This document shows positions 1 to 64,000 of a DNA stretch of 64,000 bases, piece by piece (the stretch's first letter is position 1; each line of letters begins with the position of its first letter). The notes under the pieces were generated by a model. It searched no databases, was not told the DNA's origin, and saw only the letters and a list, made by a program, of their open reading frames with translations. Source of the stretch: a bacterium (lineage in GTDB: Bacteria; SM23-31); contig OZ244870.1 of the NCBI GenBank assembly GCA_965221205.1, positions 1,763,241 through 1,827,240 on the forward strand, read 5' to 3'. A program made the position numbers and the translations under genes.

Positions 1-1
1 C

Positions 2-373
2 TATATATTTCTAAGTGCCGATTTTCTCGCTGCCGTTCAACTCATTATTTATGTCGGTGGTATCTTGATTCTGCTCTTATTTGGTATTCTCCTTACGGCA
101 AAAATATCGTCTGTGACTGTTTCGACGAAAACATCTCAGCGTGTCTTGGGTTCTATAGCTGTCACCGGATTTTTGATTCTCCTTCTGTCGGTTATTTCAA
201 ATACTTCATGGTTCGGACCGGGATTTACAGATCAGGGAGCCTATGCACCACAAAGTGAACTGATCGGAAACCAGTTAATGACCGTATATATTCTTCCGTT
301 TGAAGTTGCGTCAATTTTGCTTCTTGCCGCGTTAGTCGGCGCACTGTACATCGTTCGATCGGAGGAGAAATGA
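2..373 (+). CDS. nuoJ: NADH-quinone oxidoreductase subunit J (5' end outside window)
   Basis: The frame is open from base 2 (YIFLSADFLAAVQLIIYVGGILILLLF...LPFEVASILLLAALVGA), with NuoJ motifs; it overlaps the nuoK start. Confidence 0.95.
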   Translation, partial: YIFLSADFLAAVQLIIYVGGILILLLFGILLTAKISSVTVSTKTSQRVLGSIAVTGFLILLLSVISNTSWFGPGFTDQGAYAPQSELIGNQLMTVYILPFEVASILLLAALVGALYIVRSEEK

Positions 374-675
374 TTCAACTTGAGACGTTTCTGATAATCG
401 GCGCGCTGCTCTTTGCGAGCGGCCTTCTGGCTATTCTTACAAAGCGGAATGCTATAGGTATTTTAATGGGTGTTGAGCTTATCTTGAATGCTGCGAACGT
501 CAATTTTGTTGCATTTGCATTTTTCAAAGACCCCGGTATTCATGGTGTGTTAATAGCGTTATTTGTATTTGTGATTGCGGTTGCCGAAGCGGCAGTTGCA
601 CTTGCAATAGTCTTAAATATTTACCGGACGCATCAGACGATCAATGTTGATGAAGCACATAGTCTTCTGAAGTAA
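370..675 (+). CDS. nuoK: NADH-quinone oxidoreductase subunit K
   Basis: 101 aa with KRNAIGILMGVELILNAANVN and AVAEAAVALAI motifs; operon position. Confidence 0.97.
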   Translation: MIQLETFLIIGALLFASGLLAILTKRNAIGILMGVELILNAANVNFVAFAFFKDPGIHGVLIALFVFVIAVAEAAVALAIVLNIYRTHQTINVDEAHSLLK

Positions 676-720
676 TGTAATTGATAGTGATGGTTTTGTA
701 CTAAACTCTTAAGAGAACAC

Positions 721-2775
721 ATGGAATTACTAGCTGCAGCGATTATTATCTGGTTACTGCCTCTTGCGGCGTTCACAATCCAGATTTTCATAGGGAAACG
801 GCTTCCGAGACAGGGGGACTGGGTGGTTGTCGGATCAATGTTTGTTAATCTGGGCCTTGCTCTGTGGATATTCTATACTGTTCTTACTGCGTATGATCCG
901 AATTTCAGAGTGGAGTATCATTTTGACTGGATTCAGCTTGGCAGTCAGAATTTCCCGCTCGGGTTCGCTCTCGATAATGTAACGGCAGTGATGCTTGTTG
1001 TTGTCACACTGGTCAGTTCACTTGTATTTCTTTACTCAACCGGCTATATGCACGGTGATCCGCGCTATTCCCGCTATTTTGCTTATCTTTCGTTGTTTGC
1101 ATTTTCCATGCTCGGTCTGGTGCTGTTCGATAATCTGCTTGGCATTTATATGAGCTGGGAGCTTGTGGGACTCTGTTCGTATTTACTTATCGGATTCTGG
1201 TTTGAAAAAGATTCGGCTGCGAATGCTGGAAAAAAGGCTTTTATAACCAACCGTGTCGGCGATTTCGGTATGTTTGTCGGAATACTGATTGTGTTTTTCT
1301 CGGTTGGATCATTTTCATTTGAAGGAATTCGGAATGCTGTCGCTTCCGGCAGTTTTGGGGGGATGACACTAACGGTTGCAGGAATTTTGATTTTTATGGG
1401 AGCGGTCGGAAAATCTGCTCAGTTTCCGTTGCACGTTTGGCTGCCGGATGCTATGGAGGGTCCTACACCGGTCAGCGCGTTGATTCATGCTGCTACCATG
1501 GTAGCTGCCGGCGTCTACCTGGTTGTCCGGATATTCTTTATGCTGACTTCCGATTCGATGATCGTCATTGCCTACATCGGCGGATTTACGGCGATCTTTG
1601 CAGCAACGATAGCTATTGCACAAAATGATATCAAACGTGTTCTGGCTTATTCGACAGTCAGCCAGCTCGGGTATATGATCCTCGCACTCGGTACCGGTTC
1701 ATACGCAGCAGGTTTGTTTCATCTGATGACGCATGCCTTTTTTAAGGCATTGCTCTTCCTCGGTTCCGGAAGTGTGATTCACGCAATGGAACACGCTTTG
1801 CATGGGGCAAAACTGGAAGGCAACCCGAACGACATTTCGATCATGGGTGGACTCAGGCGGAAAATGCCAATAACTTTCTGGACATTTCTTGCGGGGACAG
1901 TCGCACTTTCCGGTGTACCGTTCACATCAGGTTTTTTAAGTAAAGATGCAATTTTGGCAGGATCGCTGAGTTTTGCGGTTCAACATCCCAGCCATTTTCT
2001 TCTGCCGGTGTTTGGATTTCTTGCGGCAGGTATGACTGCATTTTATATGTTCCGTTTGGTCTTCAAAACATTTTTTGGCGAATTTGCTCTGCCAAAGGCG
2101 TGGGATCATGTACATGAATCGAGCCGGTCAATGACCATTCCGCTCGTTGTCCTGTCGTTCCTCTGTGTTTTTGCATTTTATAGCTACAGTCCGGTTTCAC
2201 CCGATGGAGGGTGGTTTTACCACCTTGTGCAGCCGCCTGAGCAGGGAGCTGTTATGGCAATGGAATCAAGTAGTGGACAAGCCCAGGCAAGTGTGGAAGC
2301 TCATGGAAGCGGACATGATTCATCACACGCCTATGCACTTGCTTTGTCCCTGGTTTTTGCAGCACTCGGTATTATTGTCGCATACAGGACCTATTTCACG
2401 AAGCAGATTTCTGCAGAAGTGTGGGGAGCAATGTACCCGAGGCTGTACAACGGTATGTTGAATAAATGGTATATTGATGAGATATATAACGCTACTTTTG
2501 TTAAAGGTGTTCTGCTTTGGAGCAACATATGTAAGTGGTTTGATATAACGATTATCGATGGGATTGTGAATGGATCAGCACGTATAATTGTGCTGGTTTC
2601 CTGGTTCTACGGAAAGTTCGACACAATTGTAATTGATGGGTTGGTAAATGCTGTTGCATTAATTACACAATTGTTCGGCCTGATTGTACGACAGTTTCAG
2701 ACAGGGAGAATACAGCAGTATATTGTCGGACTGCTGATCGGAATGATGATTATTATAATGTTTCGGATTATGTAA
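721..2775 (+). CDS. nuoL: NADH-quinone oxidoreductase subunit L
   Basis: WELVGLCSYLLIGFW, GKSAQFPLHVWLPDAMEGPTPVSALIHAATMV, THAFFKALLFL. Confidence 0.98.
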   Translation: MELLAAAIIIWLLPLAAFTIQIFIGKRLPRQGDWVVVGSMFVNLGLALWIFYTVLTAYDPNFRVEYHFDWIQLGSQNFPLGFALDNVTAVMLVVVTLVSSLVFLYSTGYMHGDPRYSRYFAYLSLFAFSMLGLVLFDNLLGIYMSWELVGLCSYLLIGFWFEKDSAANAGKKAFITNRVGDFGMFVGILIVFFSVGSFSFEGIRNAVASGSFGGMTLTVAGILIFMGAVGKSAQFPLHVWLPDAMEGPTPVSALIHAATMVAAGVYLVVRIFFMLTSDSMIVIAYIGGFTAIFAATIAIAQNDIKRVLAYSTVSQLGYMILALGTGSYAAGLFHLMTHAFFKALLFLGSGSVIHAMEHALHGAKLEGNPNDISIMGGLRRKMPITFWTFLAGTVALSGVPFTSGFLSKDAILAGSLSFAVQHPSHFLLPVFGFLAAGMTAFYMFRLVFKTFFGEFALPKAWDHVHESSRSMTIPLVVLSFLCVFAFYSYSPVSPDGGWFYHLVQPPEQGAVMAMESSSGQAQASVEAHGSGHDSSHAYALALSLVFAALGIIVAYRTYFTKQISAEVWGAMYPRLYNGMLNKWYIDEIYNATFVKGVLLWSNICKWFDITIIDGIVNGSARIIVLVSWFYGKFDTIVIDGLVNAVALITQLFGLIVRQFQTGRIQQYIVGLLIGMMIIIMFRIM

Positions 2776-2851
2776 TGTTCACTTACACAGTACACTGCAT
2801 TTTTGGATCACAATGTTTTAAGGAATCACCGTCCTTTTTGAGGAGAGATTA

Positions 2852-4333
2852 ATGAAGTATTTAACGCTCATAACGTTTATACCCCTAATCGGAGCCGGGC
2901 TCATTGCTCTTGTGCCAAAAGAGAAAGTGATGCTCATAAAACAGTTAGCGGTTTTAGCGACAGGAGTCACATTATTGTTGACAATTCTAATGCTGCTCCA
3001 ATTCAATACCACAATGCCGGGGATCAACAGTGAAGGAAGCTTCCAGTTTGTCGAACATTACCAGTGGATTGATGCACTTAATATAGAATATTTTATGGGT
3101 GTCGACGGCCTCAGTTTTCCGATGATACTCTTGACAGCGTTTCTTTGCTTTATATGTATATTTGCTTCATGGAATATCGATCGCTCGCAAAAAGGGTATT
3201 TCGGACTTTTCCTTCTTCTTGAAACAGGAATGATCGGATCGTTCGCGGCACTCGATTTCTTTTTATTTTATGTCTTCTGGGAAGTGATGCTGCTGCCGAT
3301 GTATTTTCTGATCGGTATCTGGGGAGGTCCTCGGCGTGAATATGCAGCGATAAAATTTTTCCTTTACACTTTTTTCGGAAGTTTATTGATGCTCCTCGCG
3401 ATGCTCGCGCTCTATTTTGCGAATGATCCGCATACATTCAATATGTTGACACTCATTCAGAACAGCGGCACCTATTCAAGAACATTTCAGTACTGGGCAT
3501 ACATTGCACTCTTTATCGGTTTTGCCATCAAGGTTCCGGTTTTCCCGTTCCATACATGGCTTCCCGATGCTCACGTCGAAGCGCCGACAGCAATTAGTGT
3601 TATCCTTGCAGGTGTACTGCTGAAGCTGGGAACCTATGGTATCCTCCGGATCAGTTATCCGATGTTTCCGCTCGCCGCACAATATTTTGCCTACGGCCTT
3701 GCTGTGCTAGGATTGATAAATATACTCTACGGTGCGTTTACCGCTATGGCGCAGACAGATTTGAAGAAACTGGTAGCCTATTCGAGTATCAGCCATATGG
3801 GGTATGTTTTGCTCGGAATGGCTGTTTTTACCGAAGCCGGTATCAACGGCGCTGTTCTGCAGATGTTTAACCATGGTACAATCACGGCAATGCTCTTTCT
3901 CCTGGTTGGTGTAATTTACGACAGGGCTCATCACAGGGACATTAACGGTTTCGGCGGTATTGGTTCACAAATGCCGATTTTTACGGGGATTACCAGTTTC
4001 GCCTTCTTTGCAAGTCTCGGACTTCCGGGTTTGAGCGGTTTCATCGGTGAAGCTATGGTATTCATAGGAGCTTTCAGTGTTTATAAATACATTACTGCTT
4101 TTGCAGTCAGCGGAGTCATCCTTACGGCCGGTTATTTGCTGTGGACCCTCCAGAGGATTTTCCTAGGGAAAATGGATGATAAATATAAAACGCTACCGGA
4201 GATAACCGGCATGGAAATTTTTACACTGGCTCCGCTAATGGTTATCATTTTGTTTGTCGGTGTCTATCCAATGCCAGTCTTGGACCTGATGAGAACATCA
4301 CTAAACTTTTTGATTATTTTAGTTCATCCATAG
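2852..4333 (+). CDS. nuoM: NADH-quinone oxidoreductase subunit M
   Basis: FYVFWEVMLLPMY, KVPVFPFHTWLPDAHVEAPT, LVAYSSISHMG. Confidence 0.98.
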   Translation: MKYLTLITFIPLIGAGLIALVPKEKVMLIKQLAVLATGVTLLLTILMLLQFNTTMPGINSEGSFQFVEHYQWIDALNIEYFMGVDGLSFPMILLTAFLCFICIFASWNIDRSQKGYFGLFLLLETGMIGSFAALDFFLFYVFWEVMLLPMYFLIGIWGGPRREYAAIKFFLYTFFGSLLMLLAMLALYFANDPHTFNMLTLIQNSGTYSRTFQYWAYIALFIGFAIKVPVFPFHTWLPDAHVEAPTAISVILAGVLLKLGTYGILRISYPMFPLAAQYFAYGLAVLGLINILYGAFTAMAQTDLKKLVAYSSISHMGYVLLGMAVFTEAGINGAVLQMFNHGTITAMLFLLVGVIYDRAHHRDINGFGGIGSQMPIFTGITSFAFFASLGLPGLSGFIGEAMVFIGAFSVYKYITAFAVSGVILTAGYLLWTLQRIFLGKMDDKYKTLPEITGMEIFTLAPLMVIILFVGVYPMPVLDLMRTSLNFLIILVHP

Positions 4334-4345
4334 TGTGGTAGGTCT

Positions 4346-5836
4346 ATGATTTCGTGGGAAACAATTGTTGCAGATCTCAGGTATTTGTATCCTGAAATAG
4401 CGCTGACAGTCTCGATTCTGGTTGTGTTGCTTGCAGAGATAATTCCGGGTATAGGCAAGCGGCTCGTTATTCCGTTTTTGAGCCTTGGGGGTCTTCTCTT
4501 AGCAACAATTCTCTCCTTTCCGCTTCTTGAAGAACAGGGAAGGTCGCTGTTTTCCGGTATGATGGTTGTCGATCCGATGGGAGTATTTTTTAAAATATTT
4601 TTCACATTTTCATCCGCAATCATCGTTATACTCTCATTCGCAACTTTTAAGAAATCAGGTGAGTATTATGCCCTGATACTTGCAACAACCATCGGTATGT
4701 GTTTCATGGCTACATCGACACATATCGTTATGATAGCAATTTCGCTCGAGATTGTGGGTATATCATCCTATGTGCTTGCAGGTTTTAGAAAAAATGAGAT
4801 CCGATCAAGTGAGGCGTCTCTTAAATTCATGCTCTACGGAGCAGTCTCAACCGGCGTGATGCTCTACGGGTTTTCCTTTCTCTACGGTATCACAGGTGAG
4901 GGTACAATCTACGCAATTCGGGATTACCTTGCCGCAAATACCGTAAACGATGTGCTGCTTTTGATGTCGGTTCTCTTTGTAATAGCGGGAATCGGATATA
5001 AAATTACTATTGTACCGTTTCATTTTTGGTGTCCCGATGTCTATGAAGGTGCCCCGACACCGATAACAACATTTTTCTCGGTCGGTCCGAAAGTGGCTGG
5101 AATTGCGCTATTGGCTCGTTTTGTCTTTACCGGTGTATCTGTGCAGACGGGAGGAGAAACATTCCGGTGGGAGTCTGTTGGTACATTAGAACTTCCTCTG
5201 ATACTTGCCGCTCTTTCTGCAGTTACGATGACAGTAGGTAACCTCGCAGCACTTCAGCAAACAAACCTGAAGCGTTTGCTCGCATATTCAAGTATCGCAC
5301 ATGCCGGGTATATACTTATGGGTTTCACTATGTTCGATAGTGAGGGGCTCAGTGCGGTACTGTTCTACAGCATTGTCTATCTCTTTATGAATTTTGGAGC
5401 ATTTATCGTCATAGACGGTGTTGCGCTCAGAATCAAAAGTGAGCAGATCGACCATTACCGTGGGCTTGGTTCACGCTCACCCTATATTGCATTTGCATTT
5501 ATTATATTCCTCATCTCCTTAACCGGAATTCCCCCGACTGCGGGTTTTATCGGAAAATTGTTAATATTCGGTGCAGTAATTAAGAATAAACTGTACTGGC
5601 TGGCTGTTGTCGGTGTTTTAAATTCTGCCGTGTCGCTATTCTACTACTTTCGCATTGCCAAAGCAATGTATTTTACAAATACAGAAGACGGCTACGATTC
5701 GGCGGTTTCTGTTCCTACGTTGCACACTGTTCTTATTACTGCCCTACTCATTCCGACAGTACTGTTTGGAGTATTTTGGAATACACTGAGCAACTGGGCA
5801 CATTTTGGTATTGATTTTATACAAAGTATCCACTAA
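4346..5836 (+). CDS. nuoN: NADH-quinone oxidoreductase subunit N
   Basis: PFHFWCPDVYEGAPTP, KRLLAYSSIAHAGY, GIPPTAGFIGK. Confidence 0.98.
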   Translation: MISWETIVADLRYLYPEIALTVSILVVLLAEIIPGIGKRLVIPFLSLGGLLLATILSFPLLEEQGRSLFSGMMVVDPMGVFFKIFFTFSSAIIVILSFATFKKSGEYYALILATTIGMCFMATSTHIVMIAISLEIVGISSYVLAGFRKNEIRSSEASLKFMLYGAVSTGVMLYGFSFLYGITGEGTIYAIRDYLAANTVNDVLLLMSVLFVIAGIGYKITIVPFHFWCPDVYEGAPTPITTFFSVGPKVAGIALLARFVFTGVSVQTGGETFRWESVGTLELPLILAALSAVTMTVGNLAALQQTNLKRLLAYSSIAHAGYILMGFTMFDSEGLSAVLFYSIVYLFMNFGAFIVIDGVALRIKSEQIDHYRGLGSRSPYIAFAFIIFLISLTGIPPTAGFIGKLLIFGAVIKNKLYWLAVVGVLNSAVSLFYYFRIAKAMYFTNTEDGYDSAVSVPTLHTVLITALLIPTVLFGVFWNTLSNWAHFGIDFIQSIH

Positions 5837-5935
5837 TTTACTTTTTCTTACTTTTTTTCTTGTATATTTTTTTTCGATTTCTTAGATTTATTTCTGTAAT
5901 TAATTAAGATTACAACTTTAACTGAGGATTGAACA

Positions 5936-6268
5936 ATGACCTACATAGTTGGAGAACCTTGTTTTAACTGTAAATATGGAGATTGTGTAGAAGTGTGTCC
6001 GGTAGATTGTTTTTATCAGGATGAGAACATGCTCTATATTAATCCTGATGAATGTATCGATTGTGATGCATGTAAGCCGGAATGTCCGGTCGACGCTATC
6101 TTCCCAGAAGAAGAAGGCCCGAGTTACGACGAATCAAACGGCAAACATGATACACAGCACTATATCGATTTGAATTATAATTTTGACTACGACGGAAAAG
6201 ATCCTGTCACATCGCAAGATGATGTAGTGCATGGTCCCGACTGGGACGAGTCAAAAGCACGTGATTAA
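5936..6268 (+). CDS. fdxA: FdxA-type (7Fe/8Fe) ferredoxin
   Basis: [18 protein letters not shown] and [12 protein letters not shown] clusters, acidic C-terminal tail, GAGG RBS. Confidence 0.9.
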
Positions 6269-6312
6269 TGTGTGCATTGCTTAGCACATTTGATCTATAA
6301 ATTAGAATAAAT

Positions 6313-6350
6313 AACCCGACTTCAATTTAATACATTATAGTCGGGTTTTT
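6313..6350 (+). terminator. Rho-independent terminator after ferredoxin
   Basis: aacccgact (6313-6321) / agtcgggtt (6339-6347) inverted repeat followed by a T run. Confidence 0.7.
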
Positions 6351-6618
6351 ATGTATACATTTGTTTCGCAAACAGAAAAAAATCATTTGATCTGGTCAGA
6401 AGTGCTCTACAACGAGATGATAGAAGTAATGTGAATAATCATGTTTGTGATTTTTCCGCAATTTTTTAAGAATATTGTAAATTTTCCGGTTTTCTTTCAT
6501 TGCTTCAATACGAAAATATGCAACAGACAACATTATGACAGCAAACAGAAATATATCAAAAATTGCTTCCACTCCAAATCCAAGCATGCTGAAACGCTCA
6601 GTTCAGTATATATAATAA

Positions 6619-7402
6619 GATACTTAGGTTATTTTCGGATCACGTGTTACAGTATACTTAGGATAGAAGAAAAAGTCACTAGAATTGATTGTTGGTACAT
6701 CATGTCCCGTTTGTTCTGGGGATCGTCTGTACCGTTTGCGTGATAATCGTTTTACAGGTACTCGATGTTCTTGTAAAGAGAGCCCGAAGCGATTCAAGGA
6801 CGCGATCTTGCTCTACTGCATTATGTTTCTTTGAAGATACCTGCCAATAAAGCTGCCAGGGGTCTTGGTTTTGGCGCCACGACGGTGCGAGGCAAATAGA
6901 TGCTTTGTCGACAGGAGATGTATGATTTCAGGAAGTGAGAAGACTTTCCGGCGAGACGAGATAGAATGTGCTGCAAGCTGCTTTGGTGGAAAACGTACAG
7001 GAACCAGCGGTCGCGGCAATGCCGGTACAATAAAGGTTTTCGGCATGGTGGAACGTCACGGGAAGCTTGTGACTGCCGCTTGATGAACGAGATCAGGGAC
7101 ACCGTTGCGAAAGGGAGCGTCTTCTCCACTGCTACGTTCCGTTCGTATACATCGCTGAAGTTTTTTGGTAACCAGCGTACGGTCGATCATAACACAGAGT
7201 GGATCACGGGACGTCGTCATAGTAACGGCCTTGAGGGGTTCTGGTCATATGCACAAGAAAGACGCTTACAGTACCATGGTGTCAGCAAAAATCATTGCCT
7301 GGTATACCGGAAGGAAATGGAATGGAGATACTATTACAGAAACCAAAATTTATTCCATCCTTTAATCAAAATTCACGTTCGTCCGCTTTTGACCTAATTA
7401 CC
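6619..7402 (+). mobile_element. IS1595-family (IS1016-like) element copy 1, inactivated transposase
   Basis: Imperfect terminal IRs (g[a/g]tacttaggtt... / ...gacctaattacc), a perfect 8-bp TSD tataataa (6611-6618, 7403-7410), a zinc-ribbon N-terminus and degenerate EIECDESYFGG / NGxEGFWS motifs; frameshifts and stops. Confidence 0.93.
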
Positions 7403-7560
7403 TATAATAATATAAAATAACACTACCAACACAAGCGGTATCCAAGTAAAAGTCAGCCTGTTTTTTAACATAGGCATCACTTAATACTGTTGATTTGTTT
7501 TCCATTTCTCATTCCACATATAGTTATAACAATTACCGTGTTGTTTACGCTATTTAAAAA

Positions 7561-8613
7561 TTATATTCCAAGCGTGTCTTTGGAAATATGCATGGTGACA
7601 TACATATGCGGTTTGTCAACCACTTCAGTAATATTAAGGTCTCCGGCAATTGAACAGAGCATATATGCTTCCTCTGAACTGAGTCCATGAACAGTGACGA
7701 GATAATCGATCATAAAACGGGTTGCTTTTGTTACCGCATGTTCAAGTGTTGTTCCATATGCCCCGACGGCGTAAAAATCATCAGTCTCATATTGCGGTTC
7801 TTTAATTTGGCGAAAATCATCACGTAATTCAATTTTATACTTTACCCTTACCGCAGTTTCAAGAGCAGTGCCACTCACCTCACCCAATCCTTGTGCCGCA
7901 TGAGCATCACCGACCGAAAATAAACCTCCTTCAACAAAAACAGGGAAATAAACGGTTGTACCCACAGTGAGGTATGGATTGTCCATATTGCCGCCGAATT
8001 CCCGAGGTTCAATAGCCGATTTAAGCGTATCAGTGTCTGGAGCAACAGCCATAACACCTAAAAATGGATTGAGTGGTACTGATATATTTTCGGAAAATTG
8101 TGCAACCAGAGAGTTTTGGGTAATAGGAAATGTTTTGACGATCGGTTCCGTAAAATCATCCGCCAAAAGACCAAATCCAGGGAATAGTGCAATCCAACCA
8201 TAGTCAGTTACTTCGATCTCAAGAATTGTAACTGCTAAGACATCACCGGGGTGTGCATTTTCAACATAAACAGGTCCGGTAAACCAAAATGGAAAATATT
8301 CATCGCCTTTTAATCCTGCATCAGGGTCCGTATCAACAATTTGACGTTCTGCTTTATGTTTTACAGTATATGCCTCAATTATAGAACCGGACGGAACAGA
8401 GATAACCGGCGGAATATCGTTTCCGAATCTGTCTTGATTATGTTCTTCAGTAATTATAAAATCTGATCTGGGTAGATTTTTAATATCTGATTGGTCGGGG
8501 AGATATTGCGAACAATTAAACAATACTAAAGACGATACGATGCATACACACGATATACATAAGCATTGAGATAGCGTGGTTCTCATTTTTAACTCCTCTA
8601 TTATAAAAGACAT
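7561..8613 (-). CDS. Acetamidase/formamidase family protein (true start possibly 8586, signal/lipoprotein leader)
   Basis: TGPVYVENAHPGDVLAVTI, PREFGGNMD, GDAHAAQGLGEVSGTALE, EEAYMLCSIAGDL. Confidence 0.9.
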   Translation of the reverse strand: MSFIIEELKMRTTLSQCLCISCVCIVSSLVLFNCSQYLPDQSDIKNLPRSDFIITEEHNQDRFGNDIPPVISVPSGSIIEAYTVKHKAERQIVDTDPDAGLKGDEYFPFWFTGPVYVENAHPGDVLAVTILEIEVTDYGWIALFPGFGLLADDFTEPIVKTFPITQNSLVAQFSENISVPLNPFLGVMAVAPDTDTLKSAIEPREFGGNMDNPYLTVGTTVYFPVFVEGGLFSVGDAHAAQGLGEVSGTALETAVRVKYKIELRDDFRQIKEPQYETDDFYAVGAYGTTLEHAVTKATRFMIDYLVTVHGLSSEEAYMLCSIAGDLNITEVVDKPHMYVTMHISKDTLGI

Positions 8614-8696
8614 GCCTCAATTTATCAGTGATTTGAAAATATTCGATAGAAAATTCTATATTCCATTAATACCGGAGTGAATTTGTTACCAAATTA

Positions 8697-9201
8697 TCAC
8701 CATGATTTGTCATGATTTGGTTGTACACCTAAAGCATCTGCAACACGGGTAATATAGCGTAAGTAATTGTTCCTACGCGCTTCGCTCTGTAAATGCTGAA
8801 ACACTTCAACATATTTCACATTCGGAGGATATGTAGAAACCTGAGTATAGCCGTTTTGTACAAGCCACACATTAACGAAAATATCACCATGTTCTGCAGG
8901 AACAAAGATATAGGCCAATAATCTTCCGTACCGGTCACGCTCTTGAGTATCGTATTCAAGCCTGACAGATTTACCCTCTACGAGCTTTCTATTGGCTTCA
9001 AAGGCGTATCCAACTTGATTGAGTCGGATGAACAGTTTCGGGTGTGTCAATACCTATATAACGTACTCTTTCACCGTTTTCAAGTTCAATTGTATCACTG
9101 TCAATTACTTTCGTGACTTTATGAGGGTATTCTGTCTGTGCGAATGAAGATGAGGAAAAAACAAAGAATAATAATGTGGCAATGAAAGTTAATCTTTTCA
9201 T
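8697..9201 (-). pseudogene. Thermonuclease (SNase) family protein, frameshifted
   Basis: VTKVIDSDTI...VRYIGIDTPE in one frame, DRYGRLLAY...VNVWLVQNGY in another. Confidence 0.88.
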
Positions 9202-9264
9202 GGGATTTTCCCTTCGTTAATTTTTAGGATTCGCTTTATAGCGCGGGTTATGTGGAAAATATAC

Positions 9265-10110
9265 TCATTCGATATAATTTAAGTCCAGATATAGCTGCCC
9301 ATCACGCTTAACATATCTTTGAATCAAACTATTTTTTTTGATCATATCAAAATCGGGTCTTTTAGCTGTATATGACATAAACACTATCACATCATCAAAA
9401 TTTTCTTTTACACTATCAATAAAAGCATCTAATATTTCAATATCATCACGATATTTACTGAATATTTCCCGATATTCTTTAGAGTATTGCATTTTCAATA
9501 AATACATGTCTAATCTTGATTTGTATTCTAAAAGACGGTATTCTTTAAGCAGAGTATCTTGACGCAAACTGTCAAATGGTGGAGTCATATCAATGTAAAA
9601 TGGAGAACTCTTATATGACTCGTCTAATTCTTCTAATTTCCTTCTTTCTACAATAGCATTCATTCTTTCAATTATTTCCGGCGTCACCTGCTCTCTTAGA
9701 GTAGGTTCTCTTACAGGAATTAAACTTTTTTTCTTTACCGGCGGGTCATTCGGTATATCCAACTTAATCAGAGGATTCTCTAAGAGCTCGCGTCTTTTTC
9801 GCTCTTCGTTTAGTAGTTTAGCTCTTTCGAGCGTCCTATCTGTTTCTGTTATTGTATAATATTTTTGAGGAGGCCGCTTCCACTCATCAGAATATATGTA
9901 GCTTGAATCAAATGGTTCATCAGTTACAAGATTCAGAATTATTTCAACATCTTTATTTTTTATACCTAGCCAATATTGTTCAACCTTGGACTCCATTATT
10001 CTCTCAAGATCATTCTTGGGTGTCCAGCTTGAAGTATTGTTATTGGCCTTGCAATATATTATAAAAATCAATACAGAATACATCAAGCATCCAAATCGTA
10101 TGTTCTTCAT
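9265..10110 (-). CDS. Hypothetical exported/lipoprotein cargo
   Basis: 281-aa ORF, N-terminal hydrophobic stretch ending in Cys, GGAAG RBS. Confidence 0.7.
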   Translation of the reverse strand: MKNIRFGCLMYSVLIFIIYCKANNNTSSWTPKNDLERIMESKVEQYWLGIKNKDVEIILNLVTDEPFDSSYIYSDEWKRPPQKYYTITETDRTLERAKLLNEERKRRELLENPLIKLDIPNDPPVKKKSLIPVREPTLREQVTPEIIERMNAIVERRKLEELDESYKSSPFYIDMTPPFDSLRQDTLLKEYRLLEYKSRLDMYLLKMQYSKEYREIFSKYRDDIEILDAFIDSVKENFDDVIVFMSYTAKRPDFDMIKKNSLIQRYVKRDGQLYLDLNYIE

Positions 10111-10143
10111 TCATCTTCCTTTTTCAAATATTTCTAAATATTA

Positions 10144-10182
10144 TTATAAGTCCACTGAATATTTCACCACGCGATGAATAAA
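10144..10182 (-). pseudogene. Orphan 3' end of a second S24 repressor homolog (FIHRVVKYSVDL*)
   Basis: 11/12 aa identical to the C-terminus of the 11037-11609 repressor (FIHRVVKYSGDL*), with several synonymous codon differences. Confidence 0.85.
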
Positions 10183-10239
10183 AAATCCGCTGTTAATTTT
10201 TAGGATTCGCTTTGAGGAAATCATTTGCGAATTCGTCTA

Positions 10240-10581
10240 TTACGTCTGCTTATAAAAGAATTCATTTGGTAAAATTTCAGCAAAAAAATAAATATAGGCT
10301 ATTATTGCAACAACAACATATATCGCGATTCCAATACTATACGCTCTTCTTTCTTTAACACTACAAACTTCATCTGCTATTTTCCTTGTACCACCTATCC
10401 ATGGGAATGAAATTATTACTAAACTCATGATATTGAACATAATATTATTTAGTGTAGCTAAATAGACAAAAAGAATTGCAAAAGCCCCTGCGAAAAAGCA
10501 CCAAATAAAGGGTTTTCCAAGCCATAATGAAGATGCTATAAATGACCAGTTCTTTATAAGTTTAGTAATATTTAAAGACAC
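10240..10581 (-). CDS. Small multi-pass membrane protein (cargo; start uncertain)
   Basis: Three hydrophobic segments; AT-rich. Confidence 0.55.
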   Translation of the reverse strand: MSLNITKLIKNWSFIASSLWLGKPFIWCFFAGAFAILFVYLATLNNIMFNIMSLVIISFPWIGGTRKIADEVCSVKERRAYSIGIAIYVVVAIIAYIYFFAEILPNEFFYKQT

Positions 10582-10695
10582 TAAAACTGTAATAATAAAA
10601 ACCAGAAATTCCTACATTACTTACCTAAAATCGTTTAATCCGGATTTGCGGCTAAATAATATAAAAGCATTTCATCAATAATAGTCTTTAATGAT

Positions 10696-11019
10696 TTATT
10701 TGTCCTCGGGTTCTGCCTGTTCGATTGGGAGCCATTCTAAAGTGGGCTTACTATCTTTTATGACCATCCAAAACATCCATGTTTCACCTGTCCGTTTATC
10801 GAATTTAATTAGACCATTCATGTCTTCTAAACCATCACCAATAGCGATTTTCCATTCTGCTTGGATTATCTGGTATTCTTTTTCTTGAATTCTATCAATT
10901 CTATCCATTAGATCGGACAATTCTTGGTATCGTTGTTCTCCAGTTATTTGAAAACTGAACGATAATGTTGTTAATACAAGGATAAGAGATATAACAAGAA
11001 TTAATGTTTTAGTTTTCAT
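10696..11019 (-). CDS. Hypothetical secreted protein (cargo)
   Basis: Signal peptide MKTKTLILVISLILVLTTLSFS, AGGAGG RBS directly after the repressor stop. Confidence 0.75.
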   Translation of the reverse strand: MKTKTLILVISLILVLTTLSFSFQITGEQRYQELSDLMDRIDRIQEKEYQIIQAEWKIAIGDGLEDMNGLIKFDKRTGETWMFWMVIKDSKPTLEWLPIEQAEPEDK

Positions 11020-11036
11020 TATTCGATGTCCTCCTT

Positions 11037-11609
11037 TTACAAATCTCCTGAATATTTGACAACGCGATGAATAAATACAAATTCGCTTATATCATGGACG
11101 CATATTTCATAACTTTCATTTTCAGGAATTAGATGAACTGAATTGCCAATTTGTTTAAATCTCTTAATTCCAGCATCGCTGTTCTCTTTTATCCTGAAAA
11201 CAACAATACTATTATTGGTAACTTCTGAATTAGGACTTACGGTAACATCTGTTCCGTCTTTAAGTAGGGGTTTCATCGAATCACCACGAACGACAAGAGC
11301 GTACGCGCTAAGATTCCTAACATTTGACGATATGTAACGATCTGAATGCCCGACAATGAACTCTTGATCGGTGAAATCGGCCGGTTCTCCGGCTGGAATA
11401 TCATTTAAAACTGGAATGGGCCTTAATTTTACAGGGTGCAAATTATCCCACCAGCCGGGGTCTTTAGGTATGAGGAATGTCGTTTGTTGGCCTTGTTGCT
11501 TTACACCCACTATTTCAGCAAGCTTCGACGGGGTATATCCTTTGATTTTTCTACGGAAAATTATGCCTTTTCCAATGATATTTTTTAAATCAAATGATTT
11601 ATTTTCCAT
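11037..11609 (-). CDS. CI/LexA-like repressor with S24 peptidase domain; HTH appears internally truncated
   Basis: RRKIKGYTPSKLAEIVGVKQ (start of an XRE HTH), IPAG cleavage site, VRGDSM (Ser), GIKR (Lys), LIPEN. Confidence 0.88.
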   Translation of the reverse strand: MENKSFDLKNIIGKGIIFRRKIKGYTPSKLAEIVGVKQQGQQTTFLIPKDPGWWDNLHPVKLRPIPVLNDIPAGEPADFTDQEFIVGHSDRYISSNVRNLSAYALVVRGDSMKPLLKDGTDVTVSPNSEVTNNSIVVFRIKENSDAGIKRFKQIGNSVHLIPENESYEICVHDISEFVFIHRVVKYSGDL

Positions 11610-11715
11610 GAGTAAATACTTAATTTAATAAAAATTTACAACATTATTGATGTATATTACCAACAAGACAAGATGCCGACAACGTGATTGCATGTAATAT
11701 ACAAGGAAATGTAGC

Positions 11716-11916
11716 ATGAGTAAAGAACAAAATGATATTGGTGTTCAAATTCGGATTCGCAATAAAACTCATCGACAGATAGGAGTTTTAAGAAAACTCG
11801 ATAAGCGCAGTTATAATATTGATGAGATCGATTTTATTGTCGAGAAGTATTTTGATGAACATCCGGATGTTATTCCAGAAATGAAAGAATCAATCAAACA
11901 AGAAGTCAATGCTTAG
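11716..11916 (+). CDS. Small divergent DNA-binding protein (Cro position, RHH-like)
   Basis: 66 aa, divergent from the repressor, VQIRIR beta-strand-like N-terminus, AAGGA RBS. Confidence 0.6.
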   Translation: MSKEQNDIGVQIRIRNKTHRQIGVLRKLDKRSYNIDEIDFIVEKYFDEHPDVIPEMKESIKQEVNA

Positions 11917-12011
11917 TAAGATATTTATTCTAATTTTTTTTGTCAACGTGTTTCGGTTCGTGGAATTTTTACAGAATCCACGAATTCGTGGATTTGAAAA
12001 ATAAGGTAAAT

Positions 12012-12425
12012 ATGAGTGAAAAAATCGATATAAATATTGAATACATTCACAGATACGGTTCATTAAAAGACTTGGTTCAGTCATGGGTACAAAATATACC
12101 CGAATCATATTCTATGAGTATTGCGGAAATAGCGAGGCGAATGAAGGTTCCGGAAAACACATTAAGAGACTGGTTAATCAGAGGATTTCCTGTAGCAGCA
12201 ATTGTATTGTTACCACAGTTTAAGCAATTCATAGAGTTTCTTATAGAGCTCCACCACAAATTAAATAAGGGTGACTTTGATCCACCCGAACCAATAGATG
12301 AATTGGATGTTGAACGCCTATGGCTGGAATTAAAAGTCTCCAAAAAGAATAATAATCCGGTACGTGCACGAAACGCAAAAAATGAACTAATGTTAAAAAT
12401 CCGTGAGTTTGAAGTACCAGTGTAA
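12012..12425 (+). CDS. HTH-containing phage-type regulatory protein
   Basis: MSIAEIARRMKVPENTLRDWL helix-turn-helix. Confidence 0.7.
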   Translation: MSEKIDINIEYIHRYGSLKDLVQSWVQNIPESYSMSIAEIARRMKVPENTLRDWLIRGFPVAAIVLLPQFKQFIEFLIELHHKLNKGDFDPPEPIDELDVERLWLELKVSKKNNNPVRARNAKNELMLKIREFEVPV

Positions 12426-12441
12426 GAAGAGGATATGTCAA

Positions 12442-12624
12442 ATGTCAAGTCCATGGATTAAAGGCTATAAAGGTGTTGCTGAGTATTTCAATACCAATAA
12501 AGACACTGTTAAGCATTGGCATCACAATAGCGGACTGCCAGGACATAGAAGGGGCAAATGGATTTATTTCCACAGAAATGAGATTGACAAATGGATGTTG
12601 CAAAATGAAGGAGTCACAGCTTAA
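12442..12624 (+). CDS. Excisionase-type HTH protein
   Basis: GVAEYFNTNKDTVKHW...LPGHRRGKWIYFHRNEIDKWM; overlaps the integrase start. Confidence 0.85.
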   Translation: MSSPWIKGYKGVAEYFNTNKDTVKHWHHNSGLPGHRRGKWIYFHRNEIDKWMLQNEGVTA

Positions 12625-13643
12625 TGTCATATCATATTTCTGTTGCACTTGAAAAGCAAAGAAGCGGTATTTACCGGATTCGATTCCAATTGAATGGTGA
12701 TCAATGAATCAGCTTAAAAACTAAGGATGGGAGAACAGCAGAAAAAAGAAGATTTGACTGGGAACAGAGGTTAAACTCCGACGGCTATGTTGCACCGGCA
12801 ATGAATATTTATTCGAGGAAGTCACTTACAAAAAGAAAAGCCACTGGAATAATGTTATTTATAGAACTCCTTACATAAAAAGAGAATTGAGAAATAAATT
12901 GCTAAAAACTATCACTGCCAATGATTTTAAAATGTTCCTTTTCAATTTGGAAAAAATAACAGGCAAAACCTTGAAGAAATCCACAATAATATAGATGGCA
13001 TGATCATTTATCAGCTTTCTGTAGTTTTGCCGTCAAAAAAGGATATATAGACAAAAATCCCACGAGAGATATTGCGAAATTTAAGGAAAATAAAACATCG
13101 TCGGGAATCCGGCATTTATCAATAGAAGAATGCACAAGATTCATAGAATCAACACCGGAAACCAAACCCATTTTGGCGACCTATATATGTACCGGAATGC
13201 GACAAGGTGAGATGATCGGGCTAATGTGGGATGATGTTGATTTCGAAAATGACATTATAAGGATAAGAAGAAATCGTAACATTTCCACGAAGGGTAACAA
13301 GGAACGTGTGATAGGTATCAATGATGAATTAAAACCAATACTCAAAGAATGGAAAAAGATTGCACCAAAAAGCGAATTTGTGTTCCCGGCACCTAACAAA
13401 AAGATGAGGAAGTCCGATTTCGGGACGGCATTTAAAACCGCATTAAAGAACGCAGATATTGAAGGAGTTACCGAACACAATTTACGTCATACTTGTGCAA
13501 GTCTCTTATCTAAAGCCGGAGTTGAAACTGTTGAGATTCAACGTATTTTAGGCCATAGTGACATCAATACAACATTAAGATATATTCACTACACAGTGAA
13601 GGATTTACAACAGTCAATCAACAAGATAAAATTAACGGATTAG
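12624..13643 (+). pseudogene. Tyrosine integrase, N-terminal half broken
   Basis: Catalytic domain is intact (TGMRQGE, TKG, HNLRH, LGHSDI, LRY); upstream 12624-13170 has stops and frameshifts. Confidence 0.9.
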
Positions 13644-13786
13644 TCATATATGCGTTAGTGTATTTATAGAGCATGGTTGAGGAAACATGGCAAGAATTTG
13701 GCATACTTTTGAAAATAGGCGATTTTTGAGACTTCATTATTCGAGGTTCATTAATGCTTGTAAGTTTTTATACTACAGAAGGTTAG

Positions 13787-13879
13787 CGGGAGCGTGTGGG
13801 AATCGAACCCACCGGTTCTGCATAACAGAACCCATCGGTTTTGAAGACCGTGACCGGCACCAGCCACGCATGCGCTCCC
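13787..13879 (-). tRNA. selC: tRNA-Sec (UCA)
   Basis: GGGAGCG.../...CGCTCCC-G acceptor, UGGU D-loop, CU-UCA-AA anticodon loop (TCA at 13844-13842), long variable arm GGTTCTG-TTATG-CAGAACC, GTGGG-TTCGATT-CCCAC T arm. Confidence 0.93.
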
Positions 13880-14109
13880 TTGTGTAAAATTGGCATAAGT
13901 ATACAAATTAATATCCATACTAACAAGTCTCTTTTCAGTGTAATTTGTTCATGTAAGCCCATATTGTATGTTGGTATAAAGTTTATTCTTACACTGAATT
14001 GAAGAGAACAATGTGGAGAAATAATGATTATTATAGAATTCTGCGGAATGCCTTATGTTAATTCTTGGGGTTGATATAATGGTTAGCAATGAAACAAAAT
14101 AAATATGAA

Positions 14110-14481
14110 TTACTGTTTAAAGAGAGTAATTAAAATCGCACCGTAGCGGCTGTCAACACCAATTACCGAAGGATCAAATTGGCTGATGTATTCAATCATA
14201 AATACATTCCGAGAAGGCATTTGATAAATGCTGTCATAATACAAAACCTTCGTGCCGTCAATGTAAAAAATAGGTGTATTCTGTCTGCTCAACCTTCCGC
14301 TCCCCATCCATTGGGGCCGAAATGTCCTAATGAGGTTATAAACGTTCATAGTCTGTCCTCGAAGAATTTCATCCCGGAGAATTACGTTTTGATGAATTCG
14401 AATCGACGACCCACTTTGGGATACTCTAGAACATGAAGTGGTTACCGCACACAACACAATAATAAAGAGTATTCTCTTCAT
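14110..14481 (-). CDS. Small lipoprotein, TonB-plug-like fold
   Basis: MKRILFIIVLCAVTTSC lipobox; NVYNLIRTFRPQW, PIFYIDG, IEYI...YGAILIT resemble stand-alone plug domains. Confidence 0.65.
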   Translation of the reverse strand: MKRILFIIVLCAVTTSCSRVSQSGSSIRIHQNVILRDEILRGQTMNVYNLIRTFRPQWMGSGRLSRQNTPIFYIDGTKVLYYDSIYQMPSRNVFMIEYISQFDPSVIGVDSRYGAILITLFKQ

Positions 14482-14950
14482 AGTATGTTGCAAGGTTGAG
14501 ACACTTAGATTCATTGAGGGGGAACTCATACGACTAAACATATTGTTAAAGATGGTTAATGTCAAGCTCAAACCATCATGAATGTACTGTAATATGAAAA
14601 ATTGCTCAATACAGAATTTGATATAGACATTTTGCAGTATAAGATTGAATTTATAGTTCTGGAATTTATCCATATTTAATTTGTAATACCCAGTATTATC
14701 TAGGAAGATGCTGCGGAAGGTAACATCCAAAGAGCAAAAGTATCTTTTGCCTCTCTCAGTCCAAAAAATCTACTTGAAAGAGATATAAATTTTACTAAAG
14801 AACCTTATTTTGTCAATTCTTTTCCACTAACATTTTTTTCAAATGTTTTCGTTTGGTTTTTCACAGTAGTATATTTGTAATAAAACATTCAATCCTTTGA
14901 ATATCCGCCCGATAGTTATCATCTGCAGTAAATAACACTTTCTTACCGTT

Positions 14951-15052
14951 AAAAAAACGCGCGCGAGGAACTATTTGAAACCGAAAAGATTGGGAAAGAC
15001 GATGACACCGAACTGGCGCACAACCGAACCATGTGGATCTCGCGTGGCACGG
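14951..15052 (+). repeat. Collapsed remnant homologous to the leader and 5' end of the DNA methyltransferase at 48862
   Basis: 32-bp identity aaaccgaaaagattgggaaagacgatgacacc (14978-15009 vs 48838-48869), plus shared aaaaacgcgcgcg, accatgtgga and ctcgc.tggcacgg. Confidence 0.88.
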
Positions 15053-15188
15053 GGCTTGTATGGCAGCAGAGAATTTAGATCGCCAATGGGTCGGTATTGA
15101 ACTGTTATATGAAGCTCAGGAACTTGTAAAGTCAAGATTCAATGAAAATTATAGGTATATCTTGCAATGTCAATCTTGTTCTGAACCC

Positions 15189-15614
15189 CTACAGGTCACC
15201 TAAATACGTAATAATATTCTGCAAAGATTCAGGAATATTAGCTTCACTTGGAGAATACACTCTAACAGTTTCGGTTTTTCCTTCATATATATAGACTATT
15301 ATATGATCATCTCCATCAGCAACACTAGCGAAATATTCTGGATCATACTGAGAAAAATTGCTGAACAATTGAATGAGGGAATCCTGTTGAGTAGTAGTCA
15401 AAACACCACGCGAACTTGTTAAGGAATCATCGATATCAGAGAATTTTTGAACTGTTCCGTCGCCAAATATATCAAGCTGAGAAGTGCTTCCTGAAACCCC
15501 AATAGTTTTAGAATAATGGATTTCCATTTTCGAGAATTCATGCGAAGTTCCAGATTCAGTTGAGTGATTGCAACTGAATATAATTAAAAAACTACACCCA
15601 ATTTTAATGCTCAT
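15189..15614 (-). CDS. Hypothetical lipoprotein
   Basis: 141-aa ORF with IIFSC lipobox. Confidence 0.6.
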   Translation of the reverse strand: MSIKIGCSFLIIFSCNHSTESGTSHEFSKMEIHYSKTIGVSGSTSQLDIFGDGTVQKFSDIDDSLTSSRGVLTTTQQDSLIQLFSNFSQYDPEYFASVADGDDHIIVYIYEGKTETVRVYSPSEANIPESLQNIITYLGDL

Positions 15615-15921
15615 TAATAAATCTTACATTTCTTCTACCAAATGACTGCTTATTTGAAGCTGTTAAGCCGCAAATTGCCTCCATATATGCTAATAGAGAA
15701 CTTTTTGTCTTGGGCGTAAAGAAACTCTACTTAAACTAAGGGAGATTCGTGATGTGTGGGCGTAAAGCAAGGAAGAGAGAAAAATACCAAATAGCAAGAT
15801 AATACAAATTAAGATTCGAATTGATCTTATAGCCACGCTGACCTCTGTTACACGTATCTATAGGTCGACAGAACATTTTGTGCTTCTCACTCTTACTTTG
15901 AATAATTACTGCTCATTTTGT

Positions 15922-16926
15922 TTAGTTGAATAATTGCGGAGTCCATACCGGGGTATCAATTTGCCATATTTCTCCGAAATATAATAGAGTCTGATTGGAA
16001 CCGTCAGCATTCACACTATTTATTGAGTAGTCTCCACCTCTTTTTAATATAAACACAATCTTTGAACCATCCGGTGACCATGAAGGGTAAGAAAGATTTG
16101 ACTCTTCATTAACACTGACAACTTTTATACGATTTTTACCATCTTCATCCATTATATAGATACCATTTCCATCAATTCTCGATAAGAATGCTATTTTTGA
16201 TCCATCGAATGACCATGATGGATGATTATCACCATATACTATGTTATCGGTTAAATTTTTCAAATTAGTGCCATCAACATCCATCACAAAAATATCGCGC
16301 CCATAGTCACCATCTGCAGTAAATAACACTCTCTTACCGTTGGGTGACAACTCATAAAATTCATGAGAAAGACCAATATCCACTAATTTTGTCATGTATG
16401 AACCCTCAATGTAGATAGAATAAATCGTTTTATGACTAATGAAATCTTCCATGGATTCATTATTATTGCTCCGTAACAAAATTGAATTAGGCATCATAGT
16501 CAGAGCAAATATGATTTGCAAGCCATCATTTGACCATGATAGTTTACTATCAATAAAATAGTTTACGTCGATATGTGAGAAGTCGGTGATCAATCACTGT
16601 TGTGAACCGTCACTGTTCATAATATTTAAGTTAAATACTGTATCAAATAGATTTACCCCTCTTCCAATATATGCGATCTTTGAACCATCGGGAGACCATG
16701 CAGGAGCATAGCTATCATATCCATTATTTGGTAAGGGAGTTACGTTCGTGCCATCGGTATTCATCACATAGATTCCATTACTATAAGCTCTACCTAAATA
16801 AAATGCAATTTTTGGATTAATCGGAATTATTTTCTGAGGTTCAGTCGGGAAAATTTTACTACAAAAAATAAATACTGAAAATAAGCCAAGACAGGCAAGC
16901 ATAAACCATATATTAAAACGTTTCAT
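15922..16926 (-). pseudogene. TolB-like PD40 beta-propeller lipoprotein with in-frame TGA
   Basis: PAWSPDGSKIA, PSWSFDGSKIAF and PSWSPDGSKIVF repeats; the two ORFs abut in frame across TGA at 16594-16596. Confidence 0.88.
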
Positions 16927-17309
16927 CTCAGTTGATCCCTAATTACAAAAGTATATTAGATACATTCCACCGTACGTACCATTACAGGGAGTTAATTATA
17001 TTAGGGCAAAAACTATTCCAATAGATATCAGGATTATTGCAGCATTATAACTAGTAAATAAACAATAGTTTTCAATTTATCCTTCAATATTATTATGAAA
17101 AATAGTGCAATAATTTGCACTGCACAAAAGTGTATGTGACTGTTTCCGGGATAGATACTACATTATATACCATGATATACCATGCACTATGATTTTTATT
17201 CAGTATAAAATTCCCATACCGAATTTTACTGCAAATTATACAAAGGAGGGGCGGGATACATCAATACCTGCATATGCCGCCTCTATGCTTATAGCATTGT
17301 TTTTACACA

Positions 17310-19383
17310 TTACTTTATTAAGACCATTCGCTTTGTTTGAATGAAATCACCTGCTTCAAGCTTATAAATATAGGTACCGCTTGAATACTTACTGGCATCC
17401 CAGGTAACTGAGTATAATCCAATCGTCTGCCGGGTGTCGACAAGTTGAGCAACTTCTTGTCCAAGACTATTGTATATGACAAGCTTCACATGCGCTGCCT
17501 CGGGCAGTTGATATTTGATCTCGGTCGTAAGATTAAATGGATTTGGAAAATTCTGCTCCAAACCATACGAACTGGGCAGATGGCTATCGGCAGAAATTTT
17601 TCCTGCTAAATACTCCACTTCCTTAAATGCATACACACCAGTAAATAACGCATCTCTAACGGTTACGCCTACTGTCACATCTGCGTTGTCTATAAAGTAT
17701 GTTGCTTCAGAGGCTCTGCCTCCTCCATCATCCCAGGTATATGTATAAGGTGGAATTCCATCGTGGACATGTGCTTCATATGTATAATAATCTGGATCGT
17801 AAATACGCGGCGGCGCATATATATGAACATTTAATTGAGGATAATTAATTCCATGTGCATCAAATGCATCTATAATATCATTTGTATTTGCACTATGACC
17901 ATTAGTAAGCGCTGCTGTGATTAAACCTTCTAGTTCATCTACAAATGTAGGGGAAGAATCCAAATTATTTAAAGATTCCAGTACATCTTCATCAGCATCG
18001 GATGCAGTGACATCAACATCGCTTCTATAATCCCACAAGGCACCGGAAAGTATCCTACTATTTTCATAAATTTCTGTATCTGCATCTATGTAATCATCCA
18101 TGGTAAAAGTATTATCCAAATCTCTTATTTGGTCAGGTATAAACATAAAAGCATACGTCCCAATTTTGGTCGAGCTTACTCCACCTTTTGCATTTTTATA
18201 CGCATTTGATAACACCTTCAATCTTATAAACACCACTGTCTTTAAAAGTTATAGTATTAGATCCATATAATTGGGCTTGTCCATAAAGCGTTTGATGATG
18301 AACTACAATGTTTATTTGCGGTACTTTATTTGACGGCATTCCTAATCCAATTAACCATGCGGCAAATTCATCACCATGATAATATGCCATTACTTCATCA
18401 AAATGTGTATTTGTTGGTTCATAATCAAATTCAGGAACTGACTCAAAAGCCTCACTCCCACCAGTACCATTAATCACGCGCACATTATCTCCAAATAAAA
18501 CATACGGTGGACGATCTCTTAATCTTTGTAATGTTTTCGTAACAGGACTACCATTCAGAGGATTTGTTTGATAAATTTCTCCGGAACCAGAAATGCCTGT
18601 TGCTAAACTTTTCTTGGAAAATATATTCCCATTTTGAGCATCAATCAAATACCACGTAGTCGGAGCGTCTGTTATATACGCTTTTGTAGCATATTCTAAT
18701 TTATATGATACGTTTCCCGATTCCTTATCCAAAACCTTAATTTTGAGAACAGGTTCATCTATATTTTATTATTTTTTTTACCAACGAGATCGGATTGTAT
18801 AACTAAAAATGCCTGCAAAGAGGATATAGACGGATTCGTATTGACCTTGATATCCGGAAAATAATCACCGGTCATATAATAGATAACACCATCATTAATC
18901 TACAGCAACTAAATAACCACTTTCAAGAATAGGAACATTATTATACTTTTGTGTAAAAGTAAGTCTTGTTCCCCCTTTTTCAGTATAATTTTCATTGATA
19001 ATTTCCAATTCATTTTGGACGTTTTTAATACCGAATATTAGTTTTTCATCATTTAAAAATGCACGTGCAATTTGCTTCGGAGTACCTTGAAATTTTGTAA
19101 TTTTAGAACCAAGCAATGAATATGGAATGCCTGTTTTTTCATTCCAACGAATTTACCATTTGTAATCAGAAATATCATGGAAATTTTCCATGGCAGCTTT
19201 CCGATCTCCTTTTTGCGTCTGTGATGTGCCTCTTGCAATTTTTCTTGCTCTTTGAGGTGATTTCACTTGTTACGAACTGTTCGAATGTCAACGTTTTCGG
19301 ACATCCGTTTCAAAATTAGGATTCAGATTTGTTTGCATAGCTTTAATAGTCTCTTTAAAATTATTAGGGTTATTGATTCTCAT
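17310..19383 (-). pseudogene. Secreted metalloprotease (M4/M36-like, FTP propeptide) with C-terminal sorting domain, fragmented
   Basis: FTQKYNNVPI and YLIDAQNG propeptide motifs, NTHFDEVMAYYH, SGALWD, LEQNFPNPFN...TKRMVLIK; several frameshifts. Confidence 0.75.
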
Positions 19384-20057
19384 TTTAACCTCTCTAAGGA
19401 GGTTATGAAAATTATGTTGACAAGAACCAATCAATTTGTTAAAATAAAATATGCCTTGAGAGTGATGGTGCTGTCAAGAATCAGGGGATCTCTCGGTTGG
19501 GTTTCCCTGTGACTTGTCCGGTTGCGGGAACTCCTTTATTATAGATTTGTTTTGCTAATGTAAATGTTTGATTTTAAAGCAGATTAAAATGTAGATGACT
19601 GAGGGGTCTCTGTACGAAGAAAGAATTAAAAATACGGATAGTATATTGTATAGTTCCAGTATTGAACAAGTTCCATAAATCGACAAATTATCTATACTAT
19701 GGTAATATATAAGCTTAAATTATACATATTTTGTATGATGAAGAGATTGATGCTATAAATAGAATTTGGACGATATAGACGATATAGAGGAGAGTTTGAT
19801 GGACATTACTGTCAGTAATAATTTAATCACCAAAAAATGTGGGTAAACTCCAGATTTATAATTCCCGAAAAATAGGTATGATAACGATAGTTAGAGCTTT
19901 CTTCTCTATAACAATATACAAATATATATTCTTGCGTTTAAACTTCCAAAGGGGTACTTTTATTCAAAATTATTGATTGCATGAAACCCTCACGTATCGA
20001 AGCAATTCTGAATTCCATTATCCACTGATTTTCACCTCAATGAAAAGGGAGTACGCA

Positions 20058-22409
20058 ATGCAAAAGTATCAGCGTCACCGTTTGGGCATTTTGTTTTTGA
20101 TAATGATTTCTGCTTTGTTTCTGAAATATTCAGAATCTTCAGCACAAAAAAGGGTAGGACCGACCTCTTCTGATCTACGCTTGCAGTGGTATCAGGAGCA
20201 TGTATCAAAAAAGGCAACATCTCCTTTTAAAAATCTCGAATGGCAATTCATAGGCCCTACGAATATTAGCGGTCGAGTCACAGATGTTGCAGTGATGACG
20301 CCGCGCGGAAGAACGTATACTATATTTGCTGCAGCAGCGTCCGGCGGCCTGTGGAAAACAGAGAACGAGGGAACAACCTGGGAGCCGGTGTTCGAACATG
20401 GTCCTTCTACATCCATAGGTGATGTTGCAGTAGCTCCATCTGATGGGGATATTATATGGGTTGGCCTCGGAGAGGCAAACATTTTCAGAAGTTCCATGGC
20501 AGGGGCTGGTCTCATGAAATCGACTGACAGAGGTTCCACGTGGGATTTCATGGGACTTGCGGGAACGCATACGATTGCCCGGATTGTAATCCATCCAGAC
20601 AATCCCTATATCATTTATGTCGCAGCTTCAGGACATGAATGGACAAACAATGAAGAAAGGGGAGTGTACAAAACATCCGATGGCGGAGAAACATGGGAAA
20701 AGATTCTATACATCGATGATAAAACGGGAGCAATCGATCTTGTAATTGATCCTGTTGACAGCAACACTTTATATGCTGCGTTTTGGCAGCGAATCCGTAA
20801 AAAGTGGAATGATCCCCGCAATGAACCGAATTACTCGGGAAGCGGACTTTACAAGACAATTGACGGCGGCTTGAACTGGTCTGAAATCAACTCCGGTCTT
20901 CCTCATGCTGAGATCAGGGGAAGAATCGGCATTGATGTGTCACAATCAAATCCCGATGTATTGTATGCATTTGTCGATAATTACGAAACGGCGGAGCATA
21001 AAATTCCTACAGAACGGGAAGACGGTTACGGTACACCGAATCGTATTATCAAAGGCGCAACAATATACCGTTCTGACAATAAGGGTCAAAACTGGCGACA
21101 GGTAAGTGAGTCGAGCGAGTATATGGAAGATATTTCGTCCACTTATGGCTGGGTTTTCGGTCAGATACGCGTTGATCCGAATGATGAAAATACCGTCTAT
21201 GTTATGGGAATCGATTTAAATGTTTCCTATGACGGCGGCAAAACTTTCAAGCCGTTGGAGGGAATGCATGGAGATCACCATGCACTTTGGATCGATCCTG
21301 ATAATTCTGATTATTTAGTGAATGGAAACGACGGTGGTATAGCAATTTCCTATGATAGCGGCCAAACATGGAAAACGTTTTATGACAATTTGCCTGTTGT
21401 ACAGTTTTTTAATATTGCCTATGACATGGATGATCCATTTCACGTATACGGTTCCGTTCAGGACCACGGAAGTTACCGCGGGATTATTGATCTGAAAGGT
21501 GAAAACGGCAGTATCGATCCAGTTCCTTATGAGCGTGCTCCCGGCGGTGAAGGAAGTAGTCATGCCGTGAATCCGATAAATCCTGATATTGTCTATTCAG
21601 CAGGATTTTATGGAAGAATTCAGCGGACCGACTATGGACAGCGTGATGAAAATAACCGGCCGAAAACAGAACAGATTTTTCCACGAACTGAGGCAGGGGA
21701 ACAGCCGCTGCGAGGGCAGTGGGTAGCGCCGTTTACCATTTCTCCTCATCACCCCGATGTGATCTACCACGGAATGCAGTATCTCTACCGATCTCAATAC
21801 CGGGGACTGACATTTGAACGGATCAGTCCCGATTTGACCTACAATGATCCGGATGAATTGGGTGATATCAGGTATCAAACTATTCTATCGATATCGGAAT
21901 CGCCTTTAAAATATGGATTGATTTATACAGGAACCGATGACGGAAAAGTGCATGTTACTGATGATGGCGGTAAGTCGTGGTCAGAAATCATGAAGGGACT
22001 ACCTTACAAAAAGTCTGTATCGCGTATTGTTTCTTCCGCTTTTCGCGAGGGAACAGTTTATATGGCACAGAACGGTAAGCGAGATGACGATTTTACTCCA
22101 TATCTCTGGAAATCGGATAATTATGGAAAAAAGTGGGAGGATTTATCAAGAGGAATTCCGAGCGGTCCGGTCAATGTGATTCGTGAAGACCCGCATCATG
22201 AAAATATCCTCTATACTGGTACTGATCTCGGCGTGTATGTTTCACGTGACCGGGGCGATTCGTGGCATAATCTATCCAATAATCTGCCGACAACCTACGT
22301 GCACGATTTGATAGTCCATCCGAGAGAAAATATTATGGTAATCGCCACGCACGGAAGAGGAATGTATGCACTTGATGTGGAACAGATTCAAAACTATAAA
22401 CCGGAATAG
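20058..22409 (+). CDS. VPS10/BNR-repeat glycosyl hydrolase-like protein
   Basis: GPTNISGRVTD, repeated SxDGGxTW (Asp-box) motifs, HGDHHALWIDP, ATHGRG; AGGGAG RBS. Confidence 0.9.
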   Translation: MQKYQRHRLGILFLIMISALFLKYSESSAQKRVGPTSSDLRLQWYQEHVSKKATSPFKNLEWQFIGPTNISGRVTDVAVMTPRGRTYTIFAAAASGGLWKTENEGTTWEPVFEHGPSTSIGDVAVAPSDGDIIWVGLGEANIFRSSMAGAGLMKSTDRGSTWDFMGLAGTHTIARIVIHPDNPYIIYVAASGHEWTNNEERGVYKTSDGGETWEKILYIDDKTGAIDLVIDPVDSNTLYAAFWQRIRKKWNDPRNEPNYSGSGLYKTIDGGLNWSEINSGLPHAEIRGRIGIDVSQSNPDVLYAFVDNYETAEHKIPTEREDGYGTPNRIIKGATIYRSDNKGQNWRQVSESSEYMEDISSTYGWVFGQIRVDPNDENTVYVMGIDLNVSYDGGKTFKPLEGMHGDHHALWIDPDNSDYLVNGNDGGIAISYDSGQTWKTFYDNLPVVQFFNIAYDMDDPFHVYGSVQDHGSYRGIIDLKGENGSIDPVPYERAPGGEGSSHAVNPINPDIVYSAGFYGRIQRTDYGQRDENNRPKTEQIFPRTEAGEQPLRGQWVAPFTISPHHPDVIYHGMQYLYRSQYRGLTFERISPDLTYNDPDELGDIRYQTILSISESPLKYGLIYTGTDDGKVHVTDDGGKSWSEIMKGLPYKKSVSRIVSSAFREGTVYMAQNGKRDDDFTPYLWKSDNYGKKWEDLSRGIPSGPVNVIREDPHHENILYTGTDLGVYVSRDRGDSWHNLSNNLPTTYVHDLIVHPRENIMVIATHGRGMYALDVEQIQNYKPE

Positions 22410-22629
22410 ATAACAGCTCAAAAGCTCCCTTTTTATCTATCTGTGCAATTCGAATAATCTCACAGCATCAACAACATAGGACAATTGTCTCGTTTTCCTA
22501 TTCCTGCACATTCAGCACGGGTCCTCAATATACCAATCTCCAATAATTTTTCAATACTTGGTGTAGCCTTTTCGGGTTTAGCGCATCTGTTTTTGTTGGA
22601 TTGAATCTGATCCAGTTTCCAAGTATAAC

Positions 22630-24170
22630 AATTGACACCGATCCGGAAAATATGCTGAACCATGATGAAACAAGCGCGGCTCGATCACGAAGCAATGAAG
22701 GAAACATTTGATCCGCATGATATGATTGTGCTCGGTATCTATAATGAAGCGGGTATATTCAATGTACAGACTGTTGAGAGAATACTTGCTGTTACCAAAG
22801 AAATAAAAAACATCGAAGGAGTTCTCTACGAGGACATTATGGCGATTGGTGAAGTCGATGATATCGCTTCCGAAGAGAATATAATCCGTGTTTATCCTCT
22901 TGCTGAACTGGTTGAAAATGGGAATGAAGAGGCTGCTCGATGCGAATCCCATTTTCAAGAACAAGCTTGCTTCACTGGGTGGAATGCTGTTCGGGATTTA
23001 CGTGCCAATCGTAGAGAAAAGCATGAGCTACACGATCTCGAAACAGATCGAAGCAATTGCAGATAGTCACCTTGAAAATGAACACTATTATCTTGCTGGA
23101 CTGCCGGTAGCGGAAGATACTTTCGGATTCGAAATGTTTAAGTAGATGGGGATTGCCACACCGCTTTCGGAGCTGGTTATTGTGCTCCTGATGCTGCTTT
23201 TTTTCAAGAGAATTAAACTCATTATTGTGCCAATGATTCTTGCTATGGTTTCAATCATCCGGACGATGGGTCTGTTAATCGGATTGGGATTCACTGTCCA
23301 TAGCGGTTTTGGACAGCATTCACATATCGAGTGATATTTTTGAAAAACATTCTGGTTCGCAATCGATACGCGAGACTATTATTCTTGCAATAAATGATCT
23401 TTTTTCACCCATGCTTTTTACTTCACTGACATCTGGTGCCGGATTTTTTTCGCTGATGTTTACTCCAATTCCGCCTGTTCAGGTATTCGGCTTCTTTGTA
23501 GGATTCGGTATTCTCACTGCCTGGCTGTTATCGATGACTTTGTTACCGGCCTATACCGTACTTCTGCCGAAAAAGACCTTTCATAATTTCGGAACAGCCG
23601 GAAAACACAGAAAAACGGTGATTGACAAGGTATTGAAAAAAATTCAGAATATGTCGCTGAAATATGTCAAGCTTATTATATAGGTATCATAGTGCTGCTT
23701 GTTATATCATTTATTGGGATCAGTAAAATTGTCGTTAATGATAATCTTGTGAATTGGTTTAAGGCGGACCACCCTCTCCGTCAAGCAGATGTTCTGATGA
23801 ACGAACATCTGGTCGGTACTTACATGTCGAATCTGGTCTTCACAAGCGACAATGAGGCATTCAAGAATCCGGGGGTAGTGAATTATATGGCTGATGTCCA
23901 GCAACTCATTGCAAATCAGCCTCAAGTTGGTGCCGTATCATCGATTGTTGATATTCTCAGTAAAATCGCTTTTGAGCTCAAAGGTGACAATTCACTCCCA
24001 CAGACTCCAGATGAGATCGGACAATGCCACTTTCTCTATGAGGTTGCCGGTGGTGACCCGGAAGATCTGTTCAAATTTGTGACCTCTGAGTATGATCATA
24101 CCCATATCTGGATTCAGATGACGCAGGGAGAAAATCTGATCATGCGGAATGTGGTAAATCCGGGTAGAAG
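22630..24170 (+). pseudogene. MMPL/RND family transporter, fragmented
   Basis: AGLPVAE, DSIHI, PMLFTSLTSGAGFFSL motifs spread over several frames; in-frame TAG at 23143-23145. Confidence 0.85.
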
Positions 24171-24657
24171 AGTATATTCCTGCGCTCGATCTGGTAAAAC
24201 GGATTGCTGCAAAAGATAAAAGCTCGAGCTTTGTTGGGTCCGATTTTTCGTACGAAGATGTGTCAGGACGGCACTGGACTGAAGATATACACACACTTCT
24301 GCGCGAAGACATTTTCGATGAAACGGATATCTATATTATCAAAAGTGTTCCGATAGACGAAAAAAGTGCGGATTTCAGCTATAAAGAGTCGTATATCGAT
24401 AAACGGACGTTTCTACCACTCAGAGAAGAGTACTACGATTCAAAGGATGCTATTGTAAAGCGTTGTACTGCGGATGCAATCAGTGAAGTTGATGGGTACC
24501 CTATCGTTTCAAAAAGATTAATGGAGAACCTCAAGAAAAATCACCGGACGATCGTTTCATTTTCCAATATCCTTCTGAATGCCGGTATACCGGTATAGAA
24601 GAAGAAGTGTTTACCGAGCGGTACTTGAGGAGACCTCCTTCAAAGTATATTAAATAG
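24171..24657 (+). pseudogene. Outer-membrane lipoprotein-sorting (LolA-like) protein, C-terminal remnant
   Basis: YIPALDLVKRIAAKDKSSSFVGSDFSYEDVSGR...; the N-terminus is missing and the remnant is joined to the MMPL fragment. Confidence 0.8.
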
Positions 24658-24736
24658 CATGGTAAGGGTTGTAAGAGCTTTAGATTAAAACGGACAATTG
24701 ATAACTATAATACCAAATATTACAGCAGAGTTGAAG

Positions 24737-25994
24737 ATGAAAAGATTGACACTATTGATACTTGTTTATGGAGGGCTGCTGGTGTCGAGCAATGTTTTTG
24801 CCCAGGGTCTGACGGTCAATGGATTTGCAGAAGGAGCTTTTGGGAACAGGATATCCGACAATACGCTTTTTCCTGACAAGGATTATACACTGAATGAAAC
24901 ACGTCTCCAGTTGCAGCTAAAGCACACATCCGATAATGGCAGCTTTTTTGGTGCAGTCGATTTCCTAGCTGATAATGCGTCAGGTGATGAAACTCAGACA
25001 ACAATCCGCGAAGCTTATACGCAGTTTTCGCTTGGCAGTACTATTGATGCGAAAGTCGGGCGGCAGGTACTGACATGGGGAACAGAGGATCTTCTTTTTA
25101 TGAATGACGTATTTCCAGAGGATTTTATATTCTTCTTTGTTGGCAGGGAAGATCAATATCTCAAACATCTCCGAGTGGTGCAATCAAGTTAGGATTGTAC
25201 TTACCTGGTGTGAATGTCGATTCCATAGCGTCTTCAGCGTTTCAGTCCGATCTGCTACCGAGCGGAGAACGGTTAAGCTCGTTTAATCCTCTGTTCTGGT
25301 CAATAACAGGTTCTGGATCACAAACTTCTGTCCGTAATCCCGGAAAACAGTTCCATAACACGGAAATTGCCATTAGATTGTATAAGTATATGGGCAGTTT
25401 TCAGGTCGCTGGATATACGTACAGAGGATTTTACAGTGCGCCAATGGGAATAGATTTGGCACAGAATTCGCTCTACAATCCCGATCTTTCGATATATGGT
25501 GCAAGTATTCGGGGACCGCGCTACTCTCGGGTGTTGTTTCTGCTGAATACTGATTCTACGATTCACGGGATGGCCGTAAAGGTACCGACCCATTTATTCC
25601 GAATAGCCAGCATAAATTTCTGCTCGGACTTGAACGGCAGCTCTGGACTGACTTTACAACAAGTTTACAGTATTATAATGAAACATACACTGATTATAGC
25701 GCTTAGACAAGCACACTTCCTTTAGGTTCTCCGATGCTGGATGAAATGCGGTATCTTGTGACGACACGATTGACGCAGCTGGTCTATTATGAAAATGTGA
25801 CCTTGTCACTCTTTATCTTTTACAGTCCGTCTGATGAAGATTGGCACGTTAGGCCAACCGTCTCATTTAAATACTCGGACACAATCAGTTTTGCGACCGG
25901 TGCAAATTTATTCAGCGGCACAAAAAATTACACACTCTTCGGTCAATTTGAAGATAATAACAATGCATATGCACGAGTCAGATATTACTTCTAA
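24737..25994 (+). pseudogene. Outer-membrane beta-barrel partner of the MMPL locus, fragmented
   Basis: Signal peptide, IREAY...KVGRQVLTWG, C-terminal YARVRYYF; three frames. Confidence 0.75.
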
Positions 25995-26211
25995 AAAAAG
26001 CCATTATATTAGAGATTTTCTGAGTGTTTAATATCAATACAGTAAAAATATCTTATGATGATAATATATAATGTGATCATAATCGCTTACTTTTCAAGAA
26101 CAATTTGTTAATTCCTTTTTACAACACATCCATATAATTTTTTTTGTCTCATAGTCTGGTTGCTTTATTTCTTAATAATCTTACTATAATAACATACAAT
26201 TCGAGGTTCCT

Positions 26212-28290
26212 ATGTTTAAGCGAGCGATTTTGTTATCATTTGCATTAAAAGCAATCATAGATATTCTCTATCTCAATGTCTCTTCGGCGCAAGGAACTCC
26301 CTTTATACCAGAAACATTATCGATTGATCTCAATAATGAGCTGTCAGGAGAAAGAAGTATTGAACATATCAGGTGGATGTCTCATTATCACCGGCCAAGC
26401 GGTTCGAGCGGATTGTGGACTGTTGCACAAATGGTGCATGACTGGGCTCGGGAATACGGTCTTGAGAATGTACAAATAATTAAACAGAAATTTGATGGTA
26501 CTAATTGGGATGCTCATTCAGGTGAACTCTTGGTCATTGAGCCGAAAGAGATAAAACTTGGCAGTGTTATGCCGAAATTGCAGTTTCAGTCCCGAATAAC
26601 ACGCATTCTGCTCACGAAACAGTAGAACTCGTGGATATCGGTCAGGGTACATCGGATGAAGATTTTGAAGGAATTGACGTAACTGGAAAAGCTGTGCTCA
26701 CTTCTTCTGCTCCTTCTGCCATTATGCAGGCCGCTGTATGGCAGAGAGGTGCTTCAGGCATCGTATCCTACTCAAACAGCGGCCGAACGCAATGCATGAT
26801 TTCCCCGATCAAGTGGCTTACAGCAGAGTGCCTGTCGAAAATTCAGCAGGAGAACCATCCGGATAGGCATTTATGATCTTGCCTCGTACCGGTACTATAC
26901 TCAAGAATCTCATTAAACAATCGGGAAATGAAAATGAGTCGGTCATGCTTAAGGTAGATATTGAAACAGAATTTAAAGAAAATCCGGAACAAGGATATGT
27001 GTGGGGTGAAATCAAAGGAACCGAGATTCATAATCAGGATATCGTACTGACGTCTCATCTGCAGGAAGAAAGGCCATCCGCAAATGACAATTCCATTGGA
27101 AGTGCAAATATGGTTGAGATTGGCAGAACAATGAATCGGCTCATCAAAGAGGGCAGAATACCACGTCCGAAAAGGGATATTACGTTTTACTGGGCAAATG
27201 AAATAAGCCCGGAAGAAAAAAATTCTATGCTTATCAATATCAATCAGGATATCGTTGGAGCAAAACAGAGTATGGGTTCTCGCGTTCAGCATATTATCCG
27301 GACGCCACATTCAATTCCGAGTTATTTAAGCGATGTCATTGAAAGTATTACAGAATATGTAATAATGACCAACAGCGCTTTTCTTGCGGCAGGTGATGCC
27401 GGAACCCCACAGCCTTTTTCAAAACCAATTTATTCACATCTCGGTACACGAGAACGATATAATGCGATGATCGTACCTTATTTTGACAGTTTCGACCATT
27501 TGGTGTTTATCGAGGCTGTAGTCGGAGTACCGGGAGTTGGATTAATTAACTGGCCAGATACTTACATACATTCAACTGCTGATAATCTAGATAATATAGA
27601 CCAGACTCAGCTCAAAAGAAATGCCTTTATTGTTGCTGCAAATCACTATATATAGCAAATTCGGGAAATGAGGATGTGCCTGCAATTACATCAGAAGTAT
27701 ATTCACGAGCATTAATAAGAATTGCAAAAGATCTGAATACAGCATTAAACCACATACAAAAATCTTCTAAAGATAATCTAATACAAAACTATGGAGAAGC
27801 GAAAAATTTAATTGCTCAGGCTATTATAAGAGAAACAAAAGCGGTAGAATCTGTTTTGGTGTTCGCCAATTCTCCAGGCAGTATTTTGTATATACAAAAA
27901 CGAATCAGTGATTTAGAAAATCGGGAAGATGATCTGATTGCATCATTGGATGATATTGTATGTTCTTGTTTCAGATGACAAAAGGGTCCCTGCAATAAAA
28001 CTATCCACCTTTGACAAAAAGATGAGTTCAAAAATCCCTGCTATCAACGGGACTATTGAAGAATACTTTCAAAGACGGGGAAGAGTGCGAGGTGGAGGCA
28101 AATTACATGGTCTGATGATTTGGAAGTGTTATAATTTGCCAATGGCATAAATTCATATCTTGATATTTATAATGCTGTTCATGCCGAAGTGCTTTCCGCG
28201 GGTGAATTCTATTACGGTACGGTTACGAAACAGGCCGTTGCTGACCTTCTCGATGCAGCCGTGGAAGGAGAAGTGTTACGACTGAAATAA
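26212..28290 (+). pseudogene. M28 peptidase with PA domain, fragmented
   Basis: DIGQGTSDEDFEGIDVTGK (PA), TSHLQE, ANDNSIGSA, ININQD, DH, YIHSTADN; multiple frameshifts. Confidence 0.82.
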
Positions 28291-28435
28291 AGCGGCAGAA
28301 AAATTAATGAGGAACTACGCATAACTCGAAATCGTATATAGTGGAGGCGCATTTTAAGAAAATGTAACAATTTAGTTGTGTTATATGCTGTTTGTTTTCT
28401 CGATTGTATAGCGTATACATACGTTTTTTAGAGGA

Positions 28436-29077
28436 ATGAAAAACATGATACAAATCATATATAATAATATTGGATTTTTTCTCTTGTGCACCGTAATTCT
28501 ACTCGTTATTACGAGCAACGCTCATGGGATAACAGATAAAACGAATCCAATTGCGACTGAAAAAGCAATTTTCGCAGGTGGATGTTTCTGGTGCATGGAA
28601 CCTCCGTATGACAAATTGGACGGAGTTCTATCGACAACATCCGGTTATACTGGCGGCCACAAGGAAAATCCCACCTATGAAGGAGTTTCTGCAGGTATTA
28701 CCGGCCATACGGAGGCAGTTGAGATAGAATACGATCCCGAAAAAATCGGGTATGCCGAACTGCTCGAAATTTTCTGGCGCAATATCGATCCGACCGTGAA
28801 AGATAGGCAGTTTTGTGATAAGGGGACACAGTACCGTTCGGGGATATATTATCTCAATGAAGAGCAGAAAAGTCTCGCTGAGCAATCTAAAAATGTTCTT
28901 GAGAACTCCAGACGATTCAAAACAATTCATACCGAAATCGCACAAGCCACTACGTTTTATCCTGCCGAAGAATACCATCAGGATTATTATAAGAAAAATC
29001 CGATACGGTATAAACTATATCGGTACGGATGCGGGCGTGACAACCGCCTTGAAGAACTCTGGGGTGATGAAAAATAG
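28436..29077 (+). CDS. msrA: Peptide-methionine (S)-S-oxide reductase, exported
   Basis: FAGGCFWCME, GYTGG, QYRSGIY, FYPAEEYHQDYY; signal peptide. Confidence 0.96.
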   Translation: MKNMIQIIYNNIGFFLLCTVILLVITSNAHGITDKTNPIATEKAIFAGGCFWCMEPPYDKLDGVLSTTSGYTGGHKENPTYEGVSAGITGHTEAVEIEYDPEKIGYAELLEIFWRNIDPTVKDRQFCDKGTQYRSGIYYLNEEQKSLAEQSKNVLENSRRFKTIHTEIAQATTFYPAEEYHQDYYKKNPIRYKLYRYGCGRDNRLEELWGDEK

Positions 29078-29548
29078 TCCATGCAATTTATTATCCTTAA
29101 ATAACAATGAAATAAACAAAATTCATTTGCTATTATGTCCTCGTATTTCCATATTTGTAGCTAGAAAATGGAAAGATATCCTTCCGAATATGCGGGAATG
29201 ACATTACATTCAGTAACATTATTGTCATTGCGGGGAGTAGAATAGCGTTGTAAGCTCTAAGTTGTAACATCAAAAATGATAAGCAGCATGAATAAATTTC
29301 AGGTTGTGATCCGAAAAAAGTTTAGAATGGCAAATTCGATCAATTAAATTAAGCGTCGATTTAGTAAAATTTATTGATCCAACTAATACTTATCCTACCT
29401 TACATATGGAAATTGTATGAAAAAGATCATACAATTGAGCTATTATGCAATAGCAATAGACAGAAAGATTTTACAAAAATAATGTGCGCCCCAATGACGC
29501 GCATTCAATTATTAACAATATTTATAAATTAGATTATAATGCTACCTA

Positions 29549-32053
29549 TTACACCTGCGCTAGTGCTTCCTTCACCCGCTCCGGTGTAAAGGGGTGCTGG
29601 TAGAGCCGTGCTCCGGTTGCGTCGAAGAGTGCATTGCCGATTATAGCGCTCATGGTTACAATTGCCGGTTCACCGCCGCCGTGAGGCACCTTTTCATTGG
29701 AATCGACAAGAACCGTCTCTATTTTCGGAACCCACGAATAGCGGGGAATGTCGTAAGAATCAAAATTGGTATTTGTCAATTCACCGCCGTTGAAAAACAT
29801 CTCCTCTGTCAGGGAATAACCAAGTCCCATCGCTATGCAGCCTTCCATCTGGAGAATCGCGCCTTCGGGATTGATGACAAGCCCCATATCCTGCGCACAC
29901 ACAACCCGTTCAACTTTAGTTGTTCCGTTCAATTCATCGACGCTGATTTCAGCTATCGATGCAACATAGGTTCCAGCATCGATTCCGCAGGCGATGCCGT
30001 AACCGCGCCCACTCGGTGTTTTTGCCGGTGTCCAGCCAAATTTATCCGCCGCGGCTTTCAGGACACCGATAGCCCGTTTATCCGATGTGTTTTTCAGGCG
30101 AAACTCAAGGGGATCGATATCCGCTTTTGCTGCCATAATATCGATTTGCGCTTCTCGTGCAAAGGTATTCGTATTTCCACCAGGAGCTCTCCACGGTCCG
30201 GTGTTGTACAGATGAGAACCATCCGGCGAGTCCATCCATCCGGCATAAACCGTTTGGCGATTATTCGGAACATCGTAGAATTGATCCGAACCCCGCGGCC
30301 CGGCATAGTAAACATGGTAATCCCATAGACTCATGGTTCCATTCTTATCGATGCCAGATTTAATTTTCACGATGCTGGCAGGCCGGAAATTGTCATAAAA
30401 GAATTCTTCTTCCCGTGTCCAGAAAACCTGTACCGGTTTCCCGGTTATTCGTGCAAGTTTTGCCGCTTCTACCGATTGTCTGCCGCCGGATTTGCCGCCG
30501 AATCCTCCGCCAACATACGGTGTCCTGACACGGACATTTTCCGGCTTTATATTGAGTTCGCGTGCTATCCGTTCTTTATCACCAAACGGAGTCTGTGACG
30601 ATATCCAGATCTCAAGCTTGCCGCTTTCAAAATGTGCAACTGCAGTGTGTGTCTCCATAGGAGCATGAGCTACATAACCTCCTGTAAAAGTGCTCTCGAA
30701 CAGTTCATCAGACTCTTTTTTACCTGACTCAACCGATCCTTGATTATCGATTTCTTCTCCGCGCGGGGATTTACTAAGGAGGTGGTCGAAAATCGATATG
30801 TCATCGACCAGTTCATCGGGAATGTTAAATTCGGATTTGATTGCATAGAGTGCATTTTCGGCTATTTCGGGGTCGGTGTGCAATACTGCTACGATATCAT
30901 CCTCATTGACGACAATGACACCGTCCATCTTCTCGGCGGCAGATGTGTCCACATGTTCGAGAGTTGCACGTTGTGCCGGCGGACGGAGGAGTCGGGCATA
31001 CAGCATGCCGGGATACCGGATATCTCCAGCATATTTCGCTTCACCGGTCACTTTTTCATACGCATCGATCCGAGATGTGTGCTGGCCGATTATTCTGAAT
31101 TCATGTATCGCTTTTTCGACTGCTTTTTCATCGAGTTTTTTTGCAATTTTCTTGCCCTGAGCAAGTTCCGCATATGAAACACGGTTGTTTTTATTTCCCT
31201 TTTCATACACCACGCCATTTTCAATGTCGAGTTTGTCGGCTGGAACACTGAGGTGTTCGGATGCCAGATATGTCAGTACAGTTCGAGCTTCGGCAGCTAT
31301 CGCTTTGAAAACAGGACCGAAAAACCGTGTAGTCAGAGACCCGAATGTCCCCATGTCCCACGGACAGAGGTCGGTGTCTCCCATCACCATTTTTATAGAA
31401 TCGAGTAAAACATCCAGTTCTTCAGCTGCAGTCTGGGCAAGCGATGTCATTGCACCCTGTCCCATCTCAATCTTCCCTGTGAAACAGGTTATTAAGCCGT
31501 CCTCTCCAATTCGGAGGTAGGCGTTGAAATCGGTCGGATAACTTCTCTGCTGCCGCTGGCTCAGTAATATGGAAGAGTCGCCGAGAACGCAGAAAATCAC
31601 GATTCCGCCACCGATTGCTTTAATCATGCGGACATGTGCCCCGCACCGACACAGGTTATTTTCCATAGCATCGATAATCTCTTCCCGAGTCGGGCTGGCA
31701 TTGACCTGCAGAAGACTGTATGCCTGCATGATCTGGCCAGAGGTACAGAACCCGCACTGCATAGCGTTATGCTCAATGAACGCTTCCTGAATTGGATGCA
31801 GTTTCCCATTCTTTGCCAGTCCCTCGATTGTGAGAACATTTTTGTCCTTCACATATTGTAAAGGATACTGACACGACCGAACAGGTTCGTTATCAACAAG
31901 TACGGTACATGCGCCACAGTAATTGATGCCGCAGCCGAATTTGGTACCAGTCAGTTCCAAATCAGTACGGAGTACCCACAAAAGACGCCTGCTCGTATCG
32001 GTTGTCATGCTGACAGGTTTCCTATTGAGATTAAATTGGATTGTCTCTACCAT
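29549..32053 (-). CDS. Fused 2Fe-2S subunit + molybdopterin subunit (isoquinoline/aldehyde oxidoreductase family)
   Basis: GTKFGCGINYCGAC, QCGFCTSG, NLCRCG, then GKIEMGQG, HAPME, GGGFGGK, WRAPG, GGGEP in a single ORF. Confidence 0.9.
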   Translation of the reverse strand: MVETIQFNLNRKPVSMTTDTSRRLLWVLRTDLELTGTKFGCGINYCGACTVLVDNEPVRSCQYPLQYVKDKNVLTIEGLAKNGKLHPIQEAFIEHNAMQCGFCTSGQIMQAYSLLQVNASPTREEIIDAMENNLCRCGAHVRMIKAIGGGIVIFCVLGDSSILLSQRQQRSYPTDFNAYLRIGEDGLITCFTGKIEMGQGAMTSLAQTAAEELDVLLDSIKMVMGDTDLCPWDMGTFGSLTTRFFGPVFKAIAAEARTVLTYLASEHLSVPADKLDIENGVVYEKGNKNNRVSYAELAQGKKIAKKLDEKAVEKAIHEFRIIGQHTSRIDAYEKVTGEAKYAGDIRYPGMLYARLLRPPAQRATLEHVDTSAAEKMDGVIVVNEDDIVAVLHTDPEIAENALYAIKSEFNIPDELVDDISIFDHLLSKSPRGEEIDNQGSVESGKKESDELFESTFTGGYVAHAPMETHTAVAHFESGKLEIWISSQTPFGDKERIARELNIKPENVRVRTPYVGGGFGGKSGGRQSVEAAKLARITGKPVQVFWTREEEFFYDNFRPASIVKIKSGIDKNGTMSLWDYHVYYAGPRGSDQFYDVPNNRQTVYAGWMDSPDGSHLYNTGPWRAPGGNTNTFAREAQIDIMAAKADIDPLEFRLKNTSDKRAIGVLKAAADKFGWTPAKTPSGRGYGIACGIDAGTYVASIAEISVDELNGTTKVERVVCAQDMGLVINPEGAILQMEGCIAMGLGYSLTEEMFFNGGELTNTNFDSYDIPRYSWVPKIETVLVDSNEKVPHGGGEPAIVTMSAIIGNALFDATGARLYQHPFTPERVKEALAQV

Positions 32054-32229
32054 ATTTATTCACTCTTTATGATTGGATTAGTGGTGGGTGGTTGCATTTC
32101 TATTTACAGGTATATACAATCGAAGATAAATATCCTTCAAAGAAATGCAACAAATTTTTTGGCTGTCCTCATTGAATTTAGATGCAGTGTCAATGTTTTA
32201 TACACTTAAAAGCTCCACTTGATTTTTAG

Positions 32230-33090
32230 AACTCAACAATTTACAAAGCATTACACATAAAGCAGAGATGCTTCTCGATTTATTTAGAAAAGGCACAATA
32301 AAACCTAGAAGAGACAATATTGACCTGCTGATTGGAGCGTGCGATTTTATATGTACTGTAATGGTCTATATTAATGAAAACCGATGGTTATTAAGATGCT
32401 GCAGCAGAGCTTGGCAAGAAACTCTCAGACATGTGTCCAGCTCACGGGAGGAAAAAGCTTGAATCCGCTCCAGCTCTTCAACCGGAACCTGTCCGGAGTG
32501 AAAATCCTAGGCAGGAATCCTCCTCAGCAAAAAATGCCAAAGAACAATCTTTTGTGACTGATAAAATGGCCAACCAGTTTTTAAAGAGTTGCAGGACTTG
32601 ATTGACACACTTGAGCAGGATCTTATACGGCTTGAAAGCGAACCAGAAAATAAAGAATTGTTCGATCTCGATACTTCATAAGGAAATTGAGGTATTCTCG
32701 GCTATTCCGATTTGGAAAAATTAAGCCAAAAGTCGGGGACAATTTTCGATTACTTAAGAAATTATGAAGAAAACAAAATTCATGCTGGAATCCTCGGATA
32801 TTCAGTTATCTTTTGCTGAAAATGGTTCTCAAGGTGTTGAATTATATAAAAGAGATTCAAATAAAATCTATCATGTCCTTCTCGATATAATAATGACCGA
32901 AATGGTAGATCGTGAAAAATTTGTTCATATGAAAAAATTTAATCATGAAATTAAAACGATTCTTATGAGCGGTTTCAACCAGAATATAAAATCGGATAAC
33001 ATTTTGAGTGATGGGCTCAGTGAATATGTGCAGAAACCGTTCAAATTAAATGAACTGTTAAAAGCAGTCGTAACAGCAACTAATAATTGA
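32230..33090 (+). pseudogene. CheA-like Hpt fragments and a receiver-domain fragment
   Basis: AEMLLDLFRKG...IDLL and LIDTLEQDLIRLESEPENKEL Hpt-like helices; VLLDIIM...ILMSG...VQKPF receiver. Confidence 0.65.
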
Positions 33091-33150
33091 TTTGAATGAA
33101 AAGATTTACATATGAAGTTGAATAATCACTACAATTAAGGAGATAGTATT

Positions 33151-33511
33151 ATGAAAGTTCTTATCGTTGATGATTCTGTTACTATGAGAAGAATTATTAT
33201 CAACAGCTTGAAAGATTCCAGTTTTGACGATATTGTTGAAGCTTGAAATGGTCTTGAAGGTATGAGTAACATGGAGGGAATAGAGTTGGTATTGACTGAC
33301 TGGAATATGTCGGAAATGGATGGCCTCACCTTTGTGAAAGAGATCAAGAAAAGCCTGTTGTATTCTTACCATGCTAATCATTATAATAACAACAGAAGGA
33401 GCAAAAAGCGACGTCGTCGAGGCTTTGAAAAATGGCGTAAATAACTATGTAGTGAAACCTTTTGATAAAGATACTTTTTTGAAAAAGGTTAAAGCAACAT
33501 TAGAAGGTTAA
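33151..33511 (+). pseudogene. cheY: CheY-like response regulator, broken
   Basis: MKVLIVDDSVTMRRII...EA*NG (TGA 33244-33246), LTDWNM, frameshift, YVVKPF. Confidence 0.85.
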
Positions 33512-33539
33512 CCTTTGAATTTCTAATTGAGAGGATTGT

Positions 33540-34021
33540 ATGAAGATAGATTTTATTAATCCATTTGTAAAATCTGTTAATGCAACAATGACAACTATGG
33601 CAGGTGTTTCGGTAGAAAGGGAAAAACCATTTGTCAAAGAGGGTCGTGATACAAGCGGTGATATAACAGGATTAATCGGTTTTGCTGAAAATAATATTGC
33701 TGGTTCAGTTGCACTGAGTTTTCCCAAGAGTACGATATTTGAAAATATTCAAATCTATGACTGGTGCAGATCAATGTGAAGAGGATAATGAACTGAACGA
33801 TATTGTCGATGAATTTACCAATATTGTTGTTGGTGGTGCAAAAAAGGGGTTTGCCGAATTTTTTTTCATACAATATCAGTATCAGTCTGCCTATGGTGGT
33901 ATCAGGGAAAGGCAACAGAATCAAACATAAATACAATTATCCCATCATAGTCGTTCCATTTTAATTTGGTGAAAACGGATTTTTTATGGAAGTCAGTATG
34001 CACATGATGAATGGGAGATAA
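33540..34021 (+). pseudogene. cheX: CheX phosphatase, frameshifted
   Basis: MKIDFINPFVKS...GDITGLIG...GSVALSF, then EFTNIVVGGAK in another frame. Confidence 0.85.
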
Positions 34022-34032
34022 TAATAATATTA

Positions 34033-34821
34033 GGTACGTAGGTTATTTTCGGGTCACGTGTTACAGTATATTTGGAATGGAAGAGAAAGTCACTATATTT
34101 ATTGTTTGTACATCATGTTTCTTTCGTTCTGGGGATCGTCTGTACCGTTTGCGTGATAATCGTTTTACAGGTACTCGGATGTTCTTGTAAAGAGAGCCCG
34201 AAGCGGTTCAAGGACGATCTTGCTCTACTGCATTATGTTTCTTTGGAGATACCTGCCAATAAAGCTGCCAGGGGTCTTGGTTTTTGCTTCACGACGGTGC
34301 GAGGCACATAGATGCTTTATCGACAGGAGATTTATGATTTCAGGAAGTGAGAAGACTTTCCGGCAAGATAAAATGTTATGCAAGTTGCTTTGGTGGGAAA
34401 CGTACGGGAACCAGCGGTCGCGGGAGTGCCGGTACAATAAAGGTTTTCGGCACTGTGGGACGTCACGGGAGGCTATTTACTACGATGTGACTGCCGCTTG
34501 ATGAACGAGATCAGGGACACCGCTGAGCAAGGGAGCGTCTTCTCCACTGCTCCGTTCCGTTCGTATACATCGCTGAAGTTTTTTGGTAAACAGCGTACGG
34601 TCGATCATAACACATAGTGCATCACGGGACGTCGTCATAGTAATGGCCTTGAGTGGTTCTGGTCATGTGCACAAGAAAGACGCTTACAGTACCATGGTGT
34701 CAGCAAAAATCATTGCCCAGTGTACCGCAAGAAAATGGAATGGAGATACAATTACAGAAACCGAAATCTATACCATTCCTTTAATCAAAATTCACGTTAG
34801 TCCGCTTTTGACCTAATTACC
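34033..34821 (+). mobile_element. IS1595-family element copy 2, inactivated
   Basis: Colinear with copy 1; ends ggtacgtaggtt / gacctaattacc; TSD taatatta (34025-34032) / taatattt (34822-34829). Confidence 0.93.
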
Positions 34822-34859
34822 TAATATTTTGTAATATCCCGAACATTCTGAAACACAAA

Positions 34860-35270
34860 GAATTCTAATAAACGTGCCTGCTGAAACCACTGTTATACAT
34901 CGACTGAAAAAATTGGTTTGCCGTTATAAGTTTCTATTCCTCGCAAGAGGACAGGATGCTGATTCGGCGGGACAGTATCGGGAATCGCTTACATACCCGG
35001 TTTCCTCGGCAAAAATTCTGAATTGCCCGACAGTGACTGGATAATTCCATTCGGTATATAGGCCATTACGATTGAATCGCTTATTTCAGCTTCCCAGTAT
35101 CCTTTTTCATTCATATATACCTGCTTTGCAACTTGCCTGATTTCGGAAACTTTCTGTGGCACGTCCGGGCCTGTGCTGCAAGAAGTCACGAATGCAATTA
35201 TACGGGAAGTAAGTATTATAAATTTTGGTTTTATTTTTGCTCTTGTGCCAATTTATCTTTGATATTTCAT
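34860..35270 (-). pseudogene. Formylglycine-generating-enzyme family fragment
   Basis: IVMAYIPNG followed by PVTVGQFRIFAEETGYVSD in another frame; truncated next to the IS. Confidence 0.6.
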
Positions 35271-35523
35271 GATTACCTGCTTATAGGGTTTCTGAAAATA
35301 TTAGGAATATCGTTACATTTTTGTTTGATGAAGAAGAGTATTTTGATAATTTTAAAATTGCTTACTTTCACTTTAATATGCACATATGTCTCTATTTCAC
35401 TCAATCGCAAGAATCGCTATCAAGTACATAAAAATAGTAAACACTATTGAAAAAAAAGAATATTATGTACACTAATGCCGAAAATACTTTCTGTTATGAC
35501 GAATCAAATGAAGGGTTCAGAAT

Positions 35524-36426
35524 ATGTTTACAACCTTGTCTTTATCGTGTCATTCACAATTGATTAAAATACTGCCGCTTGTGCTCTGTTTTTGTGTGTT
35601 TTTGTCATGCGGTTCCGGTTCGGAACTGATAAATAGGATTGCTATCATTCCTGATCAACGGAAAATAATGGCGGTATTAACCGGGAACTCGGAAATCAGA
35701 GAAGGGATGAAACTTGTCGATAGATTTGAAGAAAGCAACAGAGAGGAAGTCAGGGATTATCTTTTTTCAATGCTTCAAATATTGGACTTGAAACCGGAGA
35801 GACACCGGTACTCTGATAAGGGAGAAAATATTTATGGGACGATACCAGCGACCATTACAAGTAGCGAATACGTTGTTCTTGGGGCGCATTTCGATTCTGT
35901 AGAGGAGAGTCCGGGAGCAAATGATAATGCATCGGGAACGGTTCTGATATTCAACGCAGTACGATATATCGCAGAGTTGAACATCCGTACGAAGCATGTC
36001 ATTGTTGTATTTTTTGATGAAGAAGAGCGGGGACTTGTCGGCAGCAGGCACTTTGCGGAAAAATTAGTTGAAGAAGGTAAGACTATTCACTCTGTCCATA
36101 CTGCTGACCAGGTGGGTTGGGATAGTGATGGCGATAGAGGAATAGAACTGGAGTTGCCATACGACGGTATTGTAGATCTCTACCGGGATGTTGCGCGCTC
36201 TGAAGGTTTAGATATTCCTATTCACATTACCGATACATCTTCTACGGATCATTCATCATTCCGCAGTGTGGGATTTAACGCTGTCGGTATTACCGAGGAA
36301 TATGTGAACGATGATACGACACCATATTACCACGAACCAAGCGACGTCTATGGTACAATAGATTTTGAGTACTTAGAAGCGGTAACGCTTCTTTTTGCTA
36401 AAGTGATTGAGAGGATTATTGACTAG
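35524..36426 (+). CDS. M28 family aminopeptidase (lipoprotein)
   Basis: LGAHFD, GANDNASG, FDEEERGLVGS, STDH, YHEPSD. Confidence 0.92.
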   Translation: MFTTLSLSCHSQLIKILPLVLCFCVFLSCGSGSELINRIAIIPDQRKIMAVLTGNSEIREGMKLVDRFEESNREEVRDYLFSMLQILDLKPERHRYSDKGENIYGTIPATITSSEYVVLGAHFDSVEESPGANDNASGTVLIFNAVRYIAELNIRTKHVIVVFFDEEERGLVGSRHFAEKLVEEGKTIHSVHTADQVGWDSDGDRGIELELPYDGIVDLYRDVARSEGLDIPIHITDTSSTDHSSFRSVGFNAVGITEEYVNDDTTPYYHEPSDVYGTIDFEYLEAVTLLFAKVIERIID

Positions 36427-36597
36427 AATTTGCAGAACGTTCTGCTGTAATCAATGGTTCTAAACCATAGTATTCTTAAAAGAATTTAGATCATTATCAA
36501 AGTAATGGGAATTATATACCGGTGGTGAGCAAGATACATATATTGCGTCATTTCGGCAAGGAGATTGATATATTCGGTTTTGAAATTTCACATAACA

Positions 36598-36623
36598 AAG
36601 AGTCCCGTAAATGCGGGACTCTT
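36598..36623. terminator. Hairpin between convergent genes
   Basis: aagagtcccg...cgggactctt, 10-bp stem. Confidence 0.7.
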
Positions 36624-36674
36624 AAACTCGTTTAGATGACAAGGAGCTTTAGTATGAAAACACAAGACAGTTAA

Positions 36675-39600
36675 TTATTTAATAAACGTCATCCGTTTTA
36701 TATCGGTAAACGTTCCCGCTTGAAGCTTCATAACGTAAAGACCTGATGACACTAACTGCCCAGTATTGTTCTTCCCATCCCATATAATTGAATTCTCACC
36801 AGCGGGCATGGTCGTATCAATGAGATGTCTCACTTCCTGACCGAGAGCGTTATATATCTTCAAAGAGACGTGTACAGGACGCGGCAGATTGAATTGGATT
36901 GTCGTTGTCGGATTAAATGGATTAGGATAGTTCTGTTCCAAAATGAAATTATCTGGAATAGGTAACTCTTCATCTTCAATACTATCAACACTGGTAATCA
37001 GCTCTTCAGTATTGCTCGCAATTGCCCAAAGAGCAAAGTGACCGGTCGTCACCGTTATTGTGTTATTATCCGTATCGACGGTGCTTGGAAGCACATGCCA
37101 GATAAATCCACGTGCATCGAGTGAATCGTATACGCTCACGACAAGACTGTCTTCACTAAGGCTCAATCCTGTCACTGTTTCCTCATTATATCCAAACGTT
37201 AACTCTGCTTCACTATTGTGCACGTCGAGGTTTATGTCAATATAATGCACGGCATTTGTGAACGCAGGCACCGTTGGAAATTCAGTCGAAATTTTCGAAG
37301 TCGAGACCTGCTTGACCGAAATGATCTGATCTGCGACTTCGCCGCCTGTAAAGGCAATCGACAGTGAAACACTATTCGAAAAATCCAGTGATATGCTCGA
37401 TCTATCCGCCGGGATAGGTATATCGTTCTGTATATCGGGATCGGCCATGACAACCACATCTTTTGCGATGACCGCAATCGATGTAGTGAGTGTGTCAGCC
37501 GCCCCATCTGTATTTTCTGCACTGATCGAAACGGCAATATCAGACCTGACATCGGAAACACCGGGAGTCCCTCCGACAGCACCGTTCTCACCGACCGTCA
37601 TCCAGTCGGGGCCCGAAACTTTTGCAAAGGTAATAATATCGTCTGCGTCCGGATCGGTCGCTTTCACTGTGTCGTCATACGCAACGCCTTCGGTCGCATC
37701 GGCAAGCGATACTGTTGTGATGACCGGCGCATCGTTGACGTCCGTGACCTCGATGGTCACGTTGATGCTGTCCGTGCCGCCGCTGCCGTCGGAGACCGTG
37801 ACCGTCACCGAGTAGGAAGATTTCGTCTCGAAGTTCAGCGCGGCGTTGGTCTGGAGCTGGCCGCTGGTCGAGACGATGTCGAAGGACGCTGCGTTCGTCC
37901 CGTCCAGACTGTAGGTCAGCGTGTCGTCAGTGTCCGTGTCCGTCGCGGCGATGGCGGTGCCGATGTTCTGGCCCGAGGCCGTGTTCTCGGCCACGCTGCG
38001 CGTGATGCTGGTTCCATCAGTGAAGGTTGGGACGTTGTTAGTCGGCGGGCTCGTGCTTCTGCTGAAGGAGAGGGCGTCGTTGCCCACCGCGTCCCGGATC
38101 GGATGGGCTGCCGGCACCGTATAGGCCACCGTGACCGTCTCGCCGCTCGCCGCTGCCGAAGCCAGCGTCAGCGTCACTGTCATCCCGCTCACGTGCACCT
38201 GCGACACCGTGCGCTCCGCTCCCGCGACCATCACCGTGAAGGCGTCTCTTTGCGGCGTCGAGTCCTCGTTGAGCGTCTCGTCGTAGGTCAGCACCACTCT
38301 TCGGGCGCCATTCACCGTCCACTCCCGGAGGATCGGCTTGACGCCGTCGACCTTGTGGCCCTTCCATTTCCCGGCGTAGGGGTAGTCGAGTACGGCGTCG
38401 TTGCCGGTTGAATCCCGAATGCTGCCGCCGTTGAGCCGCACGGAGTGGGCTTCGGTGCTCACGCCGTCCATGTCCAGGTCCCCGTCGACGACCGTGTACA
38501 CGAACTGAGGGCTCTCGCCGTAAGCCAGAACATCCGGCATTTTGCCCGTGTACACGGCCTCTTTCTTGTCGTTCCCCAAAATGAACTCGATGTACGGTGT
38601 CCCCGACACCTTCACCTTCTCGGTCAACAACAGGAGAAACTCAATGGGCGCACTCGGGCTATCCGGCACGTGCGTATGGACAATTTCGCCAGCGTTATTT
38701 CGAGCGCTATTTATGGCGACACTTAGGATGGTCGGCGCCACGCCGTCCACCTTGTGCGCCGCGTCGGTGGCGGCCCCCGTATGCGTGAGCCCCGCCTGCG
38801 TCGTCTCGCCCTGCTTCACGATCGTGCCGCCGTTGAGCGCCAGGCTCCCCGCCGGAATACTCAGCCCCTCGGCGTCCTCGTGGCCGCTCGCCACCTGGTA
38901 GCGAAACACCAGCGCCGTCGTGCCGCTGCCACTCGCGTACGCCGCGTCGGTGGCGGCGTCGCTCAGGGCGCCCACCAGCAGGCGGATCGTCGGGACCCCG
39001 CTCACCGTCACCGCCATGTTCCAGGTCACCGTGACCTCGACTTGGTCGTCCGCCTTGAAGAAGCCGTTCTGGCCCGCCGCCGGGCTGTTGCTGAACGCCA
39101 CCGAGATGATCGCCGGCTCGTTGTTGGGGGTGAGCGTCACCGGGCTGCCCACCGCGGTCGCAATGCCGACTAGTCGCAGGGCACCACCACTACCCTCAGA
39201 CACGGTCGTCGGCACCTATGGCGCCATGCCCAAGGTGACCGTCGCGCCCTCCCCGGAGGAGGTCACCGTGATCTCCTCGCTTGTCGTGTGGCCTGCCGGG
39301 ACCGTGACCGAAGACACGCCGGCCGGCAGGGTCCCTCCCGCCACCCTGATCGTGGTGGTCATGGCGAAGGGCGCGCCCTCGGCAACCTTGACCACCACTT
39401 TGTTCGCGGAGACCTGTTCCGGAATCATGGTGAACGTGAAGTCCGCGCTTGGATTCATATGCAGCCGCAAGCGCGACAAGCGGGTGAGCCCAGCGAACAC
39501 TCCCGCCGGCAACGTAACCAACTCGTTTTCGCTCAGATCCAGACTGATGAGGTTGGTGAGACCGGCGAACACCCCCGCCGGAAGTGCAGCCAAGTCATTC

Positions 39601-40028
39601 CCCTCCAGACCCAGAAATATCAGGTTGAGGCCAGCGAACACCCGTGCCGGCAACGTATCCAACTGGTTGTACTCCAAATCCAGCACCTCTAAGTTGTCGA
39701 GGCCGGCGAACACCCCCACCGGTACCGTACGCAACAGGTTCCCCAACAAGCTCAGGCCCTTCAGGCTGGTGAGCCCTGAGAAATCGTCGGCTTTCAGGAC
39801 TGAGATGCCCTTGTCCGTTAGGTCAAGATCCTCAATCGCGGCCAGATGGTCTGCCGTCACATCGCCGCAAGCACTGACCGAAGCGGCCGCCACAATCGCG
39901 TCGCGCACTTGCCCGGTGCGGTCGCAGACTCCCTGCGCCTGCGCTTGCACCGGTGCTGTAGAGAACCAAAAGAAGCCAAGCAATAAGGACCATGAAAAGA
40001 TTGCAAATAGAACTTGTCGATTAGACAT
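36675..40028 (-). pseudogene. Large surface protein (LRR + Ig/SwmB-like + cadherin + C-terminal sorting domain) interrupted by a single in-frame TAG
   Basis: Signal peptide, LPAGVFAGL LRRs, VVLTYDETL SwmB-like repeat, cadherin (SVAENT...LNFE...DVNDAP), LEQNYPNPFNP...IIWDGKN; ORFs abut across TAG 39216-39218. Confidence 0.85.
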
Positions 40029-40251
40029 AATGGAGGTTCTTCATTTAGTATATATTTCCAATATCAATTTTCAATATAATGTATATAAAACCACAGTATT
40101 AAGGTATATATACGATTTTTACAAGTGTTTTCTGTTCCTCAATCAAGCATTTTCGAAATCTTATCGCGTGAGTAAATTCTATTATAATAAATCTATAATA
40201 AATCCAAATAGCATGTCAAATCCAATAATGACTCGGGACTCGGGGAGTTAC

Positions 40252-41943
40252 TTATGAATTTTTCCCAGAAATGATTGGATGCAAAAGCAGTGCAAGGATA
40301 ATGAGCATTACACAGCCTATCATGTTGTACCAGAGGTAGGGGATCTCGGTGAAGAAAAAACAGGCCAAAACTACCAATTCTGCAATGATTGCCGCAATGA
40401 AGGTTGCGGTACCGCCAATCGATTTAAAGTAGAACGCCACAAGAAATATTCCGAGAATTGTACCGTAAAAAAGAGAGCCGAGTATGTTAACGGCTTCGAT
40501 CAATGAACCGAGACGATTGGCAAACAGTGCAAAACTAATAGCATAAATCCCCCAAAAAATCGTAGTGAGTTTCGATGCTATGAGATAGTGACGATCAGAT
40601 GCATCTTTTTTGATCATCCTTTTATAAATATCTATGACCGTTGTCGATGCCAGAGCGTTAAGTTCCGCAGATGTTGAAGACATTGATGCCGATAAAATTG
40701 CAGCGAGTACAAGTCCGATGAGTCCCACCGGCAGGAAGTTGATAACAAAGGTCAAAAACACATAATTCGTATCATTGGTATCTGCTTCGGGGTTAGCTTC
40801 CGATATAAGCTGTGTTGCTTCGTTTCTGATACTTAGTTCTGCATTCCGCGATGAAGTGATCTCATTGACAGCAGATTCTACTTCAGATTCACTGCCAGAA
40901 TCAACGGCAGCTAACATATCCCGGATTTGTTGTTGCTTTTCGGTGTGAATCTGTTTGTATTCACTTTCCAACATCCGGTATTCAGCTGAATAGGAACTCG
41001 ATTTAACAGTATCGGTCTCAACTGAGTTGAAAAAGAGAGGAGGAACGGCAAATTGATAAAATACGAACACCATTGCCCCGATAAATAATATTGCAAACTG
41101 CATGGGAACTTTCACGAGTCCGTTGACGAGAAGTCCCATCCGGCTCTGTGCAATTGAGCTGCCCGAGAGATACCGCTGCACTTGTGACTGGTCTGTTCCA
41201 AAGTAGGAGAGAGCGAGAAACGTGCCGCCGATGATGCCCGACCAGAAATTGTACCTATTCCTCCAGTCAAAATCAAACGTAATCGCATTGAGTTTCCCCA
41301 TTTTTCCAGCTACATGAGCAGCGTCAAAAAATGAAATGTCGGACGGAAGGAGGCGGAATATCATGAAACATGCAGCAAACATACCAACAAAAATAATCGT
41401 CATTTGAAGTAAATGTGTCTTGTTGACTGCATCGGTGCCGCCGACGGTTGTATAAAGGATTACAAGAATCCCGATGATGAATATTGTGAGACTTAAATTC
41501 CACCCGAGAAGTACAGACAAAATCAATGCCGGGGCAAATATCGTAAATCCTGCCGCCAAGCCACGCTGTGTTAAAAACAGAATGCTACCGAGCGCACGGT
41601 TCTTGAGGTCGAACCGCCGTTCAAGATATTCATATGCAGTAAAAACATTCAACTTATGGAACAGAGGAACGGCAGTGACGGAGAGGATGACCATCGCAAT
41701 CGGAAGGCCTAAATAGAACTGAACAAACCGCATACCGTCTACAAATGCCTGGCCGGGTGTTGAGAGGAATGTAATAGCGCTTGCCTGCGTGGCCATAATC
41801 GATAGCGTTACTGTATACCAGGGTGTGGATCTATTCGCCAGCAGGAATTCTTTAATATTTTTTTTCCCACGAGTTTTCCAAATTCCGTAAACAACAACAA
41901 ATGTCAGGAATGAACTCAGCACGATCCAATCAGTTATACTCAT
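40252..41943 (-). CDS. Sodium:solute symporter (SSS)
   Basis: SIMATQASAITF, TAYEYLERRFD, GTDQSQVQRYL, AAILSASMSS. Confidence 0.95.
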   Translation of the reverse strand: MSITDWIVLSSFLTFVVVYGIWKTRGKKNIKEFLLANRSTPWYTVTLSIMATQASAITFLSTPGQAFVDGMRFVQFYLGLPIAMVILSVTAVPLFHKLNVFTAYEYLERRFDLKNRALGSILFLTQRGLAAGFTIFAPALILSVLLGWNLSLTIFIIGILVILYTTVGGTDAVNKTHLLQMTIIFVGMFAACFMIFRLLPSDISFFDAAHVAGKMGKLNAITFDFDWRNRYNFWSGIIGGTFLALSYFGTDQSQVQRYLSGSSIAQSRMGLLVNGLVKVPMQFAILFIGAMVFVFYQFAVPPLFFNSVETDTVKSSSYSAEYRMLESEYKQIHTEKQQQIRDMLAAVDSGSESEVESAVNEITSSRNAELSIRNEATQLISEANPEADTNDTNYVFLTFVINFLPVGLIGLVLAAILSASMSSTSAELNALASTTVIDIYKRMIKKDASDRHYLIASKLTTIFWGIYAISFALFANRLGSLIEAVNILGSLFYGTILGIFLVAFYFKSIGGTATFIAAIIAELVVLACFFFTEIPYLWYNMIGCVMLIILALLLHPIISGKNS

Positions 41944-42005
41944 CTATACGACCGCTTTAGAGCTATGTTGAACTTCATCATGTGTTGGATGTAAGACACA
42001 ATTCA

Positions 42006-42152
42006 CTATTTAAATGTCTGAGTAAATAGATAAAAGAGTATTATTAGGGCCGCCAGATTGAGGAGAACAAGTGAATATAGTTTCCTCCATGACGAAAGAA
42101 TGGGTGGTTTTTCCCCATTTGTTTCGGTGTGCTTTGTACTATCAGTTGCCAC
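42006..42152 (-). CDS. 48-aa single-TM protein between deacetylase and SSS (absent from the ORF track)
   Basis: GTG-start MATDSTKHTETNGEKPPILSSWRKLYSLVLLNLAALIILFYLFTQTFK*, overlapping the deacetylase stop. Confidence 0.75.
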   Translation of the reverse strand: MATDSTKHTETNGEKPPILSSWRKLYSLVLLNLAALIILFYLFTQTFK

Positions 42153-44631
42153 TGTATTTCCCTGCTGAAATTAAATTTGCAAAGAGCCGGTATGCTCCGG
42201 GAACACCTGCCGGAAGTTCTCTGAACCACGATATCCCGGTATAGATAAAAACACCTTTTCCATAACGTGTGAAAATGAGGCTGCCCTCTTTGTTCGATTC
42301 GTTCGGGTCGTGGCTCGAAAAAATTGTTTCATATTTATTGTCCCACTGTGTCGCAAAATAGAGCCCTCGCTCTTGAACCCATCCTTCAAAATCTCTATTC
42401 GTGATCTTGTTCGGATAATTCAGAAGTTGATGGCCCGGTTTAAGAAATGATACCGGTGCTGTTTCGACACTCACCCGGTCACGTCCGATCGTGAATGGGT
42501 AGGGTCCAATTTGTTTTGTGCTCAGATCAGATGCTACATTGTATTGTACAATAAACGTTCCGCCATTTTTCACGTAATCGATAAGCCGCGGCTGAGCAAA
42601 CTGCAGCCGTTTCCGAGTGTTGTACGCCCGGACACCGGTAATGATCGCATCAAACTGTGATAAATCTCCATTTTCCAGCATGTCGTCGTTCATAAGTACA
42701 ACATCATATCCCAGATTCCGCAGTCCATCCGGCACCTCATCTCCGGCGCCCATAATGTAACCAATCGTATCGTCATGTTTCGTAATGTCGAGGTTGACCA
42801 TTTTAATATTGTTCTCTGGAAACAGAATTTGATGGGTTATATGCGGATAAGAAATCTCAACAAGGGATTGTGTATAGTGTTCACCGTTCACTTCGACTTC
42901 GGTTGTGAAAACTGCTTCATCCGAATCGGGAGGTGGTGTCACGGTGAATGTTACTAATTCTTCGTCAAATGTTTGAGAAAGTGAAAAAGAGATTGAAGCG
43001 GGATTTATTTTCCAATTATTCGGCCCTTTTAGACTAATTATACCGGAAATGTCTGGCGAATGTCCTTTGAGGCTGACTGCAATTTCTTTTGGCTGATTGT
43101 TCGTAAAAACGGTTACCTTATCTTCAAAATTAGCTGTGATCAATGGTCTTACTTCAAAAGGGCGGTACAATTCACCGGCAACACTGTCTTCCCAACGATA
43201 CAGGAGTGGTACCGTGAATTGTAAACGGATATCGTTACTGCTAACAGTAACAAATGCTTGAATAGCCGCCGGGTTTTCTGCAATTCCGATCAGATTCTGA
43301 TCTGCAATGGTGAACGTGCCCTTACCCTGCTCCTCGTGCAGCCAGTATGGCTGGGATGTTGGATATGTATTGGGAATATGGAGTGTTTTGTCTAATGATA
43401 CCGGATCGTTGTTGCTCAACGTCATATTCAGATTTGATTCTGAATAAATCCCCGAAAATTCAATTTTCTCAAGTTCAAAAGGATGATTTGACCTGTTAAT
43501 GAGTGTCGTGCGGACTGGAATGCGACTCCCCGGTGCTCCTGCGTAACTATCCGCAATAGCTTCAATCCAGAGACCGGCACTTGTTCGAATGGCTCGTAGT
43601 AACTCTTTTTGTTTTGTCTCGGTCCAATTAATCTTTTCCAACGCGTTGAGTTTATTATATGCTTCAATGAGATATGGTGTCGATAATGCGGGATTGCGTG
43701 GATCGAACGAATTAAGGGTGTTCTCGATTATAGCGCCAACAGATTTCCCGCCGGGGATTCTGTTCCACGAGATATCGATCTCATCAAATATATTGGATGA
43801 AAATGGCTCGCCATCGATAAGATTAAAAAACTCATATTCGTTTCCCCGGTCGGCAGTAGAACCGAATCCCTGACTCTTGTGCATGGAACGGCTTTCAGCG
43901 GCAATTTCCGAGAACGATTTTCCGAGGAGCGGTTCATATTCCCCGATATTAATTTTTGCAGCACTTTTGAGTTCATCCTGACTCATCCGCCAACTGTTCC
44001 ATACGATTCTTTTTGCCTGCCATGGCTGAATATGCCGAAGCTGCTCGGGGAATTGTAATGGGTCGGCAGCAGCCTTGAAAGCTTCTATAGCAAGAGTCCC
44101 TGTGGCAGTATGGTGACCGTGCCCCGCAGACCTTCCGGGCGGAAAGCGGGTTACAATGACATCCGGCTGGAATTTACGGATAACCCAGACTACATCCGAG
44201 AGAATTGTCTCTTTACCCCAGAATTCAAAGGTTTCATCCGGAGTTTTTGAATAGCCGAAGTCAATTGCACTGGTAAAGAACTGTTCGGCACCGTCAATTT
44301 TTCGTGCTTCCAGCAACTCTTGTGTGCGGATGATACCTATCTCAGCCCCTTTTTCGGAGCCAATCAGGTTTTGTCCGCCGTCTCCACGCGTCATAGCAAG
44401 ATACGCGGTCCGGTATTTTCCGGATTTGGCAAAATGGGCAAGAGCGGCTGTATTCTCGTCATCCGGGTGTGCGGCGATCATCAGAACACTACCAAGCACG
44501 TTGAGTTTTTGCAGCGCAATATGCAATTCACCCGGATCAAAATTCGTTTCCTGCTGAGCATTTATGTTACTTTGCAGGAGCACAACAAGGAGCAGTGCAA
44601 GTGTAAGAGCAGATTTAAAGGACCTGTACAT
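42142..44631 (-). CDS. PIG-L/LmbE family deacetylase with C-terminal GATase-like domain
   Basis: AAHPDDE, TRGDGGQN, RTQEL, DFGYSK, HGHH, GWVQERGLYF; signal peptide from 44631. Confidence 0.92.
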   Translation of the reverse strand: MYRSFKSALTLALLLVVLLQSNINAQQETNFDPGELHIALQKLNVLGSVLMIAAHPDDENTAALAHFAKSGKYRTAYLAMTRGDGGQNLIGSEKGAEIGIIRTQELLEARKIDGAEQFFTSAIDFGYSKTPDETFEFWGKETILSDVVWVIRKFQPDVIVTRFPPGRSAGHGHHTATGTLAIEAFKAAADPLQFPEQLRHIQPWQAKRIVWNSWRMSQDELKSAAKINIGEYEPLLGKSFSEIAAESRSMHKSQGFGSTADRGNEYEFFNLIDGEPFSSNIFDEIDISWNRIPGGKSVGAIIENTLNSFDPRNPALSTPYLIEAYNKLNALEKINWTETKQKELLRAIRTSAGLWIEAIADSYAGAPGSRIPVRTTLINRSNHPFELEKIEFSGIYSESNLNMTLSNNDPVSLDKTLHIPNTYPTSQPYWLHEEQGKGTFTIADQNLIGIAENPAAIQAFVTVSSNDIRLQFTVPLLYRWEDSVAGELYRPFEVRPLITANFEDKVTVFTNNQPKEIAVSLKGHSPDISGIISLKGPNNWKINPASISFSLSQTFDEELVTFTVTPPPDSDEAVFTTEVEVNGEHYTQSLVEISYPHITHQILFPENNIKMVNLDITKHDDTIGYIMGAGDEVPDGLRNLGYDVVLMNDDMLENGDLSQFDAIITGVRAYNTRKRLQFAQPRLIDYVKNGGTFIVQYNVASDLSTKQIGPYPFTIGRDRVSVETAPVSFLKPGHQLLNYPNKITNRDFEGWVQERGLYFATQWDNKYETIFSSHDPNESNKEGSLIFTRYGKGVFIYTGISWFRELPAGVPGAYRLFANLISAGKYSGN

Positions 44632-44723
44632 AGCTTTCGAGACTCCTGATAAATTATCTATGCGATAACCTGAGAAACGACCATTCAAAACAGTATAATT
44701 GTGCAAGGCTAATTAAGCACGTA

Positions 44724-45308
44724 CTAATTACTCAATCTGATTGAAAACGGAATTTTAAGCTTTTCCCAATGGACGTATGCAGTTGCAGAATTCCCATCCA
44801 GGTCCTCAAACCTGAAGACAAGCCATTCCTGGTGCGGAGCCTGTTCTGCGGTCACCGTGACTCTGAGCGCGTCATTTTTCTGATCATAACTGTAACTGCC
44901 CCATTCGGCGTTTTTCTTGCTGAATATAATAGTCCAGTCGCCCTGTGCAGGAATCATATGAATACCGTATTTACCTTTTGGTAACCGTTTTCCCTCAATC
45001 ATAATATCACTGGTGAATTCGATTGTTGTATTTTCATTTGCTCCTGCACGCCACGGAAATGGATTTCCATTCGAATACTGGTTGCCTTCTTCTAGACCGT
45101 ATGGAACAAGGTCCCCCCAGATTTTCCTTCCTTTAACGCCCGGCCTGCTGTATTCGATAGTAATATCGGTATCAACCCCGATACGTTGGCTCACACTAGC
45201 AGCAAGGCTTGCACGGACTTCATCTTCCTGCGCTGAAGCAGAGGTAGGAAGGTTAAACAAAAACGTACAAAGCATGAAAAAGCTGAAAATAAAATACATG
45301 CGTTTCAT
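44724..45308 (-). CDS. DUF2911 family exported protein
   Basis: IEYSRPGVKGRKIWG.LVPYG, WRAGANENTTI, WGSYSY. Confidence 0.88.
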   Translation of the reverse strand: MKRMYFIFSFFMLCTFLFNLPTSASAQEDEVRASLAASVSQRIGVDTDITIEYSRPGVKGRKIWGDLVPYGLEEGNQYSNGNPFPWRAGANENTTIEFTSDIMIEGKRLPKGKYGIHMIPAQGDWTIIFSKKNAEWGSYSYDQKNDALRVTVTAEQAPHQEWLVFRFEDLDGNSATAYVHWEKLKIPFSIRLSN

Positions 45309-45672
45309 AACGGAATCCTTTAATATGATTTATAGATACGTATTGGTTGGTATGTGATAATGCTCACAAGAATTTAGACGATAATCTTGAATTGTCAAGG
45401 CAAAAGAGTTAAAAAATGGAAAATCAGTCTACATTTATAACGCTATCTGATTACAATTTATTGCTCAGAACATATAATACCATCCACCGGACATTTTATT
45501 CAAATAGTATCCGAGGTGAATTGACTTATAATAGTGGTGACTTTCAAGAAATCATAATAACAAACAGATTTTTTATGAAAAAGTGCCCGGATGTAATGAT
45601 AGCAGATTAGAATGCTGTCTTTCGTTGCAGTCAGAATATTACCTGTGCGTGAAAAACTCATTGAAACAAATA

Positions 45673-45704
45673 AAAAGCATTCACGCTAAATCGTGAGTGC
45701 TTTT
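45673..45704. terminator. Bidirectional terminator-like hairpin
   Basis: aaaagcattcacg-ctaaat-cgtgagtgctttt. Confidence 0.7.
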
Positions 45705-46261
45705 GTGTTGTGAAGTAAATTCGTGTTCTATTCAACAACTCATGATGTTGCATCACCTGTCGGCCGCCGCCTGATCTTCCTATTCCGCTGCCGGGCATAC
45801 GGCCTCCCATACCTCCGCAGGGATCTGCCTCCTCGAACTCCGGGACGTCCACCGCCGCCACCCATTGGCCGCTGACCAGATCTTCTTCCCAATGATGCTT
45901 GCGACATTCCCATTGCAAGCCCCAGGCTAATGTCGGATCCTTCTGATATGTCTAATGCAAAAAGGATACTCCTATCCTGCCGGAGGGGGATCATTAATTC
46001 AAATGTAAACCGCCCAAACTTGGATTTAAACGCCCCTATAGGAGTAAAATCGCTTGCTTCAGGTTGTTATCCTTCTCACAATACAAATACCAGTAATGCG
46101 GTTTTGAATTCGTTCTTCAAACATACCTCGCTGCTCGAGCGTTAACCGATCCACCTGCCCGGCTGTCCGGCTGTTTTTCCGGTCAATTTCAGGAACATAT
46201 TTTATCTCTTTCTTTATTCCTGTTATTATCGAGCAAGATTGTGATTCCATTCAGTCTGAAA

Positions 46262-46630
46262 TAACCGTGCCGATGGGATCCATGTGATTCCCACAACGCC
46301 CGGACTTATAAAAGCTCGAACAGACTTAGTACAGGCAACCGGAAAACTTCTTAAACTCCGGAACGCACGACAACCTTCCATCCAGACTACGACTATGTAC
46401 TAATCGATTGTCCTCCGAGTGTCGGGAAGACAGAAAACCAGACCAGCTCACAAAAAGGCCTTCCGGCAGGGTGGACGAGATTCGCCTATAGAGCCAGGGC
46501 AGACTATATTGAGAAGGTGAAAGCGCTGGCCTGCTGGGACCGGAGAGATATCAAAGAGGTTATGGACGAGGCTGTTGGATTATGTCTCAAAGGGAAAAAA
46601 GTAAAACCTATATCGATTAAGAAGAGGTGA
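46262..46630 (+). pseudogene. ParA/Soj fragment fused to a small RHH-like partner gene
   Basis: GIHVIPTT and DYDYVLIDCPPSVG run in frame into KGLPAGWTRFAYRARADYIEKVKALACWDRRDIKEVMDEAV. Confidence 0.7.
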
Positions 46631-46637
46631 GAAGACC

Positions 46638-46837
46638 ATGTCTACAAAAAAGAGGATATAAAAATCCTTACCCTCAAAGAGATTAACAAGCAATTGGGGG
46701 TTACCACTATTACTCTCAGACAATATATTAAGCAAGGAAAGCTCAGGGGACAAAAGTGGTGTGTTTCCGAGGAAAGCCTCAGGGGATTTTTTCGAGGGAA
46801 ACAGGGAAACAATGTTACGGGCACGAAGCAAACCTAA
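46638..46837 (+). pseudogene. Excisionase-type HTH, frameshifted in an A-run
   Basis: IKILTLKEINKQLGVTTITLRQYIKQGKLRGQKWCVSEESLRGFF, out of frame with ATG 46638. Confidence 0.7.
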
Positions 46838-46866
46838 CGAAGCAAACCTAAACGAAGCAAACCTAA
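46823..46866. repeat. Three tandem 14-15 bp repeats acgaagcaaaccta(a)
   Basis: Seen directly at 46823, 46837 and 46852. Confidence 0.95.
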
Positions 46867-47032
46867 ATGTACAGGAAATTCCAAGGAATCGGAAGTTGAA
46901 TTTTTCCTTGTTTTTAGTGTTTAGTGTATAGATATTATATACTTAATCCGTTGCCATCTACACACGCAATTAAAAAACTTTGGAGCACCGAGCGGCTGCG
47001 CTTCCTGCTCACGGACTCGTAACGGAGGTAAC

Positions 47033-48460
47033 ATGGGAATTCGCATCCAACCACGCGAAATCGACGTACCCGCGGACGATCCTTTCAAGCACGACCTGCT
47101 CGCGCGGAAGAAACCGGTGGAGAGTCTCACCAACATCGTGCGTTCTCTCGAAGGTCCGTGTGTCTTGGCGGTCGATGCCGAGTGGGGAAAGGGCAAGACC
47201 ACGTTCCTCAATATCTGGGCACAGTACCTGCGCAACGAAAAGTTTCCCGTCGTTAAATTCAATGCGTGGGAGACCGACTTCTCCGGGGACCCCCTCGTCG
47301 CTCTCTCCACCGAACTGACGGAGGGTCTTCACGAATACGAGGACGACAAGGACGCACTGCTGGCAACGGAGATCACCAAAATGAAGGAAATGGCGAGCAA
47401 GATTCTTCGACGAGCCGTTCCTGGTATGATTCGACACGCAACCGCGGGCATCCTGGATTTCAACCAACTCTTTGAAAAGGAAGCGGGGCAAGCCCTCGCG
47501 TCCTATCAGGAAACGAAGAAGTCGGTCGAGGAATTCAGGAAGGCCCTGCAAGACATGGCGGATACGTTGTCACAATCCAGCGGGAATCGACCTCTGATCG
47601 TGGTGATCGATGAGTTGGACAGATGCCGCCCTTCTTATGCTGTCGAGCTTCTTGAGGTCGCCAAGCACGTGTTCGCCGTGGACCGCATTGTATTCGTGCT
47701 GGCTGTCAATCGCTCTGAACTCGCGCATTCGATCAAAGCCTTGTATGGGAGCGGTTTTGACGCCGTGGGATATCTGCGTCGGTTCTTTGACCTGGACTTC
47801 CGACTCCCTGATCCTGACCGGATAGCGTTTATAGGTGAAATGCTCAATGCTGTACAGATTAAGAAGTACTGCAACTTCGATCAACAGGGAGGCGATCTTT
47901 TTCGAAACTTGCTCAAGGGCTTCTTTTGTGCATATGACCTCAGTCTCCGACAGATTCAGCAGGCAATCCATCGTCTGGGATTTGTGTTCGCGATGTTGGA
48001 CAATAGATTGCAGTGGTTACCCGCGGTAATTGCCGCTGTAGCGTTGATCCTCCGGACGATCGACCAGGAACTTTATCATCGGTTCGTCGGCGGCGAGGTC
48101 TCGGATCTCGATGTCGTTGACGCGGTTTTCAATAGCACCGGGGCAAAAACTCTGCAGTGTGAGAACGAGGGTCACTGGTTTGAAGCCGTAATCATTGCGG
48201 CGGCTTGGGAACTGACGCCCCCGGAATCCTATGCGAGTGCGGGGGAATCGATCACCACACTGCTACTACAGCGGTATCGGGATCTAGTTGCTGTCGAGGA
48301 GTCAGACAACGCGTCACGCGACTCGGAGCGAAAGCGCGCAGAGAAGATCATCAAAATAGTTGAACTTTTTGAGGAAAAATATTATTTTTATTATAGACGG
48401 AACGTTAGATTCAAATGGTTAGTTCAGCAAATTGAACTGCTGTCCCAATTGGTCTCTTGA
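47033..48460 (+). CDS. KAP family P-loop NTPase
   Basis: VDAEWGKGKTT (Walker A), FNAWETD, VVIDELDRCRP, YLRRFFD; GGAGGT RBS; higher GC than its flanks. Confidence 0.93.
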   Translation: MGIRIQPREIDVPADDPFKHDLLARKKPVESLTNIVRSLEGPCVLAVDAEWGKGKTTFLNIWAQYLRNEKFPVVKFNAWETDFSGDPLVALSTELTEGLHEYEDDKDALLATEITKMKEMASKILRRAVPGMIRHATAGILDFNQLFEKEAGQALASYQETKKSVEEFRKALQDMADTLSQSSGNRPLIVVIDELDRCRPSYAVELLEVAKHVFAVDRIVFVLAVNRSELAHSIKALYGSGFDAVGYLRRFFDLDFRLPDPDRIAFIGEMLNAVQIKKYCNFDQQGGDLFRNLLKGFFCAYDLSLRQIQQAIHRLGFVFAMLDNRLQWLPAVIAAVALILRTIDQELYHRFVGGEVSDLDVVDAVFNSTGAKTLQCENEGHWFEAVIIAAAWELTPPESYASAGESITTLLLQRYRDLVAVEESDNASRDSERKRAEKIIKIVELFEEKYYFYYRRNVRFKWLVQQIELLSQLVS

Positions 48461-48861
48461 TTCTTGAGGCCGTCCAGCGCCAAAGGGGGGCACGTTCTCA
48501 CAGGTGTCATGAATCTCGCGCGGCGCGGCGGGCTGGCTGAACTCTCCAGAGCGCCCTTCTGTAAACGAGACAGCTTGGTTCCCATCGGGGAAGCCTTCTC
48601 CGGTCTGGACGGCCCGGTGAAAGCGTTCCGAGAAACCTCGGCCACCGCACCGTCCAAAACTTCCGCAGCGAGATTCTCAGGAGTTACAGCAGGAGTTACA
48701 GAAGGTCAAGGCCCCTTTCCCGACTCACAAATCGCCCCTGTATGAGAGGGTTCGGTTTGTTTGACACTTGTCAGAATAAACAGAATGCAGGAATAAAAAG
48801 TATAAAAAGTATAAAAACGCGCGCGGCATTATTTGAAAAACCGAAAAGATTGGGAAAGACG

Positions 48862-49366
48862 ATGACACCCAACGGGAAAAACCGGACCATGTGGACCGGG
48901 GACAGCCTCGATATCATGTGGGGTATGAATTCCGACACGGTTGACTTGATCTATCTGGATCCGCCGTTTAGCGCCAACAAGACGTATTCCGCCCCCTATC
49001 GGGAGCGAAGCCGCTGGAGTTGCCTTTAAAGATACGTGGACGCTTGATGACCTTGACCTCGCATGGCACGGTGAGATCGCTGACAAGCACCCGGCTTTGT
49101 CCTCGATCATCGATTCGGCAGGCATGGCGCATGGTAAGGGTATGAAATCGTATCTGATCATGATGGCCGTGCGGTTGTTGGAGATGAAACATCTTTTGAA
49201 TGATACAGGAAGTATTTATTTGCACTGTGATCCAACGGCGTCTCATTATTTGAAAATGCTGATGGATTCGGTGTTTGGGCATAGGAGCTTCAGGAATGAA
49301 ATAATCTGGCATTATCAAACGGGTGGTGCAAGCAAACGCTGGTTTTCAAAAAAGCATGACTCTTGA
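48862..49366 (+). pseudogene. Adenine-type DNA methyltransferase, N-terminal fragment
   Basis: VDLIYLDPPF, GSIYLHCDPTASHYLK, FRNEIIWHY; frameshift and truncation. Confidence 0.88.
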
Positions 49367-49667
49367 GGCAGGTGGATATTCGCTCGGCACCAGCGCAGTT
49401 TCAGGATATAATAATGGTCAATTCGGTGTGGAAAGAGGATGAAGTCATGTTGTATTAACGGCCTATTCTGCTATTTCTGCAGGTGCACTTGAGATAGCGC
49501 CAAGTGTGACCTTTGCAGGTATATTTGAAGATACAGTCAATCCGGAGGATAATGAATTTTTTTCTCTCTGAATGTCGGCTGGTCATTCTGAAAGGTGAAT
49601 TTTCACCACCCGTTAAAAGATGTCAACAAATTCACGTACGTGCCGGGTCCCTAATCAAATAACGGAA

Positions 49668-49995
49668 ATGTATAATCTAACCTCAAAGGTGGTCTTTCAT
49701 TCGGAGCGTAATGGGAATTATGATATTTTTATCATGGATACTGATGGATCAAACCAGATAAAAGTAGTTGGCAGCCCCTATCAGAATGAAAATCATTCAT
49801 GGTCGTTTGATGGTTCATATGTATCCTATCATTCGTATCGCCACGATACTGCAGTTATCGTGGCGGTTGATATTTCCGGCTAAAACGAACGGGAAGTTTC
49901 CTCCAGCACAACTGCAAGCTCTTCACTTTCGTGCTCGAATGACGGAGAACGCATTGTGTTCGATTCGAACCGGGACGGTAATTTCGAATTTAATA
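49668..49995 (+). pseudogene. TolB-like PD40 repeat fragment
   Basis: VVFHSERNGNYDIFIMDTDGSNQ, SWSFDG, IVFDSNRDGNFE. Confidence 0.7.
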
Positions 49996-50184
49996 TTTCT
50001 GATTCTTAATTTTTCAGCATCAAACATATCACGATGTGATAATACTGATTTAGTTTTTAGGGTGCATAGTGTGGTTTGGTATGTTCCTGATAGGTATTGT
50101 GTGCAACACAATCAGGAATTTTTATGCTGTTATTAATGTTCTGTTACTGGATGGTATGTGTAATCAAATTGAGGAAATGCATAT

Positions 50185-51030
50185 ATGGACCTGATTCATG
50201 CAGAATTGACTTCACAAGAGATGCTGACGCCCTATCTTGGTATTTTCAAATTCAAACCCGAAAAACATTTTGATTTTTTACCCGGGCAATATGTGACACT
50301 CGGAGTACGAAGACAAGGCCTCACCGGACCGGGAGTGCGGGAAAAGGAAGGGATTGGTATGGTGCTCCGGCCATATTCTATTGCTTCCTCTCCGGATGAA
50401 GAAGTAATTGAACTGATCGTAACCTGGGTACAGCGGGACGGCAGGCGGCTCGATGAGTGGGGAGTGTTGACGACAGAACTGTTTGAACCGCAGTCCGAGC
50501 AGGAGTATGTATTTCTTTCGAGACCGAAAGGGAGATTTCTGCTGCCTGAAGACATACGGGATGTCATCATGGTGGCAACCAGTACCGGAATAGCGCCATT
50601 TATCAGCATATTACGGGCTGCGCACTCCAAATCAACTGACAGGCGCTATTTTATTATTCACGGTGTGTCGAAACACTCCGACCTTGCATATAGAAAAGAA
50701 CTGACAAGCTATAAGGATCGTAATGTCCATTACGTACGGACAATTTCGAGAGAGCCATGTCAGGAATGTGAAAGCCACTATGTCGAGGAGTATTTCGTGA
50801 ATAGAGACGGCACATCAGGCAGGTTGTCTATGGAAGAAGTGGAACATGCCGTGAAAAATGGAAAAACTGAAGATACAAAAATTGAAACATTATTAGGGAA
50901 ATCACTCACACCTGAAAACGCCACGATCATGTTGTGTGGCAATCCTGCCATGATTGAGCACATCAAACATATAGCTGTAGAAAAACAGTTCCGCGTGCAT
51001 CAAGATCTCATTGTCGAATCGTACTGGTAA
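50185..51030 (+). CDS. Ferredoxin-NADP+ reductase (Fpr-type)
   Basis: FLPGQY, RPYSIAS, ATSTGIAPF, LCGNPAMI, C-terminal ESYW. Confidence 0.88.
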   Translation: MDLIHAELTSQEMLTPYLGIFKFKPEKHFDFLPGQYVTLGVRRQGLTGPGVREKEGIGMVLRPYSIASSPDEEVIELIVTWVQRDGRRLDEWGVLTTELFEPQSEQEYVFLSRPKGRFLLPEDIRDVIMVATSTGIAPFISILRAAHSKSTDRRYFIIHGVSKHSDLAYRKELTSYKDRNVHYVRTISREPCQECESHYVEEYFVNRDGTSGRLSMEEVEHAVKNGKTEDTKIETLLGKSLTPENATIMLCGNPAMIEHIKHIAVEKQFRVHQDLIVESYW

Positions 51031-51145
51031 CAATATGCACACTGTGTTGAACCGGAAGCAAGACCGATAACATAATTAGTATTGTGTTCACGATTGTCTG
51101 ATTAGTACATTACTGAATAATGTATGTATCCGACACTGCTCTTAC

Positions 51146-52397
51146 ATGAATCAAATGAATAATTTTAATGATTTTGAGACTACAGTTATACCTCGATTAT
51201 ACAGGAGGAGGTCTCTATGCCAACCGGCAAATCGAAGAACACAGTGCGATGCTTCGGAACAACATTTTCGGGAATCCCCATTCGCTCAATCCTGCCTCCG
51301 TGGCAATGACACAGAATGTGGAACAGGTGCGAGAGTATATTCTCAGATTCTTCAATGTCTCGCCGGATGAATACAGTGCAATTTTTACTAAGAATACACG
51401 TGGTGCGTTGAAACATGTCGGCGAATCATATCCTTTCGAGAAAAACGGAAAATTTCTTCTCACATTCGACAATCATAATTCAGTCAACGATATTCGCGAA
51501 TATGCCCGTGCGCACGATGCTCCTGTCGATTACGTACCTCTGACGCTGCCTGAAATGCGTGTTGAAGAATCGACATTTGATGATTTTCTTAAAACGGCGA
51601 TTCCGAATGGGAATAATCTCTTCGCCTATCCCGCACAGTCTAATTTTTCCGGTGTTCAGCATCAACTTGATTGGATAGAAAAAGCGCAAGCACAGGACTG
51701 AGATGTTGTGCTCGATGCAGCCGCATTTGCGGCGACAAACCGGTTGGGTCTGAACCGGTGGAAAGCCGATTTTGTGCCCGTCTCGTTTTACAAAATTTGC
51801 GGTTACCAGACCGGAATCGGCTGTCTTATAGCACGGCCGAAGGTGAAGCAGCGTTTGAAAGACGGCACCTTAAATTATCTCTCGATACCAGCCGTAGAAC
51901 AAGGTCTGAAGCTTATCGATGAGATCGGTATCGACACAATTCACACAAGAGTCACCTGTCTGACTGGATGGCTGCTACAGACACCACAGGAGTCGCATCA
52001 CTCCAATGGTAAACCGCTGGTATGACTCTATGGACCAACGTCCACAAACATGCGGGGTGGTACGGTTACTATGAATTTCTATGATCCTGAAGGAAAGTGT
52101 ATAGACCACCTCATCATAGAGAAGCAGTCAAGTGAAGCAACGATCTCTCTGCGAACGGGGTGTTTTTGCAATCCCGGTGGCAGAGAAGTAGCACTAGGAA
52201 TATCCAAACCAGAATTGATTGCCTGTTTCAGCCAACCGCAGGACTTAACCTTTGACGATTTTCGGCTCTGCATTGACGGTAAAAGTACTGGTGTCGTCCG
52301 TGCCTCATTCGGAATTGTCAGTAATTTTGCCGACGCCTACCGCTTTATTCAATTCGCCAAACTTTTTATCGATAAACCCGCTGAAAACTTTTCATAA
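51146..52397 (+). pseudogene. Class V PLP enzyme (Moco-sulfurase-like), fragmented
   Basis: YLDYTGG, GNPHS, DNHNSV, PAQSNFSG, *DVVLDAAAF (TGA 51699-51701), SFYK, LRTGCFCNPG. Confidence 0.87.
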
Positions 52398-53161
52398 TTG
52401 CATCCGGTCAATACGTGCTGTATTCTTCGATTCACGGTAAAAACCGGCCTCTATAATTTACCCCATTAATCTTCGTAAACGTTAGTAAAGCATGCACAAT
52501 ATTAGTCAGTTTCTCATCTTTGTTGAATACGGGAAAAATACATTTTATTTTTAGTGTAATATTTTTTGAATTTCATGATCTTTTCAGAGTATTAACTTTA
52601 AAAAGAATCTTTGTCGTTGAAAAAGCAGAGCATTCTTGCATGAGTTATCGTGAAATAAATAATAATAAAGAGACGCATTTGTGAAAGTTTTGATATCGAG
52701 TAGATCTGTGTTTTATCTGAGATGGGAATAACGGGGAGGTATTTATGAATATTGTTGCAAAATGGGGTATAAAAGTATCCGCTGTAATATCTGAGATACT
52801 GATTATTTCTATATTGCATAACTGCCCACAGCAGAGCTGACTTCTATCAGTGAACAGGATAATATATATTCTACCAGTCTTAATTGATATATGAGTACAA
52901 GTTATATAACATAACTACAATATGAAATTGAATTAGGAGCGTAAACTACAACATCACTTGTATCAATTTTATTCTTATTGTGTTATATTGCAGTGTCTTT
53001 GTCTCGCTATAAAACACAGAAAAATTAATTACTCCTTGACAGTATCATAGTATGATTCTTATATTAGCTAACTTAGGGTAATTACCCAAACTATATCCTG
53101 CCATCAAATAATATGACAAAAAAGCCATAGAATTGTTGAATATAACACGGGAGAATTTAGC

Positions 53162-54092
53162 ATGACATTTAACAAAGTTTTTTGCACAATCTTATCATGT
53201 GTCTTAGTCTTGGGAGCATGCAGCTCAGGGGAAATGGAATCTGACAGTGCCGATTCTGATGAAGGAGAAATGGAAATGGAATCTGACAGTGCCGATTCTG
53301 ATGAAGGAGAAATGGAAATGGAATCTGACAGTGCCGATCCTGATGAAGGAGAAATGGAAATGGAATCTGACAGTGCCGATCCTGATAAATCCGGTCTTTT
53401 TTGAGGCGCAATCCTGAAGTCTCCGATTGGCAGTGTGCCCGATGATTTGTACATGGAAACCGACATCATTTCAACAGATGAATACAAACCCTTTACCAAA
53501 AAGCTGACTGTGAAATGATAGCATGGGCTCTGCAATGCAGGGGGATCTGATCGGAAATATGTACGAACGCAATGCTGTGATTCCTATCTTCCTCGGAGAA
53601 AACTTCGATATGTCTCCGGAAGATGAGGCGGCATTTGATGTCACAAAAAACCGGAATAGTGTGTGCGATATAATCATGAAGGATGTACCCGGGCAGGTGA
53701 TGGAAGTTGTTGAGCATATTCTTCACTATGTGAACGATACGGGCTTGCATTTCTCCTATCCGGAACGGTGGGGTGTCACAAAGGATTCACAGTTCTACCA
53801 GATGATGCTGGAGGCAGGTGAGAAGGGATTTTACGATTACGGATCGTATGACGATATTGAAGATGAGGAAACCAGAGTTCGCGTTGCGCTACAGGAGTTC
53901 GGATATTGGATTATCTCTACTGCATGGAACTTTCAGGAGCCGTATGGTCCCCGAGAAACGTCCGAATGGACAATTAGGAATGCTGCCGATATGCAGGAAA
54001 AATTCCCGGCAATGTATCAGTTCTGTGAAGAGACCGTTGCAACAATCATGGTAACACCCAGTATCGAGACACTCGAAGAGTTTGTCAACTAA
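53162..54092 (+). pseudogene. Lipoprotein with acidic tandem repeat and metallopeptidase-like EHILH domain, interrupted
   Basis: LGAC lipobox; repeat; TGA 53402-53404; downstream VMEVVEHILHYV...QEFGYW. Confidence 0.65.
53231..53386 (+). repeat. 3.7 x 42-bp coding tandem repeat (EMESDSAD[S/P]DEGEM)
   Basis: Units at 53231, 53273, 53315 and 53357. Confidence 0.97.
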
Positions 54093-54153
54093 CTATACAC
54101 CACACTTTTGCTCCAAGCACATTACACTTGGGCATGTTGTGGCAGTTTTATAT

Positions 54154-54186
54154 GAGGACTTACGTTTGACTAAGTAAGTCCTCTTT
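54154..54186 (+). terminator. Terminator hairpin
   Basis: gaggacttac...gtaagtcctc followed by ttt. Confidence 0.7.
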
Positions 54187-54392
54187 GTGTATGTCGGGGG
54201 TCATGTCTATGCCAGTTTCACATATGAGGGATTCTGCATGAACTCTTAACAATCATTAAATCTATGAAAGCATTATGAAATGTCATGCAAACTTATTATT
54301 TTACTATATATAATAATTGTGCAGATTATACAGACAAATAGGTAATGCCGTTGTGATCTGATTCCGGCTCAATTCTCAATTGAAGAGAAATT

Positions 54393-55181
54393 ATGAATGT
54401 AATAATAAGATATTGCGTATTACTACTATTAGTGTGTAATGTCGTAATGACGGCTGCTGGTCCTGCCGAATCTTTTCAACAGTTTCCTGAGTACCGCGGG
54501 CTGATCAATGATTTTGTCGGTGTTCTGTCGCCCGGTGTGGTGCAGAGTATGGAGCAAATCGCAATTGAGCTGGAGCAGAAAACAGGTGCAGCGGTTGTGG
54601 TTGTCACGATGGAAACCATTGACGGTGAAGATGAAACCGATTATGCCAACAGGCTATTTGAAGCATGGGGCATCGGCCAAAAGGGCGTTGACAAGGGCGT
54701 TCTGATTCTCGATGTGGTAGATATCCGGCGGATCAGGATTGAAGTCGGCTATGGACTTGAGGGTATCATCCCCGACGGTCTTGCGGGCGAAATCCGCGAC
54801 CGGTACATGGTTCCGTATCTCAGTAAAAACGATTTCGATAACGGTCTCGGACAGGGTTTTGCCGCTGTTGTAAGTATCATAGCGGAAGATGCAGGTGTCA
54901 CACTCACGGGCATGCCGGCACGGTCGGGACTGTCCCGCAGCGATCAATCAGGAAGAAGCCGGATACGAAGCATAGTTCCCCTGTTATTGTTTATATTATT
55001 TATGATCTTCGGACGACGACGGCGCCGTGGTGGAATGCTTCCATTACTGCTCATGGGCAGCATGATGGGCGGCGGGCGCAGTTGGGGCGGAGGTGGTTTT
55101 GGCGGTGGTTTCGGAGGTGGATTCGGAGGTGGTTTTGGTGGCGGGCTCAGTGGTGGTGGTGGAGCAGGTGGGAGCTATTGA
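54393..55181 (+). CDS. TPM-domain (YgcG-like) protein
   Basis: WGIGQKGVDKGVL, RIEVGYGLEGIIPD, TM segment, Gly-rich tail GGGAGGSY. Confidence 0.92.
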   Translation: MNVIIRYCVLLLLVCNVVMTAAGPAESFQQFPEYRGLINDFVGVLSPGVVQSMEQIAIELEQKTGAAVVVVTMETIDGEDETDYANRLFEAWGIGQKGVDKGVLILDVVDIRRIRIEVGYGLEGIIPDGLAGEIRDRYMVPYLSKNDFDNGLGQGFAAVVSIIAEDAGVTLTGMPARSGLSRSDQSGRSRIRSIVPLLLFILFMIFGRRRRRGGMLPLLLMGSMMGGGRSWGGGGFGGGFGGGFGGGFGGGLSGGGGAGGSY

Positions 55182-55242
55182 CGTTTCCATTTGCTGTTAG
55201 AGGATGATTTTTTTATACGATACTTTTTGAGAGGGTACATTC

Positions 55243-55968
55243 ATGGCGAAGATACCGGGAAAACCGGACGAAATTTTTGAGGAATTCAAAAACAATTTTA
55301 ACGGTCTTTTTAGCGACGATCTTGTTTCTGCGATCCTCTACGGGTCTGCAGCACGCGGTAAATATGTTCCGAAAAAGTCGGACATCAATTTTCTGATCGT
55401 TCTAACCGATGAGGGCATTGAGCGGTTCCATTCCGCGCAGCCACTCGTCAAAAAATGGAAGAAACGGAACATTTCGATCCCGCTGTTCCTGACAGAAGAC
55501 TACATCAAAAGTTCGCTTGACTCGTTTCCGATAGAGTTTCTGAATATTTCGAGTTATTATAAGGTGATTTTCGGTAGAGATATTTTCCAAGACATCGAAA
55601 TCGGCAGGAACGATCTCCGGCTCCAGCTTGAACGGGAGATGAAAGGGAAACTGCTGAACCTCAGACAGGCGTATTTTCAGGGGGCTGGCAATCCGAAAGC
55701 AGCGTCGGTGCTGATCCACGATTCTCTCGGTGCATTCCTTTCGCTGTTTCCCGCGATTCTTACCGTAAAGAATGAACAATTGTCAGCCGATCCATTGGAA
55801 AATATAAAGAAAGTCGCACAGTTGTTCGAACTTGATGTCAGTCTGCTCGAACGGCTCTTCCACATACGGACAGGACAGGAAAAACCGAAAAAAGCAGAAT
55901 CGGATGAACTGCTGCGGCAGTATATAACACAGATCCGGTCGCTTGCACTTCAGACCGATGCGCTGTAG
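55243..55968 (+). CDS. Nucleotidyltransferase-domain protein
   Basis: LYGSAARG...SDINFLIV, DSFPIEF. Confidence 0.85.
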   Translation: MAKIPGKPDEIFEEFKNNFNGLFSDDLVSAILYGSAARGKYVPKKSDINFLIVLTDEGIERFHSAQPLVKKWKKRNISIPLFLTEDYIKSSLDSFPIEFLNISSYYKVIFGRDIFQDIEIGRNDLRLQLEREMKGKLLNLRQAYFQGAGNPKAASVLIHDSLGAFLSLFPAILTVKNEQLSADPLENIKKVAQLFELDVSLLERLFHIRTGQEKPKKAESDELLRQYITQIRSLALQTDAL

Positions 55969-56014
55969 GTGCATTAATAATGTTTTGAGTTGTCAATCAT
56001 TAAGGAGTTATACA

Positions 56015-56587
56015 ATGTCAGCAAAGAAAGTAATTATTGGAATACTGGTCTTTATCGTGGTTGTCGGTATTTGGTCTGCTTCTTCCCTGAAAAATACCTA
56101 TAACATCCTTGTCGTGCTCGATGAGGGTACGCAGACAGCCTGGTCACAGGTCGAAACGGTGCTCCAGCGACGGTTCGATCTCATTCCCAATCTGGTCGAA
56201 ACGGTCAAAGGATTTGCACAGCAGGAGCAGGACGTACTTATCGGCGTAACAGAAGCACGTTCAAGAGTGGGACAGGCACAGACTCCCCCTGAGCAGATGG
56301 AAGCGAACAACCAGCTTACCTCGGCACTCGGCAGGCTGATGGTTGTTGTCGAGCGATATCCCGACTTGAAATCGAATCAAAATTTTATCAGGCTGCAGGA
56401 TGAACTTGCCGGTACCGAGAACAGAATTGCTGTCGAGCGCCGCCGTTACAACGAATCAATCGGTGGATACAATTCACGGTTGCGCAGTTTTCCGACTGTC
56501 CTCATTGCTGAGATGTTCGGTTTTGAAACCAAGACTCGGTTCGAAGCCGCCGCCGGTGCAGAAGACGTCCCACAGGTCGCGTTTTAA
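56015..56587 (+). CDS. lemA: LemA family protein
   Basis: LQRRFDLIPNLVETVKG, ERYPDLKSNQNF, LAGTENRIAVERRRYN; AAGGAG RBS. Confidence 0.95.
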   Translation: MSAKKVIIGILVFIVVVGIWSASSLKNTYNILVVLDEGTQTAWSQVETVLQRRFDLIPNLVETVKGFAQQEQDVLIGVTEARSRVGQAQTPPEQMEANNQLTSALGRLMVVVERYPDLKSNQNFIRLQDELAGTENRIAVERRRYNESIGGYNSRLRSFPTVLIAEMFGFETKTRFEAAAGAEDVPQVAF

Positions 56588-57007
56588 TATTATATCTTTC
56601 ATCTTTGCGAAAAGTGTGTTGTAAATACAGCGAAATATAAGATAGATATGCAGCTACATAAAAATCGTTCAGGAAATCTGATTTGATTATTGATAGGAAT
56701 GCTTACAGAAAACTTTTGCCGCACTTGGACAACCTTCCTAAAGCAGCGTTGGCAGAGATGTTGGAACAGGGGTGGGTCAGCTCTCCGGAACTCGAATCAT
56801 TTGGCTATGACAGAATGTCAAAAGTAACTTCCGATCTGAAGAAAAGCAAATTTAGTAGAATTGAAATTTGCTATTTATCATCCTTTGTAGTCATAGCCCG
56901 CTTCGCCGTCGTCGCAGAAAATGCCTAATAAATTGAGTTTTAGGGGATAGCATACAGTAGGTGAAAAACTTTCTTTATGAATGTATGAGGTAGATATTTT
57001 GGGGAGG

Positions 57008-57790
57008 CTAAAATGATTCAAGTTTTTCTTTAGCAATTTTCTTAAATTTTAGATGCAGTTTATCCTTGAATTCTTTGCCCACTTCATCAAAAGTATTTAA
57101 TAATTCCGGGAAGGTATTTTTACCACCTAAAAAGTCCCAATATTGATCACCAACTAAAAAATCGTTCGGAGAGTCCATCATTCCAACTTCAGTAAATCTT
57201 GAATATGGTTTGGGATAATAAGGATTATAGGGAAATGCAAGATAAACATTTATTTCTTCGCGTTTGCGGGCAACCCATTCAAGTAATTTTGTTTTACTTT
57301 TTTCAAAAACATCAATGTTAGGTTTTACGGTTTTTATTTCAAAATAGTATTCTTTATTATTTCTCTTCATATAAAAGTCGGCAATGTTCCCTGACTTTTG
57401 ATATTCCCCATCTTTTGCTGAAATTTTTAAAATCTCATTTATTTCATCGGATATATTTGCTTTTCTTGAGCCATTACGTAATTCGGAGACAATTTTATTT
57501 ACTGCAGATTTTTGTTTTTTTGATATAACTCCACCGACACCATAATTTCTAAAACACTCTTCAGAGTTTTCGGAAGCTAATATTACTGAAACATCCTCGT
57601 ATATTGACATTCCCAATGTTGTTGCAAGAGAATGAATAAAAGAATAAGCAGCGATTTTTTCATTGTCTTGAATTAAGCGAGCTAGAAATGGCATTGAAGT
57701 AGTTTCTCTACCATATGAATGAAGTTTAGTCTCAATTTTTTTGGAAATAAGTTCTTTGATTTTAAATTCTTGATTCTTTGATACACCCAT
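57008..57790 (-). CDS. Type II restriction endonuclease, TdeIII/MjaII family
   Basis: MPFLARL, SFIHSLATTLG, ADFY...FEIKTVKPN, AFPYNPY, YWDFLGG. Confidence 0.87.
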   Translation of the reverse strand: MGVSKNQEFKIKELISKKIETKLHSYGRETTSMPFLARLIQDNEKIAAYSFIHSLATTLGMSIYEDVSVILASENSEECFRNYGVGGVISKKQKSAVNKIVSELRNGSRKANISDEINEILKISAKDGEYQKSGNIADFYMKRNNKEYYFEIKTVKPNIDVFEKSKTKLLEWVARKREEINVYLAFPYNPYYPKPYSRFTEVGMMDSPNDFLVGDQYWDFLGGKNTFPELLNTFDEVGKEFKDKLHLKFKKIAKEKLESF

Positions 57791-57795
57791 TTTTC

Positions 57796-58895
57796 TCACA
57801 TTAATTCTTCTAAACCAGTGTAATATGGATAATGTGTTTTAAGTGCAACACTATCCTCTGCTATTATAACATTTTCACGCATTGTTTTATTTAAACCTTC
57901 AAGAACACATTGGTAATGATAATATTTTCCATCAGAAAATTCATGATGAGAATGTGCAAGAGTGCTAGCTCTTGATCGTGCGTATTTAGTATATTTGCAC
58001 TCACCATTGATAATTTGTGATCTTGAAAAATATGTGCATTCTTTAACACATGAAACTTTTACATTCTTTAGTGCATTTCCAACGATTTTCTACAAGCAGG
58101 ACATCTATCAGAGTTTCTTGAATTGATCGTATCAATTGTGGCGGTTGGAATAGCAGTTTTTAAGGAGAATGATCCAGATTAAATTTCCTTTTTCATTCCA
58201 ACTTCAATTCCATAAATTCTTTTATCATAAGTTATAAGTAAAAAATCAGGAGGGACTAAATGATCATTTAAGCCATATATTTTTTGATGCAATAAAAGAG
58301 GTATTATAAATCCCAAATCATTTCTTAAAAGAAAAATATACGCTAATAATTCATGCCACAACCCACCTGCTGTTTTTGGCAATAAGTTATCAAAATATTT
58401 TGATAACTGCACGGAAGCCGTCGAATCAGGTACACCTAGTATACTTTCAAATTCTCTTAATTCCTTAAACAGAGGTTCATTTTCTATCGATGGAAGACCA
58501 TCAGCTAAAGAATCTAAATATGTATTGCTTCTATTTATATTTATGGTAATTGATTCATAACACATTAATAGATTTACAAAATGAAGAATACCTCGTATAA
58601 AATTTTGCTTTCTATAGGGATTGTTTTTAGATGTGCCAATTGAATAAAATCCTCTGCCTAGTAAAATATATTCAATTATATCTGATAAAACCATTTTTCT
58701 CTCTTCTTGATTGTATAATTGATCAAACAATTTTATATTACCAAATGAAATAAGCATTCCCTCAAGATTTTCGTTATATAAGCCAAAATCCATTTGCTCA
58801 TATGGTAAGTTATAAGACTCTGATTTTATGAAAACGGAATGAAGCGTATTGAGATGAGCACTAGATTTATTAACATTATTATATGCAGGTTCCAT
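57796..58895 (-). pseudogene. Uncharacterised PD-(D/E)xK-like protein with Cys/His-rich C-terminus, inside the RM operon
   Basis: WHELL, PPDFLL, IEVGMKKEI*SGSF (TAA 58179-58181), DRCPAC, then a frameshifted tail ending ...YTGLEELM* at 57796. Confidence 0.65.
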
Positions 58896-58900
58896 AAATA

Positions 58901-60478
58901 CTATAATTCCTTTAAATGAAAAATTATTTCAGAATATACTGCCCTATCTTTTTCTGCCCTGTTTAATACTGGTCTTTTATATTGATTAACTATTTTCATA
59001 CCTGCTATATCAGCAATTTTAGGGTAAAGTCCATGTTTGTCATTAGCAACAAGAAATATGTCGTAATTCTCTTGTAAGTATATTTTTGATTTTACGAGAA
59101 CCTCTGCAATTCCCCTTATATATGACTCCCTAGCTTCTTTTCCTTGACCATGATATAATCTTCCTATTTCAAAATTATCATTTCTCTCAAATCCAAAAAG
59201 ATCATATGAATAAGCGTGTTGTTCATGATAATCGATTAAACCAACATAAGGAGGTGATGAGAATATACCTTTGAATTTTTGTTTTTTTAGAAGTTTGCAT
59301 AGCTCAGGGTTTTTTTTGTCAAGTGCAGAAAAAAAATTAATATTTCTACTATCTCCAGTGAGGCAGACTTGCATAGTATCAGTTCTTAATTTTTGAAATG
59401 TTGACAGTCTTTTACTAGTATCCTTATAGTATCTATTCCACCAATTTCGTATAGTAAAGAGAGGTTTACATATTTTACCATGTTTCTTGCAATAATATGT
59501 ATTGATTACAGGTTCAACTAATGTGGCTAAGTCCGCATGTGTTGTTGCTCTACAGGATCTAATAGTACGACTTAGAGCAATGCTTAAGATTTTTTTTGTA
59601 GATGGGTTTGAAATCGATTTAATTTGATCAAACATAAAATTAATTTCATCTCTAATTACTTGTAAAAACCATTTATCCAGAAAAGAATTATCACTATTTT
59701 GAAGTAACGTTATTTTATATTCATCAATTAAATTTTGATAAATTTTGATAAATTCTTTTTCCTTTCCTAATCCGTATTGTTTTTCATTAATGATTTTTTT
59801 CCGGACTTTATGTTTATATTCAGGAGAGGGAAAATGGAGTTTGTTGAAAATTTTTAATTCTTCAAGTAATTCTTGCTCGAATTCAACATTATTTTTGTCA
59901 TGTTGAAATGTAATAAGATTACGCGTGATTTTTCTCGATTCTTCTAAAATGTCTTGAAAATTATATCGATCAATTTTAACATTGCTAATTAGCGTGTTAA
60001 ATACTGATACATCAACACCAACAGCATGAATACCCAACTCGTTAGCTTGGACTAATGTTGTACCACTTCCACAAAAAGGATCTAATACAATATCATTGGG
60101 GAGGAAAAACACTCTGTTTTTAAATTCATCTGTTTTATCATCTAAGAAGTATTCTACTAACTGAGGAATAAACTTGCCCTTATATGGATGTAGTCGGTGT
60201 ACATGTTTTGTGGTTTCTACCTCTTTACAATCTGAAAATGACAATTTCCAGTTTAAGTCATTTCCTAATTTATTTTTCCATTTTTCTTCTTGAGAAATAT
60301 TATTGGAATCATAGTATATTATCAAATCCGCTTTATTCACCATTGGACTTCCATTATGATCTATATTGGGAATCCGTCCATATTGAACTAGGTAAAAGAT
60401 ATTTGATACAGTTACATTTTTGTTCAAATATGCTGACGCAAATTGACTAGCTTCCTTATAATTTAATAACTCTACCAT
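58901..60478 (-). CDS. DNA methyltransferase (alpha order, SPPY; likely m4C) with N-terminal HTH-like region
   Basis: HRLHPYKGKFIPQL, LDPFCGSGTT, SSPPY. Confidence 0.9.
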   Translation of the reverse strand: MVELLNYKEASQFASAYLNKNVTVSNIFYLVQYGRIPNIDHNGSPMVNKADLIIYYDSNNISQEEKWKNKLGNDLNWKLSFSDCKEVETTKHVHRLHPYKGKFIPQLVEYFLDDKTDEFKNRVFFLPNDIVLDPFCGSGTTLVQANELGIHAVGVDVSVFNTLISNVKIDRYNFQDILEESRKITRNLITFQHDKNNVEFEQELLEELKIFNKLHFPSPEYKHKVRKKIINEKQYGLGKEKEFIKIYQNLIDEYKITLLQNSDNSFLDKWFLQVIRDEINFMFDQIKSISNPSTKKILSIALSRTIRSCRATTHADLATLVEPVINTYYCKKHGKICKPLFTIRNWWNRYYKDTSKRLSTFQKLRTDTMQVCLTGDSRNINFFSALDKKNPELCKLLKKQKFKGIFSSPPYVGLIDYHEQHAYSYDLFGFERNDNFEIGRLYHGQGKEARESYIRGIAEVLVKSKIYLQENYDIFLVANDKHGLYPKIADIAGMKIVNQYKRPVLNRAEKDRAVYSEIIFHLKEL

Positions 60479-60595
60479 ATTATATTATGCAATTCCTTCA
60501 ATTATCTAAGAATATGAAAAAATAGTCAAAATTTATAAAATTCACATTAGTAGAATTAATCAGAGAATGCATCATAGTCAAGCAATATTTTTCAA

Positions 60596-61314
60596 GGTAC
60601 TTAGGTTATTTTCGGGTCACGTGTTACAGTATACTTAGGATGGAAGAAAAAGTCACTAGATTAATTGTTGGTACATCATGTCCCTTTTGTTCTGGGGAGC
60701 GTCTGTACCATTTGCGTGCTAATCGTTTTACAGGTAATGGATGTTTTTGTAAAGAGAGCCCGAAGCGGTTCAAGGACGATCATTCCTACTGCTGCATTAT
60801 GTTTCTTTGGAGATACCTGCCAATAAAGCTGTCAGGGGTTTTGGTTTTGGCTCCACGACGGTGCGAGGCACATAGATGCTTTATCGACAGGAGATTTATG
60901 ATTTCAGAAAGTGAGAAGACTTTCCGGCGAGATAGAATGTGATGCACGCTGCTTTGGTGGGAAACGTACGGAAACCAGCGGTCGCGGCAGTACCGGTACA
61001 ATAAAGGTTTTCGGCATGGTGGAACGTCACGGGAAGCTATTTACTACGATGTGACTGCCGCTTGATGAACGAGATCAGGGACACCGCTGAGCAAGGGAGC
61101 GTCTTCTCCACTGCTCCGTTCCGTTCGTATACATCGCTGCAGTTTTTTGGTAAACAGCGTACGGTCGATCATAACACATACAGTACCATGGTGTTAGCAA
61201 AAATCATTACCTGGTATACCGCAAGAAAATAGAATGGAGATACAATTACAGAAACCAAAATCAATACCATCCTTTAATCAAAATTCACGTTAGTCCGCTT
61301 TTGACCTAATTACC
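60596..61314 (+). mobile_element. IS1595-family element copy 3, inactivated, about 70-bp internal deletion
   Basis: Ends ggtacttaggtt / gacctaattacc; lacks the NGxEGFWS segment; flanks tttttcaa / ttaattaa do not form a TSD. Confidence 0.93.
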
Positions 61315-61439
61315 TTAATTAAATAGAGAAAGAGCTATAGAGTGCTGTTTTGCGTGGATAATTACATCGCAGTTTGTTATACTACGTTCTCATATTATAA
61401 AGAAAGTTATCAAGAATGTATAAATTAGTATTGTAAACT

Positions 61440-63260
61440 ATGACAACACACGAACACAGCTATACAGAAGAAGAACGTTTGAACAAAGCCTATGATGGCC
61501 GGTTAATACGCCGTCTCCTGGCTTATCTGAAACCGTATAAGAGAAAAGTAATCCTTGCAGCTCTGTTTTTGCTGGCTACTTCACTTTTTGCTCTGACACA
61601 ACCGCTGATAACACAGTATGCAATCGATCATTATTTTATGTCGGGTAATATGTCAGGATTGACCTTTATTACTATCATTTTCCTTGCACTCTCAGCGATT
61701 AACTTTTTCTTTGAATATCTCCATTTCTATATCATGCAGATGACCGGCCAATATATAATGTACAATATGAGAAAACAGATATTCAGCCATTTGCAGGGTA
61801 TGCAATTATCATTTTTTAATAAAAACCCGATTGGCCGGCTCGTTACCCGCTTGACAAGTGACATAGATGCGCTGAATGAAATGTTTACATCTGGTGTTGT
61901 GACTATTCTTGGAGATTTACTACTGCTTGTGGGACTTGTATCGCTCATGCTCTACTACGATGTCAGACTGGCTCTCATAACGTTATCAGTCATGCCGCTG
62001 CTTTTTATAACAGCGTTTATTTTCAAAAAGAAAGTACGTGAAAGTTTCAGAAATATCAGAGTCTTCATTGCAAAGATAAATTCGTTCTTGCAGGAAAATA
62101 TTACAGGAATGAAAATTGTTCAACTTTGCAACCGGGAAGATAAAAATTACCGGCAGTTTGAACGGATCAACGAAGATCATCTGAAAGCCTACATGAAGAC
62201 AATTTTGTATTTCTCGATCTTTTTCCCAACCGTAGAAGTGTTGAGCGCTGTTGCTATTGCCCTGATTATATGGTATGGCGGGGTATTCATCCTTTCAAAT
62301 GATCTTACTTATGGACAGCTTGTTGCATTCATCTTTGCTGCGCAGCGGTTTTACCGGCCGATCCAGGATTTGAGTGAAAAATATAATGTATTGCAGTCTG
62401 CTATGGCATCTTCTGAGCGGGTTTTTAAGCTGCTTGATACGGTTGATGAAATCTCCGAAGATGAAAATGCGGTCGAATTTTCTGACGTAAAAGGTGAGAT
62501 CAAGTTTAGAAATGTGTGGTTTGCTTACAAGGAGGAAGATTGGGTATTGCGAGATGTATCGTTTTCAGTGAAACAGGGCGAAAAGGTAGCGATTGTTGGC
62601 GCGACCGGAGCAGGAAAATCGACGATCATCAATCTTCTAAGCAGATTATATTCCATTCAACAGGGAGAGATAATTGTTGATGGATTGAATATAGAGAAAG
62701 TGACAAAACATTCGCTCCGGCGTAACATAGGGGTTGTTTTGCAGGATGTTTTTCTATTTTCCGGTACGGTACGTGAAAATATAACCCTTGGCAATCTCGA
62801 ATTCACTGATGAAGAGCTCATTAATGCAGCAACGGATGTCTATGCTCATCAGTTTATTACCAAACTTGAAAATGGATATGACGAAGAAGTCCGAGAGAGG
62901 GGAAGTAATTTTTCAACCGGTCAAAAACAGCTTATATCATTTGCCCGGGCACTCATATATAATCCGAAAATATTAGTTCTTGATGAAGCAACATCAAATA
63001 TCGACACCGAAACAGAGCTGCTGATTCAGCAAGCGCTTAACAGGCTTATGCAAAACAGAACATCAATTATTGTTGCTCACCGTTTATCAACAATTAAGCA
63101 TGTCGATCGGATTATTGTCATTCATAAAGGGAAAATTCGTGAAGAGGGCTCCCACAGCGAACTTCTCGAACAAAAAGGACTTTACTTCAAATTATATCAA
63201 TTGCAGTACCGTGAGCAGGAAAGTGAAGTTAGTGCTATTGTTAACGGGATTACACAGTGA
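61440..63260 (+). CDS. ABC exporter, fused permease/ATPase (MsbA-like)
   Basis: TM domain, GATGAGKS, FSTGQKQ, LVLDEATS, AHRLST. Confidence 0.96.
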   Translation: MTTHEHSYTEEERLNKAYDGRLIRRLLAYLKPYKRKVILAALFLLATSLFALTQPLITQYAIDHYFMSGNMSGLTFITIIFLALSAINFFFEYLHFYIMQMTGQYIMYNMRKQIFSHLQGMQLSFFNKNPIGRLVTRLTSDIDALNEMFTSGVVTILGDLLLLVGLVSLMLYYDVRLALITLSVMPLLFITAFIFKKKVRESFRNIRVFIAKINSFLQENITGMKIVQLCNREDKNYRQFERINEDHLKAYMKTILYFSIFFPTVEVLSAVAIALIIWYGGVFILSNDLTYGQLVAFIFAAQRFYRPIQDLSEKYNVLQSAMASSERVFKLLDTVDEISEDENAVEFSDVKGEIKFRNVWFAYKEEDWVLRDVSFSVKQGEKVAIVGATGAGKSTIINLLSRLYSIQQGEIIVDGLNIEKVTKHSLRRNIGVVLQDVFLFSGTVRENITLGNLEFTDEELINAATDVYAHQFITKLENGYDEEVRERGSNFSTGQKQLISFARALIYNPKILVLDEATSNIDTETELLIQQALNRLMQNRTSIIVAHRLSTIKHVDRIIVIHKGKIREEGSHSELLEQKGLYFKLYQLQYREQESEVSAIVNGITQ

Positions 63261-63384
63261 ATATTCAAACCGTAAAATTGTATTGTTAGTGCAATGTATT
63301 AGGACTCTGCATTATAATTCATTTATGATTACAGTTGTAAATTTCTACATAATTCTAGTTCGAATCAGATTTACAGGAGGAGTG

Positions 63385-64000
63385 ATGAAGCGTTTTTTTC
63401 AAGGTTTTTTTGTTTTGTTTCTGTTAGCGGGAAGTGCAGATGCTCAACAAATTTTATCCCTGCAAGAATGCATCAATATTGCATTTGATAACAATTCTCA
63501 GATTCTCAACGCTACTCATGAACTCAATACAACAGAAGCACAAAAGCTCGCATCATACAATAATATTCTGCCCAGTATCAGTCTCAGCGGCGGTCCCAAC
63601 AGGTCGCATAGAGGTCCTTCTATAGATGTTGGTTACGGTCCAATAGGCCAAAATGAACAAACAGGTGAGATAATATATGGTAAAACTGTCCAGACTTCAC
63701 CGTCTAATACTGTGACGTCTTATAGCTTTGGACTCAGCCTGAACCAGACGATATGGGACCAGGGCAGAATGTGGCGGAATATTCAACAGGCTGAATCGAA
63801 CGTACGGTCTTCGCAGTTAAAGATAGTAGCGACAAGGATGACATTGATTGCGGATGTCAAGGCGAAGTTTTATGATCTGGCAAAAGTGCTGGAGCAGCGT
63901 GAAGTACGGGTAGAGTCGGTCAGCCGGGCTGAAGAGCAGTTAAGCCAATCTGTAGCAAAATACAAAATCGGCACTGTTGCTCAAATAGATATTTTCAGGT
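63385..64000 (+). CDS. TolC family outer-membrane protein (runs off window)
   Basis: GGAGG RBS, MKRFFQGFFVLFLLAGSADAQQILSLQECINIAFDNN..., LSLNQTIWD; open to the window end. Confidence 0.85.
   Translation, partial: MKRFFQGFFVLFLLAGSADAQQILSLQECINIAFDNNSQILNATHELNTTEAQKLASYNNILPSISLSGGPNRSHRGPSIDVGYGPIGQNEQTGEIIYGKTVQTSPSNTVTSYSFGLSLNQTIWDQGRMWRNIQQAESNVRSSQLKIVATRMTLIADVKAKFYDLAKVLEQREVRVESVSRAEEQLSQSVAKYKIGTVAQIDIFR

What the first reader, a model, noticed from the sequence alone, without database searches (positions are those of the whole stretch)
6619..61314. IS1595 copies carry a strongly biased A>C / T>G mutation signature: candidate transposon-directed hypermutation (RIP-like) system
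Seen: three copies (6619-7402, 34033-34821, 60596-61314). Against the IS1595/IS1016 transposase motifs (D-E-S-Y-F-G-G-x-R-K-G-x-R-G-R-G-x-x-G-K; Y-T-D; H-I-N-G-I-E-x-F-W-S-x-A-K-x-R-L; F-x-L-Y-L-K-E), roughly 25 deviant codons are each explained by one A>C or T>G change. Copy 1 examples: D>A gct (6970), E>A gca (6973), K>T aca (6997, 7027), R>S agc, L>V gtg, Y>S tcc (7125), catalytic D>A gct (7131), K>T acg (7134), H>Q cag, I>S agt, I>L ctt, K>Q caa/cag, L>R cgc/cgg, F>C tgc, zinc-ribbon K>T and C>G (aca ggt), and Y>stop tag. I saw one clear exception (Y>C, A>G). Even the left IR differs from the right one by A>C (ggtaC vs ggtaA), with a further T>G in copy 2. Some changes are confined to one or two copies (gat>gct and aaa>aac in copy 1, agc>cgc in copy 3, acg>ccg in copies 2 and 3), although private differences also include ordinary transitions. 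By contrast, nonsense codons in single-copy pseudogenes here look like C>T/G>A. Inference: a process that mutates A:T>C:G specifically in IS or repeated DNA, or during transposition, functionally analogous to fungal RIP. A:T>C:G is also the known mutT/8-oxo-dGTP signature, but that would act genome-wide. Ancestral residues are inferred from family motifs, not from an aligned intact copy.
Basis: partly seen in the sequence, partly recalled or inferred. Interest (0 to 1): 0.9.

Follow-up and report, generated by a model that had tools for sequence, protein, structure and literature searches.

The report
Dead insertion sequence with A-to-C scar
A family of 48 dead jumping-gene copies in this bacterial genome carries a strong excess of A:T-to-C:G changes that the rest of the chromosome lacks, apart from a few short stretches, and the process that made them has stopped and its cause is not settled.

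Summary
The three window copies belong to a family of 48 loci of a dead, non-autonomous IS1595-type element. Two intact relatives in sister genomes served as references. On the lineage leading to the family, 49 of 78 polarised changes are A:T>C:G (25 A>C, 24 T>G). The comparable shares are 1 of 16 on the intact sister lineage, 26 of 314 among copy-private changes, and about 8-10% in host DNA. 64 intact family proteins confirm the polarity.

It is not a genome-wide mutT-like mutator. Over 1.74 Mb aligned to the sister genome, A:T>C:G runs 11,215 one way and 10,489 the other. It is not RIP-like either: changes that arose after insertion have an ordinary spectrum, and no other repeat family shows the bias. 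A few 1-2 kb single-copy stretches carry a weaker, same-direction excess. The family's shared variants are nearly unlinked, so the copies are mosaics.

My best reading, at moderate confidence, is error-prone break or gap repair of the 8-oxoguanine type, tied to the element's own DNA transactions and templated by other copies. The live rivals are MutY-type biased conversion among copies and past residence of the master copy in a mutator host or replicon.

The parts
6619..7402 (+). Copy 1 (genome locus k17, 784 bp) of the dead IS1595-type element. It has the most private A>C/T>G changes of the 32 copies of 690 bp or more examined (4).
   Evidence: weak DDE_Tnp_IS1595 match at G000:1770317-1770571
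6611..6618 (.). Left target-site duplication of copy 1, TATAATAA
   Evidence: read directly; 0 mismatches
7403..7410 (.). Right target-site duplication of copy 1, TATAATAA
6619..6628 (+). Left inverted repeat of copy 1, GATACTTAGG. The intact form is GGTAATTAGG, so it carries the family's A>C at position 5 plus a private G>A.
7393..7402 (+). Right inverted repeat of copy 1, CCTAATTACC, in the ancestral form. 14 of the 28 copies listed have a T>G here (TAATGACC).
34033..34821 (+). Copy 2 (k18, 789 bp). The left inverted repeat reads GGTACGTAGG, with a further T>G. The flanking 8-mers differ at 1 of 8 positions.
   Evidence: DDE_Tnp_IS1595 match at G000:1797735-1797992
60596..61314 (+). Copy 3 (k19, 719 bp) with a 70-bp internal deletion relative to copies 1 and 2

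Best explanation
WHAT IT IS (well supported). The three copies are members of a family of 48 loci of a dead, non-autonomous IS1595-family element. All copies descend from one already frame-shifted master. They were inserted with 8-bp target duplications after G000 split from its sister genome G002. The family lineage went through an A:T>C:G-specific episode that has now ended and that the host chromosome as a whole did not share.

HOW (inferred, my committed choice). The changes were made by error-prone DNA synthesis during repeated break or gap repair of the element. Transposase cuts at the ends of the element start repair that resynthesises tracts of it, often using another copy as template. 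In a genus without a recognisable MutT, the repair polymerase puts (8-oxo-)dGTP opposite template A, and this becomes fixed as A>C. This would account for five features of the data:
- the bias is confined to the element's lineage;
- it comes in regional tracts;
- the copies are mosaics with unlinked variants and microdeletions;
- it stopped when the helper transposase was lost;
- a few 1-2 kb single-copy stretches, which would be other repair sites, carry a weaker form of it.

Shown: the signature, its restriction to the family, its cessation, the mosaicism and the single-copy stretches. Inferred: the link to breaks, the polymerase and the oxidised nucleotide.
For: Signature and polarity:
- 49 of 78 stem changes are A:T>C:G, split evenly between the strands (25 and 24).
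- 51 of 61 codon differences are polarised by 64 intact proteins.
- 81 codons differ, of which 61 are non-synonymous, so the changes accumulated without protein-level constraint.

Not genome-wide:
- 11,215 against 10,489 of 138,566 differences over 1.736 Mb.
- 2,747 against 2,500 of 28,041 differences at 160,302 four-fold sites.

Cessation: 26 of 314 singletons are A:T>C:G. The share rises with derived-allele frequency: 9, 13, 18, 50, 67 and 58% across the frequency bins.

The family transposed while dead: the deletions are shared by all copies examined, and 10 of 28 copies keep 8-bp flanking repeats with at most 1 mismatch.

No helper is left: the best other IS1595 reading frames in G000 are about 39-41% identical.

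Mosaicism:
- 47 of 52 intermediate-frequency sites need 3 or more steps on the maximum-likelihood tree.
- r2 is 0.29 at 1-5 bp, about 0.08 at 6-40 bp, and at the null value of 0.04 beyond that, indels included.
- Old fragments k01, k06 and k47 are family-derived in one segment and ancestral in another.

Single-copy stretches: 5 forward and 0 reverse 1-kb windows at p<1e-4, against 0.18 expected. Their +1 context is depleted in G like the IS stem (18%, against a 33% genome background and 2% on the stem).

Context: T>G is favoured before a pyrimidine (40 of 248 sites, against 9 of 190 before a purine, p=1.8e-4). This agrees in part with the GAA+TTC triplet that the P. aeruginosa mutT study (PMC12318082, section 13) calls associated with oxo-dGTP mutagenesis.

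The best TIGR00586 (MutT) match scores 42 bits against a cut-off of 97.9 in all three genomes.

Ordinary decay elsewhere: the low-copy dead fragment L038 in G001 keeps the ancestral base at 21 of 21 family A>C sites and has 5 of 50 private A>C changes.
Against: - No direct evidence ties the changes to breaks or to transposition.
- Private A>C changes per copy (26 singletons over 48 loci) are no commoner than the host background share, so any per-event error rate must be low. The stem then needs on the order of a hundred serial repair cycles that left almost no side branches.
- G000 now has no intact Y-family polymerase, only a broken IMS gene. G002 keeps two intact ones yet shows fewer such stretches (1 reverse window against 7 forward at p<1e-3).
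- C>A and C>T derived alleles are depleted at high frequency. For example, C>A has 1 event at a frequency of 0.3 or more against 35 below 0.1. Biased conversion predicts this; misincorporation does not.
- The context does not match the E. coli mutT preference for a 3' A reported in passages of 10.1101/2022.10.21.513255.
- The single-copy stretches were not polarised with an outgroup. They could equally be C>A changes in G002.
- The apparent strand-coordinated runs were counted by hand (codons 74-174: 15 A>C against 4 T>G; codons 182-253: 5 against 13). The regions were chosen after seeing the data and were not corrected for base composition.
Confidence: 0.3

Rival explanations
1. MutY-type biased gene conversion within the multicopy family. 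A>C mutations arise at the ordinary rate in single copies. Heteroduplexes between copies create A.G mispairs, which an adenine glycosylase corrects to C:G in very short patches. C:G alleles therefore sweep through the family while A:T alleles are erased.
For: - The A>C share rises with derived-allele frequency (9% to 58-67%), and C>A is nearly absent at high frequency.
- Family variants are nearly unlinked beyond about 40 bp, and 66-90% of site pairs show all four gametes.
- Among common A/C-type polymorphisms the major allele is C/G at 7 of 9 sites.
- Private divergence is only 0.6-4.0% per copy, while pairwise divergence is about 10%.
- The bias is absent from single-copy DNA as a whole, from a family too young to have mismatches (0 of 14 variants), and from families about 80% identical (16-19%).
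- A MutY-like N-terminal glycosylase ORF is present in all three genomes (160 bits, below the 286.5 cut-off).
Against: - All copies share frame-shifting deletions, which very-short-patch repair cannot spread.
- Thousands of conversion events would be needed, yet the copies remain about 10% apart.
- It does not explain the single-copy stretches with 17-45 extra A>C changes per 1-2 kb. Those have no ectopic partner.
- It does not explain the hinted strand-coordinated runs.
- The bias for transitions is weak.
Confidence: 0.2
2. The dead master copy spent a long period in a background prone to A:T>C:G change, outside the G000 chromosome. This could be a mutT-deficient host lineage, or a plasmid or phage replicated by a polymerase that accepts 8-oxo-dGTP. 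It then seeded the G000 chromosome.
For: - The signature is what a mutT-type defect gives: A:T>C:G only, on both strands.
- The host shows none of it genome-wide.
- The family moves between distant hosts. G001 is only 69% identical to G000 in host genes, yet it holds the closest intact relative as well as degenerate copies that nest inside the G000 radiation.
- Another element is 97% identical between the two genomes.
- Degenerate ORFs with the same derived residues occur in other assemblies.
Against: - Insertions that still lack some of the A>C changes sit in the G000 chromosome. The master must therefore have had repeated access to G000 while it was still mutating.
- The single-copy stretches in the G000 direction (7 against 1) are unexplained unless they are imports from a mutator relative.
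- G001's own old dead fragments decay with an ordinary spectrum (5 of 50 A>C).
- No donor was found. One metagenome pattern scan gave 0 hits, and the genome-collection scan gave only G001, G002 and one distant hit.
Confidence: 0.2
3. A dedicated, RIP-like or defence-like system recognises IS or repeated DNA and converts A:T to C:G in place.
For: - The bias is family-restricted and inactivating.
- Short isolated segments of old fragments escaped it, as short repeats escape RIP. That property of RIP is recalled, not read here.
Against: - With 48 copies present the spectrum is ordinary (26 of 314).
- The mutated sites are shared, not independent draws, and no strong extended motif sets them apart. 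Only the +1 base does at p=0.001, and four other positions reach p=0.014-0.041 uncorrected.
- Other repeats are unaffected.
- Single-copy stretches exist.
- The only reverse transcriptases are retron-type, and no DGR was found.
- No candidate gene was identified.
Confidence: 0.05
4. A genome-wide mutT-like mutator epoch in the G000 lineage, or alternatively an assembly or polishing artefact in repeats.
For: No MutT equivalog was detected. The genomes are metagenome-assembled, and the unlinked variants could in principle come from mis-polished repeats.
Against: - The host counts are nearly symmetric over 1.74 Mb and at 160,302 four-fold sites.
- The 5' segment of resident old fragment k01 has 0 private A>C changes, while the family gained 10 at the same sites.
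- The family and its variants are seen in two assemblies, in proteins from other assemblies, and in short-read contigs of 4 studies. The ends of copy 1 are matched exactly.
Confidence: 0.03

Closest known systems
mutT / 8-oxo-dGTP mutator signature, including Pol IV-dependent misincorporation (PMC12318082: abstract and section 13 read)
   Same: The change is almost purely A:T>C:G and falls on both strands. The preference for a 5' purine next to the mutated A overlaps the GAA+TTC triplet that paper links to oxo-dGTP mutagenesis. The paper also reports clustering at particular chromosomal positions.
   Different: Here the signature is confined to one IS lineage and a few 1-2 kb stretches, not spread over the genome. 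The load is 11% of A:T sites. Sites flanked by A and T are hit here (TTT 11 of 65, ATT 6 of 41), whereas that paper says Pol IV avoids them. G000 has no intact Y-family polymerase today.
MutY-dependent A.G to C.G short-patch correction and GC-biased gene conversion
   Same: The direction and specificity of the bias match. So do the dependence on allele frequency, the unlinked variants and the restriction to DNA that has pairing partners.
   Different: To my knowledge it has not been described as driving about 50 substitutions through a bacterial IS family. It does not account for the shared frameshifts or for the single-copy stretches.
Repeat-induced point mutation (RIP) of fungi (recalled)
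   Same: The outcome is hypermutation and inactivation of a transposable-element family with a single dominant class of change.
   Different: RIP gives C>T at CpA. It acts on each duplicated copy independently after duplication, and it continues as long as repeats are present. Here the changes are shared, the class is A>C, and the process had ended by the time the family was at 48 copies.
Diversity-generating retroelements, with adenine-specific mutagenesis (recalled)
   Same: Adenines are the target, and there may be strand-coordinated tracts.
   Different: Here both strands are hit and the product is C in 49 of 68 changes at A:T pairs, not any base. There is no DGR-type reverse transcriptase: the two in G000 are retron type VI and RT-Toprim I-C. 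No template/variable repeat pair exists.
Non-autonomous IS derivatives mobilised in trans, and eukaryotic gap-repair products of cut-and-paste elements (recalled)
   Same: A dead element spread to 48 loci with target duplications. The copies carry internal microdeletions (7, 10, 27 and 70 bp) and mosaic sequences.
   Different: A class-specific point-mutation load has not, to my knowledge, been reported for such derivatives in bacteria. Searches found no such paper.
Human signature SBS17b, T>G at NTT (search listing and start of abstract of 10.64898/2026.08.21.746158 only; the rest recalled)
   Same: The change is T>G with a 3' T preference. CTT is among the most-hit triplets here (8 of 35; CTC 4 of 16).
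   Different: The organism is different and the cause of SBS17b is itself debated. A 3' C is also favoured here.

Membership tests
IS1595 family insertion sequence | DDE_Tnp_IS1595 (PF12762) transposase domain | tested here: met
   PF12762 matches lie over window copies 1 and 2 (40.9 and 33.9 bits; cut-off 27), with a stop codon inside the copy 2 match and none inside the copy 1 match. The intact relatives have ORFs of 252 and 255 aa, and their database homologues carry PF12762.
IS1595 family insertion sequence | N-terminal zinc-ribbon (PF12760) | tested here: inconclusive
   Some close intact homologues carry PF12760. In the degenerate consensus one Cys is changed (C35G, which is 64 of 64 Cys in the family). 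I did not scan the degenerate remnant itself.
IS1595 family insertion sequence | Short terminal inverted repeats and an 8-bp target duplication (the expected values are recalled from ISfinder) | tested here: met
   The element ends in GGTAATTAGG and CCTAATTACC. The 8-bp flanks match perfectly for copy 1 and for 4 of 28 copies, and with at most 1 mismatch for 10 of 28. The 5 intact copies (4 in G002, 1 in G001) show 0-2 mismatches.
IS1595 family insertion sequence | Intact transposase (autonomous element) | tested here: not met
   The consensus and all copies carry stops and frame-shifting deletions. It is a dead, non-autonomous derivative.
mutT-type global mutator | Spectrum dominated by A:T>C:G on both strands | tested here: met
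   49 of 78 changes, split 25 A>C and 24 T>G.
mutT-type global mutator | Acts on the whole genome | tested here: not met
   11,215 against 10,489 of 138,566 differences, and 2,747 against 2,500 at four-fold sites.
RIP-like repeat-directed hypermutation | Acts on copies after duplication, so changes are copy-specific | tested here: not met
   Singletons are 26 of 314 A:T>C:G. 33 A>C sites are shared by over 90% of copies.
RIP-like repeat-directed hypermutation | Affects repeated DNA in general | tested here: not met
   Other families show 16-19% A/C-type variants (F1440, F907) and 0 of 14 (F1283); the fourth family tested, F1627, shows 33% among common variants, without the C/G-major asymmetry (43 vs 34). 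No paralogue pair has the bias.
RIP-like repeat-directed hypermutation | Stops at the repeat border | not testable with these tools
   The shared changes predate the insertions, so the flanks carry no information. The inverted repeats themselves are hit.
Diversity-generating retroelement | DGR-type reverse transcriptase with a template/variable repeat pair, and adenines of one strand changed to any base | tested here: not met
   The two RVT_1 genes are retron-type. Both strands are hit and the product is mostly C.
GC-biased gene conversion | Weak-to-strong changes enriched and strong-to-weak changes depleted at high allele frequency | tested here: inconclusive
   The effect is strong for A>C against C>A and weak for A>G against C>T. 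A past change in the mutation spectrum cannot be separated from it.

The most novel reading that the evidence does not exclude
Transposase-induced breaks in this lineage are repaired by a tract-wise synthesis that is highly error-prone at adenines. Each round of activity then writes A>C changes into the element, and occasionally into chromosomal repair sites. The IS family mutates itself to death, which would be a transposition-coupled bacterial counterpart of RIP in outcome, whether or not a dedicated factor is involved.
Probability: 0.2. Interest if true: 0.85.

Novelty: new variant of a known kind. Interest (0 to 1): 0.55.

Why it matters
Bacterial IS decay is usually treated as ordinary neutral erosion. 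This family lost its transposase largely through one class of change: about 11% of its A:T pairs turned into C:G, while the host chromosome as a whole shows no such bias.

If the cause is repair synthesis coupled to transposition, it would be a built-in brake on IS bursts and a local source of clustered mutation. If it is MutY-type biased conversion, it would be an unusually clean, mechanism-specific case of biased gene conversion in bacteria, where that process is still debated. The abstract of PMC8153448, seen only in a search listing, states that it has not been observed in bacteria. If it is a footprint of a mutator host or replicon, it shows that mobile DNA can record the mutational regime of genomes it has passed through.

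In each case the family gives a polarised data set of 48 copies with two intact outgroups, on which the alternatives can be tested.

Tried and rejected
**Readings rejected**

- Genome-wide mutator. Rejected on 164 kb and then on 1.736 Mb.
- Hot windows elsewhere. Of 7,216 overlapping 800-bp windows, none reached 12 or more A:T>C:G changes with a share of 0.30 or more. Weaker stretches did appear in the 1-kb binomial scan.
- Other paralogue pairs in G000. 2,128 BLAST pieces not internal to the family were scored, and none showed the bias.
- T>G after G runs (abstract of 10.1101/2022.10.28.514265, listing only). A 5' G is the least-hit context here (6 of 71).
- DGR. Rejected.
- The T9SS gene next to the GC-rich island. 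It showed no excess of its own: 2 of 28 unique changes were A>C.

**Steps that gave little or failed**

- Dating insertions from decay of the target duplications. Abandoned, because even the four young G002 copies have 0-2 mismatches in 8.
- The comparison of the 1,283-bp family with a G001 flank was misaligned (519 differences in 884 sites) and is discarded. Only its within-family variant list is used.
- Whether the old fragments k01, k06 and k47 are true intermediates or recombinants could not be decided.
- One metagenome pattern scan found nothing. The genome-collection protein scan found only G001, G002 and one distant hit.
- Laid contigs cannot test linkage across a copy.
- The rRNA operon lies at 883 kb, about 27 kb from one of the single-copy stretches. 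I draw no conclusion from this.
- The link between loss of the Y-family polymerases and the end of the process is conjecture. G002 keeps the genes and has fewer such stretches.
- Supplementary tables of PMC12318082, which hold the trinucleotide rates, were not available and might sharpen the context comparison.
- Three literature searches found no report of A:T>C:G-specific change confined to a bacterial IS. That is a limited search, not proof of absence.

Full report
**1.

The window is G000:C1:1763241-1827240. G000 is a single contig of 3.78 Mb with 42.2% G+C. A T9SS sorting domain in a neighbouring gene points to Bacteroidota.

Copy 1 (6619-7402) is flanked by a perfect 8-bp duplication, TATAATAA.

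BLAST against the whole genome gives 59 pieces, which merge into 48 loci. Their majority consensus is itself a pseudogene. No frame is open, and all copies examined share stops and 10-bp and 4-bp deletions.

**2. Intact relatives allow polarisation**

A DNA search of 41 genomes (G000 and 40 relatives) found matches in 5. G002 has copies 74% identical to the window copy with an intact 252-aa ORF. G001 has one 83% copy with an intact 255-aa ORF, plus a few degenerate copies.

At sites where the two intact elements agree, 78 changes lie on the lineage to the degenerate consensus, and 49 of them are A:T>C:G (25 A>C, 24 T>G). On the G001-intact lineage the figure is 1 of 16. G+C rises from 35-37% in the intact elements to 44.6% in the consensus.

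A three-taxon comparison cannot place the root by itself, so I checked polarity with 64 intact family proteins from a database search. At 51 of 61 non-synonymous codon differences the family carries the intact residue, often in 64 of 64 sequences. At 8 it carries the other residue, and 2 are ties. Of 81 differing codons, 61 are non-synonymous, so the changes accumulated without protein-level constraint.

The excess over every control is extreme: p=2.4e-23 against singletons, p=5e-28 against host four-fold sites.

**3. The host chromosome as a whole does not share it**

In host genes G002 is the close sister of G000 (about 92% identity), while G001 is distant (about 69%). I fetched 2.8 Mb of G002, and 1.736 Mb of it aligned uniquely to G000.

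- Of 138,566 differences, A:T>C:G in the G002-to-G000 direction numbers 11,215 and the reverse 10,489.
- At 160,302 four-fold sites the counts are 2,747 and 2,500, out of 28,041 differences (first sample).

A mutator epoch that changed 11% of neutral A:T sites in either lineage would have produced a large asymmetry. The observed excess is only 7-10%.

The four-fold distance of 0.175 puts the split at about 0.1 substitutions per site per lineage. G002 has no copy of the degenerate family, so the insertions came after the split.

**4. The process has stopped, and it is not RIP-like**

Changes of single copies against the consensus are ordinary. Among 314 singletons there are 111 C>T, 80 A>G, 45 C>A, 32 A>T, 26 A>C and 20 C>G. 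The A>C share rises with derived-allele frequency: 9% (below 3%), 13%, 18%, 50%, 67% and 58% (above 90%).

The mutated sites are shared, not drawn afresh in each copy. 33 A>C sites stand above 90% frequency. The surroundings of mutated and unmutated A:T sites differ most at the +1 base (p=0.001), with weaker differences at four other positions (p=0.014-0.041, uncorrected) and no strong extended motif.

Other repeats do not show the bias:
- Two gene families of 9-11 copies have 16-19% A/C-type variants. A third (F1627, 10 copies) has 33% among common variants, but with no asymmetry in which allele is the major one (43 C/G against 34 A/T).
- A young family with 20 full-length copies has 0 of 14.
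- None of 2,128 scored paralogue pieces outside the family resembles it.
- Low-copy dead fragments of the unmutated element type in G001 and G002 decay ordinarily. For example, L038 has 5 of 50 private A>C changes and keeps the ancestral base at 21 of 21 family A>C sites.

**5. Context**

Written as T>G, the change prefers a 3' pyrimidine: 27 of 159 sites before T, 13 of 89 before C, 8 of 113 before A and 1 of 77 before G (Y against R p=1.8e-4).

This overlaps the GAA+TTC triplet that the Pseudomonas aeruginosa mutT study calls associated with oxo-dGTP mutagenesis (PMC12318082, abstract and section 13 read). It does not match that paper's report that Pol IV avoids A/T-flanked sites. It also does not match the E. 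coli preference for a 3' A (passages of 10.1101/2022.10.21.513255).

**6. The copies are mosaics**

- On a maximum-likelihood tree of 36 sequences the family is a long stem followed by a comb-like radiation. The G001 degenerate copies nest inside it.
- 47 of 52 intermediate-frequency sites need 3 or more changes on that tree.
- Linkage between common variants is r2 0.29 at 1-5 bp and about 0.08 at 6-40 bp. Beyond that it sits at the permutation null of 0.04. This includes pairs that involve indels.
- Identical 7-bp and 27-bp deletions are shared by copies that the tree places apart.
- Private divergence is only 0.6-4.0% per copy. It does not correlate with the number of derived A>C alleles (Spearman -0.15, p=0.40).
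- The old fragments k01, k06 and k47 are family-derived in one segment and ancestral in another. In k01, 10 of the 11 sites that are still ancestral are A>C sites, and none of its 11 private changes is A>C.

It follows that copies exchanged sequence, or were rebuilt from one another. Short-read contigs of four studies confirm the family, its variant positions and the exact ends of copy 1. They cannot test linkage over a whole copy.

**7. A weaker echo in single-copy DNA**

Among 1,750 non-overlapping 1-kb windows of the G000-G002 alignment, 5 show an A:T>C:G excess in the G000 direction at p<1e-4, where 0.18 are expected. None shows the reverse. At p<1e-3 the counts are 7 forward and 1 reverse.

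The loci lie at about 854.7-856.7 kb (45 against 2), 1,324-1,325 kb (31 against 3), 1,330.3 kb (17 against 0), 2,709-2,711 kb (54 against 12) and 2,718.3 kb (27 against 4). The other classes of change are at normal levels there. None lies within 7 kb of a family copy. Their +1 context is poorer in G (18%) than the genome background (33%), which leans towards the IS pattern.

These stretches were not polarised with an outgroup.

**8. Repair genes**

- No MutT equivalog reaches the cut-off in G000, G001 or G002 (42-43 bits against 97.9). Only 3 of 14 control genomes pass this cut-off, so this is weak evidence.
- A MutY-like ORF of 279 aa matches the N-terminal two thirds of the model in all three genomes.
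- MutS is intact in all three.
- G000 has only a broken Y-family polymerase gene, whereas G001 and G002 each have two intact ones.
- The two reverse transcriptases of G000 are retron-type.
- No close helper transposase remains in G000.

**9. Reading**

The evidence excludes a global mutator, an artefact, and an ongoing hypermutation directed at repeats. Three explanations remain.

(a) Error-prone repair synthesis of the 8-oxoguanine type, tied to breaks in the element and templated by other copies. This best unites the restriction to the family, the regional mosaics, the microdeletions, the cessation and the single-copy stretches. It needs many repair cycles or a very error-prone step, and it has no direct support. 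I put it at 0.3.

(b) MutY-type biased conversion. This best explains the frequency gradient, the near-absence of C>A at high frequency and the unlinked variants. It does not explain the shared frameshifts or the single-copy stretches. I put it at 0.2.

(c) A stay of the master copy in a mutator host or replicon. This fits the pure mutT-like class and the evident traffic of this element between distant hosts. It does not fit the repeated seeding of G000 during the episode, nor the stretches in G000's own DNA. I put it at 0.2.

A hand count hints at strand-coordinated tracts: codons 74-174 have 15 A>C against 4 T>G, and codons 182-253 have 5 against 13. This would favour (a). The count was made after seeing the data and is not corrected for base composition.

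**10. Verdict**

The finding is a real and statistically overwhelming anomaly whose cause is unresolved. The class of change is a known one, but the setting is unusual: it is restricted to one element. The RIP analogy fails on its defining features. The idea that the damage is linked to the element's own activity survives as a hypothesis.

Noticed in passing
window 37000-40200: An island of 53-65% G+C sits in a 42% genome. It covers the N-terminal half of an intact 846-aa T9SS-sorted cadherin/SWM-repeat protein and an adjacent 270-aa ORF. The G+C-rich parts have no paralogue in G000, whereas the C-terminal 363 aa has several. It looks like foreign DNA fused to a native secretion tail.
   Followed up: partly
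window about 26170-27170 (G000 1,789,413): This is the only 1-kb window in the reverse direction at p<1e-3. G000 has A/T where G002 has C/G at 22 sites, against 3 the other way, out of 121 differences. It could be A>C in G002 or C>A in G000.
   Followed up: no
G000:C1:2001952-2002397 (outside the window); L187, L188: G000 has only a broken Y-family (IMS) polymerase gene. G001 and G002 each have two intact ones (ORFs of 387-433 aa), and G002 also has the broken orthologue.
   Followed up: partly
G000:C1 about 854.7-856.7, 1,324-1,325, 1,330.3, 2,709-2,711 and 2,718.3 kb (outside the window): Single-copy stretches of 1-2 kb carry a directional A:T>C:G excess relative to G002 (17-45 against 0-6 per window), with the other classes of change at normal levels.
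   Followed up: partly
L191 (G000:C1:880709-884236) and L190 (G000:C1:3443124-3446744): A type VI retron (HTH protein plus a 274-aa reverse transcriptase) lies just upstream of the genome's single rRNA operon. Elsewhere there is an Ec67-like RT-Toprim (type I-C) retron gene of 596 aa.
   Followed up: yes
G000 genome-wide, e.g. C1:35849-37131: A 1,283-bp element is present in 20 full-length copies that are 99.5-100% identical, with more partial copies and a 297-aa ORF. It was evidently active recently, in contrast to the dead IS1595 family.
   Followed up: partly
L012 2901-3798 against G000:C1:3702253-3703154: G001 and G000 are only about 69% identical in host genes, yet they share mobile DNA at 92-97% identity. 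The G001 degenerate copies nest inside the G000 radiation. This implies recent exchange of mobile elements between the two lineages. G001 is also scored 9% contaminated.
   Followed up: partly
G000:C1:506345-506861 and 2130459-2130976: Two truncated family copies (k04, k24) are almost identical at the 117 family-variable sites tabulated. They are probably part of a recent segmental duplication.
   Followed up: no
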